Origin: an uncultured virus (IMG/VR IMGVR_UViG_3300020312_000001)
Lineage: Duplodnaviria > Heunggongvirae > Uroviricota > Caudoviricetes > Crassvirales
Strand: one strand, 5' to 3'
Virus record (IMG/VR): IMGVR_UViG_3300020312_000001
Length of the DNA: 64,000 bases
Shown: positions 1 through 64,000 of the stretch, piece after piece
Numbering within the stretch: position 1 is the stretch's first letter
How the letters are laid out: each line of letters opens with the position of its first letter
Made by a program: the position numbers and the translations under genes
Notes under the pieces: model-generated
Told to the model about the DNA's origin: nothing
The model's input: the letters and a program-made list of their open reading frames with translations, nothing else
Database searches by the model: none

Positions 1-586
1 CGCTGAAATCTTTGAATTTTCTAAGACTATGCGACCTCTTACATTGGTAAGGTGTATCTAATCTTACAATAGATCCTTCATAACCCACGTCTAAGTTGGC
101 TTTGTGAACATATTTAGCACAAGCCTCATCAGGACATGGCATAGTTTGTACGTGCTTAATACACCAATTACCAATTAGATTTTTACTAATCCAATTGTCA
201 CGTGTACTAAACTTCATCTTTTTATTTACAATATCATAACAATGAAATTGCACATTTAGACGTGATTTTAGACGATCCTCATCAGTTGGTTTTGTTTTTC
301 TGACCATAGATATAATTTCCTCAAAATTATCCCTAAAATCATGATTATATAACTCACCGTCTAATACAACATTCGGGTTATTTATAAAGAAAGGTTTTAA
401 TTCTCTCAATATGTGGTCGATATTCTTCCACACCTTACCTGTACGTGAGTACGCTGTTACCACGCCTTTGTCATACTGTATTAAGCATCTAACACCATCT
501 AATTTTGGTTGTATAAATACTGGTTTACTATAATCTATTGGTTTTGCGCTTACTGGGTAAGCTAACATTGGTTTATTCCTCATCAT
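1..586 (-). CDS. lig: ATP-dependent DNA ligase (N-terminal part; runs off the left edge of the window)
   Basis: Not in the ORF track. Manual translation gives MMRNKPMLAYPV...FIQPKLDGVRCL (KxDG adenylation motif) ...AYSRTGK...VLDGELY...FHCYDI...KRSHSLRKFK. The frame is open to position 1. Confidence 0.9.
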   Translation of the reverse strand, partial: MMRNKPMLAYPVSAKPIDYSKPVFIQPKLDGVRCLIQYDKGVVTAYSRTGKVWKNIDHILRELKPFFINNPNVVLDGELYNHDFRDNFEEIISMVRKTKPTDEDRLKSRLNVQFHCYDIVNKKMKFSTRDNWISKNLIGNWCIKHVQTMPCPDEACAKYVHKANLDVGYEGSIVRLDTPYQCKRSHSLRKFKDFS

Positions 587-857
587 TTTCTAAATTTGTT
601 AAATCAGAATCAATAGATATATTTAATTTATCTGTTAATTCCATTATTCTTATTTTCATTATAGCACATTTTTCGTACTCTTCACGATCTAAGTATAAAT
701 TCTGAAGGGTGACACAGCGTGCTAACTCACCTATAATGTGATCTCTAATGTTCTCTTCTATCCAATCTTCAGCATTAGTGTCTTTAGCCAAGTGTATTAA
801 TTCTTCAGCTATAAATTTACCTAATCGTTTTAAATTTTCATCACGTATATTATCCAT
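573..857 (-). CDS. hypothetical protein with UVR-like motif
   Basis: 94-aa ORF; 'REEYEKCAIMKIRI' resembles the UvrB/UvrC (UVR) coiled-coil motif. Confidence 0.6.
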   Translation of the reverse strand: MDNIRDENLKRLGKFIAEELIHLAKDTNAEDWIEENIRDHIIGELARCVTLQNLYLDREEYEKCAIMKIRIMELTDKLNISIDSDLTNLENDEE

Positions 858-869
858 AAGTTATCGTAT

Positions 870-1307
870 TTAATCTGTGTAGTATTTCTTTAGTAAATCT
901 CTAGGTTTTCCTACAAATATACATCCTTCACCATCATCAAATATACTAATCCATATACCTTTATTATAGTCACCCCACACGTAATAATGGTAATCTATCC
1001 ACCCATGTGTGCCTCTATCTTCAATATATACATTACCTGGACCATCTTTTAGTTCAGCTACTATTGAAGCAGCTAAACAACCTAATCCAGCGAATACATA
1101 ATCAGGGTCATCTTTACTTGATATCCCATTAGTTATTTTCATATCATCAAGATAAGATGCTAATGTCACACCTAATCCTTCAGGATATCCATCCCAGTGG
1201 TGGTAAATGTCCACAATTGTCTTATCTGGAATCTCACTAAACGATACTCCTTCCTCACGTTTAGCTACACTTATCATTGCTCTTGTTGCCATATTATTTC
1301 CATACAT
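870..1307 (-). CDS. phage hypothetical protein (YxHxDGYP type); start may be 1292
   Basis: Contains 'IYHHWDGYPEGLG'; tightly packed in the minus-strand gene run. Confidence 0.7.
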   Translation of the reverse strand: MYGNNMATRAMISVAKREEGVSFSEIPDKTIVDIYHHWDGYPEGLGVTLASYLDDMKITNGISSKDDPDYVFAGLGCLAASIVAELKDGPGNVYIEDRGTHGWIDYHYYVWGDYNKGIWISIFDDGEGCIFVGKPRDLLKKYYTD

Positions 1308-1404
1308 TTATTATTGCTAATATAAAAATTATTATATAAGCTATTACTACTGATGGTATGCTTAACATACCGCTATCACTCATTACTTCCCAACCCATAT
1401 CAAC

Positions 1405-1686
1405 TTAATCTAATAAAATCATATAAGCTTTAGCATTGTTTACTTTAAACCAATCTAAACCTTTATAAAGATCTCTAGTTATTTGCTCTATTTTATCGTT
1501 AGGTTCTATTTTATCTTCAAAAGCTTGTTCTAAAAATATATTAGCCCCTATAATAAAATCATAAATACTAAGCTCTAAAGCGTTAAGTTTATATGTTTCT
1601 CCACTAAATGGATTTCGTACAGTTGTACCTCTTTTATACAACTCTCCATCAAACCACTTGGGTTTTACTTGCTTTTTCTTACTCAT
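1405..1686 (-). CDS. phage hypothetical protein
   Basis: 93-aa ORF overlapping its upstream neighbour by 8 nt. Confidence 0.7.
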   Translation of the reverse strand: MSKKKQVKPKWFDGELYKRGTTVRNPFSGETYKLNALELSIYDFIIGANIFLEQAFEDKIEPNDKIEQITRDLYKGLDWFKVNNAKAYMILLD

Positions 1687-1912
1687 TTGTTAAAAATTTA
1701 TCACCCCACAGTAAATCTTCTTGTTGAATATCAATGATTCTTATGTGAGAGTGTATTACTACTGACCTTATATCACCTATAGTTAACTCGTCCCAAGAAA
1801 TAGTATTCTTAAGTTTTTCTTTAAGAGCTTTAGTTGTATAAGGATACTCTTGTTCATCTGCATTTATACTCGCCAGAATATCTGGGTTGAGTTTATCATA
1901 TATTGTTTTCAT
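1679..1912 (-). CDS. hypothetical protein
   Basis: 77-aa ORF; ATG is 5 nt downstream of the repeated GATAATA motif. Confidence 0.7.
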   Translation of the reverse strand: MKTIYDKLNPDILASINADEQEYPYTTKALKEKLKNTISWDELTIGDIRSVVIHSHIRIIDIQQEDLLWGDKFLTNE

Positions 1913-1939
1913 AAATATATTATCTTACTTTATTCGTAT

Positions 1940-2059
1940 TTAATATGTGTTCACTAAGTCATCATAGTGACACTCTACTTCTCTTTGTTCTCCAGCTGAT
2001 AATTCAGCATATTTCTTACCGTATTCTAAGTAAGCTATTTCATCTCTTAAGTTAGTCAT
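1940..2059 (-). CDS. small hypothetical protein (39 aa)
   Basis: Manual translation MTNLRDEIAYLEYGKKYAELSAGEQREVECHYDDLVNTY*; fills the gap downstream of the ncRNA candidate. Confidence 0.55.
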   Translation of the reverse strand: MTNLRDEIAYLEYGKKYAELSAGEQREVECHYDDLVNTY

Positions 2060-2077
2060 GTTATATATTATTAGTTA

Positions 2078-2689
2078 GCAGCTCGGGGAGGAATCGAACC
2101 TCCCACTTCGTCAAGCAACTATAGCGAACCACTAAACTAGCATAATAACGCCGTCGCTAAGCCATTTCAAGCTGTTGTGAACCGTAGGTGTGGTCCCATC
2201 AAGGCCGAGTAGTTTAAATTTAGGTCAAAACCCAAATTGGTCAACGTCTGACTGGAGATTTCGCTCCCGCTCATCTTGAATCGCTTTATCCTACATTTGT
2301 GAGCACTAACTAAATCGCCCGACATCTCACATTACCACCTAGTTCACTGAGTTGTAGTTATTCATCTGTAATACTCGTGGTATTATACACCTTTTCCAGG
2401 CAGAGTACTCGTCTTTCAACTCATTTGATAATTATCAGTTTCAGTTATGTCTAAACACTTCTTACTTACATCTCCAACCACTTGACGGTTATTATCTCTG
2501 GAGACTACGAGTGAGGGTGAAGCGTTCTAGGTTATTCACACTTTTAGTTAACAACGCAATCCCACTCGCATTTTGAATATAAAGCTGTGCACATTTTCGT
2601 GAATTGTCGCTTTATACTCACCCTATACAGGGTTTATAAGGCTTTTCTGCGCATTCGGTAGCTATCAGTATCGCCTTATGTTTAGCTGA
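2078..2689 (-). ncRNA. large (~610 nt) structured non-coding RNA candidate with tRNA-like 3' end
   Basis: No ORF in the track, more GC-rich than its flanks, many nested complementary segments, terminal T-arm GGGAGG-TTCGATT-CCTCCC and acceptor-like helix CAGCTTG/CGAGCTG. Confidence 0.7.
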
Positions 2690-3070
2690 TTAATTCACCT
2701 CCGTCGACGCTTCATCGTCGTCACTTTCATCAGCTACGCCAAATAACTTCTCAACATCATGTATGATTTGCTCATATAAATCAGCATGGCTTTCAAATTC
2801 TATGTTCTCTAAATACACTTTATTATCATATTCCATACCCATTTCGACATTGTAGTTGTCAGATTGGCTAAAATCAAAGTTTTCCACACTATTTTCTATA
2901 GCTCTATGCAAAGCATCAAATTGTTTTGGAGTTAACTTTGGCTTATCACAATCCTCTAATCTTTGTGTAGCGATCTTCAAATCGTGATTTAAATCTTTTA
3001 CTTGTTCCTCGTGGGCTTCAAGTGAAACTTTTAGTTTCTCTATTTCTTTATTTAATTCTTCCTTGTTCAT
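2690..3070 (-). CDS. coiled-coil acidic hypothetical protein
   Basis: 126-aa ORF with an N-terminal heptad pattern and an acidic tail. Confidence 0.7.
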   Translation of the reverse strand: MNKEELNKEIEKLKVSLEAHEEQVKDLNHDLKIATQRLEDCDKPKLTPKQFDALHRAIENSVENFDFSQSDNYNVEMGMEYDNKVYLENIEFESHADLYEQIIHDVEKLFGVADESDDDEASTEVN

Positions 3071-3071
3071 A

Positions 3072-3281
3072 CTATTTTAACATTGTACCATAGCCTCTCC
3101 TGCGGAATAATTTAGCGACTTTCGCTGCATCTTCACTAGACATTATCTGGATAGTATTACCCGTCTTGTGGTTTATGACTGGAGCACAACCGTATCTTGA
3201 AACAGTCGAGCAATCTACACAAACTCTAAAGCCTAATCGCAGGCGGCCTTCTGGTATTATTTTATTACATTTACATTTCAT
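3072..3281 (-). CDS. DksA/TraR C4-type zinc-finger-like protein
   Basis: 'CKCNKIIPEGRLRLGFRVCVDC' resembles the C4 finger pattern C..C...IPxxRL......CxxC; the first Cys pair here is CxC. Confidence 0.6.
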   Translation of the reverse strand: MKCKCNKIIPEGRLRLGFRVCVDCSTVSRYGCAPVINHKTGNTIQIMSSEDAAKVAKLFRRRGYGTMLK

Positions 3282-3308
3282 ATATATATTATCGATGAGT
3301 TGTCGTAT

Positions 3309-3542
3309 TTAATTTGTGTCTTCATCTTCATCATCAAATATCTCATCCATTTCTATACTATAACTCATAGTTGAGTCGTTTTCACTTAGCAATCTTATTG
3401 CTACTTGTAAGCCATCTATATATCCACTTTGATATATTGGTCGCTCATAATCACCTAGCACATTAGAGGTTATGGCCATATAATCTTCAGGCGTTAACTC
3501 ATCCATTGCTTCTTGTTCTAGTTCTTTTAATTCTTCTATCAT
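3309..3542 (-). CDS. acidic hypothetical protein
   Basis: 77-aa, very acidic ORF in the minus-strand run. Confidence 0.65.
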   Translation of the reverse strand: MIEELKELEQEAMDELTPEDYMAITSNVLGDYERPIYQSGYIDGLQVAIRLLSENDSTMSYSIEMDEIFDDEDEDTN

Positions 3543-3543
3543 T

Positions 3544-4143
3544 TTAACTTAAATTATAACGGTGTCCGTTGATTATTACTTGTACATCTTCTGGTTCAGG
3601 GTGAACAGGATTAGCATAATGACCATCAAATGGTAAATCATCTTGTTTTCTTTGACTTCTCCACCACTCACCATGTATTTCTGCTACTCTTTTCATAGTA
3701 TATTCACCAACTAAGTTCATTTTACCACTTCTATAGTAGTTTTTTAGTATGTAATTACATAAATATACTACTCGATCTCTATGATTATCTATCATGATTC
3801 GCTCGTTATTGTATATTTTGCGGTATTTACCAGTCCATACTGAACACTCATGGGTATCACTCCACTTGTAATCTTTAACAAAACTAGCTACTTTACGCAC
3901 TCTATTTAGTTGATAACAACTTTGAGAGGCATTATTTTTACCATAAACTACCATTTTACGAACATAACCATTCTTATAAACAGAAAATCTATTGATTTCT
4001 GTGCTACCATTATAGTACATAGTTTTGAATGGTAATTCCCACACTTCAGTTCCTTTACGTTTTTGAAACGGTTTAGTAACTTCTTTTATACCAAGATATT
4101 CAAATACTCGGTATGCTTCTTGCATTGTTTTTACTTTATTCAT
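3544..4143 (-). CDS. hypothetical protein
   Basis: 199-aa ORF abutting both neighbours. Confidence 0.75.
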   Translation of the reverse strand: MNKVKTMQEAYRVFEYLGIKEVTKPFQKRKGTEVWELPFKTMYYNGSTEINRFSVYKNGYVRKMVVYGKNNASQSCYQLNRVRKVASFVKDYKWSDTHECSVWTGKYRKIYNNERIMIDNHRDRVVYLCNYILKNYYRSGKMNLVGEYTMKRVAEIHGEWWRSQRKQDDLPFDGHYANPVHPEPEDVQVIINGHRYNLS

Positions 4144-4327
4144 AATTTTCTATATATATTGTACTATCTTCATGCACCATCCACTGACAATTGCTCACAT
4201 CATGACCTATTTCATGAAGAAAATCTTCTATTCTTTGCTCATCAATGCCCCACTTGTCAATATCATATTGGTAAACCTTACCTTTCATGAAGTCTAATAC
4301 TGTTATTGTTGTTAATCTTTCACTCAT
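4136..4327 (-). CDS. hypothetical protein (start revised to MSERL at 4327)
   Basis: The track's longer start overlaps the 40-aa basic ORF in another frame; the ATG at 4327 overlaps the end of that ORF. Confidence 0.6.
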   Translation of the reverse strand: MSERLTTITVLDFMKGKVYQYDIDKWGIDEQRIEDFLHEIGHDVSNCQWMVHEDSTIYIENYE

Positions 4328-4442
4328 TATTCTTATGTTTTTTCTTTCTAGTATAAGTCTTTTTACTCTTATGAACACGCTTAAATGACGCTAATTTCCA
4401 ATAAGGGTCTCTAGTTTTTATGTCTTTTCTGCGTATTTTCAT
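4320..4442 (-). CDS. small basic protein (40 aa) with ArfA-like C-terminal pattern
   Basis: Manual translation MKIRRKDIKTRDPYWKLASFKRVHKSKKTYTRKKKHKNNE*; ATG is 5 nt after a GATAATA motif copy. Confidence 0.65.
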   Translation of the reverse strand: MKIRRKDIKTRDPYWKLASFKRVHKSKKTYTRKKKHKNNE

Positions 4443-4477
4443 AATTATATTATCTTATACTATTCGTATTTACATTG

Positions 4478-4551
4478 TGATTGAGGTGGGAGTCGAACCC
4501 ACACTCTACAGCTTAGAAGGCTGTTGCTTTATCCAGTTAAGCTACTCAACC
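4478..4551 (-). tRNA. tRNA-Arg (anticodon TCT)
   Basis: Cloverleaf: acceptor GGTTGAG/CTCAATC, D-arm GCTT..AAGC, anticodon arm ACAGC-CTTCTAA-GCTGT, T-arm GTGGG-TTCGACT-CCCAC; CCA not encoded. Confidence 0.95.
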
Positions 4552-4650
4552 ATTACATATTTAAGTGACAATCCACTTGATCTTCTAAGTAACTTGCATA
4601 GTAATCATGCATCATTTCATTATATTGCTCATCTGTTAAGTTATCGTAAT

Positions 4651-4920
4651 TCATTTTTTAAGTAATTTATTAATTAAACCATCTGCTATTTTATCATTTT
4701 TAATACATAGCAATTCACCACATTTTTCATATTCTTCAGTATTCTCGTAGAAAGATATCACTTCATCAATATCTTGAGTAGTCATATCATATGGATTTCC
4801 ATAAAACATAGCGTCTGTTCCTTCGTATTGGTCAAGAATATCTTCTACTGAACACTTATTTGTCAATACTCCATACGTATTGCTCATTATTATTTCTATA
4901 TCTATATTCATTTTAGTCAT
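4651..4920 (-). CDS. hypothetical protein with UVR-like motif (start probably 4911)
   Basis: 'ENTEEYEKCGELL' matches the EEYEKC motif of 573..857. Confidence 0.65.
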   Translation of the reverse strand: MTKMNIDIEIIMSNTYGVLTNKCSVEDILDQYEGTDAMFYGNPYDMTTQDIDEVISFYENTEEYEKCGELLCIKNDKIADGLINKLLKK

Positions 4921-5188
4921 TTTTTGGACGATGGTGATGGCAAAGCTCGCTTTCGTGCTTGGTTTTTAACTTACATCTCACATTTGTTCCATTCGTGAAC
5001 GAGATACATTGATGAGAAATATACTTAATCTTAGTAGTATCTCCACCGTGATATCTACATTTATCACCATTAGTTACCATTATTTTGCATTGCACCTTCT
5101 TGCTAGTAGTTCCTATACATCTAATAGTATCTTGCGTGAACGCGAGCGATCCCATCGCTAGTCCAATTATTATAAATTTATTCTTCAT
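4913..5188 (-). CDS. signal-peptide protein with two Cys3His repeats (start revised to MKNKF at 5188)
   Basis: Signal-like N-terminus MKNKFIIIGLAMGSLAFTQ, then two C-x9/10-C-x8/10-C-x2-H repeats. The track's longer start overlaps a tRNA-like element. Confidence 0.7.
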   Translation of the reverse strand: MKNKFIIIGLAMGSLAFTQDTIRCIGTTSKKVQCKIMVTNGDKCRYHGGDTTKIKYISHQCISFTNGTNVRCKLKTKHESELCHHHRPKND

Positions 5189-5202
5189 ATTATTATATTT
5201 AG

Positions 5203-5303
5203 TGGTGATGGTGAGAATCGAACTCACTTTAACCTTTATCACCTATACTCATTCGCATTATTTATAAGACGCTAAACAAGTGGAACTACGTCTCAAGTCA
5301 CCA
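5203..5303 (-). ncRNA. atypical tRNA-like element (T-arm and acceptor-like helix, no recognisable anticodon arm)
   Basis: Minus strand TGGTGA...GTGAG-TTCGATT-CTCAC-CATCACCA, with internal helix TGAGACG/CGTCTTA. Confidence 0.5.
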
Positions 5304-5340
5304 TTGATTACTCAGCACTTCGTCAATGGTATTTATCGAC

Positions 5341-5592
5341 TTAATCTATTTCATCACAATTCATACAATCTATCATTTCTTGTTCAATTTCTTGAGCTGG
5401 AAAGTAGAAGTCAGCCATTTCTTGTAATAATTCTGGTCCAAACTCTTGGAAGTGATTAATTCCATGCATTAAAGTTGTTCCAAAAATCAACACACCACTA
5501 CACACGTAAGTTATATTTAAACCTACTTTGAATACAACGAGTGCGTAGTGACTAAATGTTTTACCATCGTTGAATTCTACTCGGAACTTCAT
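5341..5592 (-). CDS. hypothetical membrane protein
   Basis: 83-aa ORF with a hydrophobic middle and C-terminal CxxC. Confidence 0.6.
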   Translation of the reverse strand: MKFRVEFNDGKTFSHYALVVFKVGLNITYVCSGVLIFGTTLMHGINHFQEFGPELLQEMADFYFPAQEIEQEMIDCMNCDEID

Positions 5593-5822
5593 TACGAAAT
5601 GTCCTCATTTCTTACCGATAATGGTAGATTATTACTTGAAGTGTAAGACTTGTATTTTGCCCAACAAGCCATTGCTTCTAACTTATCTTTCATTAGCGAG
5701 AACACTTTATCGTGATTATATGTCGCTGTTTTGCCGTTTTTGAACGTCACTTCAATGGTCGCATCTTTACCAACTAGTGATTGTCTCACTACGAATCTTT
5801 TTGACTGAATTACATTTGCCAT
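5592..5822 (-). CDS. small early protein, paralog of 6418..6636
   Basis: Shares KRFVxRxSLxGK...YNHD...CxAKYKSYT with 6418..6636. Confidence 0.8.
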   Translation of the reverse strand: MANVIQSKRFVVRQSLVGKDATIEVTFKNGKTATYNHDKVFSLMKDKLEAMACWAKYKSYTSSNNLPLSVRNEDIS

Positions 5823-5911
5823 AATTATATTCTTTATTTAGTTATTAATTTATTTTAGTTACATTATTATTATCTGTTGCTGTTCGTTTTTATTTTGTGA
5901 CGACTCACAAT

Positions 5912-6235
5912 TTACTTTAGTTTTACTTCATTACCTGAAGAATCGAAATATCTTTTACCACTTTCAAGTATTTCTTGAATCATTTTATCATTTAACTCTT
6001 TAGTTATATCTTTTCCTGTTATTTTATTTATTACTTGCATCGTTTCTACTATTTATTTCGTTAATTACTTTGTCTTGTTTGTCTTTACTTACTCCATATA
6101 TTCTCATGTTATGAAGAACTAAGTTAAGTTGTTGTAAATCTAGTGTTTTTAAATCAATCATTTCTCATCAATTTTAGCTAATTTCTCAGCGATTTTTACT
6201 ACTGTCCAAATTGTCATTATTATTATAAATTCCAT
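5912..6235 (-). other. three overlapping micro-ORFs (6158-6235, 6024-6161, 5912-6040)
   Basis: Manual translations: MEFIIIMTIWTVVKIAEKLAKIDEK*, MIDLKTLDLQQLNLVLHNMRIYG...NK* and MQVINKITGKDITKEL...KLK*. The first starts 5 nt after a GATAATA motif, and each overlaps the next. Confidence 0.5.
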
Positions 6236-6417
6236 ATTATTATTATCTTTACTTATTCGTTTTTAGTTTGTGTAAAAGTAGTAGTTTTGTTTTTGTTATA
6301 ATTATTAGTAACAGTTACTCCGCCACTTCTCTTTGCTTACAATTATTATTTATGTGACATTAGCATTATAAGTTATATTAATAACAAGCAATTGTCACAC
6401 TATTTTATACCGAGATA

Positions 6418-6636
6418 CTACTGGATTTTCATATCTCGGCAGAAAGCTGGCATAGCATTAGTATTAGTATAGCTTTTATACTTCGCGAAACAATTCATAC
6501 TTTCGAATCTTTCTTTGTGAGTATTATACACATCGTCGTGATTATACTTTACTACTTCACCTTTCTTATTTGTGAATGTTATTACTTCGTTCTTGCCTAT
6601 TAAGGACTTTCTTATTACAAATCTTTTTAAAGTCAT
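6418..6636 (-). CDS. small early protein, paralog of 5592..5822
   Basis: First gene of the leftward run; clear paralogy. Confidence 0.8.
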   Translation of the reverse strand: MTLKRFVIRKSLIGKNEVITFTNKKGEVVKYNHDDVYNTHKERFESMNCFAKYKSYTNTNAMPAFCRDMKIQ

Positions 6637-6991
6637 ATTATTATATTTTATTATTATTATTATTTATATTATTATTATCTATTATACTTCGTATTTACTT
6701 TGTAAATTCAAATATTAAAATGTATATTATTATTGAAAATGATAGTATTGATATTAATATATTCATATTTAGTATTTTTAATTTATATATATATTATCTA
6801 TTATACTTAGTATTTACTTTGTGAATAATTTTTGGAAATCAATTTTAGAATTAGAACTTTCAATTACATTTTTAATTACTAAATCAATTGTTTTTATTAT
6901 AAAGAATGCTAGTATCATAGTAGTATATTTTAAATGTTATTATTAATTATTAATTATATATTTATTATCTATGATGAGTAGTATTTAACTC

Positions 6992-7170
6992 GTGGATAAA
7001 TGGATGGAATGGAGGGGAAGGAAATGGGGGTGGGGCCAGGGGGATGGGGTCTGGATGGGGCTGGGGCCGGGGTGGCATGGGGGCCCGGGTGGGGGAATGG
7101 ACTTTTGGGGGGAGGGGGGTCTAGTAGGAGAGAGGCGCAGGGCTAAACCCCAATATTTACAATACGGGGG
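6992..7170 (+). other. G-tract-rich island at the strand switch (potential G-quadruplex)
   Basis: More than a dozen runs of 3 or more G on the plus strand, next to an almost pure A/T tract. Confidence 0.6.
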
Positions 7171-7312
7171 AAATATATGACATACACCTATCTAAGTATA
7201 AGAGTAACCCCTTATTGTCATAGTAAATATCTATAGTACTGTGTAATTATAGAAACTGTAGAAAAGCGACAAGGAGTCGTATAAAAAATAATTAACTTAT
7301 AACAATTTCAAG

Positions 7313-7840
7313 ATGGCATATATTAAACCAACTTTAACAATAGCATCAAATGCCACGGGAGCATCAACAGATCCTGGGCCACTTAGTTTTGCTCTCAACT
7401 TGTCAGCTAAACCTTTAAATAATAGGTTAGATGTAGATGACGTTCAATCTCAAATATACGCTCTACCTATAGTATCATCAGCAAATACGAAGATATTAGA
7501 TGGAGACGCTTTATCAATAGCATCGACAGGTGGTGGTGCAACTGGTGATGATTCAGATATAGCTAACACACACGGTTGCTGGATATACATGAAAAATGTA
7601 ACTGGGAGCGGTACTGAATTTATATACATAGGTTGTGGAACACAGGGTTATACTCAACTAAATAACGGTGCAGGTAATTCTTTAAATAATAATGACGATG
7701 CTTCAGCTAGACTATACGTTCTTAGAAGAGGTGAATTTGCATTCTTCCCGTTTGATTATCTAAGAGATTTTTATGCAGCAGGTAGTGATGCTAACCAAGT
7801 ATTAGAGGTTTGGAGATTTGATAGAGCACCGTTAACTTAA
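7313..7840 (+). CDS. putative virion structural protein, paralog of 7854..8399
   Basis: Shares PTLxIxxN...GP.S..L.LS...GEFAFFPxDY...WxFDR with the next ORF. Confidence 0.75.
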   Translation: MAYIKPTLTIASNATGASTDPGPLSFALNLSAKPLNNRLDVDDVQSQIYALPIVSSANTKILDGDALSIASTGGGATGDDSDIANTHGCWIYMKNVTGSGTEFIYIGCGTQGYTQLNNGAGNSLNNNDDASARLYVLRRGEFAFFPFDYLRDFYAAGSDANQVLEVWRFDRAPLT

Positions 7841-7853
7841 TAAAAAATAGAAT

Positions 7854-8399
7854 ATGGCAAGTATAATAACACCTACATTAAATATTACTGCAAATAACAA
7901 AGATTATGCAACCACTGCTTCAGCTGGACCAATGAGTATGTCTTTGTCCTTATCTACAACTAAAGCTATAAGTGTAGATTATGTTATGCAAGGAATGTTA
8001 GAAACTAGCACAACGCCAACAGAGTTGTTTAATGAAACATCAGGTCACGATATAATGACAGCTCATGGATCTGATACATGGACTTTAGGTACCGTTGGTG
8101 GATATCTTTATTTAAAACACACAGCTACATCAGGTACAGATAGAATACTTATAGGTATAGTATCGAACCATAATCCAGCTGGATCTTCAGATCCTATTAC
8201 TGGTAGTGATACACCTGCTGCACCAGCAGCGTCTGGAGATGGTAATTTAGCAGCTATAGATAATACAACGTTAAGAACAATGACTCTTCTGCCAGGAGAG
8301 TTCGCGTTTTTTCCCTGGGATTATACTGGTAGAATTTTTGTAGAAAACACAGCTGGTAGTCACATATTAGAATGGTGGCTATTTGATAGATTACCATAA
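7854..8399 (+). CDS. putative virion structural protein, paralog of 7313..7840
   Basis: Tandem paralog of the preceding ORF. Confidence 0.75.
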   Translation: MASIITPTLNITANNKDYATTASAGPMSMSLSLSTTKAISVDYVMQGMLETSTTPTELFNETSGHDIMTAHGSDTWTLGTVGGYLYLKHTATSGTDRILIGIVSNHNPAGSSDPITGSDTPAAPAASGDGNLAAIDNTTLRTMTLLPGEFAFFPWDYTGRIFVENTAGSHILEWWLFDRLP

Positions 8400-8401
8400 T
8401 C

Positions 8402-9199
8402 ATGGCATTTAAACTTAGATCAGGAAATAATACTAGTTTTAAAGCGATGGGGAGTTCTTCTCCTACGTTTCTTAAAAAGCACGCATCTCCTTTTTATAAA
8501 GACAAAGATGACAAAGAAAAGGATAAACCAGAAAAACCTGATAAGCCTGAGAAAGCTGAAAATAGAGAAAAAGTTGAGAAGGTAAAAGATGAGAAGGTTG
8601 AGAATGTTGAAGCAAGTGACACAAAAGAGGAATTACCAATAGGTGTTGGTTTACCGCAAGAAGAAGTTGCAGTTGAGGGACCACAGCTACCACCTGAGGT
8701 TGATAGTGAAAAAGAGATTGATACTGATGCTGCAGCTCAAAAAGAGATTGACGATCAAAAAGCTCAAAAAGAGATTGATGATCAAATAGCTAAAGAAGAT
8801 TTAGAGCATCTAGTCGAAGACACTAAGGAAGCAGGCAAACATTTAGCTAAAAATGCAACTAAAGTTGTGGGCGCTAATAAAGTTGGTACTGTTATAGAGA
8901 GAACAGCCAACTTACAGTCCGATCTACAAAATAAAGCTTTAGACACTTTATCAAAAATAAAAAACGTGAATCCAAATAGCACTTTAGGTAAAGTAGCTAA
9001 GTTTGGAAAAAACGTAGCGAGATTTGGTAAGTATGGATTAAGATTCGCTCCTATAGTTGGTCAAGCCATGTTAGCTTATGACGCTATAAAATTAGGACAT
9101 AAGATGTATAAAGATAGAGATAAGATAGCATCTTATTTAAAAAACAAAACAAACAATATCTCTAATAGCTTAGAAGAATTTGGAGATAATGTTACTTAG
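8402..9199 (+). CDS. MAFK-leader protein with charged low-complexity middle and amphipathic C-terminus
   Basis: Starts MAFKLRSGNNTSFKAMGSSSP; 27-bp tandem duplication at 8734-8787. Confidence 0.75.
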   Translation: MAFKLRSGNNTSFKAMGSSSPTFLKKHASPFYKDKDDKEKDKPEKPDKPEKAENREKVEKVKDEKVENVEASDTKEELPIGVGLPQEEVAVEGPQLPPEVDSEKEIDTDAAAQKEIDDQKAQKEIDDQIAKEDLEHLVEDTKEAGKHLAKNATKVVGANKVGTVIERTANLQSDLQNKALDTLSKIKNVNPNSTLGKVAKFGKNVARFGKYGLRFAPIVGQAMLAYDAIKLGHKMYKDRDKIASYLKNKTNNISNSLEEFGDNVT

Positions 9200-9248
9200 G
9201 GAAAATCCCTAAACCAATTAACAATAACCAATTAAACAAAAAACCAAT

Positions 9249-9542
9249 ATGACTTATTTTTATTATAAGAGTACCGCGAGTACTACAGAACCAAAAATTT
9301 CAGATAAAACAATAGCAGAATGGAAACATTTAGCTTCTAAAAAGAACTGGAGAATTACACAACTACCTAACGGGTATTATCAAACAGAAGTAAATAAACC
9401 TAGTAATAGTGAAGAATGGGTGGATGTAACGAGAAGAGAAACACTAGAAGGTGCAGAAGCTGCTGTAGAAAGTAGCGTTGAGCATTTTGCTAAAAAGCTA
9501 GAATATATCAAAGGCCCTAAAGTGGTAAAAACTTTTAAATAA
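9249..9542 (+). CDS. phage hypothetical protein
   Basis: 97-aa ORF preceded by an A-rich leader. Confidence 0.75.
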   Translation: MTYFYYKSTASTTEPKISDKTIAEWKHLASKKNWRITQLPNGYYQTEVNKPSNSEEWVDVTRRETLEGAEAAVESSVEHFAKKLEYIKGPKVVKTFK

Positions 9543-9543
9543 T

Positions 9544-9918
9544 ATGGCATTTAAATTAGGATCGGGAAACAGAGATTATAACTTACCTTGGAAGAAAAAG
9601 TCTATACTTAGAAAGAATGACTTAGAAGACGGGGTGTTAGCCGAGGCTAATAACGATGGAACCATATACGTAGATAGTAATATTCCTAAAGATAGCGATC
9701 TATATAATAGAGTAATCAAACATGAAATGAAACACATGGAAGACATGGAAAGTGGAAGAGCTGATTACGGTGATGATTGGGTTGAGTGGGAAGGTAATAT
9801 CTATTTTAGAAGAGAAGTTGATGGTGAAAAAATGATCGATGGTCCAGCAGGTAGATTACCTGAGGGCCATCCAGATCACCCATGGGAACAATCCGCAATA
9901 AAAGCAGAAAAAGAATAA
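9544..9918 (+). CDS. MAFK-leader protein with HExxH zinc metallopeptidase-like motif
   Basis: Starts MAFKLGSGN; contains 'GTIYVD...VIKHEMKH...PWEQSA'. Confidence 0.7.
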   Translation: MAFKLGSGNRDYNLPWKKKSILRKNDLEDGVLAEANNDGTIYVDSNIPKDSDLYNRVIKHEMKHMEDMESGRADYGDDWVEWEGNIYFRREVDGEKMIDGPAGRLPEGHPDHPWEQSAIKAEKE

Positions 9919-9920
9919 TT

Positions 9921-10253
9921 ATGGCATTTAAAATGAAATCGGGCAATAGCCCTTTATTTAAAGATATGGGTAGTAAAGAAAAGGAAGGTCCTTTATATAT
10001 GAAAGAGGATAGTCCACTTCAATTTTTTGATATGATAAAGAGTAGTTGGGATGCGGCTAAAGGTCACATGAGAGCGTTGAGAAAAGGGGAGAAGCCTGGA
10101 GACCTTGAAAACCAAGAAGATTGTGATTGTGGAGAAAGCCCGTCTTCTGGTGAAGAAAACACTATGATTGGAAGAGCGAAGGAAAAAGCTAAAGCACTGT
10201 TTGGTGGAGAGCATTGGAAGAAAATAAAAGAAGATGAATCAAAAACAGAGTAA
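9921..10253 (+). CDS. MAFK-leader protein (start revised to 9921)
   Basis: MAFKMKSGNSPLFKDMGS begins just after the stop of the previous gene. Confidence 0.7.
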   Translation: MAFKMKSGNSPLFKDMGSKEKEGPLYMKEDSPLQFFDMIKSSWDAAKGHMRALRKGEKPGDLENQEDCDCGESPSSGEENTMIGRAKEKAKALFGGEHWKKIKEDESKTE

Positions 10254-10255
10254 TC

Positions 10256-10510
10256 ATGGCGTTTAAAATGAAAGGATACAGTGGGTTTAAAAAACACACT
10301 AAAGGACATAATGATGGAGACGATGTTAAAATGACTCCAGAAGAAGAAAAAGCTCATAGAGAGAAAGTTCTTGAATACAACAAGAACACAGCTAAACCCA
10401 TGAGTGATATTCAAAAAAACAAAATAAAAGAACAGTTGAGCAAAATGGATCCAGATGATCCTGAAGCTAAACTATTGCAAGATATGCTTAACTTGCCTAA
10501 AAATAAGTAA
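10256..10510 (+). CDS. MAFK-leader protein
   Basis: Starts MAFKMKGYSGFKK. Confidence 0.7.
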   Translation: MAFKMKGYSGFKKHTKGHNDGDDVKMTPEEEKAHREKVLEYNKNTAKPMSDIQKNKIKEQLSKMDPDDPEAKLLQDMLNLPKNK

Positions 10511-10557
10511 TTGTAGGTAATAATACCTATAGACAATTTAATTTAATAAAATAAAAT

Positions 10558-12126
10558 ATGGAATACAACTTACCAAGTGAATTGGTGAAAGACCTCGCGT
10601 TTGGAGGTGAAGCCAAAGATAAAGTTATAGAAGGAGTTAATAAACTAGCCCAAGCCGTTAAATCTACATTAGGCGCATCAGGAAAATGCGTTATATATGA
10701 AGATGGGAGAGGCAAGCCGGTCATTACAAAAGATGGGGTAACCGTTGCGGAAAGCGTAGTCTTATATGATCCGGTTGAGAACATGGGTGCTACACTTATA
10801 AAAGAAGCAGCCAGAAACACAGTTAAAGACGCTGGAGACGGAACCACAACAGCTACAGTGCTAGCAGAAGCACTAATCAAGCAAATAGACACTGCGGTCG
10901 CAGATGGTCTTACAATCAGAGAAATTAAAGATGGAGTAAATGAAACACTAGAAGATGTTATTAAATATCTTAATAATATATCTATTGATGTTGAGGGTAA
11001 TATGCTTAAGTCCGTAAGTTCTATATCGTGTAATAACGATAAAGAGTTAGGTAGTATTATAGCGGAAGCATACGATAAGGTTGGTAAAGATGGTGTTGTT
11101 TTAATGGAAGAAAGTGAATCAGAAGATACATATGTTGATATAGTAGACGGAGTACAAATCGATTGTGGTTTAACTTCACCACATTTAGTGACAAATACTG
11201 AAAAACATACATGTGAGTTGGATAAACCTTTAATACTAACAGTATCATCGGAAATACCTAATATTAGAAAAATACAATCTATATTAGAGTATGTTATTAA
11301 AAACAACCGATCTTTACTTATAGTAGCTCCAGTAGCACAATCAGTAAAGTCGGCGCTTATTATGAACAAGGTTAAAGGTAATATTAAAATAAACATAATA
11401 GATCCACCTGGTTTTGGACCAACAAAGAAAGATGCTATAGAAGATTTAGCTATACTAACTGGTTCCACTGTTGTTAATGAAGAGTTAGGTGATGATCTTG
11501 ATTTAATAAAACCTGATTTTCTAGGAGAGGCTGAATTCTCAGTGACAACAGAAAAAGACACTATATTAACTATAGATGGTATGACTCAGAGCATAGAGGA
11601 TAGAATTGATGAATTAAATAGTAAACTAGCTAAAGAAAAAGACGGATTTATAAAAAGAAAATTAGAACAAAGACTTGTTATGTTGTCAGGTAGCGTAGGT
11701 GTTATTAAGGTTGGTGCTAATTCTAAGGTTGAGCTTAAAGAAAAGAAAGATAGAATAGAAGATGCAATATACGCTACAAAAGCAGCATTAAAGGAAGGTA
11801 TTGTTCCCGGAGGTGGAATAGCACTGTTGAATGCATCTCAAAAAATTTCGACCGGGCCAGCCGGTAAAGTATTATTAAACGCTTTGTCTGCTCCATATGA
11901 AACTATTATGAATAATGCTGGGTTAATGATGAATCCCAGTAATATGAAAGAAGGATACGGTTGTAATGTTATAAATGGAACATTTCCTAACATGATTAAA
12001 GAAGGTATAATCGATCCTGTTCTTGTAACTAAATCTGCACTTAAAAATGCTGTAAGTGTAGCGTTAACTATAATGTCAGCAGATTGTGTAATTTCAAATA
12101 TAAGAGTAGAAAATGCAAGCAGTTAA
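10558..12126 (+). CDS. groEL: phage chaperonin GroEL
   Basis: ITKDGVTVA, AGDGTTTATVLA, GFG, GIVPGGG and GIIDP motifs; no C-terminal GGM tail. Confidence 0.97.
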   Translation: MEYNLPSELVKDLAFGGEAKDKVIEGVNKLAQAVKSTLGASGKCVIYEDGRGKPVITKDGVTVAESVVLYDPVENMGATLIKEAARNTVKDAGDGTTTATVLAEALIKQIDTAVADGLTIREIKDGVNETLEDVIKYLNNISIDVEGNMLKSVSSISCNNDKELGSIIAEAYDKVGKDGVVLMEESESEDTYVDIVDGVQIDCGLTSPHLVTNTEKHTCELDKPLILTVSSEIPNIRKIQSILEYVIKNNRSLLIVAPVAQSVKSALIMNKVKGNIKINIIDPPGFGPTKKDAIEDLAILTGSTVVNEELGDDLDLIKPDFLGEAEFSVTTEKDTILTIDGMTQSIEDRIDELNSKLAKEKDGFIKRKLEQRLVMLSGSVGVIKVGANSKVELKEKKDRIEDAIYATKAALKEGIVPGGGIALLNASQKISTGPAGKVLLNALSAPYETIMNNAGLMMNPSNMKEGYGCNVINGTFPNMIKEGIIDPVLVTKSALKNAVSVALTIMSADCVISNIRVENASS

Positions 12127-12370
12127 TGATTATGTTATAGTAGATATAATAAAAGAAGGACCAAAAAAAGTTGGTGGTTTAATCTTAACAGATGAAACAG
12201 ATGAAACAAATAGATATAGAAAAGCAAAAATTATATCTGTAGGAAATATGGTTGAGGTAGTGAAAAAGGGTGATAGTATATATTACGATGCTATCGCTGG
12301 TCATGACATAGCCTACAACGATGTTATGTATCGAATTATACGCGCAAGAGATATAGTAATAGTAGAATAA
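12113..12370 (+). CDS. groES: co-chaperonin GroES
   Basis: 85 aa; 'KKVGGLILTD' mobile loop and 'ISVG..V..VKKGD.IYY'; overlaps the end of groEL. Confidence 0.88.
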   Translation: MQAVNDYVIVDIIKEGPKKVGGLILTDETDETNRYRKAKIISVGNMVEVVKKGDSIYYDAIAGHDIAYNDVMYRIIRARDIVIVE

Positions 12371-12488
12371 TTACTATTCTTAAAAAACGTGTAATATCTA
12401 TTAAAGTAGATTATACATAAACCATAAACTATAATCCTTAAACTTAGAATCGAAATCAATTAATTAATAATCATAAAAAAATAATAAT

Positions 12489-12818
12489 ATGAATGAAACT
12501 ATTTTATTTTTCTCAGACGACGATATAGGTACTGGTACTGGTACTGGTGCGTATAAAGCATCTAGATTTATGGGGTTAGATCAAACTGGCGCAGATACCG
12601 CCACGTTCTATTTTAAAAATCAAGATTATGTAGATGGCGAAGAAAACACAGTAGCTGTGTCTTTTTCTGGCGCTTTCAAAGACTTAGCTAGAGCGGTCGC
12701 AGGTGTAATTAACTCAAAAAAAGCTTTTGTAGTAATGGCTGATTCACATAATGGTATTTATTTCTCTTATCCAGGAGGAACATTATCTGGTGATCCAGTA
12801 TTAGTTCAAACAGCATAA
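12489..12818 (+). CDS. hypothetical protein (related to 12844 and 13168 ORFs)
   Basis: 109 aa; short beta-rich pattern ending in a helix plus 'FVVMAD'. Confidence 0.7.
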   Translation: MNETILFFSDDDIGTGTGTGAYKASRFMGLDQTGADTATFYFKNQDYVDGEENTVAVSFSGAFKDLARAVAGVINSKKAFVVMADSHNGIYFSYPGGTLSGDPVLVQTA

Positions 12819-12843
12819 TTATTAACTAAATAAAAACAATATA

Positions 12844-13155
12844 ATGAAAAAATTTGTATATTTTGAAACAGCTAGTAATGATGCTATAATGCTACCACTA
12901 GACAACTACCTAGGAACACATTTTGAAGGTAAGGTCACTACTTTGCTATTGAGTTTCGCAAAAGTTGATAACGCGCTTGATGTATCGACTGTTCAGATGA
13001 TTACTAAACCTTTTAAAGGTCTTGAAGCTATGGAAGACTTACATGCTGCTTTTGCATCAGACCCAAAAGATGGGTTTATAATGATAGGTAACGACAATGA
13101 CGCTAATTTTACTAACCTTGAGAATATTACCAATGTTGGTACCATTTCTCTATAA
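12844..13155 (+). CDS. hypothetical protein
   Basis: 103 aa; similar size and layout to 12489..12818. Confidence 0.7.
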   Translation: MKKFVYFETASNDAIMLPLDNYLGTHFEGKVTTLLLSFAKVDNALDVSTVQMITKPFKGLEAMEDLHAAFASDPKDGFIMIGNDNDANFTNLENITNVGTISL

Positions 13156-13167
13156 TATATTTTAGAT

Positions 13168-13887
13168 ATGAAAGACGTATATTTATATTTCGCGGATGAT
13201 TTTAACCCGGTTAAAGCATCCACAACGACAGCTGATCAGTTAGTTACAATTAATAATGGAGCACCTTTCGTTGATATGCCAGCTACACCAATTACATTAG
13301 CTGAAGCTCAAGCAGGTGAAGGTTGGTTACATGAAGGAGCTTGTGTACTAACACTGGATGCAGCTCATAAAGACGGTGGTGGTGACGATCATTTATTTGG
13401 TACTCATTACGGAACCGTGGTTGATGATCAAGCTGATATCGTTGTATCACCTTATGCTGTTGAATACGCTGAGGGAACTGGTGACGGTGATTTTACAATT
13501 AGAACTGTAGCACAAGATCCTGTTTATGGTATAACACAAAGTTCAACTGCTGGTGAAAACGGTTTTAAATTAACACTTAAAAAACCATATTCCGGTGGTC
13601 AAGCTTTTGTTATTCCTTCTAGTTCAATATTGAATGTCTACGCGGGTGGTGGTGATACTCAAACACTAATAGCGTTGAGACCTACTCTTACAAACGATTC
13701 AGGAGACGTTGATACAATTACTTTAACTCACACGGCTGATGAGCAAAAAAGAGTTGCTGAGTCACTAGCTGATGTAATAACAAATCCAAGGAATCAGGGT
13801 AAGTTAATAAAGTGGTGTGATTTATTTTTTGGAAACCCAGCAAATGATGTTGGTGTTGTAAACATTGGTGTTAGTTGGGATTCATAG
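13168..13887 (+). CDS. hypothetical protein, possibly structural
   Basis: 239 aa, rich in G/T/D. Confidence 0.7.
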   Translation: MKDVYLYFADDFNPVKASTTTADQLVTINNGAPFVDMPATPITLAEAQAGEGWLHEGACVLTLDAAHKDGGGDDHLFGTHYGTVVDDQADIVVSPYAVEYAEGTGDGDFTIRTVAQDPVYGITQSSTAGENGFKLTLKKPYSGGQAFVIPSSSILNVYAGGGDTQTLIALRPTLTNDSGDVDTITLTHTADEQKRVAESLADVITNPRNQGKLIKWCDLFFGNPANDVGVVNIGVSWDS

Positions 13888-13890
13888 TAG

Positions 13891-14331
13891 ATGAGATTAA
13901 CTAGTCACGATTTACGTGATTTACAAATCCTTAAGTATTACAGGCTCGTTAGAAAATGGGCCTGTAAAACTTACGGGTTGACTGATGCTGATCTTGAGTT
14001 ACTAATATATTTAGATTGTAAAGGAAGATTTACGCGTCAAGAATTTATCGACGGTACTTACACGATGAGTTGGGATAAGAACCGTTGGGAGAAATTAAGG
14101 AGGAATGGTTGGATAGAAACATGGAGACATAGAAATAGAACAACCATCAAATACTCTGTATTCAAAACCTCCTTTAAGTGCTCACACTTAATAAGTAGAA
14201 TATATCGAATACTTTTAGGGGAAGAAGATATACCTACATCAGAAAAGAGTGTGTTTTTTAATAACAAATCATACACCGATAAGGTAATGAATAAGTCTAT
14301 CGATGATATGATAAAAGATAATAATAGATGA
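13891..14331 (+). CDS. putative winged-helix DNA-binding protein
   Basis: 'YGLTDADLELLIYL...FTRQEF...WEKLRRNGWIETW' has a MarR-like wHTH pattern. Confidence 0.55.
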   Translation: MRLTSHDLRDLQILKYYRLVRKWACKTYGLTDADLELLIYLDCKGRFTRQEFIDGTYTMSWDKNRWEKLRRNGWIETWRHRNRTTIKYSVFKTSFKCSHLISRIYRILLGEEDIPTSEKSVFFNNKSYTDKVMNKSIDDMIKDNNR

Positions 14332-14750
14332 TAGGAAAATTTATAGGTGGCTTATTCGGCAAAGTAGTAGACAATGCAGAAGGAATACTTGATAAAGTTA
14401 TTACAACAGACAAAGAAAGAGATGAAGCTAAACTCGCTCTTAGAAAGTTATTACTTGAAGCCGAAACAGAAGCCTTTAACAAAGAAGTCGAAGACAGGAA
14501 GAGCGCTAGAGATATGTACAAGGACGATGCACTTATTCAAAAAATACTTGCAACGTTATTCACGGTCGCGTACTTCGGTTTAAGCTTTATGATGTTTAGA
14601 TTCTTCGTATTAGGGGATATAGACATGGGAGAGTTTGAGATAAGTTTTGTCTCAACAATATTTGGCGCAATGAGCGCAAAAGTTAACACGGTAGTCGATT
14701 TCTTTTTCGGCGGATCGTCAAAAAAGAATGAACAACAAAATAAAAATTAA
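14328..14750 (+). CDS. holin-like membrane protein
   Basis: Amphipathic N-terminus, 'DKERDEAKL..DRKSAR', two hydrophobic segments and a 'FFFGGSSK' ending, as in phage holin-like proteins. Confidence 0.6.
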   Translation: MIGKFIGGLFGKVVDNAEGILDKVITTDKERDEAKLALRKLLLEAETEAFNKEVEDRKSARDMYKDDALIQKILATLFTVAYFGLSFMMFRFFVLGDIDMGEFEISFVSTIFGAMSAKVNTVVDFFFGGSSKKNEQQNKN

Positions 14751-14755
14751 TTAAA

Positions 14756-15157
14756 ATGGCAGGAATAAATTCAGCAGATATAGCTTACCACTTTGGTCAA
14801 ATGGGTAGTGGTCACATTAGAACAAACACCTCATCAATAAAACCACCTCATGGTCGAGTTATAATTGCTATAACAATGTTAGATAGTGTTACTTTTAGTA
14901 CTCTAACAGCTGACGCTAGTGGGGCATCTACATTAGTTGATCAATCAGATCCAGACACTAGAGGTGATGGTGTAGCTTTCTTTGGTTCTCAAACTCAAAC
15001 TAGAGCCAACGGTTTAGATAGTTCTAGTGCTGTTGAAAGTGAAGCAGTAGCTAATACAGTAGTTTTTCCAAAGGGTTTAACTATATATGGTAGATGGACT
15101 GAAGTTTCTTTACAAAATACTTCAGCTAATGGTATAATAGTTTATTACGGTGCTTAA
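14756..15157 (+). CDS. putative virion protein
   Basis: 133 aa; beta-rich C-terminus 'FPKGLTIYGRWTEVSL'. Confidence 0.7.
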   Translation: MAGINSADIAYHFGQMGSGHIRTNTSSIKPPHGRVIIAITMLDSVTFSTLTADASGASTLVDQSDPDTRGDGVAFFGSQTQTRANGLDSSSAVESEAVANTVVFPKGLTIYGRWTEVSLQNTSANGIIVYYGA

Positions 15158-16533
15158 TGTTAGGATCTAGTTTAACACATTATAGCGAAGAAGGTAGAAC
15201 AGCGTTAAAACTAAATGGTGTTGATGTGTATGCAGCCTTTTCTGGTAGAGATGGTACTAGTGGTAGTCAACCGATAATATTTGATTTCTGGATAAAAATA
15301 AGTTCCAGTATAAACGCATCACAACCAATATATACTAGTGGTTTTGGTACTACTCATACAAAAATAACAATCAACAAGAATGGTAGTGATTACGAGATGA
15401 AGTGTGTTTTAACTGAAAGTAATTCCGTTAAAGGAACTGTTACAACGGGGGATGTTTTAATTGGAGGTGGATCAGAAAATGATATTAGTGATCGTTTTGA
15501 TAAGTGGACTCACTTTCAGATCGTTTTTGCTCAAGCAGGGGGAACTGTTTTTGGAACAATAAGTATGAACGGTACATTAGTGGGAATAAAAAGCACAACA
15601 GCTTCGTACGCAGGTACTCTAGCGGCATCTGCAGCAGCGTATATAGGGAAAGATGGTGTAACATACGGTAACCACTATAGTATAGCTGACTTTTTCGTTT
15701 TTGCAAATTATACTGGTACATTTATGTACGGTGATATAGCTGCTCATAGAAGTAGTAAAGGGAATTTCTTTTCAAACCCTCTACACTATAATGTCACTGG
15801 TATAGACAAAATACGAGATGGAGATAACATGGCTAGAGGTTATTACAAGTTTTGTCAACATGAAGCTAAAGGTGCTCAATTAAACTATACGATGGACGAA
15901 AAAGATAAACAACCCTCGCTCGGTAGAGGAATGTATGTTGTTAATGAAATTTGGCACCACTCTCCAGGTGATCATGATACAATCACAGCGGAAACTGTGC
16001 CTGCAGTCCATGGTGTTGGTACATTTAACTACGGTGGAAACGCTAGTAATCTAGATGCTTGGACTCAGCAAACGGGTATTACTAAAAGTCTAGAGAATGG
16101 CGTGTCTAGATTCACGTTTGATGGAACTACAACAAAAGATGTTATAACAGGATTTAGTGGTGGACTTCTTCAACCAACCCATAGGGATGCTCCAGGTACT
16201 CAAATATACCAAATGGCACTCAATAGATTTAGAGTTAGATGTAATCTAACGGGTGTGCCAGATGGTTTTACCATTCACCAGTGGACAGGAGCTCTTGTTA
16301 AGAATACTGATTGGGAAGAAATAGAGTTAGTCGCTTGGCCAGGTTTCTTTCAAAATCATATAGTAACCATTAAGTCTAATGTTACTCCTACTGAAGGAGG
16401 TGGATGGATTGAGGTCCAGCATTTAGGTACACATTTCTTATCTGGAGGAGTAATAATAAATGCGTCAGCGGGATTAGTTAACCACGCTGATTGTGATTTT
16501 GTGGATTTTTCACCTTACGATCAATGGAATTAA
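15157..16533 (+). CDS. LamG/concanavalin-like domain protein (fibre or decoration)
   Basis: 'FDFWIK...DKWTHFQIVF....TISMNGTLV...YIGK' matches the LamG3 pattern. Confidence 0.6.
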   Translation: MLGSSLTHYSEEGRTALKLNGVDVYAAFSGRDGTSGSQPIIFDFWIKISSSINASQPIYTSGFGTTHTKITINKNGSDYEMKCVLTESNSVKGTVTTGDVLIGGGSENDISDRFDKWTHFQIVFAQAGGTVFGTISMNGTLVGIKSTTASYAGTLAASAAAYIGKDGVTYGNHYSIADFFVFANYTGTFMYGDIAAHRSSKGNFFSNPLHYNVTGIDKIRDGDNMARGYYKFCQHEAKGAQLNYTMDEKDKQPSLGRGMYVVNEIWHHSPGDHDTITAETVPAVHGVGTFNYGGNASNLDAWTQQTGITKSLENGVSRFTFDGTTTKDVITGFSGGLLQPTHRDAPGTQIYQMALNRFRVRCNLTGVPDGFTIHQWTGALVKNTDWEEIELVAWPGFFQNHIVTIKSNVTPTEGGGWIEVQHLGTHFLSGGVIINASAGLVNHADCDFVDFSPYDQWN

Positions 16534-16545
16534 AAAATATATAAA

Positions 16546-16899
16546 ATGTACTTAATACTAAAGAAAAAAGATTATATTAAAGAGCACACACGTGATGTTG
16601 ATGGAGAAACTCAAACTGTATATAGTTTCTCTAAAAATCTAGATTACTGCACAGTTAACGAGAATGATATTAGGTTTAGTTTGGATGGTAAACTTTTTTT
16701 AGCTAAATTTTATAAAAAACCTGAAAATCTTATTAATGAGAAGTGGTACGATTTAGAGGGTATACAAAAAGAGATGGCTAAAAATACGTGGAGTAAAGAT
16801 GTTACAAATAATGAAACAACAGAAAGTGTTAAGATAGAAGATCTTAACGATGAAGCAAAGGAACTTTTAAAAAATTCCTTTGGAATAATAATTGAATAA
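16546..16899 (+). CDS. hypothetical protein
   Basis: 117-aa ORF. Confidence 0.7.
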   Translation: MYLILKKKDYIKEHTRDVDGETQTVYSFSKNLDYCTVNENDIRFSLDGKLFLAKFYKKPENLINEKWYDLEGIQKEMAKNTWSKDVTNNETTESVKIEDLNDEAKELLKNSFGIIIE

Positions 16900-16910
16900 A
16901 ATTAAATAAA

Positions 16911-17210
16911 ATGGCAAAAGAATTAAAAGTAAAAGAAAGAAAAGATAAAATATCAAAAAAACATTTAGACAGTATGCAAAGTTTAGTTAACACTATAAAT
17001 GCTATACAGTTTAATATTGGAAAAATGGAGATACAAAAGCAAACAGCTTTAGATGAGATGAAAAGAAATCAAAAGGAAATAGCTAAAATGCAAGATCTTC
17101 TTATGAGAGAATATGGAAGTTTTGATGTTAATATAAATGATGGCTCAATTAATTGGCCAAAAAAACCAGAGTCCAACGGTGTTGAAAAACCAGTGGAAAA
17201 TGAAAAGTAA
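16911..17210 (+). CDS. coiled-coil hypothetical protein
   Basis: 99 aa; heptad pattern followed by 'EYGSFDVNINDGSI'. Confidence 0.7.
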   Translation: MAKELKVKERKDKISKKHLDSMQSLVNTINAIQFNIGKMEIQKQTALDEMKRNQKEIAKMQDLLMREYGSFDVNINDGSINWPKKPESNGVEKPVENEK

Positions 17211-17424
17211 TATAATAAGAAAAATTACTATAGGTAAAGATTACAAAAATGATTCAATGCACTACTCTGTTGGACAAGAGGTGTATGGTGGTCATGAGAT
17301 ATGTGATATAATAGAAGAAGAAAATAAATATTGCATATACATAAGAAAAGGAGATATAGTTATACCTTGGAAAGATTTTAATAAAAACATGGCTATATCA
17401 ATTGAATATAATTTAGAGTACTAA
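17200..17424 (+). CDS. hypothetical protein (start probably MKSNIIRK at 17200)
   Basis: Start overlaps the end of the upstream gene; stop overlaps the next ATG. Confidence 0.65.
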   Translation: MKSNIIRKITIGKDYKNDSMHYSVGQEVYGGHEICDIIEEENKYCIYIRKGDIVIPWKDFNKNMAISIEYNLEY

Positions 17425-18011
17425 TGAATGCTTATAAAGATTATATTATTAGTCCTGTGGGTGATCGTTACAATAATAATATACAAGTTGGAAGAAGAGA
17501 ACTAGTATTAAATACTGAAATTTTCAACCATCAATATATCAATAGAAAAGCAAAAGTAATCGCTACTCCACTATTATTTCAATCACCTATTAATGTAGGT
17601 GATGAGGTAATAGTGCATCATAATATATTTAGAAGATGGCATGATGTTAAGGGTAGAGAAAAAAATAGTAGATCATACTGGAAAGAGGATAAATATATAA
17701 TATCAGAAGATCAAATATATTTATATAAAAGAAAAAGTTGGGTTGCTATGCCTGGTTATAGTTTTGTTAAACCTTTGAAAAAAACAAACAAGTTTAACAC
17801 AAGTAGCGAAAAACCTTTAGTAGGTATTATTAAGTATTCTGATGGAACCTATAATAAAGAAGAGTTAGTTGGTTTTACCCCAGGTAGTGAATATGAATTT
17901 ATTATTGATGGTGAAAGATTATATAGAGTTATGAATAAATTTATTACAATTAAATATGAATATCAAGGAAACGAAGAAGAATATAATCCAAGCTGGGCAC
18001 AAAGCGGTTGA
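17424..18011 (+). CDS. GroES-like tandem-domain protein
   Basis: Two GroES-like half patterns: 'AKVIATP..INVGDEVIVHHN' and 'GIIKY..EELVGF...EYEFIIDGERLYRV'. Confidence 0.5.
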   Translation: MNAYKDYIISPVGDRYNNNIQVGRRELVLNTEIFNHQYINRKAKVIATPLLFQSPINVGDEVIVHHNIFRRWHDVKGREKNSRSYWKEDKYIISEDQIYLYKRKSWVAMPGYSFVKPLKKTNKFNTSSEKPLVGIIKYSDGTYNKEELVGFTPGSEYEFIIDGERLYRVMNKFITIKYEYQGNEEEYNPSWAQSG

Positions 18012-18231
18012 AGAATTAATTAAGGTAGCTAGAGAAGAAATAGTTGATTCAGATGAAGATATATCAGCTGATAGATTAAAGAATGCTGCAGCTACAAAAA
18101 AGTTAGCTATATTTGATGCATTTGAAATATTAAATAGAATCCACGAGGAAGAAGCAATGCTTGAAGGAAAACCAATAGAAGAAGAAAAAAAGACAGCTTT
18201 TAAAGGGTTCGCGGAAGGTAGATCAAGATGA
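17956..18231 (+). CDS. putative terminase small subunit
   Basis: Helical 91-aa ORF directly upstream of and overlapping terL; call is positional. Confidence 0.45.
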   Translation: MNIKETKKNIIQAGHKAVEELIKVAREEIVDSDEDISADRLKNAAATKKLAIFDAFEILNRIHEEEAMLEGKPIEEEKKTAFKGFAEGRSR

Positions 18232-20465
18232 GTTATAAACAAACTTTATATAAGGTTGTAGAGCCAATAAATACAAACACTATTAAAAGACTTAATAAAT
18301 CTAAAAAGTGGAAGTATGGCTATAATAAAGAAAATAACATTGTAGTTATATCTAAAACTGGAATGATAGGTGAGATATTAGAAATACAAGGTTTTCAAAT
18401 AGCTTTACCTAAAGAACCTAAAGAAGTTTATTCTTACAGCAAAACGAAATCAGAACAAAAATGGAGACAATTCCCTATTAACCCTGATTTCAAAAGAATT
18501 AAAACAGTATTTGATTGGCAAGAATATCCAGATGATTTTAAAGAAAAACATTATGGATATATAGATGAAGAGTTTAAAAGAAGAGAAGAAGGTTTTTGGT
18601 TTATGAATAACGGTAAACCAACCTATATTACCGGAACACACTACATGTATCTACAGTGGAGTAAGATAGATGTAGGTGCGCCAGATTATAGAGAAGCTAA
18701 TAGATTGTTCTTTATATTTTGGGAAGCTTGTAAAGCGGATAAAAGATGCTATGGAATGTGTTATTTGAAAAATAGACGTTCTGGTTTTTCTTTTATGAGT
18801 TCAGCTGAAACTGTTAATCAAGCAACTATATCAAGTGATAGTAGATTTGGGATACTTTCTAAAACAGGTGCCGATGCTAAAAAGATGTTTACGGATAAAG
18901 TGGTACCAATTAGTTTAAACTACCCATTCTTCTTTAAACCGATACAGGACGGTATGGACCGACCAAAGTCCGAACTCGCTTACAGGGTGCCTGCTAAAAA
19001 GTTTACACGTAGAAAAATGGGTGTACACGAAGAGCAAGATGACATGGAGGGATTAGATACTACTATTGACTGGAAAAATACAGGTGATAATAGTTATGAT
19101 GGTGAAAAACTCTCTCTATTAGTACATGATGAAAGTGGTAAGTGGGAAAGACCTGATAATATAAAAAATAACTGGAGAGTTACAAAAACTTGTTTACGAT
19201 TAGGTAGTAGGATTATAGGTAAGTGTATGATGGGAAGCACATCAAATGCTTTAGACAAAGGAGGAGATAATTTTAAAAATTTATATTATAATTCAGATGT
19301 CACAAAAAGAAATCGTAATGGACAAACTAAGTCGGGACTATATTCTTTGTTTATTCCTATGGAATGGAATTACGAAGGATTCATTGATGAATTCGGACAA
19401 CCCGTATTCAATACTCCGAAAGAACAAACATTTGATCCACATGGAGTAGAAATAGATTATGGCGTTATAAATCATTGGGACAACGAAGCTGATGGTTTAA
19501 AAGATGATCAAGATGCTTTAAATGAATTTTATCGTCAGTTTCCTAGAACCGAGGAACATGCGTTTAGGGATGAGACTGGTAATAGTTTATTTAACCTTGT
19601 TAAAATATATGAACAAATAGATTTTAATGATGGTAATAGAAATACATCAGTTTTAACAAAAGGTAATTTTCAATGGTTAAGTGGAGTTAAAGACACTAGT
19701 GTTACTTTTAATCCAGATCCTAATGGAAGATTTAATATTAGTTGGATACCAAACTCAAATATGCAAAATAAAATCATTGTGAAAAACGGAACTAAGCACC
19801 CGGGTAATGCACATATGGGAGCGTTTGGCTGTGACTCATACGATATATCAGGAACGGTGGATGGTAGAGGATCAAAAGGAGCTTTACATGGATTAACTAA
19901 GTTTTCTATGGAAGATGCTCCAGCTAATACATTCTTTTTAGAATATATAGCAAGGCCGCAAACGGCTGATATATTTTTTGAAGATGTACTAATGGCATTA
20001 GTATTTTATGGTATGCCATTATTAGCAGAGAATAATAAACCTAGACTTTTATATTATCTTAGAAGAAGAGGGTATAGAGGTTTTAGTATGAATAGACCGG
20101 ATAAGGTTTGGAACAAATTGTCAATTGCTGAAAAGGAAGTTGGAGGAATACCAAACACAAGTGAGGATATTAAACAAGCTCATGCGGCAGCAATTGAAAT
20201 GTATATTAACGATCATGTTGGGTTAACGGAAGAGGGTGTTTATGGGAATATGTATTTTAACTCTACTTTAAATGATTGGGCCAAATTTGATATAACAAAA
20301 AGAACAAAGTATGATGCTTCAATAAGTTCTGGTTTAGCAATAATGGCTTGCAATAGACATTTGTATAGATCAAATCCAGATAGAGAAAAAACACCATTAA
20401 ACCTTAATATATCAAAATATAATAATCAAGGATTTTCATCAAGAATAATAAAACAACAAACATGA
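18228..20465 (+). CDS. terL: terminase large subunit
   Basis: Walker A-like KNRRSGFS, Walker B LLVHDESGK, motif III MGST, nuclease GAFGCDSYD...YDASISSGLA; lies upstream of the portal. Confidence 0.92.
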   Translation: MSYKQTLYKVVEPINTNTIKRLNKSKKWKYGYNKENNIVVISKTGMIGEILEIQGFQIALPKEPKEVYSYSKTKSEQKWRQFPINPDFKRIKTVFDWQEYPDDFKEKHYGYIDEEFKRREEGFWFMNNGKPTYITGTHYMYLQWSKIDVGAPDYREANRLFFIFWEACKADKRCYGMCYLKNRRSGFSFMSSAETVNQATISSDSRFGILSKTGADAKKMFTDKVVPISLNYPFFFKPIQDGMDRPKSELAYRVPAKKFTRRKMGVHEEQDDMEGLDTTIDWKNTGDNSYDGEKLSLLVHDESGKWERPDNIKNNWRVTKTCLRLGSRIIGKCMMGSTSNALDKGGDNFKNLYYNSDVTKRNRNGQTKSGLYSLFIPMEWNYEGFIDEFGQPVFNTPKEQTFDPHGVEIDYGVINHWDNEADGLKDDQDALNEFYRQFPRTEEHAFRDETGNSLFNLVKIYEQIDFNDGNRNTSVLTKGNFQWLSGVKDTSVTFNPDPNGRFNISWIPNSNMQNKIIVKNGTKHPGNAHMGAFGCDSYDISGTVDGRGSKGALHGLTKFSMEDAPANTFFLEYIARPQTADIFFEDVLMALVFYGMPLLAENNKPRLLYYLRRRGYRGFSMNRPDKVWNKLSIAEKEVGGIPNTSEDIKQAHAAAIEMYINDHVGLTEEGVYGNMYFNSTLNDWAKFDITKRTKYDASISSGLAIMACNRHLYRSNPDREKTPLNLNISKYNNQGFSSRIIKQQT

Positions 20466-22849
20466 GAGATACTTTTGCAAATTTTCCATCACAAGCAGTA
20501 AGTGATAAAGAGAAGCTCAGTGAAGAATATGGCTTAGAGGTGGCTAAAGCTATTAAGCAAGAATGGTTTTCTGATAATATAGGTAAATATGCTAGCAACT
20601 TAACTAATTTTCATAAATTAAGATTATATGCTCGAGGAGAACAGTCAATAGATAAATATAAAAACGAGTTATCTATTAATGGTGATTTATCTTACTTAAA
20701 CCTAGATTGGAAACCAGTACCTATTATTCCTAAGTTTGTAGATATAGTTGTAAATGGTATGGCTAATAGATCTTATGAGATAAATTGTTATTCACAAGAT
20801 CAGTATGGGGTTAGCAAGAGAACCGATTATATGGAATCTATATTAAAAGATATGAAGGCTAAAACCTATAATGATTTAGTTAAAGGTCTTTTTCAAATGG
20901 ATTTATATGAAAATGATAGAGAGACTTTACCAGATAGTGAAGAAGAGTTACAACTCCACATGCAGTTGAATTATAAACAAGCTGTTGAAATAGCTGAAGA
21001 ACAAGCTTTAAACGTTTTGTTTGACGGTAGTGATTATGATTTAGTTAGAAGAAGAACTCTATACGATATAGCTACTATAGGTATAGGCGCTACTAAAACT
21101 ACATTTGATTGGAGCGATGGAGCTAGAGTTGAATACGTTGATCCAGCTAATTTAGTCTACTCTCATACTGATTCTCCATACTTTGAAGATATATATTATG
21201 TTGGAGAAATAAAAGAGATACCAATAAACGAATTAGTCAAACAATTTCCAGAGTTAACAGAAAGCGAAATAGAGGATATAGTCGAAAAGAGTCATGACCC
21301 ACTTTATCACAAACCTGGTAAAGATCATAACAAAGTACACGTTTTATATTTTAATTATAAAACTCATTCTAATAATGTTTATAAATTAAAGAAAACTGGA
21401 AGTGGAGCTGAAAAGATATTAGAAAAAGATGAAAGTTTTAATCCACCAGAGGAAAAACAAAAAGAAGGTGGTTTTGAGAGATTAGAAAGAGTAGTTGAAT
21501 GTTTATATGAAGGAGTATTTGCTATAGGTTCTGATAAATTACTAAAATGGAGAATGATGCCTAACATGATGAGGACGCAATCTAATTTTAGTAAGGTAAA
21601 AATGAATTACCAAATAGTAGCTCCTAGAATGTATGAGGGTAGAATAGAATCTCTAGTTGGTAGAGTTACTGGTTTTGCAGATATGATTCAGTTAACTCAT
21701 TTGAAGTTACAACAAGTGATGGCTAGAATGGTACCAGATGGTGTTTACCTAGACGCTGATGGTTTAGCTGAGATAGACTTGGGTAATGGAACAAACTATA
21801 ATCCACAAGAAGCTTTAAACATGTTCTTCCAAACAGGTAGTGTTATTGGTAGGAGTTTCACGTCAGAGGGTGAAATGAATCCTGGTAAAATACCAATTCA
21901 ACAAATTCAAAACGGCGCTGGTGGAAATAAGATACAAAGTTTAATTCAAACTTATAATTATTATCTACAGATGATAAGAGATGTAACCGGATTAAACGAA
22001 GCTAGAGATGCTGCTCAACCTGATCCGAATGCTTTAGTTGGAGTTCAAAAAATGGCTGCTGCTAACTCTAATACCGCAACAAGACATATATTACAGTCTA
22101 TGTTGTTCTTAACAGCTGAAGCTGCTGAATGTTTATCTTTGAGAATTGCGGATATAATAGAGTATTCTCCAACTCGTGATGCTTTTATACAAGCTATAGG
22201 TGCACACAATGTTGCTTCTTTAAAAGAAATGTCTGAATTACACCTGTATGATTTTGGTATATTTATAGAACTAATGCCAGATGAGGAAGAGAAAGCTGTG
22301 TTGGAGCAGAATATACAAGTAGCTTTAGGTCAAAAACTAATAGACTTAGACGATGCTATAGATCTTAGAGATGTTAGAAATACTAAGCTAGCTAATCAAC
22401 TTCTTAAGGTTAAGAGAAAAAAGAAGATGATGAGAGATCAAGCTATGGCTGAACAAAACATGCAGTCTCAAGCTCAAGCAAATGCTCAACAACAACAAGC
22501 GGCAGCTGAAGCAGAGATGCAAAAAACTGATGCTAAATTAGCGGGCGAAACGCAATTAGAGCAGATGAAAAACAATTTAAAAATACAATACCTGAAAGAA
22601 GAAGTAAAGAGTAAGAAGGAGCTAATGGCGTTTGAATTTGATCTAAATTCTAAAATGAAAGAGACAGAAAATGAAAATGCTAATATGATGGAGAACATGA
22701 GGGAGGATAGAAAAGATGCTAGAGCTGATAAAGATGCGGAGCACAAAAAGGATATAGCTAACGCTAAAAATCCGGCTAATTCCGTTAAAAGATTTGAATC
22801 ATCAGGTAATGATATAATTACGGGAGGAGCGAGTATTGATCGTTTCTAA
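20462..22849 (+). CDS. portal protein
   Basis: 795 aa between terL and scaffold/capsid; 'PIIPKFVDIVV', 'VTGLNEARD', Q/A-rich coiled C-terminus. Confidence 0.85.
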   Translation: MRDTFANFPSQAVSDKEKLSEEYGLEVAKAIKQEWFSDNIGKYASNLTNFHKLRLYARGEQSIDKYKNELSINGDLSYLNLDWKPVPIIPKFVDIVVNGMANRSYEINCYSQDQYGVSKRTDYMESILKDMKAKTYNDLVKGLFQMDLYENDRETLPDSEEELQLHMQLNYKQAVEIAEEQALNVLFDGSDYDLVRRRTLYDIATIGIGATKTTFDWSDGARVEYVDPANLVYSHTDSPYFEDIYYVGEIKEIPINELVKQFPELTESEIEDIVEKSHDPLYHKPGKDHNKVHVLYFNYKTHSNNVYKLKKTGSGAEKILEKDESFNPPEEKQKEGGFERLERVVECLYEGVFAIGSDKLLKWRMMPNMMRTQSNFSKVKMNYQIVAPRMYEGRIESLVGRVTGFADMIQLTHLKLQQVMARMVPDGVYLDADGLAEIDLGNGTNYNPQEALNMFFQTGSVIGRSFTSEGEMNPGKIPIQQIQNGAGGNKIQSLIQTYNYYLQMIRDVTGLNEARDAAQPDPNALVGVQKMAAANSNTATRHILQSMLFLTAEAAECLSLRIADIIEYSPTRDAFIQAIGAHNVASLKEMSELHLYDFGIFIELMPDEEEKAVLEQNIQVALGQKLIDLDDAIDLRDVRNTKLANQLLKVKRKKKMMRDQAMAEQNMQSQAQANAQQQQAAAEAEMQKTDAKLAGETQLEQMKNNLKIQYLKEEVKSKKELMAFEFDLNSKMKETENENANMMENMREDRKDARADKDAEHKKDIANAKNPANSVKRFESSGNDIITGGASIDRF

Positions 22850-22878
22850 CAATTTTTAATATTTTATAAAATTTTATT

Positions 22879-24042
22879 ATGGCAGAAGAAAAAGAAAACA
22901 AAGTCGAAGAGACTAAGGTTGAGGAACCTAAAAATCCAACTGTAACAAAAGTTGATTTAAAGCAAAAAGCTAAAGATCTAACTAGTAATGTAACTAAAGT
23001 TGATTTAAACAATCCACCAAAATCATCTGAAGAGGAAGTGGAGGAATCTAAAGAAGATGATGTTATTGTTGTTAACGAAGAACCTAAAGAAACTGAGGAG
23101 GTTATTGAGGAGAAAACTGAAGAAAAAGAAGAAACCCCAGTTATTCAAGAGGTTACAGACGAGGAGGTAGTTAAAGTTGATATTCCCAAAGTTGAAACAG
23201 AAACACCTTATAAGTTACCAGAGAAATTACAGAAAGTTGCTGACTTTATGAAAGAGACAGGAGGTGATCTCAACGACTATGTAAAATTAAACAGAGATAT
23301 ATCCAACATGGACGACTCTGATGTTTTAGATGAATATTATAAAGAAACTAAATCTCATTTAACACCAGAAGAAAGAAGTTTTCTACTAGAAGATAACTTT
23401 GGTTTTGACGAAGAAGTTGACGACGCAAAGGATATACGTAAAAAGAAAATAGCCCTCAAAGAGCAGGTTGCCGAGGCTAGAGCCCACTTAGACAGGCAAA
23501 AGTCTAAATACTATGAAGATATTAAAGCTGGAGGTGATCTAACGGAAGATCAAAAGAAGGCAATTGATTTCTTTAATAGATACAACAAGGAGAATGAACA
23601 ACAGAAGAGTATAGCAAATAAAAGTAAAGAGGCATTTTTAAAGAAAACTGACGATGTTTTTAATGAAGATTTCAAAGGTTTTGATTATCAAATTGGAGAC
23701 AAAAAGTTCAGATTCAATGTTAAAGATGTAGAAAACACCAAAACTACCCAAAGTGATATTAATAATTTCGTTAATAAGTTTGTTGACGATGATAATATTA
23801 CGATAAAGGACGCTAAGGGTTATCATAAATCTTTATTTACAGCTATGAACGCTGATGCTATTGCTAAGCATTTTTATGAGCAAGGTAAATCCGATGCGAT
23901 TAAAGATACTATAGCTAACGATAAGAATATAGATATGAATCCACGTCAAACACACGGCGAGGTTAGTGTTGATGGTATTAAAGTTAAAGCGTTAGGCGAT
24001 TCTGCTAGTGATTTCAAATTTAAAATTAGAAAGAAAAAATAA
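22879..24042 (+). CDS. putative capsid scaffolding protein
   Basis: Highly acidic N-terminus and helical body; immediately upstream of the major capsid gene. Confidence 0.65.
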   Translation: MAEEKENKVEETKVEEPKNPTVTKVDLKQKAKDLTSNVTKVDLNNPPKSSEEEVEESKEDDVIVVNEEPKETEEVIEEKTEEKEETPVIQEVTDEEVVKVDIPKVETETPYKLPEKLQKVADFMKETGGDLNDYVKLNRDISNMDDSDVLDEYYKETKSHLTPEERSFLLEDNFGFDEEVDDAKDIRKKKIALKEQVAEARAHLDRQKSKYYEDIKAGGDLTEDQKKAIDFFNRYNKENEQQKSIANKSKEAFLKKTDDVFNEDFKGFDYQIGDKKFRFNVKDVENTKTTQSDINNFVNKFVDDDNITIKDAKGYHKSLFTAMNADAIAKHFYEQGKSDAIKDTIANDKNIDMNPRQTHGEVSVDGIKVKALGDSASDFKFKIRKKK

Positions 24043-24061
24043 CTTAAAAAAAATTTAAATT

Positions 24062-25558
24062 ATGGCAATTAATCCCGGACCTAGTTTGAATAGTGTCGCT
24101 GCTCCACAACAGCAAGCGTTACAATCAAACTATATCGATTTTACGAGCACAGACACAAGTGGTTGGGCTCAACAATACCTGCCTGACTTAATGGAAAAGG
24201 AAGCTGAAGTTTTCGGTCAACGAACAATTTCAGGTTTCTTGGAAAAAGTTGGAGCGGAAGAGGCTATGACTTCAGATCAAGTAATTTGGTCTGAGCAAGG
24301 TAGACTACACTTATCATATATATGTAAAGTGGCATCTGGTAAAATAGTAATACAAGGTGATATTGATAAAGCTAAATACAATGCTACTGGTATCTCAAGT
24401 GCAACAGGTGGTGGACACGGTGTTAGAGTTAATGACACTATAATCATCGCAAATGCTGAGCAAGTTATTAGAGCTATGGTTACAGTTGTTTCAACTGATA
24501 CTCTTACTGTAGCACCTTATAGTGGTACATTAACTGATAATGCTACTACTCAAGCTAATGACTCAACAACTATATTAGTTTATGGTTCTGAGTACGGTAA
24601 AGCTACTAAATATGATGATGCAGCAGGTAATCATAGTGTTAATGAATCAAGAGGTGCTAACGAACCTGACTTTAAAACGTTCTCTAATAAACCAATTATC
24701 ATGAAAGATTATTACGAAATATCTGGATCTGATACTGGTAGAATTGGATGGGTTGAAGTAAGTGGTGAGAAAGGACAAAGTGGTTATTACTGGTATTTAA
24801 AAGCTGAAGCTGACACAAGAGCTAGATTTAATGATTATTTAGAAATGGCAATGCTTGAATCAGAGAAAACAGCTTATGACGGTACTGGTACTACTATTGA
24901 TTCTGAAATAGGTCACGCTGGTGGTGCTGTTGGTACTCAAGGTTTATTTTCAGCTATTGAAGATAGAGGTAACGTAACAACAGGTGTAACAGGTGTTAAT
25001 GCTGCTACTGACTTAGCTGAGTTCGATGCTATATTAGCTGAATTTGACAAACAAGGTGCTATTGAAGAATACATGATGTTTGTTAATCGTTCAACTAGTT
25101 TAGCGATGGACGACATGCTTGCTTCTATGAATTCTTACGGAGCTGGAGGTACTTCTTACGGAGTATTTGACAACGACGAAGATATGGCATTAAATTTAGG
25201 TTTCTCAGGATTTAGAAGAGGTTCTTATGACTTCTACAAATCTGATTTCAGATACTTAAATGATAAAGCTACAAGAGGTGGTATCAACGCAGCAGCAGCT
25301 GCAGGTAGCGCTATTAGAGGTGTTATGATTCCAGCTGGTACTTCTACTGTGTATGACCAGTCTTTAGGTAAAAACTTAAAAAGACCATTCTTACACGTTA
25401 GATACAAAGCTTCTAAAACAGATAATAGAAAGATGAAGACTTGGACTACTGGTTCAGTTGGAGCTGCTACATCTGCATTAGATGCAATGCAAATCCACTT
25501 CTTATCAGAAAGATGTTTGATCACACAAGGTGCAAACAACTTTATGTTAATGAAGTAA
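24062..25558 (+). CDS. major capsid protein
   Basis: 498 aa after portal and scaffold, followed by a strong terminator; 'WSEQGRL...TQGLFSAIEDRG...LSERCL..QGANNF'. Confidence 0.85.
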   Translation: MAINPGPSLNSVAAPQQQALQSNYIDFTSTDTSGWAQQYLPDLMEKEAEVFGQRTISGFLEKVGAEEAMTSDQVIWSEQGRLHLSYICKVASGKIVIQGDIDKAKYNATGISSATGGGHGVRVNDTIIIANAEQVIRAMVTVVSTDTLTVAPYSGTLTDNATTQANDSTTILVYGSEYGKATKYDDAAGNHSVNESRGANEPDFKTFSNKPIIMKDYYEISGSDTGRIGWVEVSGEKGQSGYYWYLKAEADTRARFNDYLEMAMLESEKTAYDGTGTTIDSEIGHAGGAVGTQGLFSAIEDRGNVTTGVTGVNAATDLAEFDAILAEFDKQGAIEEYMMFVNRSTSLAMDDMLASMNSYGAGGTSYGVFDNDEDMALNLGFSGFRRGSYDFYKSDFRYLNDKATRGGINAAAAAGSAIRGVMIPAGTSTVYDQSLGKNLKRPFLHVRYKASKTDNRKMKTWTTGSVGAATSALDAMQIHFLSERCLITQGANNFMLMK

Positions 25559-25569
25559 GATTGTTTATT

Positions 25570-25607
25570 TATAAGGGCGGTCTAGTATCGCCCTTATATT
25601 TTTTTTT
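25570..25607 (+). terminator. intrinsic terminator
   Basis: TATAAGGGCG-N9-CGCCCTTATA followed by a T9 run. Confidence 0.9.
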
Positions 25608-25627
25608 AATTTATATTATATTATATT

Positions 25628-26488
25628 ATGGCAAAGAAAAAGAAAGTTGCAACTAAGGTTAAAGAACCTGTGGTTGAAGAAACAGTGGTTGTAGAAGAAC
25701 AACCGGTTGTCAAAGAGCAACCAAAAGTTAAAATTCCTAAAATAGAACCTAAAGATTTGGAACCCAAGTGGGAGATTAAAGATAGGGTTTACTATTTAAA
25801 AGGAAACAAAAAACCGTTGACATACTCTATTAGATCATCTAATATATATTATTTTGACGAAGAAAAGGGATACGAGAGAGAATTGAAGTATTGTCAAAAT
25901 CAAAAAACTCCATTTGTTGACGAAATGCAAGGTGACCAAAGATTAGAGCATATAGTGTTTCAAAATGGAGCATTATTTGTTAGAAAAGAAAAGGTTACTT
26001 TACAGAAACTACTATCCTTATATCACCCTCATAGAGATAAATTATTTTATGAATATCAACCAGTTAGGGTTGCAGAAAATCAATTAGACTGGTTAGAGTT
26101 TGAAATTGAGGCTTTAAAAATAGCTAAAGATGTTGATATTGATATGGCTGAAGCTATTATGAGAGCAGAGGTTGGATCTGAGGTTAATAAGATGGGTTCT
26201 AAGGAACTTAGAAGAGATTTAATACTATTCGCTAGAAATAATCCTAAGTTGTTCTTAGAATTAGTGGCTGATGAAAACGTGATGCTTAGAAACTTTGGTA
26301 TTAGAGCTGTTGAGTTAAATATAATTAACTTATCTGAAGACCAAAGAACATTTACTTGGAGTTCTAATAATAGAAAATTAATGAACGTTCCATTTGATGA
26401 ACATCCATACTCAGCGTTAGCTGCTTGGTTTAAAACTGATGAAGGTATGGAGATATATAGAAATATAGAAAAAAGATTAAACAAATAA
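25628..26488 (+). CDS. hypothetical protein downstream of the capsid gene
   Basis: 286-aa ORF bracketed by two terminators. Confidence 0.8.
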   Translation: MAKKKKVATKVKEPVVEETVVVEEQPVVKEQPKVKIPKIEPKDLEPKWEIKDRVYYLKGNKKPLTYSIRSSNIYYFDEEKGYERELKYCQNQKTPFVDEMQGDQRLEHIVFQNGALFVRKEKVTLQKLLSLYHPHRDKLFYEYQPVRVAENQLDWLEFEIEALKIAKDVDIDMAEAIMRAEVGSEVNKMGSKELRRDLILFARNNPKLFLELVADENVMLRNFGIRAVELNIINLSEDQRTFTWSSNNRKLMNVPFDEHPYSALAAWFKTDEGMEIYRNIEKRLNK

Positions 26489-26507
26489 TCTATTTTATAT
26501 AACGTAG

Positions 26508-26540
26508 AAATAGCCACCCATTAGGAGTGGCTATTTTTAT
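26508..26540 (+). terminator. intrinsic terminator
   Basis: AAATAGCCAC...GTGGCTATTT stem followed by a T-rich tail. Confidence 0.85.
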
Positions 26541-26596
26541 TTAGATGCTAACCTTTCTCGTTATTATGTAACTATATTATAGTAAAATATTATATT

Positions 26597-26767
26597 ATGA
26601 GTAAATCAAAAGGTTTGGGGGATTCGGTGGAAAAATTTACTAAAGCCACTGGATTAAAAACATTAATGGAAATTTCAATGGAAAGCTTTGGAGTTAAGAA
26701 AAAAGACTGCGGATGTAATAAACGTAAGAAGTGGTTAAACGAGCAATTTCCTTATAACAATAAATAG
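26597..26767 (+). CDS. small phage protein (56 aa, GLGD...DCGC motif)
   Basis: Manual translation MSKSKGLGDSVEKFTKATGLK...KKDCGCNKRKKWLNEQFPYNNK*. Confidence 0.7.
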   Translation: MSKSKGLGDSVEKFTKATGLKTLMEISMESFGVKKKDCGCNKRKKWLNEQFPYNNK

Positions 26768-26768
26768 A

Positions 26769-27533
26769 ATGATAAATATAGACAATGTATATCAAAAGGT
26801 TTTAGCTTTAGCTAGTAAAGAGCAGAGAGGTTATATAACACCTCAAGAATATAATCTTTTTGTTAATAAGGCTCAAAATGAAATATTTGAAGACTACTTT
26901 CATAATTTCAAAACAGCTGAAATGAAACCAAAATCACATCTTCAATATGCTGATGAAATAGAATTATTAGAACACAAGTTGCATCCATTTAGAATGTATA
27001 AAACTATTGATTTATCAACTGGTGATCAAATAGTAGGTTTAAATGAAATGGGAGAAGTTGTTGGTGATGAAGTATATTACATAGACAGTATTAGATTAAA
27101 AACAGTTGGAGCTAACTCTTCTTTCAAAACAGGTAGTAACCCTGAAATAGCACCTATGTCAAAAGCAGAATTTTTATCATCACAAGTACATCCATTAACA
27201 AAAGCAACTGTAAATAGACCAACTTACGAGCGTATTAGTAATAATTCTATAAAAGTATGGCCAGGTCCAGTTAATCCGGCGGAGACATGGGGTATAACTA
27301 TTGATTCATTTAGAAAACCAAGAACAGCTAAGTGGGGTTATGTTGTTGTTAACGGTAAAGCTATGTACAATAATAATCCGCTATATAGTACTGATATAGA
27401 ACTACACCCTTCAGAGGAAGAATTAATGGTAGCCAAAGTGCTACAGTTAGCCGGTGTTGCTATTTTAAAACAAGAACTCATTCAGATGGGTGGTGGTATG
27501 GAAGGAGCTATTAAACAAAGTAAAGACGATTAA
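26769..27533 (+). CDS. putative head-tail adaptor / tail ring protein
   Basis: Position after the capsid genes; 'KEQRGYITPQEYNLF..KAQ' N-terminus. Confidence 0.55.
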   Translation: MINIDNVYQKVLALASKEQRGYITPQEYNLFVNKAQNEIFEDYFHNFKTAEMKPKSHLQYADEIELLEHKLHPFRMYKTIDLSTGDQIVGLNEMGEVVGDEVYYIDSIRLKTVGANSSFKTGSNPEIAPMSKAEFLSSQVHPLTKATVNRPTYERISNNSIKVWPGPVNPAETWGITIDSFRKPRTAKWGYVVVNGKAMYNNNPLYSTDIELHPSEEELMVAKVLQLAGVAILKQELIQMGGGMEGAIKQSKDD

Positions 27534-27535
27534 TT

Positions 27536-28906
27536 ATGGGGTTATTAGAACAAAGTCAATTTACATATTATTCAACTCCTAGTGAATATGGGAATTATCA
27601 ATTTGTAACATTAGACAATATAATAAATGCTTTCGTGCTAGCTTACACTGGTGAAGGTAAGTTGATAACAAAAGTGAATAGAACTGATGTTCAATTTCAT
27701 GCCATGCGTGCTATACAAGAATTATCTTATGATGTGCTTAGAGCTATAAAAACTCAAGAAATAGAAGTACCAAATACTTTAAAAATGATACTGCCACACG
27801 ATTATGTTAATTATGTGAAGATTTCTAAAGTTGATACAGCTGGTACAGAGCTTAATTTATATGCAACTGGTAAAACCTCAAATCCATTCGCTATAGATCA
27901 GCAAGCTGATGGTTCTTATACTTATAATAGTGATAATGATAAAAGAAGGTTTACGGTACGAATTCCTGAAAACCCAGAGACTAGCATTAATGATGGAGAT
28001 TTCTTGTATATACCATATATAGCTTTATCAGATTCACTTGGGTATATGGGTAATCCTGTTATGCAAAAAGCACATTTTATATTTGAAACCGCGGGTGGTT
28101 TCGCTGGTAATGGTCCTTATCCAGTAGACAGCGATTGGCCTAGATTCGGTATTCGAATTAACCCAGGAGATACACACGTAGATGTGGCTAATAAATTAGC
28201 GAATAAATTTGCAGACTTTGGTCATCATACTGTCATTTCAAATGTAAATGGTCTTTTAACAGTAGAATACAGTGATGGGTATACACATGGAGGTGGTACT
28301 GCTACAACCCCTAATTCCATGGATACAGAGGGTGCTTACACAGAAAGTACCAACCCTGCATCAGGTGGTGCTAACAACACTAATATAGTTATAACAATAC
28401 CTAACGCTGGTGGTGCACCTAGTAGTGGTGTTTTAAATGAACAATCAGGTGGTAGTGATTCTTCTCAAAACTTTCAAAATATTGAATCACAAACTCAAGA
28501 TATTACTTCAAGTGATGCCTCTGATATCGAACTAGATTATAGAGGTAGAAGATATGGTTTAGACCCTCAATATGCTCACAGGCACGGTTCTTTCTATATA
28601 GATTACCTTAGAGGTTATATTCATTTTAGTTCTGCTTTAGTTGGTCAAACTATTGTATTAAAATATATAAGTGATGGACTTGGAACAGATGAAGAAATGG
28701 TTGTGCATAAATTCTGTGAAGAAGCTATTTACAAATGGATAGCTTATGGTATTGTTTCAACTAGATCAAATATACCTGATTCTATAATTGCTAGATTTAA
28801 AATGGAGAAGTTCGCAGAAACTAGAAAAGCAAAAATAAGATTATCAAATATTAAGATAGAAGAATTCACCCAAATATTAAGAGGTATGGGTAAACAAATA
28901 AAATAG
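27536..28906 (+). CDS. putative tail ring protein with central insertion
   Basis: Conserved-looking ends ('LPHDYVNYVKIS', 'LKYISDGL') around a G/S/T-rich middle. Confidence 0.55.
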   Translation: MGLLEQSQFTYYSTPSEYGNYQFVTLDNIINAFVLAYTGEGKLITKVNRTDVQFHAMRAIQELSYDVLRAIKTQEIEVPNTLKMILPHDYVNYVKISKVDTAGTELNLYATGKTSNPFAIDQQADGSYTYNSDNDKRRFTVRIPENPETSINDGDFLYIPYIALSDSLGYMGNPVMQKAHFIFETAGGFAGNGPYPVDSDWPRFGIRINPGDTHVDVANKLANKFADFGHHTVISNVNGLLTVEYSDGYTHGGGTATTPNSMDTEGAYTESTNPASGGANNTNIVITIPNAGGAPSSGVLNEQSGGSDSSQNFQNIESQTQDITSSDASDIELDYRGRRYGLDPQYAHRHGSFYIDYLRGYIHFSSALVGQTIVLKYISDGLGTDEEMVVHKFCEEAIYKWIAYGIVSTRSNIPDSIIARFKMEKFAETRKAKIRLSNIKIEEFTQILRGMGKQIK

Positions 28907-28910
28907 TATT

Positions 28911-31900
28911 ATGCCAGAAATTAAACACGATTTTTCTGCCGGTAAAATGAACAAAGATCTCGATGAGAGAATTGTTCCCAACGGTCAATATAGAAATGCC
29001 ATAAACGTGCAGATTAGAACAACTAGTTCTGATGGCTCACAGGGTAATGCTGGTACAGTTCAAAACCTACAAGGTAATAGAGAGATTAAACCTGCATCAG
29101 GTTTAAGTGGGGTTAGCTTTGAAAAAGAATATGTTAACAATGTTGATTTCGAAGGAGTAAATGAAAGTAGATTTGTAGGTAGTGTTTTAAATGAAAAAGA
29201 AAACACAATGTATGCTTTTTTAGCTGGACCAAATATAGATTCTATTTTACCATCTCTATCCAATTCTCCATCAGCTATAACGCAACCAAAGGTAATCTAT
29301 GACCACATAATAAAAGTCACTTCTGAAAACACACCCACATACTCTCCTGTTTTTAATGACCTACATGCTTATATAGACACAGGAACTAATGTAATTGACT
29401 CTAATATCGCGAACACTACTCTTGGTGCTGGTTGGAAAGATTTACCGGTCAACTTGGGTATTGTAGATACACTAGTTTCTGGTTACGTTAGACCAGGTAT
29501 GCTTGTTACTTTTTATAATTCTTCTGGAGAAAAATTGATAGAGGATTCAGAAGTATGGGTTGCAAGAAATGCTGTGGGAGGTAACTATATATCATTTTAT
29601 GACGAACAAGAAAGTTTAGTATTAAGTGATGTAAGTTACATTTCTTTTATAGCACCTAGGGTTTTGAGACTTAATAATAAATCACTAATAACCGGTATAA
29701 ATATTATAGATGATTTATTGTTTTGGACAGATAACGAAGGAGAACCTAAAAAAATAAATATAAAAAGATCTATAGCTGGTACACCAGATTTTAAAAATCA
29801 TACTAAGCTAAAATTATCAAATCCAAACGATAGAGATGAACTTTGGGACTTTGTTCAAACAGATGACATTACTCAACCTTTTCACGAAAAACCAACATCA
29901 CCTTCTGTTAACAATTATGTAAAAGAAGAACATATAACTGTTATAAGAAAAGCCCCATTAGTAGCTCCATCTATAGAAATGAAAGATACTGATAGATCAG
30001 GAGAAATATCGGTTAGTGGTTTTATGTTTGATTTTGCCACATATAATGATGATAATTCCTCCATAAGTGTAGGGCAAGTATTTTCTATTCCTCATGCTTT
30101 GGATTTAGATGGTGTCGCTAGTACTTATTCTAACGCAACCACTTCAGAATCAAATGATCCAACTATATTTAATAATCTAAACGTTAAAGAAGGTGATATA
30201 ATTAAAATAACAGAAGAGACAGATGACTTTGATAGTTATTTAAGATGTTTAGTAACTAGTGTTGTGATTAATGATGATGGGTACAAAGTAATATCATTAG
30301 AAGTATTATCTATAAATAAAACTTTACAGCAAACGCAGTATAACACGACTGGTGATACACCAACACCAATAATAGCAGGATCTGGATTTTGGCAATTAGA
30401 ACTAGAACAACCTGATCCTTATTTCGAATTAAAATTTGGTAGATTTGGGTGTAGATATAAATATGAAGATGGTGAGTATTCTAATTATGGACCTTGGTCT
30501 GAGATAGTTTTTTTACCCGGCGCTTTTGATTTAGACCATAAGAGGGGTTACAATGTTGGTATGGCTAACAACACTAGAAGCATAAAAATAAAAGACTTTA
30601 TACCACATCAAAGAGTTAAACCTAATGATATGGTAGCCGTTGATATACTATATAAAAACACTGAATCTCCAAATGTTTATGTTGTTAAAACTATAGCTAG
30701 AGGTAGAGATCCAGAGTGGGATCTTTTTACAGATGCAACAGCTGATGAGTTAAGTGATAAATATAAACAAGTATCACCGGGCTTATTAACTGGTGGTCCA
30801 ACTTTTGGTGAACTATCTATAACATCAGAAATGATACATAAAGCTCTACCTGCTAATCAAACATTAAGAGCTTGGGACAACGTACCATTAGTAGCTAAAG
30901 CTCAAGAAATAGCAGCTAATAGGCTTGTTTATGGTAATTTTGAATTTGGTTATGAAATAAAAAATTCTCCAGGTTTAAAAAGAAAAAGAAAAAATAGACG
31001 TAAAGAAAATGAGAATGGACAATGGGTAACTACTACTTATGATTCTGATAACGTTTATAGCATGCAAGAACCTGGTAAATCTCTAAAATCAATGAGAGAT
31101 TATACTATTGGTATGGTTTTTGGAGATAAATATGGTAGAGAAACACCAATCATATCACCTGGTTATGTAGAAGAACTTATATCTGGTAATCAAACTAGAT
31201 TTAACATAATAGATCCTAATCTAAATATATCAAAAGAAAATGCTCCAAATGCTAATCAATTAGTTTTAGAACAACTATGGGGACAAGATTATGATAGTAT
31301 TCCAGATGATTGGATATCTTATGTCAAGTATTATATAAAAGAAACAACCAATGAATATTATAATATAGTAATGGATCGTTGGTATGAAGCTGAAGATGGT
31401 AATATATGGATATCATTTGCTTCTGCAGATAGAAATAAAATAACTGAGGAAACATATTTAATCTTAAAGAATGAACATGGTTATAATACACCTGTTTTAG
31501 AAAAAGCTAGATACAAGGTTTTAGCTATAGAAAATGAAGCTCCAGATTTTGTAAAAAGAGCTTATAAAAACATGGGTAGAGTTGAGATATCTGGACCTAA
31601 TAATATATATTCATTAGAAGATTATATAATCGATGGATCCACTTATAATGATACTCTACAAATAGCACCTACAAAATTACAAGCGGGAACAAAAATAGCT
31701 ATTGGAGCAGATGCTTGGGGTGGTTTTCTTGATGGTTATGATAATCCTGAAGGTGACTTAGAAATAAGAGTTGTTGGTGTTAGTGGTAATGAAGAATACT
31801 CTCAAGCGGACGGTTGGAGACTAGTAACATATCATCATAAAAAAGAATGTGATCCAGATGACGCTGAATGTGAAGACAATGGTGTTGGTGCTTTAAGATG

Positions 31901-34900
31901 GGATAAACCATTTGGATCAGGAGCTGACATGCAAGAAGCTCTTTCTACTATAATTGGACAAAATCCATTACAAGAATTATACTATTATTTAGATTTTAGA
32001 GAAGTTGTTACTAGAAACCTACCAGAATTTGATGGTAAGTTTTTTGTTAAAATAGAGAGAAACGAATTACTAAAAAACAAAGTTCTAGGTGTAACAGCTG
32101 AGTCTGTAGACTACGATGTAGTTTCTGTATTAGAGACTACTTATATTGAAAATGCTGAATACAACCCTTCAGATACAAACTCAATTGAGAATGCTGCTAT
32201 GCCTAGAAGAAATTACAAGTGGCATAGAAATGATGCTGGTGATGTTTTTGATCCTGGTGATGATAATGGACCTGTTAACGCTGAAACAAATCTTACACCA
32301 GGTAGCATAGTTTCCAATGTAGCTACTAATTGGTTTTGGTGGGATACTAGGTATTGTAGAGGTACATCTGCTGCTGATGGTACTGTAGGTGGGTGTCATA
32401 GTAGGGATGCTGAGTATATGGCTCTTGGTTGTAGTGATATGGACGGTCTTACAAATGGTACCTACATAAATAATCCAGCTGACCAAGATAGAAATCAGGT
32501 GGTTTATAATAGAGCTAAAGAAACAGCGGGTTTTTGGTTATGGTATCGAGGTCAAACTGGTAGTACTGAAGGCGAGGATGCTCATGGTGTTAGACCTTTT
32601 ATAGATGGTTTTAGAGCTTTTAGAACTAAAAAAATAAATGATATTACTAGTTACAATGAGTGGGATAATAGTAACTACGATCAAGATACATGGACGGAAG
32701 ACGGTTCTCCTTATGGTATTGGGAGTGCAACCAATTACTATAAACCAACTGGTATAACACATGGACAATTATCTAGTCCAGCTGGACAACTTGAACAGTT
32801 TGGTCCTACAACTAATACTTTAGGTAGAATGACAATGAGTGTCCTAGGGGCATGGAGTACGGATGAAAACACAAATGAGTGGAAACTAATGGATTCTATG
32901 ACAAACTATGGCACATTATTTAGATTTGCAAATGATCCAAGGGGAGCGATATATAAAGTAGTTAGTGCTTCTAGTGAGATAGATTATTTCCAACATAGAA
33001 ATCACGCTCAACGTGACTCTGATTCACCTGGATTAGATGGTGGAAGTAATTCTTGTGATTGGGGTCAATGGAGTCAAAATACAACATATTGGGGATTTGG
33101 ACAGTTCACGGATGTCGACGATGGCACTGTGTTAGGTGGTTGGGACATGAATCCAAATTACGTGGATAATAATAATGCTGCAACAGCATCAAGTGATAAT
33201 TGCTCGGGAACTCCACCATTGAATTCTCAAGGAATTGAAAATCCCTCTGGTGGAGGAAGTGGGGGTAATTCATGGGTAAATGTTAATTTTACAAACAATG
33301 ATCCACAAAGAATTACATCAGAAAATCCAAATGGCTTTGACTCGGTTGTAAATGGTACTACAGGTAGTGGTCAGATAAAAGCAGGTGGATCTAGTAACGC
33401 TTCATACTGGTGGCATAATACCACAGTTTGTGGACAATGTGGCGATATGTGGTGGTTTGAAGATACATTTGACTCAGTTGGTAATACTGGTGGTAGTGTT
33501 AATGCATTTAGTCAGCCCTGGGCAATTAGATCTTGTGTTAGAAGTAGTTTTACTTTTGAGTTTAGAAGATTTGATCCAACAGTAAATGGTCTAATGAAAG
33601 ATGATGACAATGTACCAGGTGTACTGGGTATAGAAACCGATGTTTGGGATCCAAGAGGATCTGTTTGTCACGACGGTAGAGAACCTATGGATATAGAGAT
33701 ATTAACAGGAACTAGAGTTGGTGGAGAAGTTGTTATACCAACAAAGAATGCTGCTGTTTGGGAAACAGAACCAACGGAAGATGTTGGTTTAGATTTATAC
33801 TATGAAGCTTCAAATGCGATACCGATACATTTAAATAAAGATACTGCGAATACCTACATACCACACGGATGTAGAGTTGATATATTGAAATATGAAAATG
33901 GTACCTATCAAGACGCGGTATCTCCTTTTACATCGGGGGATTTAGATAACGACGGGGCGGTTGATGATCTAGTGACTCTCCCAGGAACGTATTACGTTGA
34001 TCACATTGGTCACACTAGAGATAATTCAGTTATAGCTATTAAAGGTTTGATTACCACGTTAGATGAAGAATCATCTGGATCAATCGTGGATAGTTATTAT
34101 ACTAGATTAATAAATTTCGGTATAGATTTAACAACTGACAAATACGTTAGATTCTACCACCCCGATGGTAGTACAACTATGGCTAAGTTAATAGAACACA
34201 TGATCCCTGAGGACGAACAGGAAGTTGGTGGTGATACAGAAACTAGATTTTTTCCATCCTCAACACAAACAGGTTATTTTAAACTAGATACAGATGTTTG
34301 GAAACTACCAGTTGAGTTAAGTTGGCACAATTGTTATACTTTTACAAACGGTGTAGAATCAGACAGAATAAGAGATGATTATAACGCCAACACTATAGAC
34401 AATGGTGTTAAAGTGTCAACGACATTTATAGATTATGGTAGAGAGAAGAGAAACAGTGGTATGATATACTCGGGTATATATAATTCAACTTCTGGAAAAA
34501 ATAACTTGAATGAATTTAATATGGCAGAGAAGATAACTAAAGATCTAAACCCGTCTTATGGTTCAATACAAAGATTGAAAACAAGAGACACAGATATGGT
34601 TGTGTTAACTGAGGATAAAGTTCTTAGAGTTATAACAAACAAAGATGCACTATACAACGCTGATGGAAACCCACAGTTGTTAGCAACAAATAGAGTGCTA
34701 GGTACCGCTACACCATTTTCTGGAGACTATGGTATATCACAAAACCCAGAATCATTAGCTTGGGATCAATATAGAATGTATTTTACTGATAAACAGAGAG
34801 GTGCTGTATTGAGATTATCAAGAGATGGATTAACACCTATATCAGATGTTGGTATGAAAACTTATTTTAGAGATAAACTTAGAGGTAGTTTCAAAGCATT

Positions 34901-35663
34901 AGGAACATATGATTCAGTTAATGGGGAATATAATTTAACTATCGATGATAACACGACAGTTTCTTTTAATGAAGAATCTAAGGGTTGGGTTAGTTTTAAA
35001 TCTTTTTACCCTCAGATTGGTGGAAGTGTTAGTGGTAATTACATAACAGCTATTAGTAAATCAATTGGAACTAGTGATCCATCTACTGGTATTTTTCATC
35101 ACTACAGAGATTATATAAGTGGGGGTAAGGTGATTAATAGAAATACTTTTTACGCTTTAGATAGTCAATATGCTGCAAACGATTATGGTTTTTATTTCGA
35201 TGGATCGCGTTTAGATTTTTTAATAAATGAATCACCTGGAGATATAAAAGAATTTGTAGCTTTCACCTATGAGGGGTCTCAAGCTAAAATTGAACCATTT
35301 GCTACAGTTGTTAATCAAACACAACCAGATGGTTCTATGTTTAGTAATAACGATATCACAGGTGTTATGGATGGTGAATACTATAATTTAACTAGACAAA
35401 GAGGTTGGAGTGTGTCTCGCATTAAAACAGATAATTCTTCATTTGCTAATTTTAATAATGGTAGTTCTTATTGGAAACAAAAGGAAGGAAAGTGGTATAC
35501 TTATGTAAGAGGTGGAGTTAGAACAAATTATTTAACAGATGAGGAACTAGAGGAATTTAGCGTACAAGGCATAGGTAATAGCATTGCTCCACCATCTTCA
35601 GGGGATAGCGTTGAGAATATAACTATACAAATACAAAACGAAGATGATAACGAATTTAATTAA
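28911..35663 (+). CDS. large tail protein (2250 aa; stabilisation/nozzle-like)
   Basis: N-terminus 'KMNKDLDERIVPNGQYRNAINV' and C-terminal 'YGISQNPES...YFTDKQRGAVLRLS' recall short-tail nozzle proteins; contains large inserted regions. Confidence 0.65.
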   Translation: MPEIKHDFSAGKMNKDLDERIVPNGQYRNAINVQIRTTSSDGSQGNAGTVQNLQGNREIKPASGLSGVSFEKEYVNNVDFEGVNESRFVGSVLNEKENTMYAFLAGPNIDSILPSLSNSPSAITQPKVIYDHIIKVTSENTPTYSPVFNDLHAYIDTGTNVIDSNIANTTLGAGWKDLPVNLGIVDTLVSGYVRPGMLVTFYNSSGEKLIEDSEVWVARNAVGGNYISFYDEQESLVLSDVSYISFIAPRVLRLNNKSLITGINIIDDLLFWTDNEGEPKKINIKRSIAGTPDFKNHTKLKLSNPNDRDELWDFVQTDDITQPFHEKPTSPSVNNYVKEEHITVIRKAPLVAPSIEMKDTDRSGEISVSGFMFDFATYNDDNSSISVGQVFSIPHALDLDGVASTYSNATTSESNDPTIFNNLNVKEGDIIKITEETDDFDSYLRCLVTSVVINDDGYKVISLEVLSINKTLQQTQYNTTGDTPTPIIAGSGFWQLELEQPDPYFELKFGRFGCRYKYEDGEYSNYGPWSEIVFLPGAFDLDHKRGYNVGMANNTRSIKIKDFIPHQRVKPNDMVAVDILYKNTESPNVYVVKTIARGRDPEWDLFTDATADELSDKYKQVSPGLLTGGPTFGELSITSEMIHKALPANQTLRAWDNVPLVAKAQEIAANRLVYGNFEFGYEIKNSPGLKRKRKNRRKENENGQWVTTTYDSDNVYSMQEPGKSLKSMRDYTIGMVFGDKYGRETPIISPGYVEELISGNQTRFNIIDPNLNISKENAPNANQLVLEQLWGQDYDSIPDDWISYVKYYIKETTNEYYNIVMDRWYEAEDGNIWISFASADRNKITEETYLILKNEHGYNTPVLEKARYKVLAIENEAPDFVKRAYKNMGRVEISGPNNIYSLEDYIIDGSTYNDTLQIAPTKLQAGTKIAIGADAWGGFLDGYDNPEGDLEIRVVGVSGNEEYSQADGWRLVTYHHKKECDPDDAECEDNGVGALRWDKPFGSGADMQEALSTIIGQNPLQELYYYLDFREVVTRNLPEFDGKFFVKIERNELLKNKVLGVTAESVDYDVVSVLETTYIENAEYNPSDTNSIENAAMPRRNYKWHRNDAGDVFDPGDDNGPVNAETNLTPGSIVSNVATNWFWWDTRYCRGTSAADGTVGGCHSRDAEYMALGCSDMDGLTNGTYINNPADQDRNQVVYNRAKETAGFWLWYRGQTGSTEGEDAHGVRPFIDGFRAFRTKKINDITSYNEWDNSNYDQDTWTEDGSPYGIGSATNYYKPTGITHGQLSSPAGQLEQFGPTTNTLGRMTMSVLGAWSTDENTNEWKLMDSMTNYGTLFRFANDPRGAIYKVVSASSEIDYFQHRNHAQRDSDSPGLDGGSNSCDWGQWSQNTTYWGFGQFTDVDDGTVLGGWDMNPNYVDNNNAATASSDNCSGTPPLNSQGIENPSGGGSGGNSWVNVNFTNNDPQRITSENPNGFDSVVNGTTGSGQIKAGGSSNASYWWHNTTVCGQCGDMWWFEDTFDSVGNTGGSVNAFSQPWAIRSCVRSSFTFEFRRFDPTVNGLMKDDDNVPGVLGIETDVWDPRGSVCHDGREPMDIEILTGTRVGGEVVIPTKNAAVWETEPTEDVGLDLYYEASNAIPIHLNKDTANTYIPHGCRVDILKYENGTYQDAVSPFTSGDLDNDGAVDDLVTLPGTYYVDHIGHTRDNSVIAIKGLITTLDEESSGSIVDSYYTRLINFGIDLTTDKYVRFYHPDGSTTMAKLIEHMIPEDEQEVGGDTETRFFPSSTQTGYFKLDTDVWKLPVELSWHNCYTFTNGVESDRIRDDYNANTIDNGVKVSTTFIDYGREKRNSGMIYSGIYNSTSGKNNLNEFNMAEKITKDLNPSYGSIQRLKTRDTDMVVLTEDKVLRVITNKDALYNADGNPQLLATNRVLGTATPFSGDYGISQNPESLAWDQYRMYFTDKQRGAVLRLSRDGLTPISDVGMKTYFRDKLRGSFKALGTYDSVNGEYNLTIDDNTTVSFNEESKGWVSFKSFYPQIGGSVSGNYITAISKSIGTSDPSTGIFHHYRDYISGGKVINRNTFYALDSQYAANDYGFYFDGSRLDFLINESPGDIKEFVAFTYEGSQAKIEPFATVVNQTQPDGSMFSNNDITGVMDGEYYNLTRQRGWSVSRIKTDNSSFANFNNGSSYWKQKEGKWYTYVRGGVRTNYLTDEELEEFSVQGIGNSIAPPSSGDSVENITIQIQNEDDNEFN

Positions 35664-35674
35664 TAAATACTAAA

Positions 35675-37330
35675 ATGGCAGAACAACTTTATATTTTAGA
35701 AACATTTCCAATACAAGTTTCACCTGGTGGCACTTGGGCTCAAAAAGATGTTCCTGATTTTTCATTAAACACTTCTGCCGTTGGAGATGGTGTTGCTGAT
35801 GGAGGTAACATACCACTTTATGGTAGGATAAAGTCGATTGACGACCAGCAATATTCTGTTTCTGTTGGTGACTTTAATATAGGTAATTACTATGCAAGCA
35901 ACTCGGGTTTAGATGGTTTAAATAGTATTGTACCGGACGGAGGTAACGCGGATGATGCTATTGACACCATGGTTTTTAGGAAAGAATTTGTTAATGGGGA
36001 ATTAGGTCAAGCTCCTAATCCCGCGAATAATGCTACCATTGTTTTACCACAGGGCGTGCAAAAGATTGTTCTTAGAGATGCTCTTGAGTGGGGTTCATTC
36101 ACAAACTCGATTCAGTCAGGTTGCACACCTGTTGGACAAATGGTGGGCATAATGTATAATTATGTTGAAGTTTTAGTTTACTTAGATCCGCTTTTTGAAA
36201 TAGGTAACCAAAATATAGATACTATAATTGACATAGATGGTAATGGTAACGAAATATGCGGGCAAACACCTAGTTTATACGGCGGCGGTGATATTCGTGT
36301 AGTTGTTGAATTAGCTGGTAAGAGAAACAGCATATATCTTGATGAAAATGGATTAGTTCAAGCAGATGGAGAACCTCATTGTACAATAGCTGCTTATCCA
36401 TGGGGTATTGCGGGCGGTGGATTTACTAACAACTTTAATATGAACATGACTGGAACAGGTGATTCGTTGGAAGGTGATGGAACGGAAGCTTCTATTAATT
36501 TTACTCCTCAAACGTTTGGAAGCTCAGAATACTTACAGAGTGCGAGTCAGCCTAACATTTATCAACCATGGTGGTTTTATATAATACCAGATGAGGGATA
36601 TACTATTTCAAAAGATCTTCTATGGGTACAGCACGACCTCGAGGATACTAACTACATGTCTCCTAGTTCTGACATGTGGAGTTATTGCAATAATTGTCCA
36701 AGTGGTATGTTATCTGACGCTAGGAGGTTTAGTTTCAATCGGTATCACGATGAAATATCGGCTGTTGAGACTGAGTATATAGTTGGTGGAGATATACCTA
36801 GCACATCTGCTTTTAATCAATTTCCACCGTTTGGAATCACTACAGGGGACTGGTATGCATCAACACACCATCAAGCTATAAAAATACAGAAAGATGGAGT
36901 CTTAATGAACTACAGCGATTTAAATGATATGAGTTCCGCGGTTGGTTTAGGTTGGGGACAGATAGTATTCATGAACTCCGGTTTATCTTATACCGCGCCT
37001 AGCAATAGTACTAATTATGGTGAGTATGTTGTTGGTGAGGGTGTTGAAGATTTTGATTGGAGTGTTTATGGTGCAGGTGAATACTTTGTAAACACGTGGC
37101 TTCAAACACCAGAGTATCAACCAGCAAACTCTGCATATATGTTTCCACCTAATTGGTGTGCTAATGATTTTTTAGGCAATAAAGTTGTAGTTGGACTTAA
37201 TAATTTACACACCTTCCAACCGGCTGAAAATGGTAATCCTCAAGAGTTAAGAATAAGAATATACGGAGCAGCTGTACCTATAGTAGACGAGGAGTGTTGT
37301 AACGCATTTTTTGAAATCAATTGTGAATAA
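35675..37330 (+). CDS. putative tail or receptor-binding protein
   Basis: 551 aa, acidic and rich in G/N/aromatic residues; lies in the tail block. Confidence 0.55.
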   Translation: MAEQLYILETFPIQVSPGGTWAQKDVPDFSLNTSAVGDGVADGGNIPLYGRIKSIDDQQYSVSVGDFNIGNYYASNSGLDGLNSIVPDGGNADDAIDTMVFRKEFVNGELGQAPNPANNATIVLPQGVQKIVLRDALEWGSFTNSIQSGCTPVGQMVGIMYNYVEVLVYLDPLFEIGNQNIDTIIDIDGNGNEICGQTPSLYGGGDIRVVVELAGKRNSIYLDENGLVQADGEPHCTIAAYPWGIAGGGFTNNFNMNMTGTGDSLEGDGTEASINFTPQTFGSSEYLQSASQPNIYQPWWFYIIPDEGYTISKDLLWVQHDLEDTNYMSPSSDMWSYCNNCPSGMLSDARRFSFNRYHDEISAVETEYIVGGDIPSTSAFNQFPPFGITTGDWYASTHHQAIKIQKDGVLMNYSDLNDMSSAVGLGWGQIVFMNSGLSYTAPSNSTNYGEYVVGEGVEDFDWSVYGAGEYFVNTWLQTPEYQPANSAYMFPPNWCANDFLGNKVVVGLNNLHTFQPAENGNPQELRIRIYGAAVPIVDEECCNAFFEINCE

Positions 37331-38673
37331 TGAGTAAAGAAGTTTTATTAAACGGTAACACTATAGAGGTTTTAGAAACAAATTTTAATTTGTCTACTAA
37401 AACCGTAAACTCTGGTTTTAGTAATCAAAAAACTGTTCTTACGTTTTCTGGTAGACTTAAAAAAAATAAACCGACTATGGTTGGCACTATAAGTTTAACA
37501 ACAGAACAAGACCCTGGCAAAGGTCATATTAAGAGGTTGGTTAAAAAATCTAAATTAGATAGCGTTAATAATATAGGCTTAGGTAGTAACTTAAAATTAG
37601 TATTAAAATCAACTAACAAAGATATTGAAGGAAATATCACAGGTCATATCTATGACGTTATTTTTACAGCTAAAGAAACTACTAGTAAGAGTAATAAATT
37701 AACATATTCTTTAGTTAATAATCCTAGAGTTATTAGAAACGAACACAAGTCTGGTGTTAATAGAGAAGACAAAGGAGCTTCTTTTATAGAGTCTATTCAA
37801 GTTGGTAGTAAAAACATAAGTCCATCTGGAGCTAAATATAGAATACAACTAACTGGTATACCGTACACTTGGTTTAACGTGAAAATTGGAGAAGTGGTTA
37901 GTGGAGAAGTTGAAACATTTATAACTAATCCAAAATTATCTAAAGAAGGTTTATTAAACGCGCAGTTAGATAGTAGTGGTAAGTATTCGTTTACACAAAT
38001 TTTTCCATCAACAACAACAGACAAGAGATACGATGTACATGTTCAAGTTTTGAAACCTAATGCTAAATCACCTGTAGTACCTGAGTTATCATATGATGGT
38101 GTTGGATTTTCTAAAAAATTACTATCTGGAACATGGAAAGCTAGTATACCTGGTTGGGAAGGTTGGTTAACAAGAAGTTTTACTCAAAGAACTAAAGCCT
38201 GCCAATTAACAATGAGGTTAACAACAACAGATAGTCACGCTAAGATAAATGGAGTAACTGTAGTTCCTTATAATCACGATAGTGACGGAGGTACAGCTAA
38301 TGTTCAAGTACACGATAAAGTTTTTAGAGGACAAAGAGGTTTAGGTTCTACAACTAGTTATCCAATTAGATATGTCTTATCAGGTAGAACATATACAACT
38401 AAATCTGGAGCTGGAGGTGCGAGTCCTTTTAATATTGGAGGTGAGAACACTTTTGGTGTCCCCAAGTTTTCTAATACAACTAAAGTTTTATCTGATTGGA
38501 CTAATTCAGTTTACACAGATAATAATGGAACATTAATTAGTATAAACGATATTAGTGTTAGTGGAAGTGGAACAAGTAACTACATTTTATCATTTGTTGT
38601 TTTTGTAGAATCATTTGGTAGAACAGATACTATAATGTCTTTAGATTTAGACTCTATTGTATCAATAACTTAA
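37330..38673 (+). CDS. putative tail-associated protein
   Basis: 447 aa, beta-rich; start overlaps the upstream stop. Confidence 0.55.
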   Translation: MSKEVLLNGNTIEVLETNFNLSTKTVNSGFSNQKTVLTFSGRLKKNKPTMVGTISLTTEQDPGKGHIKRLVKKSKLDSVNNIGLGSNLKLVLKSTNKDIEGNITGHIYDVIFTAKETTSKSNKLTYSLVNNPRVIRNEHKSGVNREDKGASFIESIQVGSKNISPSGAKYRIQLTGIPYTWFNVKIGEVVSGEVETFITNPKLSKEGLLNAQLDSSGKYSFTQIFPSTTTDKRYDVHVQVLKPNAKSPVVPELSYDGVGFSKKLLSGTWKASIPGWEGWLTRSFTQRTKACQLTMRLTTTDSHAKINGVTVVPYNHDSDGGTANVQVHDKVFRGQRGLGSTTSYPIRYVLSGRTYTTKSGAGGASPFNIGGENTFGVPKFSNTTKVLSDWTNSVYTDNNGTLISINDISVSGSGTSNYILSFVVFVESFGRTDTIMSLDLDSIVSIT

Positions 38674-38683
38674 AAAAACTAAT

Positions 38684-39076
38684 ATGAATTTATTCTCAAT
38701 ATTTTTTAAATACCCTATAAACACATCTGTTCAAGAGGGTGATACGGCTCATTACGTTTCAACAACTGGAAACTTTACTGCTGGTGGTTTTACGCTAAAT
38801 TCTAGCGCATCACCAACGCCAACAAAGCTTGGTAAAATAGTAAAAATACAACCTATGGATACTAATGGTGATAACAACTGGGACACAGTTGAAATAGAAA
38901 TAGATTTAATAACCGACAGTACTCCTAACATAGGAGATTTTATAATGTTTAGTAAGAGTAGACAGGCTAATGTATCTTCTAGTAAAGGTTACTATGCTGA
39001 GGTTAGAATGAATAATGATTCTAAGGAACCAGCTGAGTTATTCACGGTGGGTTGCGAGGTGGTTGGTAGTAGCTAA
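38684..39076 (+). CDS. putative tail protein
   Basis: 130 aa; 'INTSVQEGD...GDFIMFSK...KGYYAEV...AELF'. Confidence 0.6.
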   Translation: MNLFSIFFKYPINTSVQEGDTAHYVSTTGNFTAGGFTLNSSASPTPTKLGKIVKIQPMDTNGDNNWDTVEIEIDLITDSTPNIGDFIMFSKSRQANVSSSKGYYAEVRMNNDSKEPAELFTVGCEVVGSS

Positions 39077-39133
39077 ATATTTTAGAAAAAATGTAACTAT
39101 ATAATAAGTAAATAATAAACTAAAGAAATAATC

Positions 39134-40456
39134 ATGGCAAGAACAAGAGGTAAAAGTGGTTTTAAATTAAGATCAGCTCAAGGTGGTGACAATAGAACCA
39201 CATTTAAATCAATAGGTTCAAGTGATGCTCCATCACCACTACCTAAAAATAGAACTGATGTTGCGAGAGAATGGAACTATTATAAAAATATGGATAGGGA
39301 TAATCGATATCAAGATAGCAATCCAGCTCGATCAGGTTCTAAGCATGGATTATATCAGGGTGATTATATACAAAATTGGAATCAAGATGTAGAAGGAGAT
39401 ATCCCACCACCAGAAGTTTACTACGACTGGGATGGCGATGGTGAAGTAACACAAAGAGAGATTGATAAAACAATTAAGAAAAAAGGTAGCTACAAGCAGG
39501 CTGTAAAAGATTTAAATAACTCCTTGTACTCTAACACGAGAGACTTTGATGTATCAAAACCTTACTTAACACCAAAAATGAAAGCTAGAGGATATTCTCA
39601 AGTTCAAGATCCTTATGGAACTTGGCATATAATGGGTAAAGATGGTCAATTGAAAGACTATGGAACTAGAGCTATGGACGAACGAAGTAAAGCCTGGAGA
39701 GAGGGTAATGTTTGGAATCCAAACGTTGATGCTGACGAAGATGGTTATGCTGAAGGATCATATGTTCCTTATGAAAAGGGTTATGACTTTAGTGTTGATC
39801 AAAATGCTACTGCAACAGAAATTAAAAATAGACACACTGAACAAGGTCAAGGTCAACCAATTTACAATCATGAGTTCAGTACTGTTAATCCAGAAGATGT
39901 TCCTGTTTCAACAATGGAGGAAGGTTGGAATAGACCTAAGGTTGTAGAAGGTGAACCACCGGTAGAAAAACCACCGGTAGAAAAACCTCCAGTTGAAGAT
40001 GCTCCACCGGTAGTGGAAGAAGACCCACCAGTAGAAGAAGATGCTGGTAACTTTGGTGATGCTTTTAAAAATGCTAGAGAAGAAGGTTTAAAAGAGTTTG
40101 AGTGGAATGGACAAAAATATCACACTAGACGAGCAGATGAAACACCTGAGGAGTGGAATGAAAAATTTGGAGGCGGTGATATAAACGAAACACCTGGCGC
40201 TTTAAAGGGACCACAACCTGAAGTACCACAAACACAAATGTCCACAGAGCAGTTAGAAGAAAAAATGTATGGTACTGGTCCAGGCGGTGGCAGTGCTGGT
40301 CCTCAAACACAAATGGAAAACCCGGGGCCAACTGGAGATGGAGAGCTTGATATGGATTCTGATGATGATGGTATACCTACTGGTATTGATGCTACTCCCG
40401 AGGGGGATGATGGGCCTGATTTTTCTACACCAAGAGACGAGGAAGAAGAAGAGTAA
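39134..40456 (+). CDS. low-complexity protein with FK-leader variant, EF-hand-like and PPVE repeats
   Basis: 'GFKLRS...TTFKSIGSSDAPSP', DWDGDGEVTQRE, (K/E)PPVE repeats and 'FGDAFKNAREEGLKEFEWNGQKYHT'. Confidence 0.75.
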   Translation: MARTRGKSGFKLRSAQGGDNRTTFKSIGSSDAPSPLPKNRTDVAREWNYYKNMDRDNRYQDSNPARSGSKHGLYQGDYIQNWNQDVEGDIPPPEVYYDWDGDGEVTQREIDKTIKKKGSYKQAVKDLNNSLYSNTRDFDVSKPYLTPKMKARGYSQVQDPYGTWHIMGKDGQLKDYGTRAMDERSKAWREGNVWNPNVDADEDGYAEGSYVPYEKGYDFSVDQNATATEIKNRHTEQGQGQPIYNHEFSTVNPEDVPVSTMEEGWNRPKVVEGEPPVEKPPVEKPPVEDAPPVVEEDPPVEEDAGNFGDAFKNAREEGLKEFEWNGQKYHTRRADETPEEWNEKFGGGDINETPGALKGPQPEVPQTQMSTEQLEEKMYGTGPGGGSAGPQTQMENPGPTGDGELDMDSDDDGIPTGIDATPEGDDGPDFSTPRDEEEEE

Positions 40457-40474
40457 AATTTAAATTAATATAAT

Positions 40475-41431
40475 ATGAGTCAACAAGGATCTCCATTTAA
40501 TTTCGCTTGGGGTGCTGCAGCTGGTTTAGCTGGTGGTATCATAGGTGCTATTGGTGCTGGTAAACGTAAAAGAGCTGCTGAGAAAAAAGAAAGAGCTGCT
40601 AGAGCGGAAATGAACCGGATGAAAGCTGCTTACGCTGATATGGACCTAAGTAATCCATATGCTAACATGGAGAATCAGTTCGCTGGAATGAAAAATCAAT
40701 TTGCTGGTTTGGAAAACACGATGGAAGATCTAACGGTTAATCAACAACAAGCTGAATTCGAAGCACAACAAAATCAACAAAATCAAGCTAATATAATGGA
40801 TACACTTAGCGCTTCAGCTGGTGGATCTGGAATAGCCGCTTTAGCTCAACAAATGGCACAACAAGGTCAAATGGCTAATCAACAAGCTGCTGCTAGTATA
40901 GGTCAACAAGAGTCAGCAAATCAAATGGCTGCTGCTCAACAAGCTGGACAGCTACAACAATTAGAAGCTCAAGGAGCTGCGGATGTTGATTTACAACAAA
41001 GACAAGGCCAAGCAGCCGTTGATCAACAAATAGCAGCTGGTGAACAAACAGCTCAAGCTAGGGAACTAGAAAGACAAGGTACTCTACTAGGTATGGCGCA
41101 ACAAGAAACCGCAGCATACCAACAACAAGCTGCTGATGCTCAAGCTTCTAAGATGCAAGGAATTAGTGGGGCTATAGGTAATGTTGGAGGGTTCTTACAA
41201 GGTCTTTCGGATAGAAGATTTAAGAAGAATATTAAATTAATAGGTAAATCGCCTAGTGGTTTAAATATATATCTATTTGAATATATTAACGGGATTTTTG
41301 GAAAAGGAGTGTACCAAGGTGTTATGTCTGATGAGATACCAAAAGAAGCAGTTATAAAACATAAAGATGGATACGACATGGTTAACTATTCTATTATAGA
41401 TGTTGAATTTAAATTAGTGGAAAATGTTTAG
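40475..41431 (+). CDS. putative ejection/pilot protein with C-terminal peptidase S74 (intramolecular chaperone) domain
   Basis: G/A-rich hydrophobic N-terminus, Q/A-rich coil, then 'LSDRRFKKNIKLIG....GLNIYLFEY...YQGVMSDE...VNYS'. Confidence 0.7.
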   Translation: MSQQGSPFNFAWGAAAGLAGGIIGAIGAGKRKRAAEKKERAARAEMNRMKAAYADMDLSNPYANMENQFAGMKNQFAGLENTMEDLTVNQQQAEFEAQQNQQNQANIMDTLSASAGGSGIAALAQQMAQQGQMANQQAAASIGQQESANQMAAAQQAGQLQQLEAQGAADVDLQQRQGQAAVDQQIAAGEQTAQARELERQGTLLGMAQQETAAYQQQAADAQASKMQGISGAIGNVGGFLQGLSDRRFKKNIKLIGKSPSGLNIYLFEYINGIFGKGVYQGVMSDEIPKEAVIKHKDGYDMVNYSIIDVEFKLVENV

Positions 41432-42716
41432 AGATCCAAACATGCCGGTAGAGGAACAAGGTGGTTATCAGCCACAGTCTATGAATCCTAGACCCCAATA
41501 CAATCCTAGATCAATAGAAGAGATAAAACAGGAAGTTGATGTTTGGGACGTAGATACTGGTGCTCAAAGAGTTTTAGATACAAACGGGGAGTTATCTCAA
41601 GAAGAAATGAATTCCATGAGAGAGGAACTAGGTGGACCGATGCGAGAGGAATTCATACAAGGAAATCCTGCTATTGAAGAAGAGAAACAAAAGGAAGCAT
41701 CAAACATGTTTGCTCAAAAGGAGCAATATAAAGATCTTAGACTTTCTTTAGCTCAAGATTATTTAGACGGTAATCTGAGCCAAGCTTTTATGCAGTCACC
41801 TCAAGGTGAAGAAATAATGAATAAATTATTGAGAGACGAGAAACAGTTAGTTAAAAACAAATGTCCAGAAGGAGAAGAAGACTGCGAAGATAAAAACAGC
41901 TTAGGTATAATGTTAACTGATTACGATTTGATAGGAAAAACTCAAACAGCCTTAGAAACAGTTAACGCTCAAATACAAGAATTAACAGGTTTATATAATC
42001 AAGGTGGAGTAGATGATGGTGGTGTACAAATGGATGAGTTAGTTAACAAGCAAAAGGAATACCAAGCACTTATAGAATCTAATCCTCAAAAATGGTCAAA
42101 TCTACAGAAACTAGTAACATCTGTTGTTAAAGTAGATAAAGCAACAGCCAATGTTATAGAGGACGCTAGAACTAAAATATATAAAAAAGGTTTAGATACT
42201 TTACCGGAAGATAAAACGGGATTCAACGAGGAGCATACTAGACAAACTGTTGATAATGCTATTATGGGTAAGGGTAACTTACAGTCTATGATATACGACA
42301 GTATGTTACCGGGTTTTAGAAAAGATGGTACACCTAGAACTTTTTATACAGATTTAAAAGATTATATCATGGGTGTTGAAGAAGGCGGTAGAACTTATAG
42401 TGATTTTGGTATAACAGATGAAATGCTGGGACAAGGCGATATTAATGCTGATGGTATAATAGATGAACAAGAAGCGGAGAATATAGCTCAAACCTTAGTT
42501 AATGATGAGGGTTTAGTTAGAGAACAGTTAGGTGATTATTTCACTCAATATCTGAGAAGTAACTATGAGCTAGGTTTATCTAATAGGAGAGAGAGTTATA
42601 TAAAAGAAGATGTAGGTGGAGTGGATAAGAGAAATAAACTTAATAAACTAGAATATACACCACAGGTAAAAAGCGACAAAAACAAGTCCAAGTCGCTTAA
42701 CACAGATTGGGCTTAA
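41424..42716 (+). CDS. putative internal virion protein
   Basis: 430-aa acidic helical protein with EF-hand-like DINADGIIDEQE; lies between the pilot-like and giant genes. Confidence 0.6.
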   Translation: MFRDPNMPVEEQGGYQPQSMNPRPQYNPRSIEEIKQEVDVWDVDTGAQRVLDTNGELSQEEMNSMREELGGPMREEFIQGNPAIEEEKQKEASNMFAQKEQYKDLRLSLAQDYLDGNLSQAFMQSPQGEEIMNKLLRDEKQLVKNKCPEGEEDCEDKNSLGIMLTDYDLIGKTQTALETVNAQIQELTGLYNQGGVDDGGVQMDELVNKQKEYQALIESNPQKWSNLQKLVTSVVKVDKATANVIEDARTKIYKKGLDTLPEDKTGFNEEHTRQTVDNAIMGKGNLQSMIYDSMLPGFRKDGTPRTFYTDLKDYIMGVEEGGRTYSDFGITDEMLGQGDINADGIIDEQEAENIAQTLVNDEGLVREQLGDYFTQYLRSNYELGLSNRRESYIKEDVGGVDKRNKLNKLEYTPQVKSDKNKSKSLNTDWA

Positions 42717-42743
42717 TTAATCACGGGTAACTAACGAAACAGT

Positions 42744-45700
42744 ATGTCAAAAATATATATGATCGACGGACAACCACACGAGGTGTCCGAAGAAAAAGAA
42801 AAAAGTTTTTTAGAAACAAATAAAGATTCAAATCCAGTTTTATCACACGTTAAAGCAGGTAACACTTATGTTAACATGGAGACAGGGGTTCTTGAAACAC
42901 CTGACTGGTCAGATCAAGTAACGATCGGCCCTATGCCTGAAGAACATTATTCGGGAAACCAACAGAGCTCTACAGAAGGTGCGACTGTAGAGCAAAACAC
43001 TACAGCACAAAATCAGAACGAATCTTCGGTGTCCAACTTGGAAGATGGTTCATCGGTCTTACAAAATAATCAACAAGCAAATTTTACTGGTCCATTACAA
43101 GAAGATGGTACTCAAGGTGAGGGCCATCGTAGTACAAGTGAGTTAGCACTTGAAGAAGATATTTCTAATGCTAGAGCCACTGTAAGTCAAGATTCAGATG
43201 GGGATGGGATTACTGATGTTAACGAGAACTCTATAAACAGAGTTAATGATTATTACAAAGATACATTATATAATGAGACAGAGGCTCCTGGGTTGCAGGA
43301 ACAGTATGATCAAGCCTACGATCAACAAATGCAGGATTTTCTATGGGGAGAGCAAAGGAAAAGTACGGTTAGCAAAATAGGATACGACAAGTTTGACAGC
43401 ATGAGTGTTGGTAGTAAAGCTGGTGTTCCTAAAAAGAAAACTGCTGCTAGAGATATTCAAACCGATGTTGATCAAATATACAATAAAACTATTCAAGATG
43501 TTGCTGTTCAAGATTATATAAAAAATTTAACATCTGAATTTCTACCTGACGGTAAAACTAAAAATCCAAACTACGATCCTAATTTTGATATCAGTGATTT
43601 ATCTCCAGAAGATAAAAGAAAATTTATAAATAGCATTATAGAACAAGATGATAATGGGGAATTTATAAATCAAAAATTCCCAGAATTCTTAAACAAAGCT
43701 AAAGAAGAAGCTACTGATGTTAGAAACAGAAGAGTTGAATTAAATCAAAAATTAGAAAAAGGAGAGATAAATCAAGAGCAATATGACGAGGAATTAAAAC
43801 TTTTAAATGGTTACACTGATGATGAAGGTAACGTTATTAATCCTGAAGATAGATTTCATGCTAACTTTGAGAATAGCTTGTTTCACGCTGACAAACAAAG
43901 TGAGTTAAGAAAACAACTAAATATTGAATTAGAAGAAGGAAAAGAAACTCATAGGCAGAAAAAGAAGCATAAGAAAGAGCAACTTGAAACTGCTGAAAAA
44001 CTACTTACAGATAAACAGCGTGAGATTCAAATGAACATAGACTCTCAAGCTCAACTTAATGAAAAACAGGAAAAGCTACTCAGCTCTGTAAAAACAGACC
44101 ATGCTTGGCTTATTAGTGAAAAAGAGGGTGAGGGTGTTTGGACGAGAAATAGACTAGAAGAATTACAAAATACTAAAATCGAAGGTGATCCAGCTATATT
44201 GGATAAAATAAAAACATTATCGGAAACTCCAGTTGAGGGTGATCAAGCGATATTATCACAAATAGAAAAAATAGCCAACGGTACATATACGACTCAAGAA
44301 CAAGTAGATGCCGCTAAAGCTAAAATAGAAGCGCTTCAAGAAGAATACAGGGTTAGCGCAGAAGCTAATTTAAAAAATGTTAACGATCAGATAACTGCGT
44401 TAGCACAAGAGTATGATAGTCAAGTAAAAGAAAAAGCAGCTATAGCTCAAAAAGAATATACAGATCTGTATAATAATTACACTGGTAAACAGAAGAATAT
44501 TAATGATGCTCAAAAACAAGCTCAAGAATGGGATGCTTTAAGCGCTACGTTGAATGATGAATTTAAAGCGTTAGATTTAGATATTCAAGACCTGTCTGTT
44601 TACGCTCAGCAATCTAGAAAATATAGAAAAACTTTTGGTGCATCTGCGATGGCTAGTACTATTAGTGGTTTTGCTAAAAACTTTGGTGATTTTGGAGAGA
44701 TGTTATTTGATGTTAAAGATAATTTTTTAGATAAACATATAAAAGATCCGAATATTAGAAAAGCGGTTGATGTTATGACTTATATGTTACCCGGAGGTCT
44801 ACAGATAGCTATGGGTGATCTAATGTTTAATACAAAGGATAAAGAAGAAGGAGCGTTATTTGATTTAAGAGATAAAGATGGTAAAGCACAAAGTTTATGG
44901 GATATAGCTGGTGGAGCATGGGAGGAAACTCAATACAAGTACTTAGATCAATACCATGAGGACCCAGTAGACTTCGATGATGTTTATAAAAGTTGGGAAG
45001 ACGGTGAACCAAATTGGGCTAATACCATGGAATGGGGATTAACCACAGCTATAACCCAAATACCTGTGGTTGCTACATTAGCTGCTACTTCAGCGATGGG
45101 TTGTCCCATGTGTGGTTTAGGTGTATTATCAGCTAACTCTATGGGAAACAAATATAACCAACTTCAAGAAGAGGTAGAGTTAAGTAAGAAAACCGGAGGT
45201 GTATATGGTAATAGATACTCATTTGGACAAATGGTATTAAACTCAACTATACACGGTGGAGTTGAAGGTGCATTGGAATATTTTACAGCGGGTATAATTG
45301 GTAAAACAATGGGTTCTTTTTTAAAACAACCTATGAAAGAATCAGCTAAATTAGGTTTTAATAGTTTTACAAGAAAAGCTATATTTACTCCTAAAAACGC
45401 CGCATATGCTTTTGGTGAATCACTTGAAGAAACGTTTGCTGAAGGTGGTACAGCTGTTGGACAAAATCTTGCAGATATATTTATTTTAGGAAAGAAAGAC
45501 GTTGGTGTTTGGGATAATGTTCTAGAGAGTTCTATAAGTGGATTTGGAATGGGTACTATGTTTCAATCACCTAGATTACTTGCTCACGCTAGAAGACCAT
45601 TTTCAACCTCAGACTCTAATCAACAGATTGGGGAGATGGCAAATAAAATGAGTGAAATAAGCGATGAGATAACAAGATTGAGAAACACGAATAATCCAGA

Positions 45701-48700
45701 AAACCTAAAAAAGATAGAAAGGTTAGAACAGCAATACGTTGAGCTTACAAATAGAACCGCTCAGATAATGGAGTATGATATAAAGAGGGTTGATGCTTTA
45801 AGTAACGAACAGAAAGCTGAGTTGGTTGAGATGGAAAGAAGAACACTACAAGATAGAGTTGAGGCTGAGAAAATAAGGAGTGATGATTCTTTAACAAAAG
45901 AAGAAAGAGCGGAAAAACTAGATAACTTAAAAAAGAACGTAGACGCTAGAAATGCTAAAAAAGAAGAAATATTAAACAGCATCGAACCGAAAGTTGTACA
46001 TGACAATTATGATAGAATAAATACTTTTATTCAAAAGAACGTTGATCTAGCAAATAAAATGGGTCCTGTTAAAACAACGTTCAGAAGGGTTAACGCTAAA
46101 GAGTTTGAAAAAAGAAGCATAAAAGGAGAAGGATTAGATTCAAAAGCTGAACTCGAAAATATAGTATCGAAAAGTAAGGGCATAAGTGATGCTATGGATG
46201 AAATAATAAATGACCCAAATTCTTCGCCAGAAGAAATAGCTGACGCTAAAAGAATTAAAAAAGAAAACTCCGTAGCTGACAATATTAGAATAGGTGAAGA
46301 CATGTTGATGTCTAAGAATAATTTTGGCACAATGATACCTCAAATAAAAGATGGTAAATTGGTTGGGATGGAGATATTAATAAATGAAGACACAGCTCTT
46401 GAAAACGGAGAGTTTACAGTTGGTGCTCATGAATTTGTACATGCCGCCTTTAGGAATACGTTAGGTGGTGATCCGGTTGCTAGAGTTGCTATGGGTAAAC
46501 AAATAGATAAAATAATAAACGATAAGGATGTTGAATTTGCTAGTAAAACAGCTAGAAAGAAATATAATGAAAGATTAAAATTATATGATGGCAATATCCA
46601 GGGTGAAGAGAAGTTAGCATTCTTATCTGAAATGGTGTTAAACGAAGACGTTAAGTTTAAGAACGACGGACCAATAAACAAAATTAAAGGTTTACTAAGA
46701 AGATTTTCCCAAAACGTATTGGGTTTTCCTATTAAGTTTGATAATAAAAATGATGTAGTTAACTTTTTAAAAGATTACAAGAAAGCATACGATACGAATA
46801 GTGCTAGTCCAGCTATAGCTAAGATGCTTCAAAAGGGAGCTAATGGTGAGATATTTAATGATCCAAGAAGCTTAAAGCAAAGAAACGCTGAGCAAGCATT
46901 TAGTAGAGCTGTTGATTTAAATAGACAGCAAAATCCAGATTTAAAAAGAGAGTTTGACCAGTTTATTTTAAATAGCGACGGTAAACCTAAATATAAGAGT
47001 CACCAAGAGTTTAAAGACTCTCCAGATTATAGTGGAGCATTATTAACGCTATTAGAGGGTAGAGCTCATGATGGTTTAATAATGCAAGGTATGACAGATG
47101 CTGGTGTTCAACCAGATCAAATGAGAGAGTTTGTTCAAAATGTGAAACAAGAATTAGCTAGAAGATTTCAAGGTGGATTAAATAAAGATTCATCTGACAA
47201 GATAGAACAGATTGAAGAACAGATAAAGAAAAAAGAAATATCTATAAAAGAAGGCGTTAGACAAATAGAGGCTATTAAAAACAATAGAGATAACTACCTA
47301 GCTGAATTTAATTATGATATCGTTAAAGATGATAAAGTTAGTTTATTTGGATGGTTAACTGGTAGTTACAAAGCTATACATTGGGCAAAAGAGGACGTTA
47401 AAAAAGCTTGGGTTAGATCTAGACCTGGTTTTGGTGGTCCATCATTAGATCAACAAATAAGTACCGAAGAAGGTAGTGCAACGCTTAAAGATAGAGTCGG
47501 AGGAGTTCAAGATGCTACAATCGAATCTATTGATGAAATGGATTTATCTTTTGGGAGAAAGTCTGCTTTAAAAGAAATAGTAAGAGAAGGTACCGTAAAA
47601 GATGTATTAGGTTTCGATGGTGATACTAGAAGCGCTATAGAGTCGTCTATTAATGATGCTGATGTTTCTATAAAAGACATGAAATACAAAGATGTTAAGA
47701 GGTTGTTAGATGACGTGACAATGTTAACTAAGGTGGATAAGAAGACTGGTAAACCCCAAGTTCATAAAACAGGTAAACGCAAGGGACAAGTAAAACTATT
47801 TAGACCAACATCGTCAATGAAAACAACCCCTGAAGGAGCGGCGTTTGGAGTTTTAAATGCTGTATCAGCAGAGTTTGGAATAGACCCATTAAGAATATTA
47901 GCTAATCAAGATTTAGATGGTCAACAAAGAACAGATGCTCAAAATTACATTTTTGAAAAAAGTGTTAATGATGATGGTAGTTTTAACAAAACGTTACTAG
48001 ATATACTACCTGAGGGAGAGGATAGAAGTGGTTGGGCAACTGGTGTAGCTAATACAGATCTTGGAGATTTTTATACTAAAGGAGAAAGAGTTAGAGTTGG
48101 TGAGGGTGCTGCGAAAGAAGGTGGGCAAAAGGCTGAGCAGATAAAACGAAAAAGAATAACAAAGCAAGAATTTTTAAATAAGTTTGGTATAAACCAAGAT
48201 GGTACATTTAAAAAAGGTACAAGTGCTGATGGAGCTATAAGACAGTTGGTTTTACAAGTAGCCCAAACAGCGGCTAATCAACAACTTAGAGAGAAAGCGC
48301 TTTCAAGAGGAGAGTTAAAAGAAGCTATAGTCGCGAAACTTGGTGATGGTAAATCTGAACAAATGTGGAGCAAGGCTCCAGTTGTTAATAGAGAAGCGGC
48401 AATTGAAGATGTCGCTGATAACGTGAATCAGAACACGCAGAAAGGTGAAGTTGAGGGTATTGTAAATGGTGTTGTTGATGCTTGGACTGAAAAGGGCGTT
48501 AGCAAGAAGAATAAGGAAGTTAACGATTTAAAGAAGTTTCTTCTTGATACTATAGATAAATTTATATTTAGAAAGAAAATATTAAAAAGTAATTACAACG
48601 TTACACTCAAGGAAGATGTTAAAAACAGAGATGCTCAACTAACTGATGAAGCTGCTGATAAATCTCTTAAAGAAAAACTAAATCTTGATACTCCACCAGG

Positions 48701-51700
48701 TAATGAGTTTTTAAGTGTTGAAGGCGTTAAGTCTATTAGAAATGAAGTCTCAAATGGGTTTGCACAAATGGGAAAAGACATGGGTATTGTTGATGCCACT
48801 AGAATGTATTTAACACACGGTGTTAACGCTTTTACTGGCTCTGGTAAAACTGGAGATGGACGTATAATAAATGACAAAAACGGTGACCCTATAGTAGATC
48901 CAAATTGGGAGGATAGAGGTGATATACCTGGTAACAAATGGAAAAGATGGGATTCTAAGTCTATTAGTAAAGCTCCTAAAGGAACTAAGGTTGGAGACTT
49001 AAAGTTAAACTCTAAAGGACAGAGAATACTAAAAGACAATAGGTATAAACCATTTGCAACTATAGAAGATTATATTAAGCACTTAAATAAGGTAGCTGGA
49101 TCTTTTGGTATCAACAATCAAGAACTAATCAGAAAATCAAAAGAAAAGGGTTTTACATATGAGGTTTGGGACGGTAAAAAATACATCCCTGTGAAAACGA
49201 ATATGTTAAAGGAAAGTAATAGTGAAGCCTTGAAAGACGTTGGTAATAAAGAAAGACAAAAACAAAGAGCTAGGGAATCAGCTGAAGCTAGAGAGTTTAG
49301 TAAATGGCATATAGAAAGAGCGTTTAATAATCCTAACGTTAGTGATTCATCACTTGGTGCTATAATGATGAACTTAGGTTCTGGTATGAACTCACCAATG
49401 AGAAAGGCAGCGCAATTAACTATGGTTGTTAAAAACGCTGAGCAAATAATAGATTGGCATAAAAAGAATATTGCTAAGATTAGAAAACTATTTGGCTCAT
49501 CAGTACCAGCGTTAAGATATGAGCACTCAGAATCTAAGGCTGTTATAAACAATAGAATATTAGAGTCTCTAATGCAAACATCTAAAGATGGTGGACCTGG
49601 TTTTATAGCTGACAATGTTTGGGAAGGATATGAAGTATTTGTGATTCCCGGTGTTTGGGATCACGCTCAGAATTTAGCTAACTTTAAAACGAAATCAGCT
49701 AAAGAGGGTGAGCTTAGAGCTACTTCAATGGAGACAATAGCTGAACTAATAAACATGGTACAACAACTAGGACCACAATCAGCAGTCAACATAAGTGGTT
49801 TCAATAGTGTTGAAGTTCAAACAAATGTAGCTAAAGAAAAGAAGATACAAAGTGCTGTTGACGTTGCTGCTAAAATCTTAAAACTAAAACCAGTTAGTCA
49901 AGTATCTCAAGATGTTGCCATAGAAACAGGTCGTTTAGTTAGACAGTTAAATAGTAAGTTAGCGTCTGATAGTAAGTCTATGGATAAATCTGAAGGTATG
50001 TCCGTATTTGACTTTGATGAAACATTGATAATAGATGGTAAAAACGTAGTGGTAGCAACAAACCCTAAAACAAAAGAAACAGAAGTAATAAGCTCTGAAG
50101 ATTGGCCAACAAGAGGAACAGAATTAATGGAGTTGGGTTGGAGCATGAACTTTGATGATTTTATAAACGTAAGAGGCGGTGTTAAAGGACCATTGTTTAA
50201 AAAACTTTTAAATAGAATAAAAAAATATGGACCTGATAATAATTTTATATTAACAGCTAGACCTCAAGAATCTGCTGTAGCTATTCACGGCTGGTTAAAA
50301 TCTAAAGGAGTTAACATACCTTTAAACAATATAACTGGATTAGGTAATAGTACTGGTGACGCTAAAGCTCAGTGGATATTAAATAAGTATAAAGAAGGTT
50401 ATAACGATGTTTATTTTGTAGATGATGCAATGCAGAACGTTGATGCTGTTAAGCACGTTATGGATCAGTTAGACATAAAAGGTAGTTCTGTCCAAGCTAA
50501 AGTAGATTTTAATAAAAATGTAGACGCTGAGTTTAATCAAATACTAGCAGATACTAGTAAGATGGATCCTTTAAAAAGAGTTACAGCTCAAGAAGCTGCT
50601 ATGCTAGGTAAGAAAAAGGGTGGTTCACTTTTAAAGAACTTTTTTATTCCACCATCCGCTGAAGATTTCAAAGGTTTACTTTATAGGTTTTTAGCTAAAG
50701 GAAAAAAGGGAGACCAACATATGGAATTTTTTAAGAAAAATTTACTAGACCCTTACTCTAAAGCATATACCAATTGGAACTCATATAAACAAAACATGTC
50801 CAACGAATATAGTACTTTGAAGAAGAGTTTTCCTAATGTAGTTAAGTCAATGAAGGATATTGTTCCGGGTACAAACCTAACTAATGACCACGCTATTAGA
50901 GCTTATCTATGGAACAAAGGTGGTTTAGAAGTACCTGGTTTATCTGATGCTCAAAAGCAAGTTTTAGTAGATCATGTTAGTAACAATCCTGAACTCTCTG
51001 GTTTTGCTGATAACCTAAGTAAAATAACTAGATTAGAAGAAGGATATATAAGACCAGATGAAAATTGGACCGTTAAAAATATTGCACGTGACTTAAACGA
51101 TATAGTTAAAAACGTTGGTAGAAAACAATTTTTTGAAGAATGGAAAAACAATAAAGATCAAATATTTTCAAAAGAAAATTTAAATAAAATAGAAGCTATA
51201 CATGGAACAAACTTCAGGCAAGAGTTGGAGAAAATGTTGTATAGAATGGAGACAGGTAGTAATAGGGTTACGGGTAAAAATAGACACGTTAATCGTTTTA
51301 TGGACTGGATAAACGGTTCTGTTGGCGCAGTGATGTTTTTTAATATGAGATCAGCGAGTCTTCAAACTATATCTATGGCTAATTTTATTAACTGGAAAGA
51401 TAACAATATATTTGCTGCGTCAAAAGCTTTTGCTAATCAACCACAATTTTGGAAAGACTTTGCTATGATATTCAACTCTCCAATGTTAAAACAAAGAAGA
51501 GCTGGTATGCAAATAGATGTTAACGCTAATGAATTAATGGAGGCTTTTTCTGAAGGCAAAAGTAAACCAGAGGCTGTTATAAAATGGATGTTAGAAAAAG
51601 GATTCTTACCAACTCAAATGGCTGATAGTTTTGCTATTGCAATGGGTGGTGCTCCATTTTATAGAAATAGACTAGATAAGTATATAAAGGAGGGTAAACA

Positions 51701-52847
51701 CCCCGAGCAAGCAGCTCAAGATGCTTGGAGTGATTTTCAAGAAATTGCTGAGGAAACACAGCAGTCGTCTAGACCTGATTTAATATCTAATCAACAAGCT
51801 GGACCATTAGGTAGATTAATACTAGCTTGGCAAAATACTCCAATGCAGATGACTAGATTAACTAAGAAAGCTATATCAGACTTAGTTAATGGTAGAGGTG
51901 ATCCAAAACAACATATATCAAGAATAATGTACTATGGTCTTATTCAGAACTTAATATTTGGAACACTACAAACAGGATTAGGATTCTTACTATTTGGTGA
52001 TGATGAGGAAGATGAGAAAAGAAAGAAGATGTCAACTGAAAGAGTTTTAAACGGAGCTTTAGATACTCTACTTAGAGGTACTGGTGTTTATGGAGCAGCT
52101 ATATCTACAGTTAAAAATACTATAATGGAGTTTTATGAGCAAAGAAGAAAAGGTTGGGGAGCTGATCACGGTTACACTGTTATAGAAGCTATAAATTTAT
52201 CACCACCTATTGGTAGTAAACTGCGTAAAGTTTACAAAGCTATACAAGCTGACAAATGGAATAGAGGGGTTGGTAAGAAATTAGGTTTTAGAGTTGAAAG
52301 TCCAGGTGCTGTTATTGCTGCAAATATTATAGAAGCATTAACAAATGCACCTGTTGCTAGATTACTTAACAAAGCTAATCACATAGAAGAAGCTTTAACT
52401 GGTAACCATGAGATGTGGCAGAGAATGGCTTTACTAGGTGGATGGGACATGTGGTCTGTTGGAGTTAAAGACGAAGAGGTAGAGCAAGCTAAAGCAGATA
52501 TAAAGCGAGAAAAGAAAGAACAAAAAGAACTTGAAAAAATACAGAAGAAAAAAGAAAAAGAAGAACAAAAGAAAATAGAAGAACAGAAAGAGAAAGAAAG
52601 AAAAGAAAAAGAGGGTATAAAAACAGTTCGGTGTTCTGGTACAAATTCCAGCGGCAGAAGATGTGGTTTAACAACTGAAACAAAAAAGAAAACCTGGAAA
52701 TGTCCTCACCACGCTGAGTTTAAAGATGGTAGTGATACAGATGGGGACGGTATAAAAGAATATAGATGTACAGCTGTGAAATCAAACGGTAAGCGCTGTA
52801 AGAACAAAACTGAGAATAAGAACAAGAAATGTTATGCTCACCAATAA
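42744..52847 (+). CDS. giant multidomain virion/ejected protein (3367 aa) with zincin HExxH, HAD-like and Cys3His motifs
   Basis: GAHEFVHAAF; SVFDFDETL...ILTARP...K...YFVDD; C-terminal tandem C-x9-C-x10/12-C-x2-H. Confidence 0.8.
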   Translation: MSKIYMIDGQPHEVSEEKEKSFLETNKDSNPVLSHVKAGNTYVNMETGVLETPDWSDQVTIGPMPEEHYSGNQQSSTEGATVEQNTTAQNQNESSVSNLEDGSSVLQNNQQANFTGPLQEDGTQGEGHRSTSELALEEDISNARATVSQDSDGDGITDVNENSINRVNDYYKDTLYNETEAPGLQEQYDQAYDQQMQDFLWGEQRKSTVSKIGYDKFDSMSVGSKAGVPKKKTAARDIQTDVDQIYNKTIQDVAVQDYIKNLTSEFLPDGKTKNPNYDPNFDISDLSPEDKRKFINSIIEQDDNGEFINQKFPEFLNKAKEEATDVRNRRVELNQKLEKGEINQEQYDEELKLLNGYTDDEGNVINPEDRFHANFENSLFHADKQSELRKQLNIELEEGKETHRQKKKHKKEQLETAEKLLTDKQREIQMNIDSQAQLNEKQEKLLSSVKTDHAWLISEKEGEGVWTRNRLEELQNTKIEGDPAILDKIKTLSETPVEGDQAILSQIEKIANGTYTTQEQVDAAKAKIEALQEEYRVSAEANLKNVNDQITALAQEYDSQVKEKAAIAQKEYTDLYNNYTGKQKNINDAQKQAQEWDALSATLNDEFKALDLDIQDLSVYAQQSRKYRKTFGASAMASTISGFAKNFGDFGEMLFDVKDNFLDKHIKDPNIRKAVDVMTYMLPGGLQIAMGDLMFNTKDKEEGALFDLRDKDGKAQSLWDIAGGAWEETQYKYLDQYHEDPVDFDDVYKSWEDGEPNWANTMEWGLTTAITQIPVVATLAATSAMGCPMCGLGVLSANSMGNKYNQLQEEVELSKKTGGVYGNRYSFGQMVLNSTIHGGVEGALEYFTAGIIGKTMGSFLKQPMKESAKLGFNSFTRKAIFTPKNAAYAFGESLEETFAEGGTAVGQNLADIFILGKKDVGVWDNVLESSISGFGMGTMFQSPRLLAHARRPFSTSDSNQQIGEMANKMSEISDEITRLRNTNNPENLKKIERLEQQYVELTNRTAQIMEYDIKRVDALSNEQKAELVEMERRTLQDRVEAEKIRSDDSLTKEERAEKLDNLKKNVDARNAKKEEILNSIEPKVVHDNYDRINTFIQKNVDLANKMGPVKTTFRRVNAKEFEKRSIKGEGLDSKAELENIVSKSKGISDAMDEIINDPNSSPEEIADAKRIKKENSVADNIRIGEDMLMSKNNFGTMIPQIKDGKLVGMEILINEDTALENGEFTVGAHEFVHAAFRNTLGGDPVARVAMGKQIDKIINDKDVEFASKTARKKYNERLKLYDGNIQGEEKLAFLSEMVLNEDVKFKNDGPINKIKGLLRRFSQNVLGFPIKFDNKNDVVNFLKDYKKAYDTNSASPAIAKMLQKGANGEIFNDPRSLKQRNAEQAFSRAVDLNRQQNPDLKREFDQFILNSDGKPKYKSHQEFKDSPDYSGALLTLLEGRAHDGLIMQGMTDAGVQPDQMREFVQNVKQELARRFQGGLNKDSSDKIEQIEEQIKKKEISIKEGVRQIEAIKNNRDNYLAEFNYDIVKDDKVSLFGWLTGSYKAIHWAKEDVKKAWVRSRPGFGGPSLDQQISTEEGSATLKDRVGGVQDATIESIDEMDLSFGRKSALKEIVREGTVKDVLGFDGDTRSAIESSINDADVSIKDMKYKDVKRLLDDVTMLTKVDKKTGKPQVHKTGKRKGQVKLFRPTSSMKTTPEGAAFGVLNAVSAEFGIDPLRILANQDLDGQQRTDAQNYIFEKSVNDDGSFNKTLLDILPEGEDRSGWATGVANTDLGDFYTKGERVRVGEGAAKEGGQKAEQIKRKRITKQEFLNKFGINQDGTFKKGTSADGAIRQLVLQVAQTAANQQLREKALSRGELKEAIVAKLGDGKSEQMWSKAPVVNREAAIEDVADNVNQNTQKGEVEGIVNGVVDAWTEKGVSKKNKEVNDLKKFLLDTIDKFIFRKKILKSNYNVTLKEDVKNRDAQLTDEAADKSLKEKLNLDTPPGNEFLSVEGVKSIRNEVSNGFAQMGKDMGIVDATRMYLTHGVNAFTGSGKTGDGRIINDKNGDPIVDPNWEDRGDIPGNKWKRWDSKSISKAPKGTKVGDLKLNSKGQRILKDNRYKPFATIEDYIKHLNKVAGSFGINNQELIRKSKEKGFTYEVWDGKKYIPVKTNMLKESNSEALKDVGNKERQKQRARESAEAREFSKWHIERAFNNPNVSDSSLGAIMMNLGSGMNSPMRKAAQLTMVVKNAEQIIDWHKKNIAKIRKLFGSSVPALRYEHSESKAVINNRILESLMQTSKDGGPGFIADNVWEGYEVFVIPGVWDHAQNLANFKTKSAKEGELRATSMETIAELINMVQQLGPQSAVNISGFNSVEVQTNVAKEKKIQSAVDVAAKILKLKPVSQVSQDVAIETGRLVRQLNSKLASDSKSMDKSEGMSVFDFDETLIIDGKNVVVATNPKTKETEVISSEDWPTRGTELMELGWSMNFDDFINVRGGVKGPLFKKLLNRIKKYGPDNNFILTARPQESAVAIHGWLKSKGVNIPLNNITGLGNSTGDAKAQWILNKYKEGYNDVYFVDDAMQNVDAVKHVMDQLDIKGSSVQAKVDFNKNVDAEFNQILADTSKMDPLKRVTAQEAAMLGKKKGGSLLKNFFIPPSAEDFKGLLYRFLAKGKKGDQHMEFFKKNLLDPYSKAYTNWNSYKQNMSNEYSTLKKSFPNVVKSMKDIVPGTNLTNDHAIRAYLWNKGGLEVPGLSDAQKQVLVDHVSNNPELSGFADNLSKITRLEEGYIRPDENWTVKNIARDLNDIVKNVGRKQFFEEWKNNKDQIFSKENLNKIEAIHGTNFRQELEKMLYRMETGSNRVTGKNRHVNRFMDWINGSVGAVMFFNMRSASLQTISMANFINWKDNNIFAASKAFANQPQFWKDFAMIFNSPMLKQRRAGMQIDVNANELMEAFSEGKSKPEAVIKWMLEKGFLPTQMADSFAIAMGGAPFYRNRLDKYIKEGKHPEQAAQDAWSDFQEIAEETQQSSRPDLISNQQAGPLGRLILAWQNTPMQMTRLTKKAISDLVNGRGDPKQHISRIMYYGLIQNLIFGTLQTGLGFLLFGDDEEDEKRKKMSTERVLNGALDTLLRGTGVYGAAISTVKNTIMEFYEQRRKGWGADHGYTVIEAINLSPPIGSKLRKVYKAIQADKWNRGVGKKLGFRVESPGAVIAANIIEALTNAPVARLLNKANHIEEALTGNHEMWQRMALLGGWDMWSVGVKDEEVEQAKADIKREKKEQKELEKIQKKKEKEEQKKIEEQKEKERKEKEGIKTVRCSGTNSSGRRCGLTTETKKKTWKCPHHAEFKDGSDTDGDGIKEYRCTAVKSNGKRCKNKTENKNKKCYAHQ

Positions 52848-52865
52848 ACGTGTAATAATATAATT

Positions 52866-53264
52866 ATGGCTTATAGTGATAAACATAAGGAGAAGAGAAG
52901 TAAACTTGAAGATCAAGTAAGAAAGTATAATGATATACAGTACTTCTATAAGGGTACCAAGCAGAGTGGCAAGCTACCTATTTTAGATCAAAAAAGAATA
53001 ACATAAAAAGTAAAATATGATAAATTGGATTAACTCCTGGAAAGCAGGTAATAAAAAAGATAGATACGAATTAGCATTAAGAATAAGTACATTAACTGTA
53101 TTTGAATTAATGTTTTGCCCTTGCTGGGTTTGTGAAAATAAAGGTAAGTGTGCTAGGTTTAGACTGATGATTTTAAACTTTGGATTTGAAATATAATGTG
53201 TCCTTGTCCAATATGTATAACAGCTATAGTTCTTGCAGCATGTAGTTATAAATTATTAAAATGA
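52866..53264 (+). other. three small ORFs (52866-53006, 53017-53196, 53196-53264)
   Basis: Manual translations: MAYSDKHKE...KRIT*, MINWINSWKAGNKKDRYE...FCPCWVCENKGKCARF...GFEI* and MCPCPICITAIVLAACSYKLLK*. The last two are stop/start coupled to the next gene. Confidence 0.5.
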
Positions 53265-53977
53265 AATGGATAGGTGCTCACATATGGGATTGGGTTTCTA
53301 GATTTCGTAACGACGTTTATTTAGAGGATGTTACTGAATCTACACAGTCTCATATTGTTGGTATAGATTCTGACGGAAAACTATATAAACAAGATCCACC
53401 AACAGTACCAGCTACAACAAAGTATGTACATCTACCTCCAGTGAGTTATATGTATTACTTATGGTATATTAATTACTACGATCGGTATTACTCGCCTAGT
53501 GGATACGCTCAACAATTAGCTAATGCTGGTACTGCTATAACAGCTAATATAACTACCTCTAACCAAGCTCAACACGCGGGTTATGTAGCTCCAAGAGCAT
53601 GTAAGTTGAAGTCTATATCTGCTACTTTTTATATGTGGTCAAATTATTTTGGAAGTACAGGTGGTCACACTAATATACCCTTAGAATTTGAAATAATAAA
53701 ATGGACACCTGGAGATGGCTCAACTAGTAGTGTAACACCCGCTGTAATGACCGCAACAGATCATGATGGGAATTATCTTGAGTTTAGAATTTATAATAAG
53801 AAGTGGGTTGTAACAGATGATGCAAATTCAACATTAGCCGCTGGTGATGCATTTAATATATTCTGTAAATGCACGACTCAAGGTATTGTTCAAACTGGAG
53901 GTAGTGCGGGTGATACCACCAACACTACACAGATCTTGATGAGAGGTGAAATGACATATGAAATAGAACTTACGTAA
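53261..53977 (+). CDS. putative tail fibre / virion protein
   Basis: 238 aa; 'MKWIG.HIWD..SRFR.DVYLE' N-terminus and beta-rich C-terminus. Confidence 0.6.
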   Translation: MKWIGAHIWDWVSRFRNDVYLEDVTESTQSHIVGIDSDGKLYKQDPPTVPATTKYVHLPPVSYMYYLWYINYYDRYYSPSGYAQQLANAGTAITANITTSNQAQHAGYVAPRACKLKSISATFYMWSNYFGSTGGHTNIPLEFEIIKWTPGDGSTSSVTPAVMTATDHDGNYLEFRIYNKKWVVTDDANSTLAAGDAFNIFCKCTTQGIVQTGGSAGDTTNTTQILMRGEMTYEIELT

Positions 53978-53978
53978 C

Positions 53979-54575
53979 ATGGCTTTAACAGATAAAAAAT
54001 ACGAAACAATACATGACAAGACTGGTAACGATAAGAATAAAATAAAGGAGGTTCACGATGATAAGTCTTTAGATGTGATAGCTAGCTTTCCTGAAAATAG
54101 TGATCCATTTATAACATCGTTAGTTCATCAAATATCCTTGATGCAGGAAGAATTAGATTATCTCAGAACAGAGATATCAGCTAATAAAGATAAAACTGGG
54201 ATATCAACTAGTCAAGCAAGTGCTATTACAGCTAATACAGCTAAGACAGGTATAACAACCCAGCAGGCTACTGACATAACAGATAATAAAAACGAGGCTA
54301 AAAGGCTTGATGGTCTTGTTACAACTAACGCCACTAATATAACAGTTAATGCTAGGAGTATAGGAATAAATAATGCAGCCGCAATAAATGTGGGTGCTTA
54401 TCCATCAAATACCTTTATGCCAGCAGGTACTACTCAGAGTCACGGGTCTGAAATAGTTTATGACACTAAGCAAAAAAAGTATTTTCTAAATATTTATTAC
54501 ATAGAAGATACACCGGCTAAGGGTGGTAAGAAGGGTCAAAGAATAATAAGAGCAGGACAAATAGAATTAAAATAA
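53979..54575 (+). CDS. fibrous coiled-coil protein
   Basis: Repeats 'ISANKDKTGISTSQASAITANTAKTGITTQQATDITDN'. Confidence 0.65.
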   Translation: MALTDKKYETIHDKTGNDKNKIKEVHDDKSLDVIASFPENSDPFITSLVHQISLMQEELDYLRTEISANKDKTGISTSQASAITANTAKTGITTQQATDITDNKNEAKRLDGLVTTNATNITVNARSIGINNAAAINVGAYPSNTFMPAGTTQSHGSEIVYDTKQKKYFLNIYYIEDTPAKGGKKGQRIIRAGQIELK

Positions 54576-54576
54576 T

Positions 54577-54894
54577 ATGTCAATACATAAAGTAATATCA
54601 AATACGGTAGCACAAACACTGGTAGAAAAAAATACAGCAGTTTTTTTTAAAGGCAGAATTGGTGGTGTTAATAAAATAACAATGACAAACGTTCACGCTA
54701 GCGCAGAACCAGTTATGCATTTATTTATACAAAACCCAGATGTTAGTCCTGTTGAGACGTACACGATAGCTAAAACAAAAATACCTGTGAACACAACTTT
54801 AGTTTTAAGTGATAATGTTAGTTTTGATGGTACCAAGTATAGTTTAAAAGTTCAAGCAGATGGCACAGTTGATTGCCATGTAATAGTAAAATAA
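54577..54894 (+). CDS. small beta-rich virion protein
   Basis: 105-aa ORF whose stop overlaps the next start. Confidence 0.65.
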   Translation: MSIHKVISNTVAQTLVEKNTAVFFKGRIGGVNKITMTNVHASAEPVMHLFIQNPDVSPVETYTIAKTKIPVNTTLVLSDNVSFDGTKYSLKVQADGTVDCHVIVK

Positions 54895-55391
54895 TGAAAT
54901 TAGAGGTAATTAGAATAAGTAGTGGGTCTGATAGTACGAATGGTGTATTATTAGAACTAGATAGATTAGCTTCAAATCCTCACGGAGAAGGATTTAGATG
55001 TAAAAGAGAGTTTTTAGCTTACACGCTAGAAGACGAGCAAAGAGATGAAAAAGTATATGGAGAAACAAGAATACCAAATGGAACTTACAAGTTGGCTCTC
55101 AGAAAAACCGGAGGGTATCATCAAAAGTATAGTAAGCGTTTTCCAGACATTCATATTGGGATGCTTCACGTTACTAATGTGCCTGGTTTTGAGTATATTC
55201 TTATACATTGCGGTAATACCGATGAGCATACAGCTGGTTGTCTCCTCGTTGGCGACTCCCAAGAAAACAACCAAATCACGAAGGACGGTTTTATAGGAAA
55301 ATCGACTCAAGCATATAAAAGAATTTATCCACGAATAGCAGAAGCTATTGAATGTGGGGAAGAAGTAACAATAACATATAAGACAATTTAA
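54894..55391 (+). CDS. DUF5675-like protein, candidate cell-wall enzyme (start revised to MKLEVIR)
   Basis: 'YTLED....VYGETRIPNGTY...NVPGFEYILIHCGNT..HTAGCLLVG' has the His/Cys pattern of the L,D-transpeptidase-like fold. Confidence 0.7.
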   Translation: MKLEVIRISSGSDSTNGVLLELDRLASNPHGEGFRCKREFLAYTLEDEQRDEKVYGETRIPNGTYKLALRKTGGYHQKYSKRFPDIHIGMLHVTNVPGFEYILIHCGNTDEHTAGCLLVGDSQENNQITKDGFIGKSTQAYKRIYPRIAEAIECGEEVTITYKTI

Positions 55392-55393
55392 TT

Positions 55394-55801
55394 ATGGCAG
55401 GATTTAAACTACCAAAAGATCTAGAGGTAATAGCAAACGAACACGGCTTAAGCAAAGGTGAGGTTGAACAGTTTGCAAATAAACACAATGTAACTGGTTT
55501 AACCAGAGGTGGAGGCGCCCCAACAAAAGCTTCTAGCCCTGATGATATGATGGCACAAGCTTACGCTAGTAACACAGCTGTTACATCAGATAGAAGATTT
55601 TATGCTGATAAAAAAGACGCAGCGGCTGATAGGAAGGAAAGAAAAATACATGGCGAAGGGGGTTTGATGGACAAGCTTCATGCAGCAGAACCAGGATCTG
55701 GTAGAGCTAAGAGATTAGAAAATAGAATAGCTAGAAAACAAGGTGCTATTGATAGAAAAAGAAAAAAAGCAAAAAACATAAGAACAGGACCACATTATTA
55801 A
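55394..55801 (+). CDS. basic hypothetical protein (MAGFKL leader variant)
   Basis: 135 aa with a K/R-rich C-terminus. Confidence 0.65.
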   Translation: MAGFKLPKDLEVIANEHGLSKGEVEQFANKHNVTGLTRGGGAPTKASSPDDMMAQAYASNTAVTSDRRFYADKKDAAADRKERKIHGEGGLMDKLHAAEPGSGRAKRLENRIARKQGAIDRKRKKAKNIRTGPHY

Positions 55802-55819
55802 AAATTAAAAAAATAAGAT

Positions 55820-56011
55820 ATGTATAGAAAACAAATGACTCCAGGCATGGCAGCATGCAAGAAGAAATATGGTGGCAAGAAAGATAGCCCATATGACTAT
55901 TCTTTAGAAATGGGAGCTGGACAATCAGTAGAAAAAGTACAGCAACCAGGACAAGACTTAGCTTTCGGCTTAACTGAAGCTGGTAAGAAGCTGAAGGAAT
56001 ACGGTATGTAA
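55820..56011 (+). CDS. small hypothetical protein
   Basis: 63-aa ORF preceded by an A-rich leader. Confidence 0.55.
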   Translation: MYRKQMTPGMAACKKKYGGKKDSPYDYSLEMGAGQSVEKVQQPGQDLAFGLTEAGKKLKEYGM

Positions 56012-56015
56012 TAAA

Positions 56016-57071
56016 ATGAAAAATATATTTATATTACTGCTTTTATCTATCAGTGTTATAGGTAATGCACAAATAAAAGACTTTTTTAAATACTCAACGT
56101 TTTATACTTCAATGACAATGGGTACGTCTTTTATAGAAGATGAAGATTATATTGCTGTAAATAAAGGATACGAAGACGTTACTGAAGTTAATCCTTATGA
56201 TTATAATTTAACGATCGGGTTGAGGAAAATCGCCCGTATGGATTATGAGTATAAGGTTAAGACGTGGTATTACGGAACTGAAGATGGAGTAAGTGATAAC
56301 GTAACAATAGGTAACGCTATTGGTTGGGAGTATTTACTTAACTATTCTTTTATTAGAGAGCGTGGAGAAAAATTTAATAATCAAAATTTTTGGTTAAGAT
56401 ACTTGGGTAATAGTTGTGTTACTAAATTGCAATATACAGATAACCAAAGGGTTGATTTAAGATTTGGATCTTTTGATACTAGGTTTAGGTTAACTAAGGG
56501 CAATTGGGACTTCACTTTAGGGGCTGTAGCTAGAATACATCCCGTATATGGTGTAACACCAATAGATGATTTTTGGGTACCAGGAGAAAACACGTTTCAA
56601 GATTTAGCTGAAGACTTTGGGTATGCAGCGCAACCTTGGATTCAAGGATTTTATATCGACCAGAATTGGTACGATGTTAGTGGTGGAGATTCCGTACTTA
56701 TCGCTACCTCAAACGACGAGTTTTTCCACCACTATTTCGGAGACGCAGTTGCTAGATTTAATGAGCGTGAACTTGAGAAATTAGGTTTACAAAAAGAACT
56801 AAGCGCTGTTGTCGGTGTGGCCTACTATAAGTACACACCTAAATTATGGCTACATATTTGGGCTAACTGCTTACCTTTACATTATGGTTTAGATGAGTAT
56901 TCATTTGAATATGGAGAGGAAAAATACGATAATATAGAGTGGGATGCTGGTATTGTATTTGGCTCAAGGATTACTAAGTCACTTGGGATGTTTATTGAGG
57001 GAACTCATATGAAGTACTGGGACAAACCAGTATATGAAGTGAAGTTTGGTTTTAACTATTTAATATTTTAA
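56016..57071 (+). CDS. putative outer-membrane beta-barrel protein
   Basis: Signal peptide ending ..GNA/Q, alternating aromatic strands, C-terminal 'VKFGFNYLIF'. Confidence 0.65.
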   Translation: MKNIFILLLLSISVIGNAQIKDFFKYSTFYTSMTMGTSFIEDEDYIAVNKGYEDVTEVNPYDYNLTIGLRKIARMDYEYKVKTWYYGTEDGVSDNVTIGNAIGWEYLLNYSFIRERGEKFNNQNFWLRYLGNSCVTKLQYTDNQRVDLRFGSFDTRFRLTKGNWDFTLGAVARIHPVYGVTPIDDFWVPGENTFQDLAEDFGYAAQPWIQGFYIDQNWYDVSGGDSVLIATSNDEFFHHYFGDAVARFNERELEKLGLQKELSAVVGVAYYKYTPKLWLHIWANCLPLHYGLDEYSFEYGEEKYDNIEWDAGIVFGSRITKSLGMFIEGTHMKYWDKPVYEVKFGFNYLIF

Positions 57072-57073
57072 TT

Positions 57074-57454
57074 ATGCCGTTTAAAATGAGAGGCTTTACG
57101 CCATATAAATTAACAGACGAAGATGAGAATACATCTGGAATACAAGTAGACTCTAAAGACAAAGATAAAGAGTTTACAAAAGAAAACTTACCTTATTATG
57201 ATGAAGTATCTGCCGTTCAAGTGGGTGATGATGGAGGTAAGTTTGTTCACACTATAACAGATGATGAATATTACGACCCCAATGAACCTAATTTTGTGGG
57301 CGATTTTCAACCAGGTATAAAAAGAGATACTATACATGTTCAAGAAAGATACCCTGAGGGCCATTTAATAGATGAAACGGAATGGGAAGAAGGCGAAGCT
57401 TTAAAGAACGCTGAAATAGAAGATAAAGAGTTTAGAGATAAAATAAAAGAATAA
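57074..57454 (+). CDS. MPFK-leader acidic protein
   Basis: Starts MPFKMRGFTPYK. Confidence 0.7.
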   Translation: MPFKMRGFTPYKLTDEDENTSGIQVDSKDKDKEFTKENLPYYDEVSAVQVGDDGGKFVHTITDDEYYDPNEPNFVGDFQPGIKRDTIHVQERYPEGHLIDETEWEEGEALKNAEIEDKEFRDKIKE

Positions 57455-58134
57455 TGAAAAAATATATTATAATACTATTTGCGTTTATTGGCTCGTTCGT
57501 TAATGCGCAAGGATACGACTTTCAACAGTTATGTTTAAACTGTGCAGAACAAAATGGTTTTTATTGTGGAGATGATCCAGCAAACTGGACGCAGTATTCA
57601 CCAGAGGGGTGTGTGCCAAATGGTGCTGGTGGATTAGAATACTTAAATGATGGATGGGAAGATTGCGTAGATGGCTCAGATGAGAATGGAGCTGTACCAA
57701 CCACAGCTGCGGATTGCGGTCCAGTTGGTCCTGGTCCCTGTGATACTGTTTTTGTTGAGATACCAATTATACAATATGAATATATATTTGACACAATCGT
57801 TGAATATGAGACCGTTGTTGAATACGACACAATCGTTGAGACTGAATACGTATATAACGTTGATACGGTTTATGCTGACGTCTTAGATACAATGTTTATT
57901 GATGTTATTGAGTATGTTGAGATATTCGTTGTAGACACTGTAATAGAAATACAATATGAAGAAATTGTAGAATATATCGATTGTGATTCAGGTTTACCTT
58001 GTAATTCAAGCATTATGGAAATAGTGGATAAATCAAAACAAAACTCTGTAATATATAATATTAAAGGGCAAGCAATTTTAACAAGAGAAGGATTGTACAT
58101 AGAGAACGGAAAAATTTATTATAAAACTAAATAG
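57454..58134 (+). CDS. secreted protein with LDL-receptor class A-like motif, DT-V repeats and T9SS-like C-terminal signal
   Basis: Signal peptide ..VNA/Q; 'LNDGWEDCVDGSDE'; DTIVEY repeats; C-terminal 'IYNIKGQ.....GLYIENGKIYYK'. Confidence 0.7.
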   Translation: MKKYIIILFAFIGSFVNAQGYDFQQLCLNCAEQNGFYCGDDPANWTQYSPEGCVPNGAGGLEYLNDGWEDCVDGSDENGAVPTTAADCGPVGPGPCDTVFVEIPIIQYEYIFDTIVEYETVVEYDTIVETEYVYNVDTVYADVLDTMFIDVIEYVEIFVVDTVIEIQYEEIVEYIDCDSGLPCNSSIMEIVDKSKQNSVIYNIKGQAILTREGLYIENGKIYYKTK

Positions 58135-58136
58135 TT

Positions 58137-58667
58137 ATGGCATTCAAAATGAAGGGTTTTAGCCCATTTACAAAGAAAACAGGAAATCCTGATTTAGAAC
58201 AAGGATTAGGTAATGATGAGGATATGAGAGAATATCTGGAAAGAAAAGAAAAAGAAAAAGCTGGCGCGGCTAAAACACCACCGCCGCGTGAAAAGGAAGA
58301 GTTCAAAGAGCCAGAGGTAGAGGAGAATCCTGAAGAAGAAACTAAACCTAAAAGCTCAAGATGGGAAGAAAGAGCTGATGTGGAAGAAAAAACTAAAGAT
58401 GAGGAAGATGATGATTTACCTTTTAAAATGAGCGTGTCGTTTAGTAGTCCATTTACAAAAACAAAAGATGATCCAGTTGATAAAAATTGGAAAGAAAATC
58501 AAAGTATAATGGATGACTTAAAATCTCTTAAAGAGGATTTAAGGGACGCTAAAACTCCAGAAGAAAAAAGAAAAATTCAAATGGACATAGAGCAAACTCA
58601 GAAGATAATCGACAAGGGTTACGAAGAGAGTAGTCAACTAAACCCTAATAATCCAGATAGAGACTAA
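58137..58667 (+). CDS. MAFK-leader protein with a second internal leader copy
   Basis: MAFKMKGFSPFTK at the N-terminus and PFKMSVSFSSPFTK internally. Confidence 0.75.
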   Translation: MAFKMKGFSPFTKKTGNPDLEQGLGNDEDMREYLERKEKEKAGAAKTPPPREKEEFKEPEVEENPEEETKPKSSRWEERADVEEKTKDEEDDDLPFKMSVSFSSPFTKTKDDPVDKNWKENQSIMDDLKSLKEDLRDAKTPEEKRKIQMDIEQTQKIIDKGYEESSQLNPNNPDRD

Positions 58668-59011
58668 TGGCAAAAGAATTATCAGAAGATAGTAAGTTTA
58701 ATATAAGTATTAAAACTTTAATCAGTATAGTTGTAGCTGTTGCTACTGTTATATCAGCTTATTTTGGTTTAATGAGCACTATTAATTCTAAGTTTGGAGA
58801 ACTAGAACTCAAAGTTAATGAAGCTTTAGAATTACCAAAGCCTGGAACAGGTATATATACAATTGATATGGGTGATCCAGCGGCTACTAATACTTGGCCT
58901 CCAACTAGAATGGAGTTTAATATGAAAGATCAAATGGCTCGTAATCAAATAGACATGTTGATTAAAGAGATAGAGGAAATTAATGAAGAAATTAAACTAT
59001 TAAGAAAATGA
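58667..59011 (+). CDS. single-pass membrane protein with coiled-coil
   Basis: Transmembrane segment 'LISIVVAVATVISAYFGL' and C-terminal heptads. Confidence 0.7.
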   Translation: MAKELSEDSKFNISIKTLISIVVAVATVISAYFGLMSTINSKFGELELKVNEALELPKPGTGIYTIDMGDPAATNTWPPTRMEFNMKDQMARNQIDMLIKEIEEINEEIKLLRK

Positions 59012-59406
59012 TAAAACAAATAGATATATCAAACTATCTCTACGTGTTAATAATGCTACTTGCTTTTGGTTGCGGAACAGCTATAGGGCAAGAGTTTATA
59101 AATGGTGATTTTGAAGATCGCATAGCTAAAGATGTTGTGGCTGTAGAGTTTTGGGCTGACTGGAACTCTGCTAATCAATTTAATGACTTAGCTAAATTAA
59201 AAGAGTGTGAAAAATATAGATTAGATATTATGGCGAATTCTGACACTCAAGCCAAGTATAACGTATCTGCTATACCCACTGTTATTATATTTGATAATGG
59301 TGTAGAAAAAGAAAGGTTTAACGCTAATATTATGTTTCAATTAGAAGCTGATAAAAAAACTATACAGAATTCTATTGACACAATAATACTAAATAAATTT
59401 CAATAA
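59008..59406 (+). CDS. exported thioredoxin-fold protein lacking CxxC
   Basis: Hydrophobic N-terminus; 'VAVEFWADWNSAN' where WCxxC would be; cis-Pro loop 'YNVSAIPTVIIFDNG'. Confidence 0.75.
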   Translation: MIKQIDISNYLYVLIMLLAFGCGTAIGQEFINGDFEDRIAKDVVAVEFWADWNSANQFNDLAKLKECEKYRLDIMANSDTQAKYNVSAIPTVIIFDNGVEKERFNANIMFQLEADKKTIQNSIDTIILNKFQ

Positions 59407-59408
59407 TT

Positions 59409-59585
59409 ATGAGTAGTCCATTTCAAAAATCATTTTCATCTAAATCACCAATGAAAAACGACAGTTGGTGGTCTAAGATTAAAAAACAATTTACTCCAAC
59501 AGATTATTCTAGTTCTTCTAACGTGAAACGTAACGTAAAAACAAAAGTGAACGAATCTGGAATGCCTTCTAGAAGAGGTAAATAA
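59409..59585 (+). CDS. small basic protein (58 aa, SPF leader variant)
   Basis: Manual translation MSSPFQKSFSSKSPMKNDSWWSKIKKQF...SRRGK*. Confidence 0.55.
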   Translation: MSSPFQKSFSSKSPMKNDSWWSKIKKQFTPTDYSSSSNVKRNVKTKVNESGMPSRRGK

Positions 59586-59612
59586 AAAAAAGGGAGCCGA
59601 AGCTCCCTTTAT
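59585..59612. terminator. bidirectional intrinsic terminator between convergent blocks
   Basis: A-run, then AGGGAGC-CGAA-GCTCCCT, then a T-rich tail, between genes on opposite strands. Confidence 0.88.
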
Positions 59613-59616
59613 TATT

Positions 59617-59796
59617 TTAACTATTTTTTATAGTCTGAATTTGTTTCCTCACATTCTGAGCAGCTTCCTTAATTGTCTGCATACTCTTTCTAGCTCTAGT
59701 TCCAGCTGATTTATTTCCACCCATAAACTTTTCTATTTCCTCGTGAGCGCTGTGCATTTCATCTTGCATAACGTCTAATAATTCTTCTAAATTCAT
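59617..59796 (-). CDS. histone H1-like (Hc1-family) nucleoid protein
   Basis: Not in the track. Manual translation MNLEELLDVMQDEMHSAHEEIEKFMGGNKSAGTRARKSMQTIKEAAQNVRKQIQTIKNS*; GNKxAGxRARK signature. Confidence 0.75.
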   Translation of the reverse strand: MNLEELLDVMQDEMHSAHEEIEKFMGGNKSAGTRARKSMQTIKEAAQNVRKQIQTIKNS

Positions 59797-59814
59797 ATTT
59801 TATATTTTATTAAA

Positions 59815-61680
59815 TTAAACAACTTCACATGATCCACCAGCACAAGCTAACTCGCCTGATAAATCTGTGTTATCTTCAGCTTCAATAACTTTCGTTAAAT
59901 CTACATTAGATAATACTTTGGACATCTTATTGTATTTAGCTTCGTCAATGTCCTCAAACGGAGCCTGAGTATATGTACCACCATCATATGGTAATACAGA
60001 TAACCCGTTGTAATATTCTCTATTTTCCCACATCCAATCTCCTGCTTTCTTCCATTCATTCTCTTTTAAAGATATCGTAGCTGAAACATTATGAGTATTA
60101 CTACCTCGTCTATGACCAGGTCGTATCCACTCTTGTGCAACACGTTTAACTCTTTCAAGAGTATCAAACGGTGATTCAGTTCTAAGTATTGAACCATCAG
60201 GTGCTTTTTGTGGTATGGAAATAACAGCAGTATCGTGAGGTCTGAAGTACTCATCTTCAATCAATTCCTTATGGTTATTTAATAAATACCCATATATAGC
60301 CTCATTCTTCCCTACGCGCATTCTACGGACATAATAATCATTATGCCAAGCATGAATACCCGAAGATGTTCCGAGGACCAGAGATGTCGTCCCTGCAGGT
60401 TTTACAGTTGTACATCTAGCTGATGAATTAATCCCTATTAGTTTCGCTACTCGTGTATTTTCCTTTGTCACGATATTTGCAGCGGCCTTCATATCCATTT
60501 GGAGCACAGCGGCACTCCCGATTCCTGTCATTGACACACCTATAAGAGCGTCTTTTTCTGTTGTTTCTTTCCATATTTCTCTAAGATAGTGGAAGTCAGT
60601 ATATCCAGCTTGTAATGTCCCTATAAACGCTGCGGCTTTAACTCTAGCGTTTAAATCATCTTGATCTTTAACATTAGATACATTAACTTCACAAAGGTTA
60701 CAGAACTGGAAGGGCCTAAGCGCTATCTCACAGCAAGGGTTTGTACCCCAGTCTTTGTCATTGTTAAGATATATACCAGGCTCTCCAGCTCCAGATAGTT
60801 CAACTCGTTTCCATAGGTCCATAAAAAACTCTTTAGTTATTTTATGTCTCATTAAAACAGCTGAGTTATTAGCTCTACCTCTTTGTGGATTAGTTTCCCA
60901 CCAATTACCAGACTTACAAGATATCATATCGTCGTCAGTAGCAGTAAACAAACTGATTAAAGCAGCTCGTCTAATACCACCAGCTAATACAGCGTCGGCT
61001 ATATGACATATAATATCGTGTACTTCTAGTGATGTTAATGTTGAACCATCCTCCTTTGCTTCTAAAATACCCTCGACCTTTATTAAACATTCTTTTAAAG
61101 GCTGTGGACCAGGTGCTTTACCACCTGATGTCACTAGCCTAGCACCTTTAGGTCTGATGTCAGTATAATCAAATACTATTCTTGAAGCTCTTTTCTCTCC
61201 AAGATAAGATCTAATCAATACTTTAACAGCATCAGACCAACCCTCAATTGAATCACCTATAACAAACCTTCTAGTTCTATTCCTAAAAGGTTTCATTAAA
61301 AACGGTAAACTCTTTATATGGTGCTGTTGAACTGAATATCCAACTCCACATCCTGATAACAATAGAAACATTATCTCGTTGAACGCATCTAAGCTATCAA
61401 CAGGTAGATAAGAACAGTTGTATAATCTATTAGGAGATATTTCAATTGGCTTTCCAGCAAATTGTAAACTTCTCATAGATGGTAATATCTGTTTTGTAAA
61501 CACATAACTATACGCTTTTCTTATTTCAACCTCCAACTCCGGGTATTTCTTAATATGCATTGCCATATTTCTATCCACTAATTCTTCCCAAGTTTCTCTA
61601 CGTTGTAGTTCAGGAATATATTTAGCGTATTTCATATGAACAGTGATATCAGATAAAATGTTACTATTAATTTCTTTCAT
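59815..61680 (-). CDS. nrdJ: class II (adenosylcobalamin-dependent) ribonucleotide reductase
   Basis: LPSMRSLQFAG, YNC, GGIRRAA, TNPCCEI, TTVKPAGT and C-terminal ACAGGSCEV; no beta-subunit gene adjacent. Confidence 0.92.
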   Translation of the reverse strand: MKEINSNILSDITVHMKYAKYIPELQRRETWEELVDRNMAMHIKKYPELEVEIRKAYSYVFTKQILPSMRSLQFAGKPIEISPNRLYNCSYLPVDSLDAFNEIMFLLLSGCGVGYSVQQHHIKSLPFLMKPFRNRTRRFVIGDSIEGWSDAVKVLIRSYLGEKRASRIVFDYTDIRPKGARLVTSGGKAPGPQPLKECLIKVEGILEAKEDGSTLTSLEVHDIICHIADAVLAGGIRRAALISLFTATDDDMISCKSGNWWETNPQRGRANNSAVLMRHKITKEFFMDLWKRVELSGAGEPGIYLNNDKDWGTNPCCEIALRPFQFCNLCEVNVSNVKDQDDLNARVKAAAFIGTLQAGYTDFHYLREIWKETTEKDALIGVSMTGIGSAAVLQMDMKAAANIVTKENTRVAKLIGINSSARCTTVKPAGTTSLVLGTSSGIHAWHNDYYVRRMRVGKNEAIYGYLLNNHKELIEDEYFRPHDTAVISIPQKAPDGSILRTESPFDTLERVKRVAQEWIRPGHRRGSNTHNVSATISLKENEWKKAGDWMWENREYYNGLSVLPYDGGTYTQAPFEDIDEAKYNKMSKVLSNVDLTKVIEAEDNTDLSGELACAGGSCEVV

Positions 61681-61823
61681 TATCGTTTCTTTCTTTTAAA
61701 TATTGTTAAACAAAAATCTACAAGTGGTAGATATATTACATGGTTATGTTTATTTCGTTCGGTATACGTTCTCATTCCAAAAAGTACACCAGGATAAAAT
61801 CCTACGCTAAATTCCCAATTCAT
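61680..61823 (-). CDS. small hypothetical protein (47 aa)
   Basis: Manual translation MNWEFSVGFYPGVLFGMRTY...LPLVDFCLTIFKRKKR*; stop overlaps the nrdJ start. Confidence 0.55.
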   Translation of the reverse strand: MNWEFSVGFYPGVLFGMRTYTERNKHNHVIYLPLVDFCLTIFKRKKR

Positions 61824-61824
61824 A

Positions 61825-62265
61825 TTATTTATTTTTAGTTATTAACTCTATTACCTGATCACATTCTTTCTGGTTTTGAGGCTTATATAAAGTCACATAA
61901 GGTCTTGAAATATTAATCATTCTCTTAAACAGTTTCCATCTCATTGGAAAACTTTCGTTTGCTCGACCTTTACACTCTATTATAAAGTTCTCATTTACAA
62001 AATCTGGTGTGTATTTAATTGGTAATACTTTCTTATCTCCTCTGTTTTTAAATTCTCCTTTTCCATTAGATTGTCTTTCATAACTATCAATTTCAAAATT
62101 AAATCCGTCTATTAAGGTGAATGTTTCTCCTTCGTATTCAGCTTTTATCTTAGCTTTCTTTAAAGCTTGATACATATACCTTTCTAAACTAGAGGCGAAG
62201 GTTATGCCGTCAAACACAACCTTCTTAGACCTAACAGGCCCTTTCTTTTTACGTCTCTTTCTCAT
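61825..62265 (-). CDS. PD-(D/E)xK endonuclease (endonuclease I / resolvase-like)
   Basis: 'FASSLE...YEGE...YTPDFVNENFIIECKG'. Confidence 0.75.
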   Translation of the reverse strand: MRKRRKKKGPVRSKKVVFDGITFASSLERYMYQALKKAKIKAEYEGETFTLIDGFNFEIDSYERQSNGKGEFKNRGDKKVLPIKYTPDFVNENFIIECKGRANESFPMRWKLFKRMINISRPYVTLYKPQNQKECDQVIELITKNK

Positions 62266-62548
62266 TTAACATATCTTTAAGTTCTTCTTGTGCAGTTTGT
62301 ATGTATAATACCGCGTCCATAAGTTCTTCTTGAATATCAATTAAATACTTCATGAGACCTTTTATCTTCGTTGTTCTCTCTTCATGAAGAGTCGTGCCGT
62401 ATTTTTCATAACCAGCGTCTGAACGCTCTTTAAATTTATCAACAACACGTTTTACAACAGGATCTCGAAACTCAGGACTTAAATCGCAATTCAAGCCGTT
62501 GATGGCTTCACTAAACCCTTGTGCATCCATTATTTCTCTACTACTCAT
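62249..62548 (-). CDS. helical protein, possibly related to nucleotide pyrophosphatases
   Basis: 'RSDAGYEKYGTTL...IQEELMDAVLY' has an EExxD helical pattern. Confidence 0.55.
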   Translation of the reverse strand: MSSREIMDAQGFSEAINGLNCDLSPEFRDPVVKRVVDKFKERSDAGYEKYGTTLHEERTTKIKGLMKYLIDIQEELMDAVLYIQTAQEELKDMLNEKET

Positions 62549-62551
62549 ATA

Positions 62552-63364
62552 TTAATCTTTTACAAATGTTCCATTTTTCATTTTACCAGTTCTTTTACTT
62601 ATAACATCATAAGCTGATTCAACACATTCTTCAATTGTTAAACCACAAAGTTCTGCTAAGTTAGTTAATACAACAACCATATCACCGATACCATCTTTTA
62701 TCTCAGCATCATCTTGTTTTAATATAGCTCTACCAACTTCACCAGCTTCTTCCATTAATTTGATATATTGGGTTTTAGGATCTCCATTAGCATATATACC
62801 ACGATCTTCAGCCCAATCTCTAATTTTATCAAAGTAAAAAACCACACCATCATCATGCTCGTAGAAGTCTTCTTCTTTAAATGGAAGTTCATCTCTCTTG
62901 TTGTCTAAATACTTGATCATAGCTTTGTTATAAACATAACATCTATCATTGTTAAACATGGATGTCTTAGCGTTTTTAACTATCCATTTAGTTAGATCAG
63001 TATCTAAATAAACACTACCATGCTCTGTATCCCAGCGCATTTCTAGATTATCCATCAACCGACCTTTGAGCTTGTTGAGTGGACACGGAAAAGTAGTAGT
63101 CTGTTCCGTTACATTTATCTTCATATTCTTTAATTTTAAATTAACACTCAGTTCATTATATGGAATAAGATCAACTTTGTAACCATATTCCTTTTGTAAT
63201 TCTATTTCACGTTTAGATATATAATTTATATCGTCTGATGACTCTAGAATCTCATACTCACCCACCTCATAACCTTGTTGACATTCAACTCTATTGTATA
63301 GGTCGTTTGTAACACCGATCTTTTTTCCTGGTATGTGGTATATTACATATTTATTATCTATCAT
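62552..63364 (-). CDS. MazG-like NTP pyrophosphohydrolase with N-terminal GIY-YIG-like domain
   Basis: C-terminal 'KLMEEAGEVGRA...IKDGIGDMVVVL...KRTGKMKNGTFVKD'; N-terminal 'YVIYH...KIGVTNDLYNR'. Confidence 0.75.
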   Translation of the reverse strand: MIDNKYVIYHIPGKKIGVTNDLYNRVECQQGYEVGEYEILESSDDINYISKREIELQKEYGYKVDLIPYNELSVNLKLKNMKINVTEQTTTFPCPLNKLKGRLMDNLEMRWDTEHGSVYLDTDLTKWIVKNAKTSMFNNDRCYVYNKAMIKYLDNKRDELPFKEEDFYEHDDGVVFYFDKIRDWAEDRGIYANGDPKTQYIKLMEEAGEVGRAILKQDDAEIKDGIGDMVVVLTNLAELCGLTIEECVESAYDVISKRTGKMKNGTFVKD

Positions 63365-64000
63365 AGCTTTTCAATTATATTATCGTAAAGATGTAAGTTG
63401 TGTGCAAAGTGGTAATAACTACCTATTAGTAAACCTGTCTCTGTAGCAACTAATTCCTGTAACTTAGAGAAACAGTATTGATCGTTGCAGAAACCGTACC
63501 ATAAATCATTAGAACGCATTACAACACACATGTCAAGATGTTGAGCTTGAATCGTAAACTGAACAGCATAAGTACATGGAGTGTCATTTGTATAGTGCCC
63601 GTAGTTTATTTCCTTAGCATCATATATACTGATAGCAGCTTGTCTAGTTCTAGGATTTGTTTTAAGCATTGCTATAACATTATCTAGTTGGTTGTCTCTT
63701 TTCCATTGCCAACCATAATTAGAATTAACATTACCATCTTTGTCAGCCATACGTTTCCATATCTCAGGTATTTTACCATATAATTCACCCAGCTTATTAA
63801 TGTTTCTATCACCAGATAAATACCATTGCCATTCAGCTTCAGCATAATCCCATTTCCAATTACGATCTTCATCATCAATCAAGTTGTCCATTGGGTCATT
63901 TATATAAAAACCAACATTAAACAAAGCTTGAGTGTCATCAAATTCAACACCATAATCTTTTATTAATCTTTTGTAATGCTTAAAAGCTTGATTTGCATTT
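63361..64000 (-). CDS. thymidylate synthase / dCMP hydroxymethylase family enzyme (start lies beyond the right edge)
   Basis: NYG, TRQA, DTPCT, MRSND and HNLHLY motifs; the frame stays open from 63924 to the window end. Confidence 0.88.
   Translation of the reverse strand, partial: NANQAFKHYKRLIKDYGVEFDDTQALFNVGFYINDPMDNLIDDEDRNWKWDYAEAEWQWYLSGDRNINKLGELYGKIPEIWKRMADKDGNVNSNYGWQWKRDNQLDNVIAMLKTNPRTRQAAISIYDAKEINYGHYTNDTPCTYAVQFTIQAQHLDMCVVMRSNDLWYGFCNDQYCFSKLQELVATETGLLIGSYYHFAHNLHLYDNIIEKL

Follow-up and report, generated by a model that had tools for sequence, protein, structure and literature searches.

The question raised by this locus is what occupies positions 2078-2689 of the 64,000-nt stretch of phage DNA analyzed here (the window), where the original prediction had placed one ornate RNA of ~610 nt. 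As proposed there, the interval was ORF poor and GC enriched: a single open reading frame (ORF) of at least 30 amino acids (52 aa, 2167-2325, minus strand) was found between a 126-aa gene upstream of the gap (2690-3070, minus strand) and a 39-aa ORF (1940-2059, minus strand), and the GC content was 0.39 to 0.44 in subwindows over 1951-2700 versus 0.29 to 0.31 directly downstream and 0.33 to 0.37 upstream. Its description as the only long ORF-free stretch was valid within the run 1-5822, save for the gap holding a tRNA-Arg gene, but not beyond it, where ~5823-7312, the head of a gene block, is also mostly non-coding. The 39-aa ORF, a small cassette that only some loci carry, sits after the tRNA-like module described below and ahead of the next promoter-like motif; it was conserved at full length, with 70-97% identity, in seven loci beyond the window and its near-identical twin (L022). 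The flanking 126-aa, 77-aa, 69-aa, and 199-aa ORFs belonged to no PHROGs or Pfam family, and a comparison of 52 ORFs with these collections revealed nothing tRNA related except a ligase fragment at 2-586. Relatives of the 126-aa protein were detected at 38-99% identity in 81 loci, and its gene served as the synteny anchor for homologous gaps. The source phage is a podovirus with relatives among the phages of Flavobacterium, Cellulophaga, and Maribacter; an N4-like identity was not confirmed, having been based on a 3367-aa ORF alone on which Pfam was silent, and the available text of the Panino paper mentions no N4 relation (PMC11590407).

The minus strand was taken as the RNA strand because of its G-U pairs and T-loop sequence; in the tRNA-like module, U5-G68 occurred in 14 of 40 distinct sequences and G6-U67 in 2 of the 40. 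Every helix proposed earlier was found on this strand in its expected place, namely, ATAAGGC/GCCTTAT, TGAGTATAAAGC/GCTTTATATTCA, TGCGAGTG/CACTCGTA, TCTCCA/TGGAGA, TGAGTTG/CAACTCA, TAATAC/GTATTA, GTGAG/CTCAC, GTAGG/CCTAC, and AATTTGGGT/ACCTAAATT, together with the T arm (2086-2104) and the helix 2168-74/2079-85. These helices had been regarded as nested; the GTAGG/CCTAC pairing, if real, would make the core a pseudoknot rather than a nested helix set. The expectation that the fold would be more stable than shuffled controls was not borne out, the energy alone being nonsignificant (z-score of -1.51 on the minus strand, with 1 of 20 shuffles as good; -1.33 on the plus strand; -1.71 for 2079-2347, with 10 of 200 shuffles as good), and folding energy was therefore left out as support. 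Covariation among homologues, in contrast, was detected in the acceptor and T helices of the tRNA-like module and in the helix closing the inner domain of an adjoining domain (domain D).

The region does end in a tRNA-like module (TLS; 2079-2173, minus strand, as are all parts of the region described below) that has neither a normal D arm nor a normal anticodon arm. It combines an acceptor helix of 6 to 7 bp with a T stem of 5 bp and a canonical T loop. From 5' to 3', it consists of the acceptor 5' strand AGCUUGA (2173-2167), the motif AAUGG (2166-2162), a variable arm (~2161-2118), a linker ending in UUGACGAAGUG at 2104, the T stem GGAGG/CCUCC (2103-2099/2091-2087) around the T loop UUCGAUU (2098-2092), the acceptor 3' strand CCGAGCU (2086-2080), and the discriminator G (2079), followed by CUA. 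The 'GG' stands where the D loop would be, and the place of the D and anticodon arms is occupied in the module family by an exchangeable hairpin of 17-110 nt, so that the segment from acceptor to T arm spans 28-118 nt and holds unrelated hairpins with loops of many sizes. Model CM R1 had one strong match in the window, the module itself (76.2 bits, E 7e-19), and the module was found behind the same 126-aa gene in 52 of 85 syntenic loci, 28 of the 33 loci without it being truncated contigs.

Alignments of the module indicated that its helices are maintained. In a MAFFT alignment of 40 distinct sequences, 94.5% of the cells were paired and six pairs showed double-sided changes, with a covariation score reached by 0 of 500 shuffles. 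In an alignment of 65 distinct sequences, which takes in a third module type and a cultured phage (A3, fitted to the model), 94.9% of the cells were paired versus 37-54% in slid controls, and double-sided changes were observed in 9 of 12 pairs (104 such cells); the independent events are fewer than these cell counts suggest, because much of the covariation reflects a few deep splits between three paralogous types. Acceptor variants included AGCUUGA/CCRAGCU, AGCACGA/UCGUGCU, AGUAUGA/UCAUACU, AGCUAG/CUAGCU, AACUAG/CUAGUU, AACCAG/CUGGUU, and GGAUAG/CUAUCC, and nine T-stem variants were found in the family, while the T loop was UUCGAKU (UUCAAUU in two sequences) and was kept across lineages with the flanking protein just 38-41% identical. 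Pair 3:70 was C-G in 60, U-A in 4, and another combination in 1 of the 65 sequences, and A-U also occurs in the family; it was never G-U. Position 7:66 was non-Watson-Crick in 35 of 48 scorable cells of the 65-sequence alignment. An extra -1:73 pair was rejected as a family feature: of 83 distinct sequences, 50 could form it and 33 could not. Two loci carry a tandem pair of different modules, like tRNA gene arrays. The tRNA at locus L009 proved to be an ordinary one, unrelated to the module.

Directly 5' of the module lies the other of the two conserved parts, domain D (2177-2347; ~100-225 nt across loci), which was present in 41 of the 52 loci having the module (35 distinct sequences) and missing from 11. 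Its pseudoknot-like core comprises P1 (GUGAAC 2347-2342/GUUCAC 2182-2177), S1 (GUGGU 2338-2334/ACCAC 2194-2190), an inserted hairpin GUGAG/CUCAC (2333-2298), and S2 (GUAGG 2294-2290/CCUAC 2188-2184), and it encloses an inner variable domain (~2283-2198) closed by UCAAG/CUUGA and containing AAUUUGGGU/ACCUAAAUU (2238-2217). In the domain D alignment (A4), 13 of 16 core pairs were invariant, S2 had one compensatory change (L044), and double-sided changes were found in four of the five pairs of the helix closing the inner domain; judging from these sequences, the core may be a pseudoknot through GUAGG/CCUAC or the nested alternative UAGGUG/CACCUA. This core stayed near-invariant while the neighboring protein dropped to 57% identity. 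The linker from domain D to A1 of the module is AAC in the window (2174-2176) and 2-3 nt (ac, aac, or acc) in the 41 domain D loci.

The upstream two thirds (2348-2689) form a mosaic of optional modules that varies among relatives. Of the proposed ~610-nt ornate RNA, what survives is a structured, minus-strand non-coding region encoded by the phage, whereas no single 610-nt class emerged: the homologous gap measured 187-788 nt across 85 syntenic loci and is built of optional, shuffled hairpin modules, and the whole region is absent from L075, in which it is therefore dispensable. The 5'-most part, which follows the 126-aa gene's stop codon as a leader with the hairpin AUAAGGC/GCCUUAU (2636-2689; hairpin 2636-2679), is common to the twin L022 alone, and the hairpin thus lacks comparative support. 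The next module (2574-2632), with the hairpins CCCUGUAUAGGG (2632-2621) and GAGUAUAAAGC/GCUUUAUAUUC (2619-2574), is common to L013/L028, L021, L088, and L089; in L021 it sits immediately 5' of the tRNA-like module, and its changes there are one-sided and keep pairing (A-U to G-U, G-U to G-C). A further module (2506-2570), closed by UGCGAGUG/CACUCGUA with the inner helices GCGUU/AACGC and GUGAA/UUCAC, is missing in most close relatives; in the homologous module of the distant locus L096, GUAAA/UUUAC replaces GUGAA/UUCAC, one compensatory pair as read by eye. Finally, 2348-2505 contains an optional hairpin UCUCCA...UGGAGA (2504-2471) with the conserved tail GUAAGUAAGAAGUGUUUAGACAUAACUGAAACUGAUAAUUAUCAA and an optional domain UGAGUUG/CAACUCA enclosing UAAUAC/GUAUUA (2423-2348); these modules are common to L002, L006, L014, and others and are missing in many relatives.

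Database searches placed the element in no known class. No GOLLD, ROOL, tmRNA, RNase P, or intron model of Rfam matched 1900-2800 at E values up to 10, nor did any Rfam ribozyme model; the matches of that cmscan, Plastid-ycf2 (E 1.3, plus strand) and DUF2693 (E 5.6), were at chance level, well short of the thresholds of these families, and unrelated. At gathering thresholds, Rfam reported tRNA-Arg only in the whole window, and the Rfam tRNA model did not match 2079-2173 even at E values up to 10. ARAGORN did not call the window module or, in the 14 loci scanned, any of the syntenic modules; it called none of 25 and 2 of 27 in further sets of module matches (one of the two resembling a true tRNA-Val), and no tmRNA in the window or eight homologous loci. 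Of the features of a tRNA, the module has the stack of acceptor helix and T arm, including the conserved T loop, but it lacks the cloverleaf, with neither a D arm nor a 5-bp stem carrying a 7-nt anticodon loop. Likewise, neither G3:U70, the alanine identity of tmRNA, nor a tag frame and pseudoknots between tRNA-like halves were found, the acceptor strands enclosing a hairpin only, and both a family-model match and the full-length multidomain architecture of GOLLD/ROOL were lacking. A hammerhead ribozyme, the core of which consists of CUGANGA and GAAA strands around three helices, was also rejected: the linker CUGACGAG preceding the T arm is similar to the first of these strands, but none of the types has a GAAA strand 3' of the T arm. 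Thus, the family is absent from Rfam 15, and phage annotations leave the element blank because tRNA finders miss it. With blastn in a distant search, 1900-2800 matched none of 50,697 GenBank phage records, and our literature search found no description of an anticodon-less phage tRNA top-half element, which could be included among the 10,006 unnamed RNA candidates mentioned in the available part of one paper (PMC10690425).

The module is placed like a gene at the end of a unit. A promoter-like repeat, CACAnnUUAAAUACGA-N9-10-GAUAAUAUA, lies at 1913-1950 (minus strand) ahead of the 77-aa gene, at the start of the next unit; approximately nine minus-strand copies occur in the window, one directly after tRNA-Arg, and in 24 of 42 homologous loci, 9-13 nt separate the end of the tRNA-like module from the start of the motif. 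The tRNA-Arg(tct) gene (4478-4551) has the same placement before such a motif, and both it and the module are followed by N-C-A/U-A, with no encoded CCA. The family is widespread in uncultured phages, having been detected in 52 syntenic marine loci and ~60 further IMG/VR contigs. In bacterial genomes, a pattern with type-3 spacing only matched at least 120 stretches, and among the matches listed, 1 of 80 loci scored with the model (L213) gave a full-length match. With respect to transcription, pieces of the region were present in metatranscriptome contigs from four runs of three studies, identical to window positions 2279-2505, 2507-2660, 2567-2635, and 2281-2339, for which DNA carry-over is possible and which give no ends or strand. 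In these RNA runs, no contig covered 2078-2131, and bins 2132-2239 were covered in X17 only, at low depth.

Considering these results together, the gap is best explained as a non-coding RNA region of modular build that is transcribed together with the small leftward genes and ends in a member of a new family of phage tRNA top-half mimics, probably excised by host tRNA-processing enzymes; we give this explanation, taken whole, an even chance of being right. Its constant 3' end is the acceptor helix stacked on the T arm, with the anticodon half swapped for an exchangeable hairpin, and the host tRNA-processing machinery would handle it as it would the genuine tRNA gene of the phage. Cleavage by RNase P would fall 5' of A1 (2173), at the linker 2174-2176, and the 3' end would be completed behind G2079 by a 3' nuclease together with the CCA-adding enzyme; this processing would end the transcription unit. 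The predicted products are a probably stable tRNA-like RNA of 60-140 nt and an upstream structured RNA, made of domain D and the optional modules, with a defined 3' end. Besides the syntenic homologues, the covariation, and the RNA-library contigs, this reading is favored because RNase P, RNase Z, and the CCA enzyme are known to recognize the very acceptor/T-arm stack that is conserved here, because the anticodon half is freely replaced by unrelated hairpins, because the module, like tRNA-Arg, ends shortly before a promoter-like motif, and because modules behave like genes, standing in tandem in two loci; maturation at the tRNA-like end, as the original prediction had suggested, is plausible on these sequence features. 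Non-tRNA substrates with a tRNA-like fold, including tmRNA, phage RNAs, and MALAT1/mascRNA, are described in the available part of one paper (PMC4919922). Several observations count against the processing reading: position 7:66 is mostly non-Watson-Crick, unlike in ordinary tRNAs; no CCA is encoded; L075 is without the region and the folding energy is nonsignificant; and a mere processing role does not explain the near-invariant core of domain D.

In a less probable alternative, the released tRNA-like RNA would itself be active in trans, its exchangeable arm displaying recurrent loop motifs, and would serve as decoy or adaptor toward a host reader of acceptor/T-arm ends, for instance, a defense nuclease, nucleotidyltransferase, SmpB, EF-Tu, or a modification enzyme; processing would then be a maturation step only. 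The near-invariance of the domain D core speaks for such a role, as do the separate paralogues, which keep distinct acceptor 'identities' and of which two can stand in tandem, and the near confinement of the family to viral contigs (the single full-length match among the 80 bacterial loci in the matches listed, with type-3 spacing only). Moreover, the loop motif GUAAACGUUUUCACGAGC recurs in type 2 and type 3 arms, and GAUAAAGCGAUUUAGUGGA occurs both in the L045 arm and in the upstream domains of L093/L096. Against it stands the lack of an anticodon loop, because of which the module cannot replace a cleaved tRNA. By analogy, the elements might then constitute a new class of 'top-half tRNA' genes with a type-specific acceptor sequence and a plug-in arm, often fused to domain D, the RNAs being released by tRNA-processing enzymes and acting in trans on a reader of tRNA ends; such a modular RNA platform, rather than a mere processing signal, could conceivably serve as a decoy against tRNA-directed defense.

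A single folded unit of ~610 nt, whether GOLLD/ROOL-like or a new class, is very improbable. The modules are contiguous on one strand with no promoter-like motifs between them, and RNA-library contigs span some module borders (e.g., 2279-2435 and 2318-2505), which speaks for one RNA, but the optional and shuffled upstream modules with gaps of 187-788 nt, the 11 of 52 loci with the tRNA-like module and without domain D, the silence of the GOLLD/ROOL models at E values up to 10, and the MFE z-score of -1.5 all argue against it. Very improbable, too, is a relative of tRNA or tmRNA the tRNA-like domain of which is aminoacylated and enters translation or ribosome rescue. Its canonical T loop, the 'GG' at the D-loop place, the open acceptor end, and the discriminator followed by C-A/U-A would suit charging, and related phages encode tmRNA and many tRNA genes (ARAGORN, Panino locus; PMC11590407, as far as its available text goes); on the other hand, there is no anticodon arm or tag reading frame, pair 3:70 is C-G, U-A, or A-U but in no case G-U, neither ARAGORN nor the Rfam tmRNA model reports a match, and the topology differs, with acceptor strands 60-140 nt apart that enclose just a hairpin. 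Decayed tRNA genes or recombination scars without function, or small protein-coding genes, would fit a zone in which relatives carry tRNA genes, the absence of the region from L075, and the overlap of the 52-aa ORF with domain D, yet they are the least probable of all, decay because compensatory changes keep the helices, and the T loop stays invariant, over lineages with the flanking protein 38-41% identical, and coding in view of the 52-aa ORF being full length in the window and its twin only and elsewhere represented by pieces in different frames.

Compared with canonical tRNA (RF00005), the module shares a 6- to 7-bp acceptor, a 5-bp T stem, the T loop UUCGAKU, a discriminator, a gene-like and sometimes tandem position, and, with the phage's own tRNA-Arg, a similar 3' trailer, whereas it has no D stem or anticodon stem-loop, carries an exchangeable hairpin of 28-118 nt, and is mostly unpaired at 7:66. 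The tRNA-like domain of tmRNA has no D stem or anticodon, a helix at the anticodon stem, an early 'GG', and a pseudoknot or pseudoknots in the same RNA. The phage module shares these top-half features; it differs from tmRNA in lacking G3:U70 and a tag ORF and in having domain D 5' of the whole module, not between the halves. In YrlA, the RNA ends form a Ro-binding stem and the acceptor-like stem is closed; the acceptor end of the phage module is open and without an Rfam match, and topology sets the two apart. Both are non-coding tRNA mimics of bacteria or phages with a T arm and an acceptor-like stem, as far as the available text on YrlA goes (PMC4201824). GOLLD and ROOL, in the parts of the reports available, are similarly phage associated, near tRNA genes, several hundred nucleotides long, and rich in helices (bioRxiv 10.1101/2024.12.08.627333, PMC5737381). 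They differ from the phage region, which matches neither model, has no conserved full-length architecture, and is conserved in its 3' third alone. In the tRNA-like structures of plant viruses, the acceptor arm is itself a pseudoknot at the genome 3' end and is aminoacylated. In the DNA phage, the acceptor is an ordinary helix within a transcript; the likeness lies in a pseudoknot domain that directly precedes a tRNA mimic of viral origin, to judge from the available parts of two reports on plant RNA viruses (PMC7749636, PMC8127992). The closest analogue of the proposed working would be an element of the mascRNA/MALAT1 type, which, with other non-tRNA RNase P substrates, has a tRNA-like 3' fold on a longer transcript and could yield, on cutting by RNase P/Z, both a small tRNA-like RNA and a matured upstream RNA (PMC4919922, available part). 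Those are eukaryotic nuclear RNAs with unrelated sequences, while here a phage operon in bacteria with putative cleavage is concerned.

tRNA mimicry was already known from tmRNA, Y RNAs, plant viruses, and MALAT1; absent from Rfam 15 and from the literature searched is a covariation-supported family of anticodon-less tRNA top halves that DNA phages encode, in which arms are swappable and an invariant pseudoknot domain is attached. Such elements could show how phage transcripts are ended or cut without classical terminators, or could reveal a new mode of engaging the host tRNA-binding machinery. A related, unannotated element was found as a weaker match in the cultured Maribacter phage Panino, a phage of M. 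halichondriae (PP540027.1, 4941-5032; 26 bits, E 1.3e-4), which, if a true member, makes the family experimentally tractable.

The tRNA-like module recurs at homologous loci, of which the first eight were IMG/VR contigs retrieved with 3'-end DNA patterns together with both flanking proteins, and a further 76 came from metagenomes scanned with aligned sequences of the upstream protein. Modules were detected by anchoring on the stop codon of that protein and with R1, a covariance model of the module. The module lay downstream of the 126-aa gene homologue in 52 of 85 loci. Among the 33 loci without a downstream module, 28 were contigs ending before the stop codon or at most 491 nt past it, four formed a distant group (protein 38 to 41% identical) in which three carried the module upstream of the gene, and the last, L075, had no module in the 1,209 nt downstream, a 39-aa gene directly following the stop of the 126-aa gene with no RNA region between them. 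In the window, the 126-aa ORF ends at 2690 (minus strand) and the next protein-conserved ORF, of 39 aa, starts at 2059. The sole ORF of at least 30 aa between them, a 52-aa frame, was rejected as a gene because its full length is confined to the window and a near-identical twin, other relatives having disconnected pieces of it.

Read in the standard tRNA register, the module of the window (2079 to 2173, minus strand) opens with the acceptor 5' strand AGCUUGA (2173-2167) and AAUGG, continues with a 44-nt hairpin arm and a linker ending UUGACGAAGUG, and closes with a T arm (GGAGG stem, UUCGAUU loop, CCUCC return) and the acceptor 3' strand CCGAGCU (2086-2080), the discriminator G at 2079 being followed by CUA. 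The acceptor-like helix originally placed at 2168-2174/2079-2085 corresponds to this helix, displaced by one position. The extra -1:73 pair is not a general family trait, since 50 of 83 distinct members can form it and 33 cannot. That the RNA strand is the minus strand follows from G-U pairs and the T-loop sequence. Between acceptor and T arm, no family member had a D stem or an anticodon stem-loop; instead, a GG 4 to 5 bases past the acceptor is followed by a hairpin whose sequence and length are unrelated between members, and then by the linker YYGACGAR, the shortest acceptor-to-T-arm spacing being 28 nt (L013). The modules fall into three types whose acceptor and T stems differ along their whole length with pairing kept: type 1 (AGCUUGA/CCRAGCU, T stem GGAGG/CCUCC), type 2 (AGCACGA/UCGUGCU or AGUAUGA/UCAUACU, T stem GUGGG/CCCAC or GUAGG/CCUAC) and type 3 (AGCUAG/CUAGCU, AACUAG/CUAGUU, AACCAG/CUGGUU or GGAUAG/CUAUCC, with five further T-stem variants). 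At 7:66, most members lack a Watson-Crick pair. Types 1 and 2 are paralogues rather than orthologues, because both occur in tandem, type 1 before type 2 with a small hairpin between, in L057 (1142-1328) and L033 (1287-1500).

Covariation among homologues, which the original prediction had named as a check, was found in the module. Pairing held in 94.5% of cells when 40 distinct sequences were aligned with MAFFT; six pairs were changed on both sides, and the covariation score was reached by none of 500 shuffles. In a model-fitted alignment of 65 distinct sequences, which leans towards the model, 94.9% paired versus 37 to 54% in slid controls, and nine of 12 pairs (104 cells) were changed on both sides; much of the module covariation signal stems from splits between the three types.

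Domain D (2177 to 2347, minus strand) was present 2 to 3 nt upstream of the module in 41 of the 52 loci, with a near-invariant core, GUGAAC-UAG-GUGGU ... AAUGUAGGAUAAAG ... ACCAC-N-CCUAC-R-GUUCAC. Insertions occurred at two places only, as a hairpin after GUGGU and as an inner domain of 50 to 110 nt after GGAUAAAGCGAUU. The inner domain has at least four unrelated versions, each closed by a helix, and this closing helix covaries (four of five pairs changed on both sides, 84% of cells pairing in a plain MAFFT alignment). Free variation is seen at the single N and R that separate the proposed strands. We infer an H-type pseudoknot (GUGGU/ACCAC and GUAGG/CCUAC) within a separate closing helix, GUGAAC/GUUCAC; this reading is tentative, as 13 of the 16 core pairs are invariant and a nested pairing, UAGGUG/CACCUA, is almost as compatible, with four mismatched cells versus one for the pseudoknot. 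GUAGG/CCUAC had a compensatory change in one sequence (L044), and one pair of GUGAAC/GUUCAC was broken in two sequences. Two loop motifs recur and behave like portable sub-modules: GAUA(A/G)AGCGAUUUAGUGGA, on a short stem in different carriers and also at the heart of domain D, and GUAAACGUUUUCACGAGC, carried by variable arms in modules of types 2 and 3. Carriers include L045 (871-987), L093 (~100-160) and L096 (~700-760), and the arms of L017, L092, L108, L137, L279, L334 and others.

A promoter-like repeat, CACAnnUUAAAUACGA-N9-10-GAUAAUAUA (CACAnnTTAAATACGA-N9-10-GATAATATA), occurs in about nine copies on the minus strand of the window, each just before the start codon of a leftward gene (motif starts 6987, 6816, 6697, 6265, 5892, 4472, 3311, 1942 and 872), and probably represents phage-specific promoters. 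The three copies at 6697-6987 form a cluster where the gene block begins; an ATAC-NAA-GTAT mini-hairpin is present in two of them. One repeat directly follows the 3' end of tRNA-Arg, and in 24 of 42 homologous loci the same repeat begins 9 to 13 nt past the tRNA-like module; some loci, the window among them, have an optional 39-aa gene or more hairpins in between. The module therefore occupies the place of a tRNA gene, closing a transcription unit. Four metatranscriptome runs from three studies had contigs identical to window positions 2279-2505, 2507-2660, 2567-2635 and 2281-2339, and other metatranscriptome contigs carried module variants of relatives; this fits transcription of the region, the contigs giving neither strand nor ends and DNA carry-over being possible.

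Selection maintains the acceptor/T-arm stack together with the T loop and GG, features that RNase P, RNase Z and the CCA-adding enzyme recognize. Considering also that tRNA-like folds ending longer RNAs are known to serve as substrates, among them tmRNA, phage RNAs and MALAT1/mascRNA (PMC4919922), we give about even chances to a reading in which the module would be excised like the neighbouring tRNA, ending the transcription unit and yielding a stable small tRNA-like RNA and a structured upstream RNA. Punctuation alone leaves unexplained the invariance of the domain D core, the type-specific acceptors, the tandem copies and the recurrent loop motifs on exchangeable arms, all of which leave room for action in trans on a host factor that recognizes tRNA ends, a reading that we consider unlikely.

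A single ornate RNA of ~610 nt, as first proposed, is disfavoured, since the distance from stop codon to module end ranged from 187 to 788 nt across loci (610 in the window), gap modules were optional, and different modules occupied the same places in other relatives. All helices listed in the original prediction were present at the coordinates given there, and the region is more GC-rich than its flanks, as it had stated (0.39 to 0.44 versus ~0.30 on the downstream side); folding energy alone did not distinguish it from shuffled controls (MFE z-scores of -1.51 for the minus strand, -1.33 for the plus strand and -1.71 for 2079-2347). The first hairpin is common to the window and its twin only; the hairpin pair at 2574-2632 is found in five other contigs, lying directly before the tRNA-like module in L021, and the UCUCCA...UGGAGA module was found again in another subset of relatives. 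In the distant L096, a homologue of the module at 2506-2570 shows one compensatory pair, by eye. The gap is thus a mosaic of modules, several of which look structured on their own. In L096, a 56.7-kb metagenome contig of a distant phage group, three successive domains (480-870) precede the tRNA-like module, each closed by ACGAG-N-GUGGC...GCCAC-CUCGU, one being the homologue of 2506-2570. The 39-aa ORF (MTNLRDEIAYLEYGKKY..., 1940-2059, minus strand) is an optional cassette with 70 to 97% identity in seven other loci. An aminoacylated tmRNA-like RNA is also disfavoured, as are decayed tRNA genes or small ORFs. Rfam 15, suggested earlier as a check, gave nothing meaningful in 1900-2800 at E values up to 10, and only tRNA-Arg in the window at gathering thresholds. 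ARAGORN called tRNA-Arg(tct) at 4477-4551 alone in the window. It called no tRNA at the window module or at its syntenic counterparts in 14 scanned loci, and none of 25 and two of 27 further members.

The 5-N linker/T-arm pattern matched 48 IMG/VR stretches, 32 of which matched R1. The 6-N pattern gave 101, and of the 80 scored with R1, 38 matched past an E value of 1e-4, ~34 at full length. In bacterial genomes, scanned with the 5-N pattern, one full-length R1 match occurred among 80 loci of the matches listed, L213 (391-476), on a 63-kb contig of a Sphingobacteriales MAG; this contig is possibly phage or prophage DNA that was binned with the MAG. Among three cultured or complete relatives, R1 matched Maribacter phage Panino more weakly (26 bits, E 1.3e-4) and the other two not at all. 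The Panino element (L105 1542-1633, PP540027.1 4941-5032), in an unannotated gap between CDS0022 and CDS0023, has its own acceptor (UGUGGGU/ACCCACA), a T arm and a D-like hairpin, lacks an anticodon arm, and was not called by ARAGORN. The window's element, absent from Rfam 15 and with no description found in full-text literature searches, is a novel instance of tRNA mimicry, itself a known phenomenon; the unnamed candidates of PMC10690425 may include it.

A 498-aa structural protein had 38 to 45% identity to 85 GenBank phage records (68 Flavobacterium phages, 15 Cellulophaga phages, one Maribacter phage and one uncultured podovirus), which places the window in an uncultured marine relative of these podoviruses. 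Pfam identified a GroEL-like chaperonin, thioredoxin, ribonucleotide reductase, thymidylate synthase, MazG and a ligase fragment, and no tRNA-related proteins in the window. The chaperonin gene lies at 10558-12126 (plus strand; Cpn60_TCP1, E 3e-56), and phage homologues of GroEL and GroES are also reported for Panino (PMC11590407). The plus strand also carries giant ORFs of 3,367 aa (42744-52847, without a Pfam match) and 2,250 aa (28911-35663). At 6985-7130 (plus strand), runs of G (GGGG, GGGGG, GGGGGG) make up a ~145-nt tract (GC 0.45, GC skew +0.54) set in the divergent intergenic region between two gene blocks, otherwise of 13 to 30% GC; it could form G-quadruplexes and may mark a genome end or origin.

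What the first reader, a model, noticed from the sequence alone, without database searches (positions are those of the whole stretch)
8402..59585. Unrelated proteins share an N-terminal 'MAFK(M/L)x-G...SP(F/L)' leader: possible capsid-targeting address tag
Seen: 8402 MAFKLRSGNNTSFKAMGSSSP, 9544 MAFKLGSGN, 9921 MAFKMKSGNSPLFKDMGS, 10256 MAFKMKGYSGF, 57074 MPFKMRGFTPY and 58137 MAFKMKGFSPFTK (with internal PFKMSVSFSSPFTK). Variants occur at 39134 (GFKLRS...TTFKSIGSSDAPSPL), 55394 (MAGFKL), 40475 (MSQQGSPF) and 59409 (MSSPFQKSFSSKSPM). The bodies after the leader are unrelated, mostly charged low-complexity, and one has HExxH. The codons vary, so the conservation is at protein level. All lie in the late block. 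Known analogy: T4 internal proteins share a short N-terminal capsid-targeting sequence that is later cleaved. Inference: a modular tag that loads variable cargo into the head or marks it for proteolysis, i.e. a cargo-delivery system.
Basis: partly seen in the sequence, partly recalled or inferred. Interest (0 to 1): 0.8.

Follow-up and report, generated by a model that had tools for sequence, protein, structure and literature searches.

The report
Shared N-terminal tag on phage proteins
An abundant, uncultured group of marine phages starts many unrelated small proteins with the same short peptide, which most likely works as an address tag that loads them into the virus particle, although no experiment has tested this.

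Summary
Six late-block ORFs start M-[A/P]-F-K-[L/M]-[K/R/G]-[S/G]; 0.0015 are expected by chance. A seventh carries the motif at residue 9, and one has an internal copy.

The conservation is at protein level, since position 5 is CTA, ATG, TTA or CTT. The tag extends to about residue 11 and is often followed by S-P-hydrophobic.

It is widespread in IMG/VR: at least 139 stretches and 86 unrelated bodies among 181 ORFs. None of 74 pattern matches in cellular genomes resembles it.

The constant bearer is a ~125-aa HExxH mini-zincin (window 9544-9918). In 34 of the best 150 family representatives this domain is instead the C-terminal domain of a 1,262-2,725-aa homologue of the window's 3,367-aa giant, a presumed internal virion protein.

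- Eight genomes with a free zincin all put the leader or a close variant on it.
- Three genomes with the fused form, and one with no zincin, have no leader ORF.

I read the leader as a docking or virion-loading tag that replaced a covalent link and was then copied onto variable cargo (confidence 0.45). No T4-type cleavage site or head protease was found. The scan noted T4-type leaders in other phages before, but not this motif.

The parts
8402..9199 (+). Leader protein, 265 aa, MAFKLRSG...SFKAMGSSSP...; charged low-complexity body
   Evidence: No Pfam or PHROG family. No homologue in five related genomes.
9544..9918 (+). Leader-bearing mini-zincin, 124 aa, MAFKLGSG..., HEMKH at residues 60-64. 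This is the constant bearer of the leader.
   Evidence: Alignment A2 has invariant M1 F3 K4 H60 E61 H64 W114 E115. AF2 model pLDDT 82, with residues 1-4 and 7-18 under pLDDT 50. Best structural neighbours are zincins: PprI Z 6.1, SprT, abylysin, selecase, CapP, and SprT-like viral proteins. 110 of 120 close homologues start M[APGS]FK[LMI].
9921..10253 (+). Leader protein, 110 aa, MAFKMKSGNSPLFKDMGS...
   Evidence: The start at 9921 lies 3 nt after the stop of the zincin gene. No homologue in related genomes.
10256..10510 (+). Leader protein, 84 aa, MAFKMKGYSGFKK...
39134..40456 (+). 440-aa accessory protein with the motif at residue 9 (GFKLRSAQGG...TTFKSIGSS), placed just before the ejection-protein module
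   Evidence: No orthologue in G001, G002 or G004 at this position.
55394..55801 (+). Possible variant leader (MAGFKLPKD), 135 aa; uncertain
   Evidence: The MAGFKLGS form exists in one zincin homologue.
57074..57454 (+). Leader protein, 126 aa, MPFKMRGFTPYK..., acidic
   Evidence: It lies in a variable slot between conserved genes 56016-57071 and 58667-59011. G004 has unrelated leader ORFs in the same neighbourhood.
58137..58667 (+). Leader protein, 176 aa, MAFKMKGFSPFTKK..., with a second internal copy LPFKMSVSFSSPFTK at nt 58419
59409..59585 (+). 58-aa protein with two S-P-hydrophobic elements (MSSPFQKSFSSKSPMK) but no FK core; doubtful member
   Evidence: The S-P-hydrophobic element is enriched about 10-fold in residues 8-40 of leader proteins.
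42744..52847 (+). Giant 3,367-aa protein, presumed internal virion or ejection protein. It is a homologue of giants that carry the mini-zincin as their C-terminal domain. Here it ends in a Cys-rich tail instead.
   Evidence: blastp hits 34 of 34 zincin-bearing giants, E 1e-30 to 1e-169; window residues ~2550-3270 align to the part just before their zincin. Weak tblastn match inside phi38:1 gp101, annotated 'structural protein'.
40475..41431 (+). Context, not a leader protein: 318-aa protein of the ejection-protein module
   Evidence: PHROG 6121 'virion structural protein' 4.6e-15 and PHROG 4287 'DNA ejection protein' 4.9e-8. Orthologues lack any leader.
18228..25558 (+). Context: large terminase (18228-20465), portal (20462-22849), scaffold-like protein (22879-24042), major capsid protein (24062-25558)
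   Evidence: PHROG hits. MCP is 34-45% identical to Cellulophaga, Flavobacterium and Maribacter podophages.

Best explanation
The leader is a short, disordered, protein-level docking peptide. Its consensus is M-[A/G/S/P]-F-K-[L/M]-[K/G/R]-[G/S/K]-[F/S/M/W]-[P/S]-hydrophobic, and it is often followed by S-P-hydrophobic-x-K.

Proposed history:
1. It arose on a mini-zincin (HExxH) protein in lineages where that domain is not the C-terminal domain of the giant internal virion (ejection) protein.
2. It now joins the free zincin non-covalently to the virion interior, most likely to the giant or ejection-protein assembly.
3. Once such a docking site existed, the ~11-residue tag was copied onto many unrelated small, charged proteins in variable gene slots. 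Each phage therefore packs and delivers its own set of cargo.

Shown here:
- the motif and its statistics;
- protein-level conservation;
- its restriction to viral contigs, mainly of one phage clade;
- modularity;
- the fused/free alternation of the zincin and its link with leader presence.

Inferred: that the giant is inside the virion, that the leader binds it or another virion part, and that tagged proteins are packaged.
For: 1. Non-chance and N-terminal. In 1,586 mechanical ORFs of the clade the 6-residue core occurs 43 times against 1.2 expected. Of these, 36 are at residue 2, 6 at residues 3-30 and 1 later.

2. Protein level. Position 5 is CTA 19, ATG 18, TTA 8, CTT 5, ATA 1. Position 2 is Ala, Gly, Ser or Pro through 9 codons. 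Residues 8-11, which the search pattern did not fix, still carry 1.2-1.9 bits each.

3. Modular. 181 complete leader ORFs fall into 86 body clusters, 69 of them singletons. One of 81 representatives scanned has a Pfam family. Leader genes sit in variable slots between conserved genes.

4. Domain fusion. Of the best 150 zincin-family representatives, 34 are giants of 1,262-2,725 aa with the zincin at the C-terminus and none of them has a leader. Of the 69 small forms, 41 start with the leader. All 34 giants are homologues of the window's giant. The giants of the window, G001, G002 and G004 end without the domain.

5. Phyletic pattern. Eight of 8 genomes with a free zincin have the leader or a conservative variant on it (MAFKLG, MAFKMKG, MSFKLK, MGFRLK, MGYQMK). 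Zero of 3 fused genomes (83-98% complete) and 0 of 1 zincin-less genome have any leader ORF. Around giants, 0 of 13 fused loci hold a leader ORF. Ten of 52 unfused loci do, each 190-737 nt downstream of the giant on the same strand. Fused forms lie in two separate places on the giant's tree (labels corrected).

6. Precedent. Giant internal virion proteins of podoviruses host cargo domains (PMC4819975, abstract and passages read). T4 loads diverse internal proteins through a shared N-terminal sequence (PMC3012670, passages read).

7. The leader is predicted to be disordered (residues 1-4 and 7-18 under pLDDT 50), as expected of a docking peptide.
Against: - No cultured relative carries the leader, so no virion proteome exists and no tagged protein has been seen in a particle.
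- That the giant is a virion protein rests on synteny, size and a weak match to phi38:1 gp101 'structural protein' (26% identity over 10% of the query).
- The fused/free contrast amounts to about two independent comparisons on a quick tree with uncertain rooting. Shared ancestry could explain much of the correlation.
- The linkers of fused giants hold no leader-like motif.
- The presumed core ejection proteins (40475, 41424, the giant) have no leader.
- About half of the window's leader genes lie at the far end of the late block, among signal-peptide, membrane and thioredoxin-like genes rather than head genes.
- In G011 and G014 the zincin N-terminus is only a variant (MGFRLK, MGYQMK) and no other leader ORF exists.
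Confidence: 0.45

Rival explanations
1. The leader is a recognition or cleavage tag for the mini-zincin itself. The protease carries the same peptide as its substrates, as a pro-peptide or self-cleavage site, and processes or regulates the tagged proteins. This could hold together with virion loading, as in T4, where the targeting sequence is also cut off.
For: - The zincin is the only protease-like late gene found.
- It is the constant bearer of the leader.
- Leader ORFs were found only in genomes that have a free zincin.
- Solved minimal zincins among the structural neighbours, abylysin and selecase, are deposited as zymogens.
Against: - In the AF2 model the leader is disordered and not docked in the cleft.
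- No conserved cut-site-like position follows the leader. Information falls to background after about residue 13.
- Fused genomes keep the zincin but have no leader anywhere, so the enzyme does not need the motif.
- Catalytic activity is untested.
Confidence: 0.2
2. The leader is a host-directed short linear motif. It could be an N-terminal degron for a host AAA+ protease (ClpXP-type N-motif), or a peptide that binds one host hub protein. In that case it sets the lifetime or the target of many small phage effectors and has nothing to do with packaging.
For: - The peptide is N-terminal, disordered, alternates hydrophobic and basic residues, and is portable.
- ClpX is known to read three classes of N-terminal degrons, including that of phage lambda O (PMC12723719, abstract and passages read).
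- The likeness of A-F-K-[L/M] to the N-motif-1 consensus is recalled by me and was not checked in any call.
Against: - The motif also works 1-13 residues in from the N-terminus and once internally, which a strict N-end signal would not allow.
- The idea does not explain why the tag tracks the free or fused state of the zincin.
- It does not explain why late-operon genes carry it.
- No host is known, so nothing could be tested.
Confidence: 0.12
3. The conservation is a nucleotide-level or translation-start feature. It could be an optimal initiation region or early-elongation ramp in a host without Shine-Dalgarno pairing, or a short homology box that lets gene cassettes recombine.
For: - Synonymous sites lean to A/T more than in the bodies. 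Lys4 is AAA 48 and AAG 3, against 600 and 196 in the bodies. Ala2 is mostly GCA, while the bodies prefer GCT.
- Leader genes start 2-3 nt after the upstream stop, so coupling matters.
- Cassettes do swap at these places.
Against: - The substitutions are conservative amino-acid changes made through unrelated codons: Leu CTA/TTA/CTT against Met ATG, Ala/Gly/Ser/Pro, and F to Y and K to R/Q in variants.
- Conservation continues to residues 8-11 and to an S-P-hydrophobic element at variable distance.
- The motif also occurs away from the start codon.
- The most abundant late proteins (capsid, scaffold, portal) lack it.
Confidence: 0.05

Closest known systems
Capsid targeting sequence (CTS) of phage T4 internal proteins IPI-III and Alt (PMC3012670, passages read)
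   Same: A short N-terminal peptide is the only thing shared by a diverse, fast-changing set of small proteins encoded in variable loci. In T4 it loads them into the prohead core for injection.
   Different: - There is no sequence likeness.
- There is no [LI]xE cut site: 18 of 181 leaders against 44 of 173 control stretches.
- The phage is a podovirus-type phage with no detectable T4-type or other prohead protease.
- The tag is tied to a zincin that alternates between free and fused to the giant.
- Packaging is not shown.
Cargo domains hosted by giant internal virion proteins of podoviruses: IVP-C/IVP-D of T7, N4 gp50 with its virion RNA polymerase, phiKMV lysozyme domain (PMC4819975, abstract and passages read)
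   Same: A very large protein at the end of the structural module carries an enzyme domain at one end for delivery into the cell. Here 34 giants carry the mini-zincin C-terminally.
   Different: In the window's lineage the domain is a separate gene with a leader, and the same leader sits on many other proteins. Homology of the window's giant to IVP-D was not shown: no Pfam or PHROG hit.
Encapsulin cargo-loading peptides (recalled, no call)
   Same: A short terminal peptide docks unrelated cargo to the inside of an HK97-fold shell.
   Different: They are usually C-terminal, with a different consensus, in a bacterial compartment rather than a phage. No shell binding is indicated here.
Minimal zincin / SprT-like / IrrE-ImmA-like metallopeptidases
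   Same: - HExxH on a helix after a small beta-sheet.
- Best structural neighbours are PprI (Z 6.1), an ImmA-like regulator, SprT, abylysin, selecase and CapP.
- 'SprT-like' viral proteins match in BFVD.
- Weak Pfam hits to M90, M91, DUF6782, eCIS_core and SprT-like.
   Different: All scores are below family thresholds: Pfam is below cut-off and Foldseek on PDB finds nothing at E <= 0.001. The protein has only ~105 structured residues. Substrate and activity are unknown.
ClpX N-terminal degrons (N-motifs 1-3; PMC12723719, passages read)
   Same: Short, unstructured N-terminal signals that are portable between proteins, one of them from a phage protein.
   Different: The consensus comparison rests on recall only. 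The motif here tolerates an internal position and tracks a virion-protein fusion.

Membership tests
T4-type capsid targeting sequence system | Short N-terminal peptide shared by otherwise unrelated proteins | tested here: met
   86 body clusters among 181 leader ORFs. 36 of 43 motif hits are at residue 2.
T4-type capsid targeting sequence system | Leader ends in a prohead-protease site ([L/I]-x-E; consensus recalled) | tested here: not met
   [LI]xE occurs in residues 6-25 of 18 of 181 leaders, against 44 of 173 control stretches.
T4-type capsid targeting sequence system | A prohead maturation protease encoded with the head genes | tested here: not met
   No protease family among the late-block proteins in Pfam or PHROGs. 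Only the mini-zincin is protease-like.
T4-type capsid targeting sequence system | Tagged proteins are packaged into the head and processed | not testable with these tools
   No cultured relative with the leader was found. Virion mass spectrometry is needed.
Zincin metallopeptidases (HExxH) | HExxH motif invariant across the family | tested here: met
   H60, E61 and H64 are invariant in 26 sequences.
Zincin metallopeptidases (HExxH) | Zincin fold | tested here: inconclusive
   The VIA-align top hits are zincins but Z is at most 6.1. Foldseek on PDB has no hit at E <= 0.001. BFVD gives 2 hits at E <= 0.001, both to unnamed viral proteins, and SprT-like proteins just above that (2.4e-3, 6.5e-3).
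Zincin metallopeptidases (HExxH) | Membership of a curated Pfam peptidase family | tested here: not met
   The window protein has 0 families. The best hit among 26 members is M90 at 6.2e-5; all others are weaker, and cut-offs are not reported in this output.
Podovirus internal virion (ejection) protein with cargo domain | Very large protein at the end of the structural module, after small ejection-type proteins | tested here: met
   Gene order 40475 (PHROG 'DNA ejection protein' / 'virion structural protein'), 41424, 42744-52847. The order is the same in G001, G002 and G004.
Podovirus internal virion (ejection) protein with cargo domain | Sequence homology to T7 IVP-D or another proven virion protein | tested here: inconclusive
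   Only a weak tblastn match inside phi38:1 gp101 'structural protein' (E 3e-12, 10% of the query). No Pfam or PHROG family.
Podovirus internal virion (ejection) protein with cargo domain | Enzyme domain fused to the giant | tested here: met
   This holds in relatives, not in the window. 34 of the best 150 family representatives and 13 of 65 IMG/VR giant loci have a C-terminal zincin.

The most novel reading that the evidence does not exclude
The leader is a natural plug-in adaptor for the podovirus ejection machine. An ~11-residue peptide docks any small protein onto the giant ejection protein, taking the place of a covalent C-terminal fusion. An abundant clade of marine flavobacterial phages thereby packs and injects a freely exchangeable set of effectors, including a mini-zincin protease. 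That would be a second, independently evolved and much simpler counterpart of T4's capsid-targeting system, and a ready-made protein-delivery tag.
Probability: 0.25. Interest if true: 0.85.

Novelty: new variant of a known kind. Interest (0 to 1): 0.66.

Why it matters
How tailed phages other than T4 select the small proteins they carry and inject is largely unknown. Here a clear sequence tag marks candidate cargo in a phage clade that is common in marine viromes: at least 603 terminase relatives in IMG/VR.

Nature has also run the control. Sister lineages keep the same enzyme domain fused to the giant virion protein and have no tag at all.

If the tag loads proteins into the particle, three things follow:
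- It gives a simple rule for predicting injected effectors, likely anti-defence or takeover proteins, from sequence alone.
- It gives a concrete partner to look for.
- It gives a short portable peptide for packaging foreign proteins.

If it is instead a protease or degron signal, it still defines a new regulatory peptide shared by dozens of orphan phage gene families.

Tried and rejected
- **Complex prediction.** I ran the capsid protein (A3), the scaffold-like protein residues 105-387 (A4) and 40-residue leaders (A1). The verdict was no answer, score 0.00. This is evidence neither for nor against binding.
- **Leader profile search.** The leader profile (A1) against the 5.8-billion protein set reached only proteins of 22-70 aa and gave 2 hits. 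It was uninformative.
- **Cultured phages.** megablast of 12 kb found no match. tblastn of the zincin found none. A 45-nt leader DNA query gave only chance hits, and the Limnohabitans phage match is not at a gene start. The related isolates Maribacter phage Panino and Cellulophaga phage phi38:1 have no leader ORF. Methylophilales phage Melnitz has a distant zincin without a leader.
- **Cellular genomes.** Of 74 pattern matches, 22 are an internal ...TSGMAFKMKGRVGDSPIIG of one recurring protein family in Bacteroidota assemblies. The rest are short or internal chance matches.
- **Literature.** Motif strings found nothing relevant, nor did word searches. These searches cover PMC open-access papers and bioRxiv only.
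- **Earlier notes of this scan.** None on this genome or sequence.
- **Atlas search.** The query was 58137-58664. It found only unnamed viral clusters, with scores at most 0.85.
- **A second 'FK..GS' unit as a general feature.** It is present in only 5 of 119 non-zincin leader proteins. Rejected.
- **Genes present only in leader-bearing genomes.** Two small ORF clusters turned up, on the strand opposite to the late genes in G001, and were not pursued.
- **40475 as a leader protein.** Rejected.
- **Tree labels.** My first regex labels on the tree mislabelled four fused giants (L312, L317, L369, L370). I corrected them from the hmmsearch.

Full report
**What the window is.** The + strand block 7313-59585 is the late region of a podovirus-type phage with ~34% G+C. 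PHROG profiles identify these genes:
- GroEL (10558-12126) and GroES (12113-12370);
- a second GroES-like gene (17424-18011);
- large terminase (18228-20465);
- portal (20462-22849);
- major capsid protein (24062-25558);
- several 'virion structural' proteins, including a 2,250-aa one;
- a 318-aa protein (40475-41431) that matches 'virion structural protein' and 'DNA ejection protein' families.

A 3,367-aa giant (42744-52847) follows. The capsid protein is 34-45% identical to those of Maribacter phage Panino, Flavobacterium 'elemo' phages and Cellulophaga phages phi38:1 and phi40:1, so the host is probably a member of the Flavobacteriia. No whole genome is held for the window. No close cultured relative exists in the phage collection. 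The zincin protein of the window is seen on contigs of up to 69,930 bases.

**Check of the observation.** In the six-frame translation FK[LM][KRG][SG] occurs seven times, always in real + strand late ORFs, six times directly after Met-[A/P]. From the composition of the 52 late-block proteins, 0.0015 such starts are expected and six are seen.

I then took an unbiased set: the window, 80 loci chosen only by their terminase, and three complete genomes. It holds 1,586 mechanical ORFs of 60 aa or more. The six-residue core occurs 43 times against 1.2 expected. Of these, 36 are at residue 2, six within residues 3-30 and one later.

- 40475 is not a member. Its orthologues start quite differently.
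- 59409 has only the secondary S-P-hydrophobic element.
- 55394 (MAGFKL) is possible, since one zincin homologue starts MAGFKLGS.

**Protein level, not nucleotide level.** In 51 leader ORFs not selected by any DNA pattern, position 5 is Leu through CTA (19), TTA (8) or CTT (5), Met ATG (18) or Ile (1). Position 2 is Ala, Gly, Ser or Pro through nine codons.

In 143 IMG/VR ORFs found with a pattern that fixed only residues 1-7, residues 8-11 still carry 1.2-1.9 bits each. Residue 8 is F/S/M/P/W, residue 9 is P or S in 96 of 143, residue 10 is F/M/L/Y and residue 11 is F/K/Y.

An S-P-hydrophobic element is about ten times denser in residues 8-40 than further on: 57 in 3,927 residues against 17 in 11,475.

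There is a mild excess of A-ending codons in the leader (AAA 48: AAG 3, against 600: 196 in the bodies). This is the usual 5'-end bias and does not explain the amino-acid pattern. The motif can also sit 1-13 residues in from the start, and once lies internally.

**Distribution.**
They gave 144 distinct ORF starts, often two or more per contig.
- The same pattern found 74 stretches in one genome for each of 185,579 prokaryote species. None looks like a leader ORF: 22 are an internal ...TSGMAFKMKGRVGDSPIIG of one recurring protein family, and the rest are chance.
- Of the 139 viral loci, 102 hold a homologue of a window protein within their short flanks.
- Of ten long leader-bearing contigs tested, seven encode the clade's terminase or capsid protein. 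The three that do not are 36-67% complete.
- The terminase has at least 603 relatives in IMG/VR; the best 80, which were kept, are 74-89% identical.
- The more distant isolates Panino and phi38:1 have no leader ORF.

The tag is therefore a hallmark of one abundant, uncultured clade of viral contigs.

**The tagged proteins.** 181 complete, distinct leader ORFs fall into 86 clusters by BLASTP of the bodies, 69 of them singletons.
- Median length is 120 aa.
- About 36% of residues are charged and 21% hydrophobic.
- pI is bimodal: 96 above 9 and 65 below 6.
- One of 81 cluster representatives has a Pfam family, DUF6321. The window's own proteins have none above threshold.

Leader genes sit in two hot spots. 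One is beside the zincin, GroEL and the 13891 family. The other is at the far end of the late block, beside the 56016, 57454 and 58667 families. Within conserved synteny the bodies differ between relatives. For example, the window has 57074 and 58137 where G004 has three unrelated leader ORFs. This is the pattern of exchangeable cassettes.

**The constant member is a mini-zincin.** The largest cluster (60 ORFs) is the family of window 9544-9918.
- An alignment of 26 members has invariant M1, F3, K4, H60, E61, H64, W114 and E115.
- The AlphaFold2 model has mean pLDDT 82, with residues 1-4 and 7-18 below 50, so the leader is disordered.
- An exhaustive structural comparison ranks zincins first: PprI/IrrE Z 6.1, an ImmA-like regulator, lugdulysin, SprT, abylysin, selecase and CapP.
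- BFVD gives 'SprT-like' phage proteins.
- Foldseek on the PDB gives nothing at E <= 0.001, and Pfam matches are weak.
- Each of the four genomes first examined has exactly one such gene, always with the leader. The number of further leader ORFs ranges from none (G002) to five or more (window, G004).
- Of the 120 closest homologues in the 5.8-billion protein set, 110 start M[APGS]FK[LMI] and seven more have FKLG shifted by a few residues. All are environmental, and those that carry a name are called only 'hypothetical protein'.

**The fused form.** A profile of the family against 1.84 billion representatives gave 615 hits at E <= 0.001. The best 150 divide as follows:
- 69 small proteins, 41 with the leader;
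- 47 of 200-1,000 aa, 10 with the leader;
- 34 giants of 1,262-2,725 aa, with the zincin at the very C-terminus and none with a leader.

All 34 giants are homologues of the window's 3,367-aa protein (E 1e-30 to 1e-169). Window residues ~2550-3270 align to the part just before their zincin. The giants of the window, G001, G002 and G004 end soon after that conserved region, without the domain. The linkers in the fused giants are basic and variable and hold no leader-like motif.

**Leader presence tracks the free state.**
- Five contigs with a fused zincin each have only that one copy.
- Three of them were read in full (G006 94%, G007 98% and G008 83% complete; terminase 65-68% identical to the window's, same gene order). 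They have no leader ORF at all.
- G013 is 99% complete. It has neither a zincin nor a leader ORF.
- All eight genomes with a free zincin put the leader or a conservative variant on it: MAFKLG twice, MAFKMKG twice, MSFKLK, MGFRLK twice and MGYQMK.
- Around the giants, 0 of 13 fused loci hold a leader ORF. Ten of 52 unfused loci do, each 190-737 nt downstream of the giant on the same strand.
- On a quick maximum-likelihood tree of the giant's conserved C-terminal region, fused forms lie in two separate places. One is a basal pair (L373, L375). The other is a well-supported clade (L311-L318, L369, L370) nested among unfused forms (with labels corrected).

So there are about two independent contrasts. 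That is suggestive, not proof.

**Reading.** Giant internal virion proteins of podoviruses are known to host enzyme domains meant for delivery, such as tail lysozymes and the N4 virion RNA polymerase (PMC4819975, abstract and passages read). T4 loads a diverse set of internal proteins through a shared N-terminal targeting sequence (PMC3012670, passages read).

The simplest account of the present data has two steps. First, the zincin is such a delivered domain, and where it is a separate gene the leader ties it non-covalently to the same assembly. Second, the tag then spread to other small genes, which ride along. I put this at 0.45.

The reading is weakened by several points:
- There is no virion proteome for the clade.
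- The evidence that the giant is a virion protein is thin: synteny, size and a weak match inside phi38:1 gp101 'structural protein'.
- The presumed core ejection proteins lack the tag.
- Half of the window's leader genes lie among envelope or lysis-like genes.

Rivals:
- a zincin recognition or cleavage tag (0.2, and compatible with loading);
- a host-directed degron or hub-binding motif (0.12; ClpX N-terminal degrons exist, PMC12723719, but the likeness to their consensus is only recalled);
- a start-region or recombination feature (0.05).

**Comparison with T4.** The system works like the T4 CTS in being N-terminal, portable and attached to variable cargo. It fails two defining features. There is no [LI]xE site, and no prohead protease was found. 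I therefore file it as a new variant of a known kind, not as a member of the T4 system. Earlier notes of this scan describe T4-type leaders in T4-like and jumbo phages. None concerns this motif, this genome or these proteins.

**What was not possible.** The giant's C-terminal region, which later emerged as the better candidate partner, could not be tested. No supplements were consulted.

Noticed in passing
window 10558-12370 and 17424-18011: The phage encodes its own GroEL and GroES, plus a second, longer GroES-like protein just upstream of the terminase (PHROG 5725, 3188, 13932). Relatives with and without the leader all keep them.
   Followed up: partly
window 52500-52847 (C-terminus of the 3,367-aa giant): Where relatives carry the zincin, the window's giant ends in two Cys-rich repeats (...RCSGTNSSGRRCG...KCPHH... 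and ...RCTAVKSNGKRCKNK...KCYAHQ). They look like zinc-ribbon units.
   Followed up: no
window about 46428 (residue 1229 of the giant); residues 902, 903 and 1293 in the giants of G001, G002 and G004: Each giant has one internal HExxH, at residue 902-1293. This may be a second, unrelated metallopeptidase-like domain inside the giant.
   Followed up: no
window 56016-59406: The far end of the late block looks like an envelope or lysis module. There are two proteins with signal-peptide-like N-termini (56016, 57454), a membrane protein (58667; PHROG 20984) and a lipoprotein-like thioredoxin-fold protein (59008-59406; Pfam Thioredoxin 1.4e-7). Leader genes are interleaved.
   Followed up: partly
window 54894-55391: DUF5675 protein (Pfam 2e-26; PHROG 1501). 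The mechanical ORF starts with TTG at 54873.
   Followed up: no
window 7313-7840 and 7854-8399: The first two genes of the late block have similar N-termini (MAYIKPTLTIASN.., MASIITPTLNITANN..) and no family. They are probably paralogues.
   Followed up: no
proteins P0009, P0012, P0021 and others: A subfamily of 230-660-aa proteins has the zincin at the N-terminus (MAKPITNKVK...TPVIKKDLEGG) without the leader, followed by a long basic tail. In P0009, the one tail I read, that tail contains S-P-hydrophobic-K motifs.
   Followed up: no
protein P0053 (217 aa): This zincin protein has two leaders: MAFKLSNP at the N-terminus and SPLAFKLGNNPG at residue ~91, just before the zincin. It looks like a fusion of two leader genes.
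   Followed up: no
L145, L163, L165 and 19 other loci from genome assemblies: One recurring protein family, mostly in Bacteroidota assemblies, holds an internal ...TSGMAFKMKGRVGDSPIIG.. that matches the leader's first seven residues and even an S-P-hydrophobic. It lies deep inside a long frame and is probably a coincidence.
   Followed up: partly
G013 (contig of L332): A 99%-complete genome of the same group has neither a free nor a fused zincin and no leader ORF, so the zincin is dispensable.
   Followed up: partly
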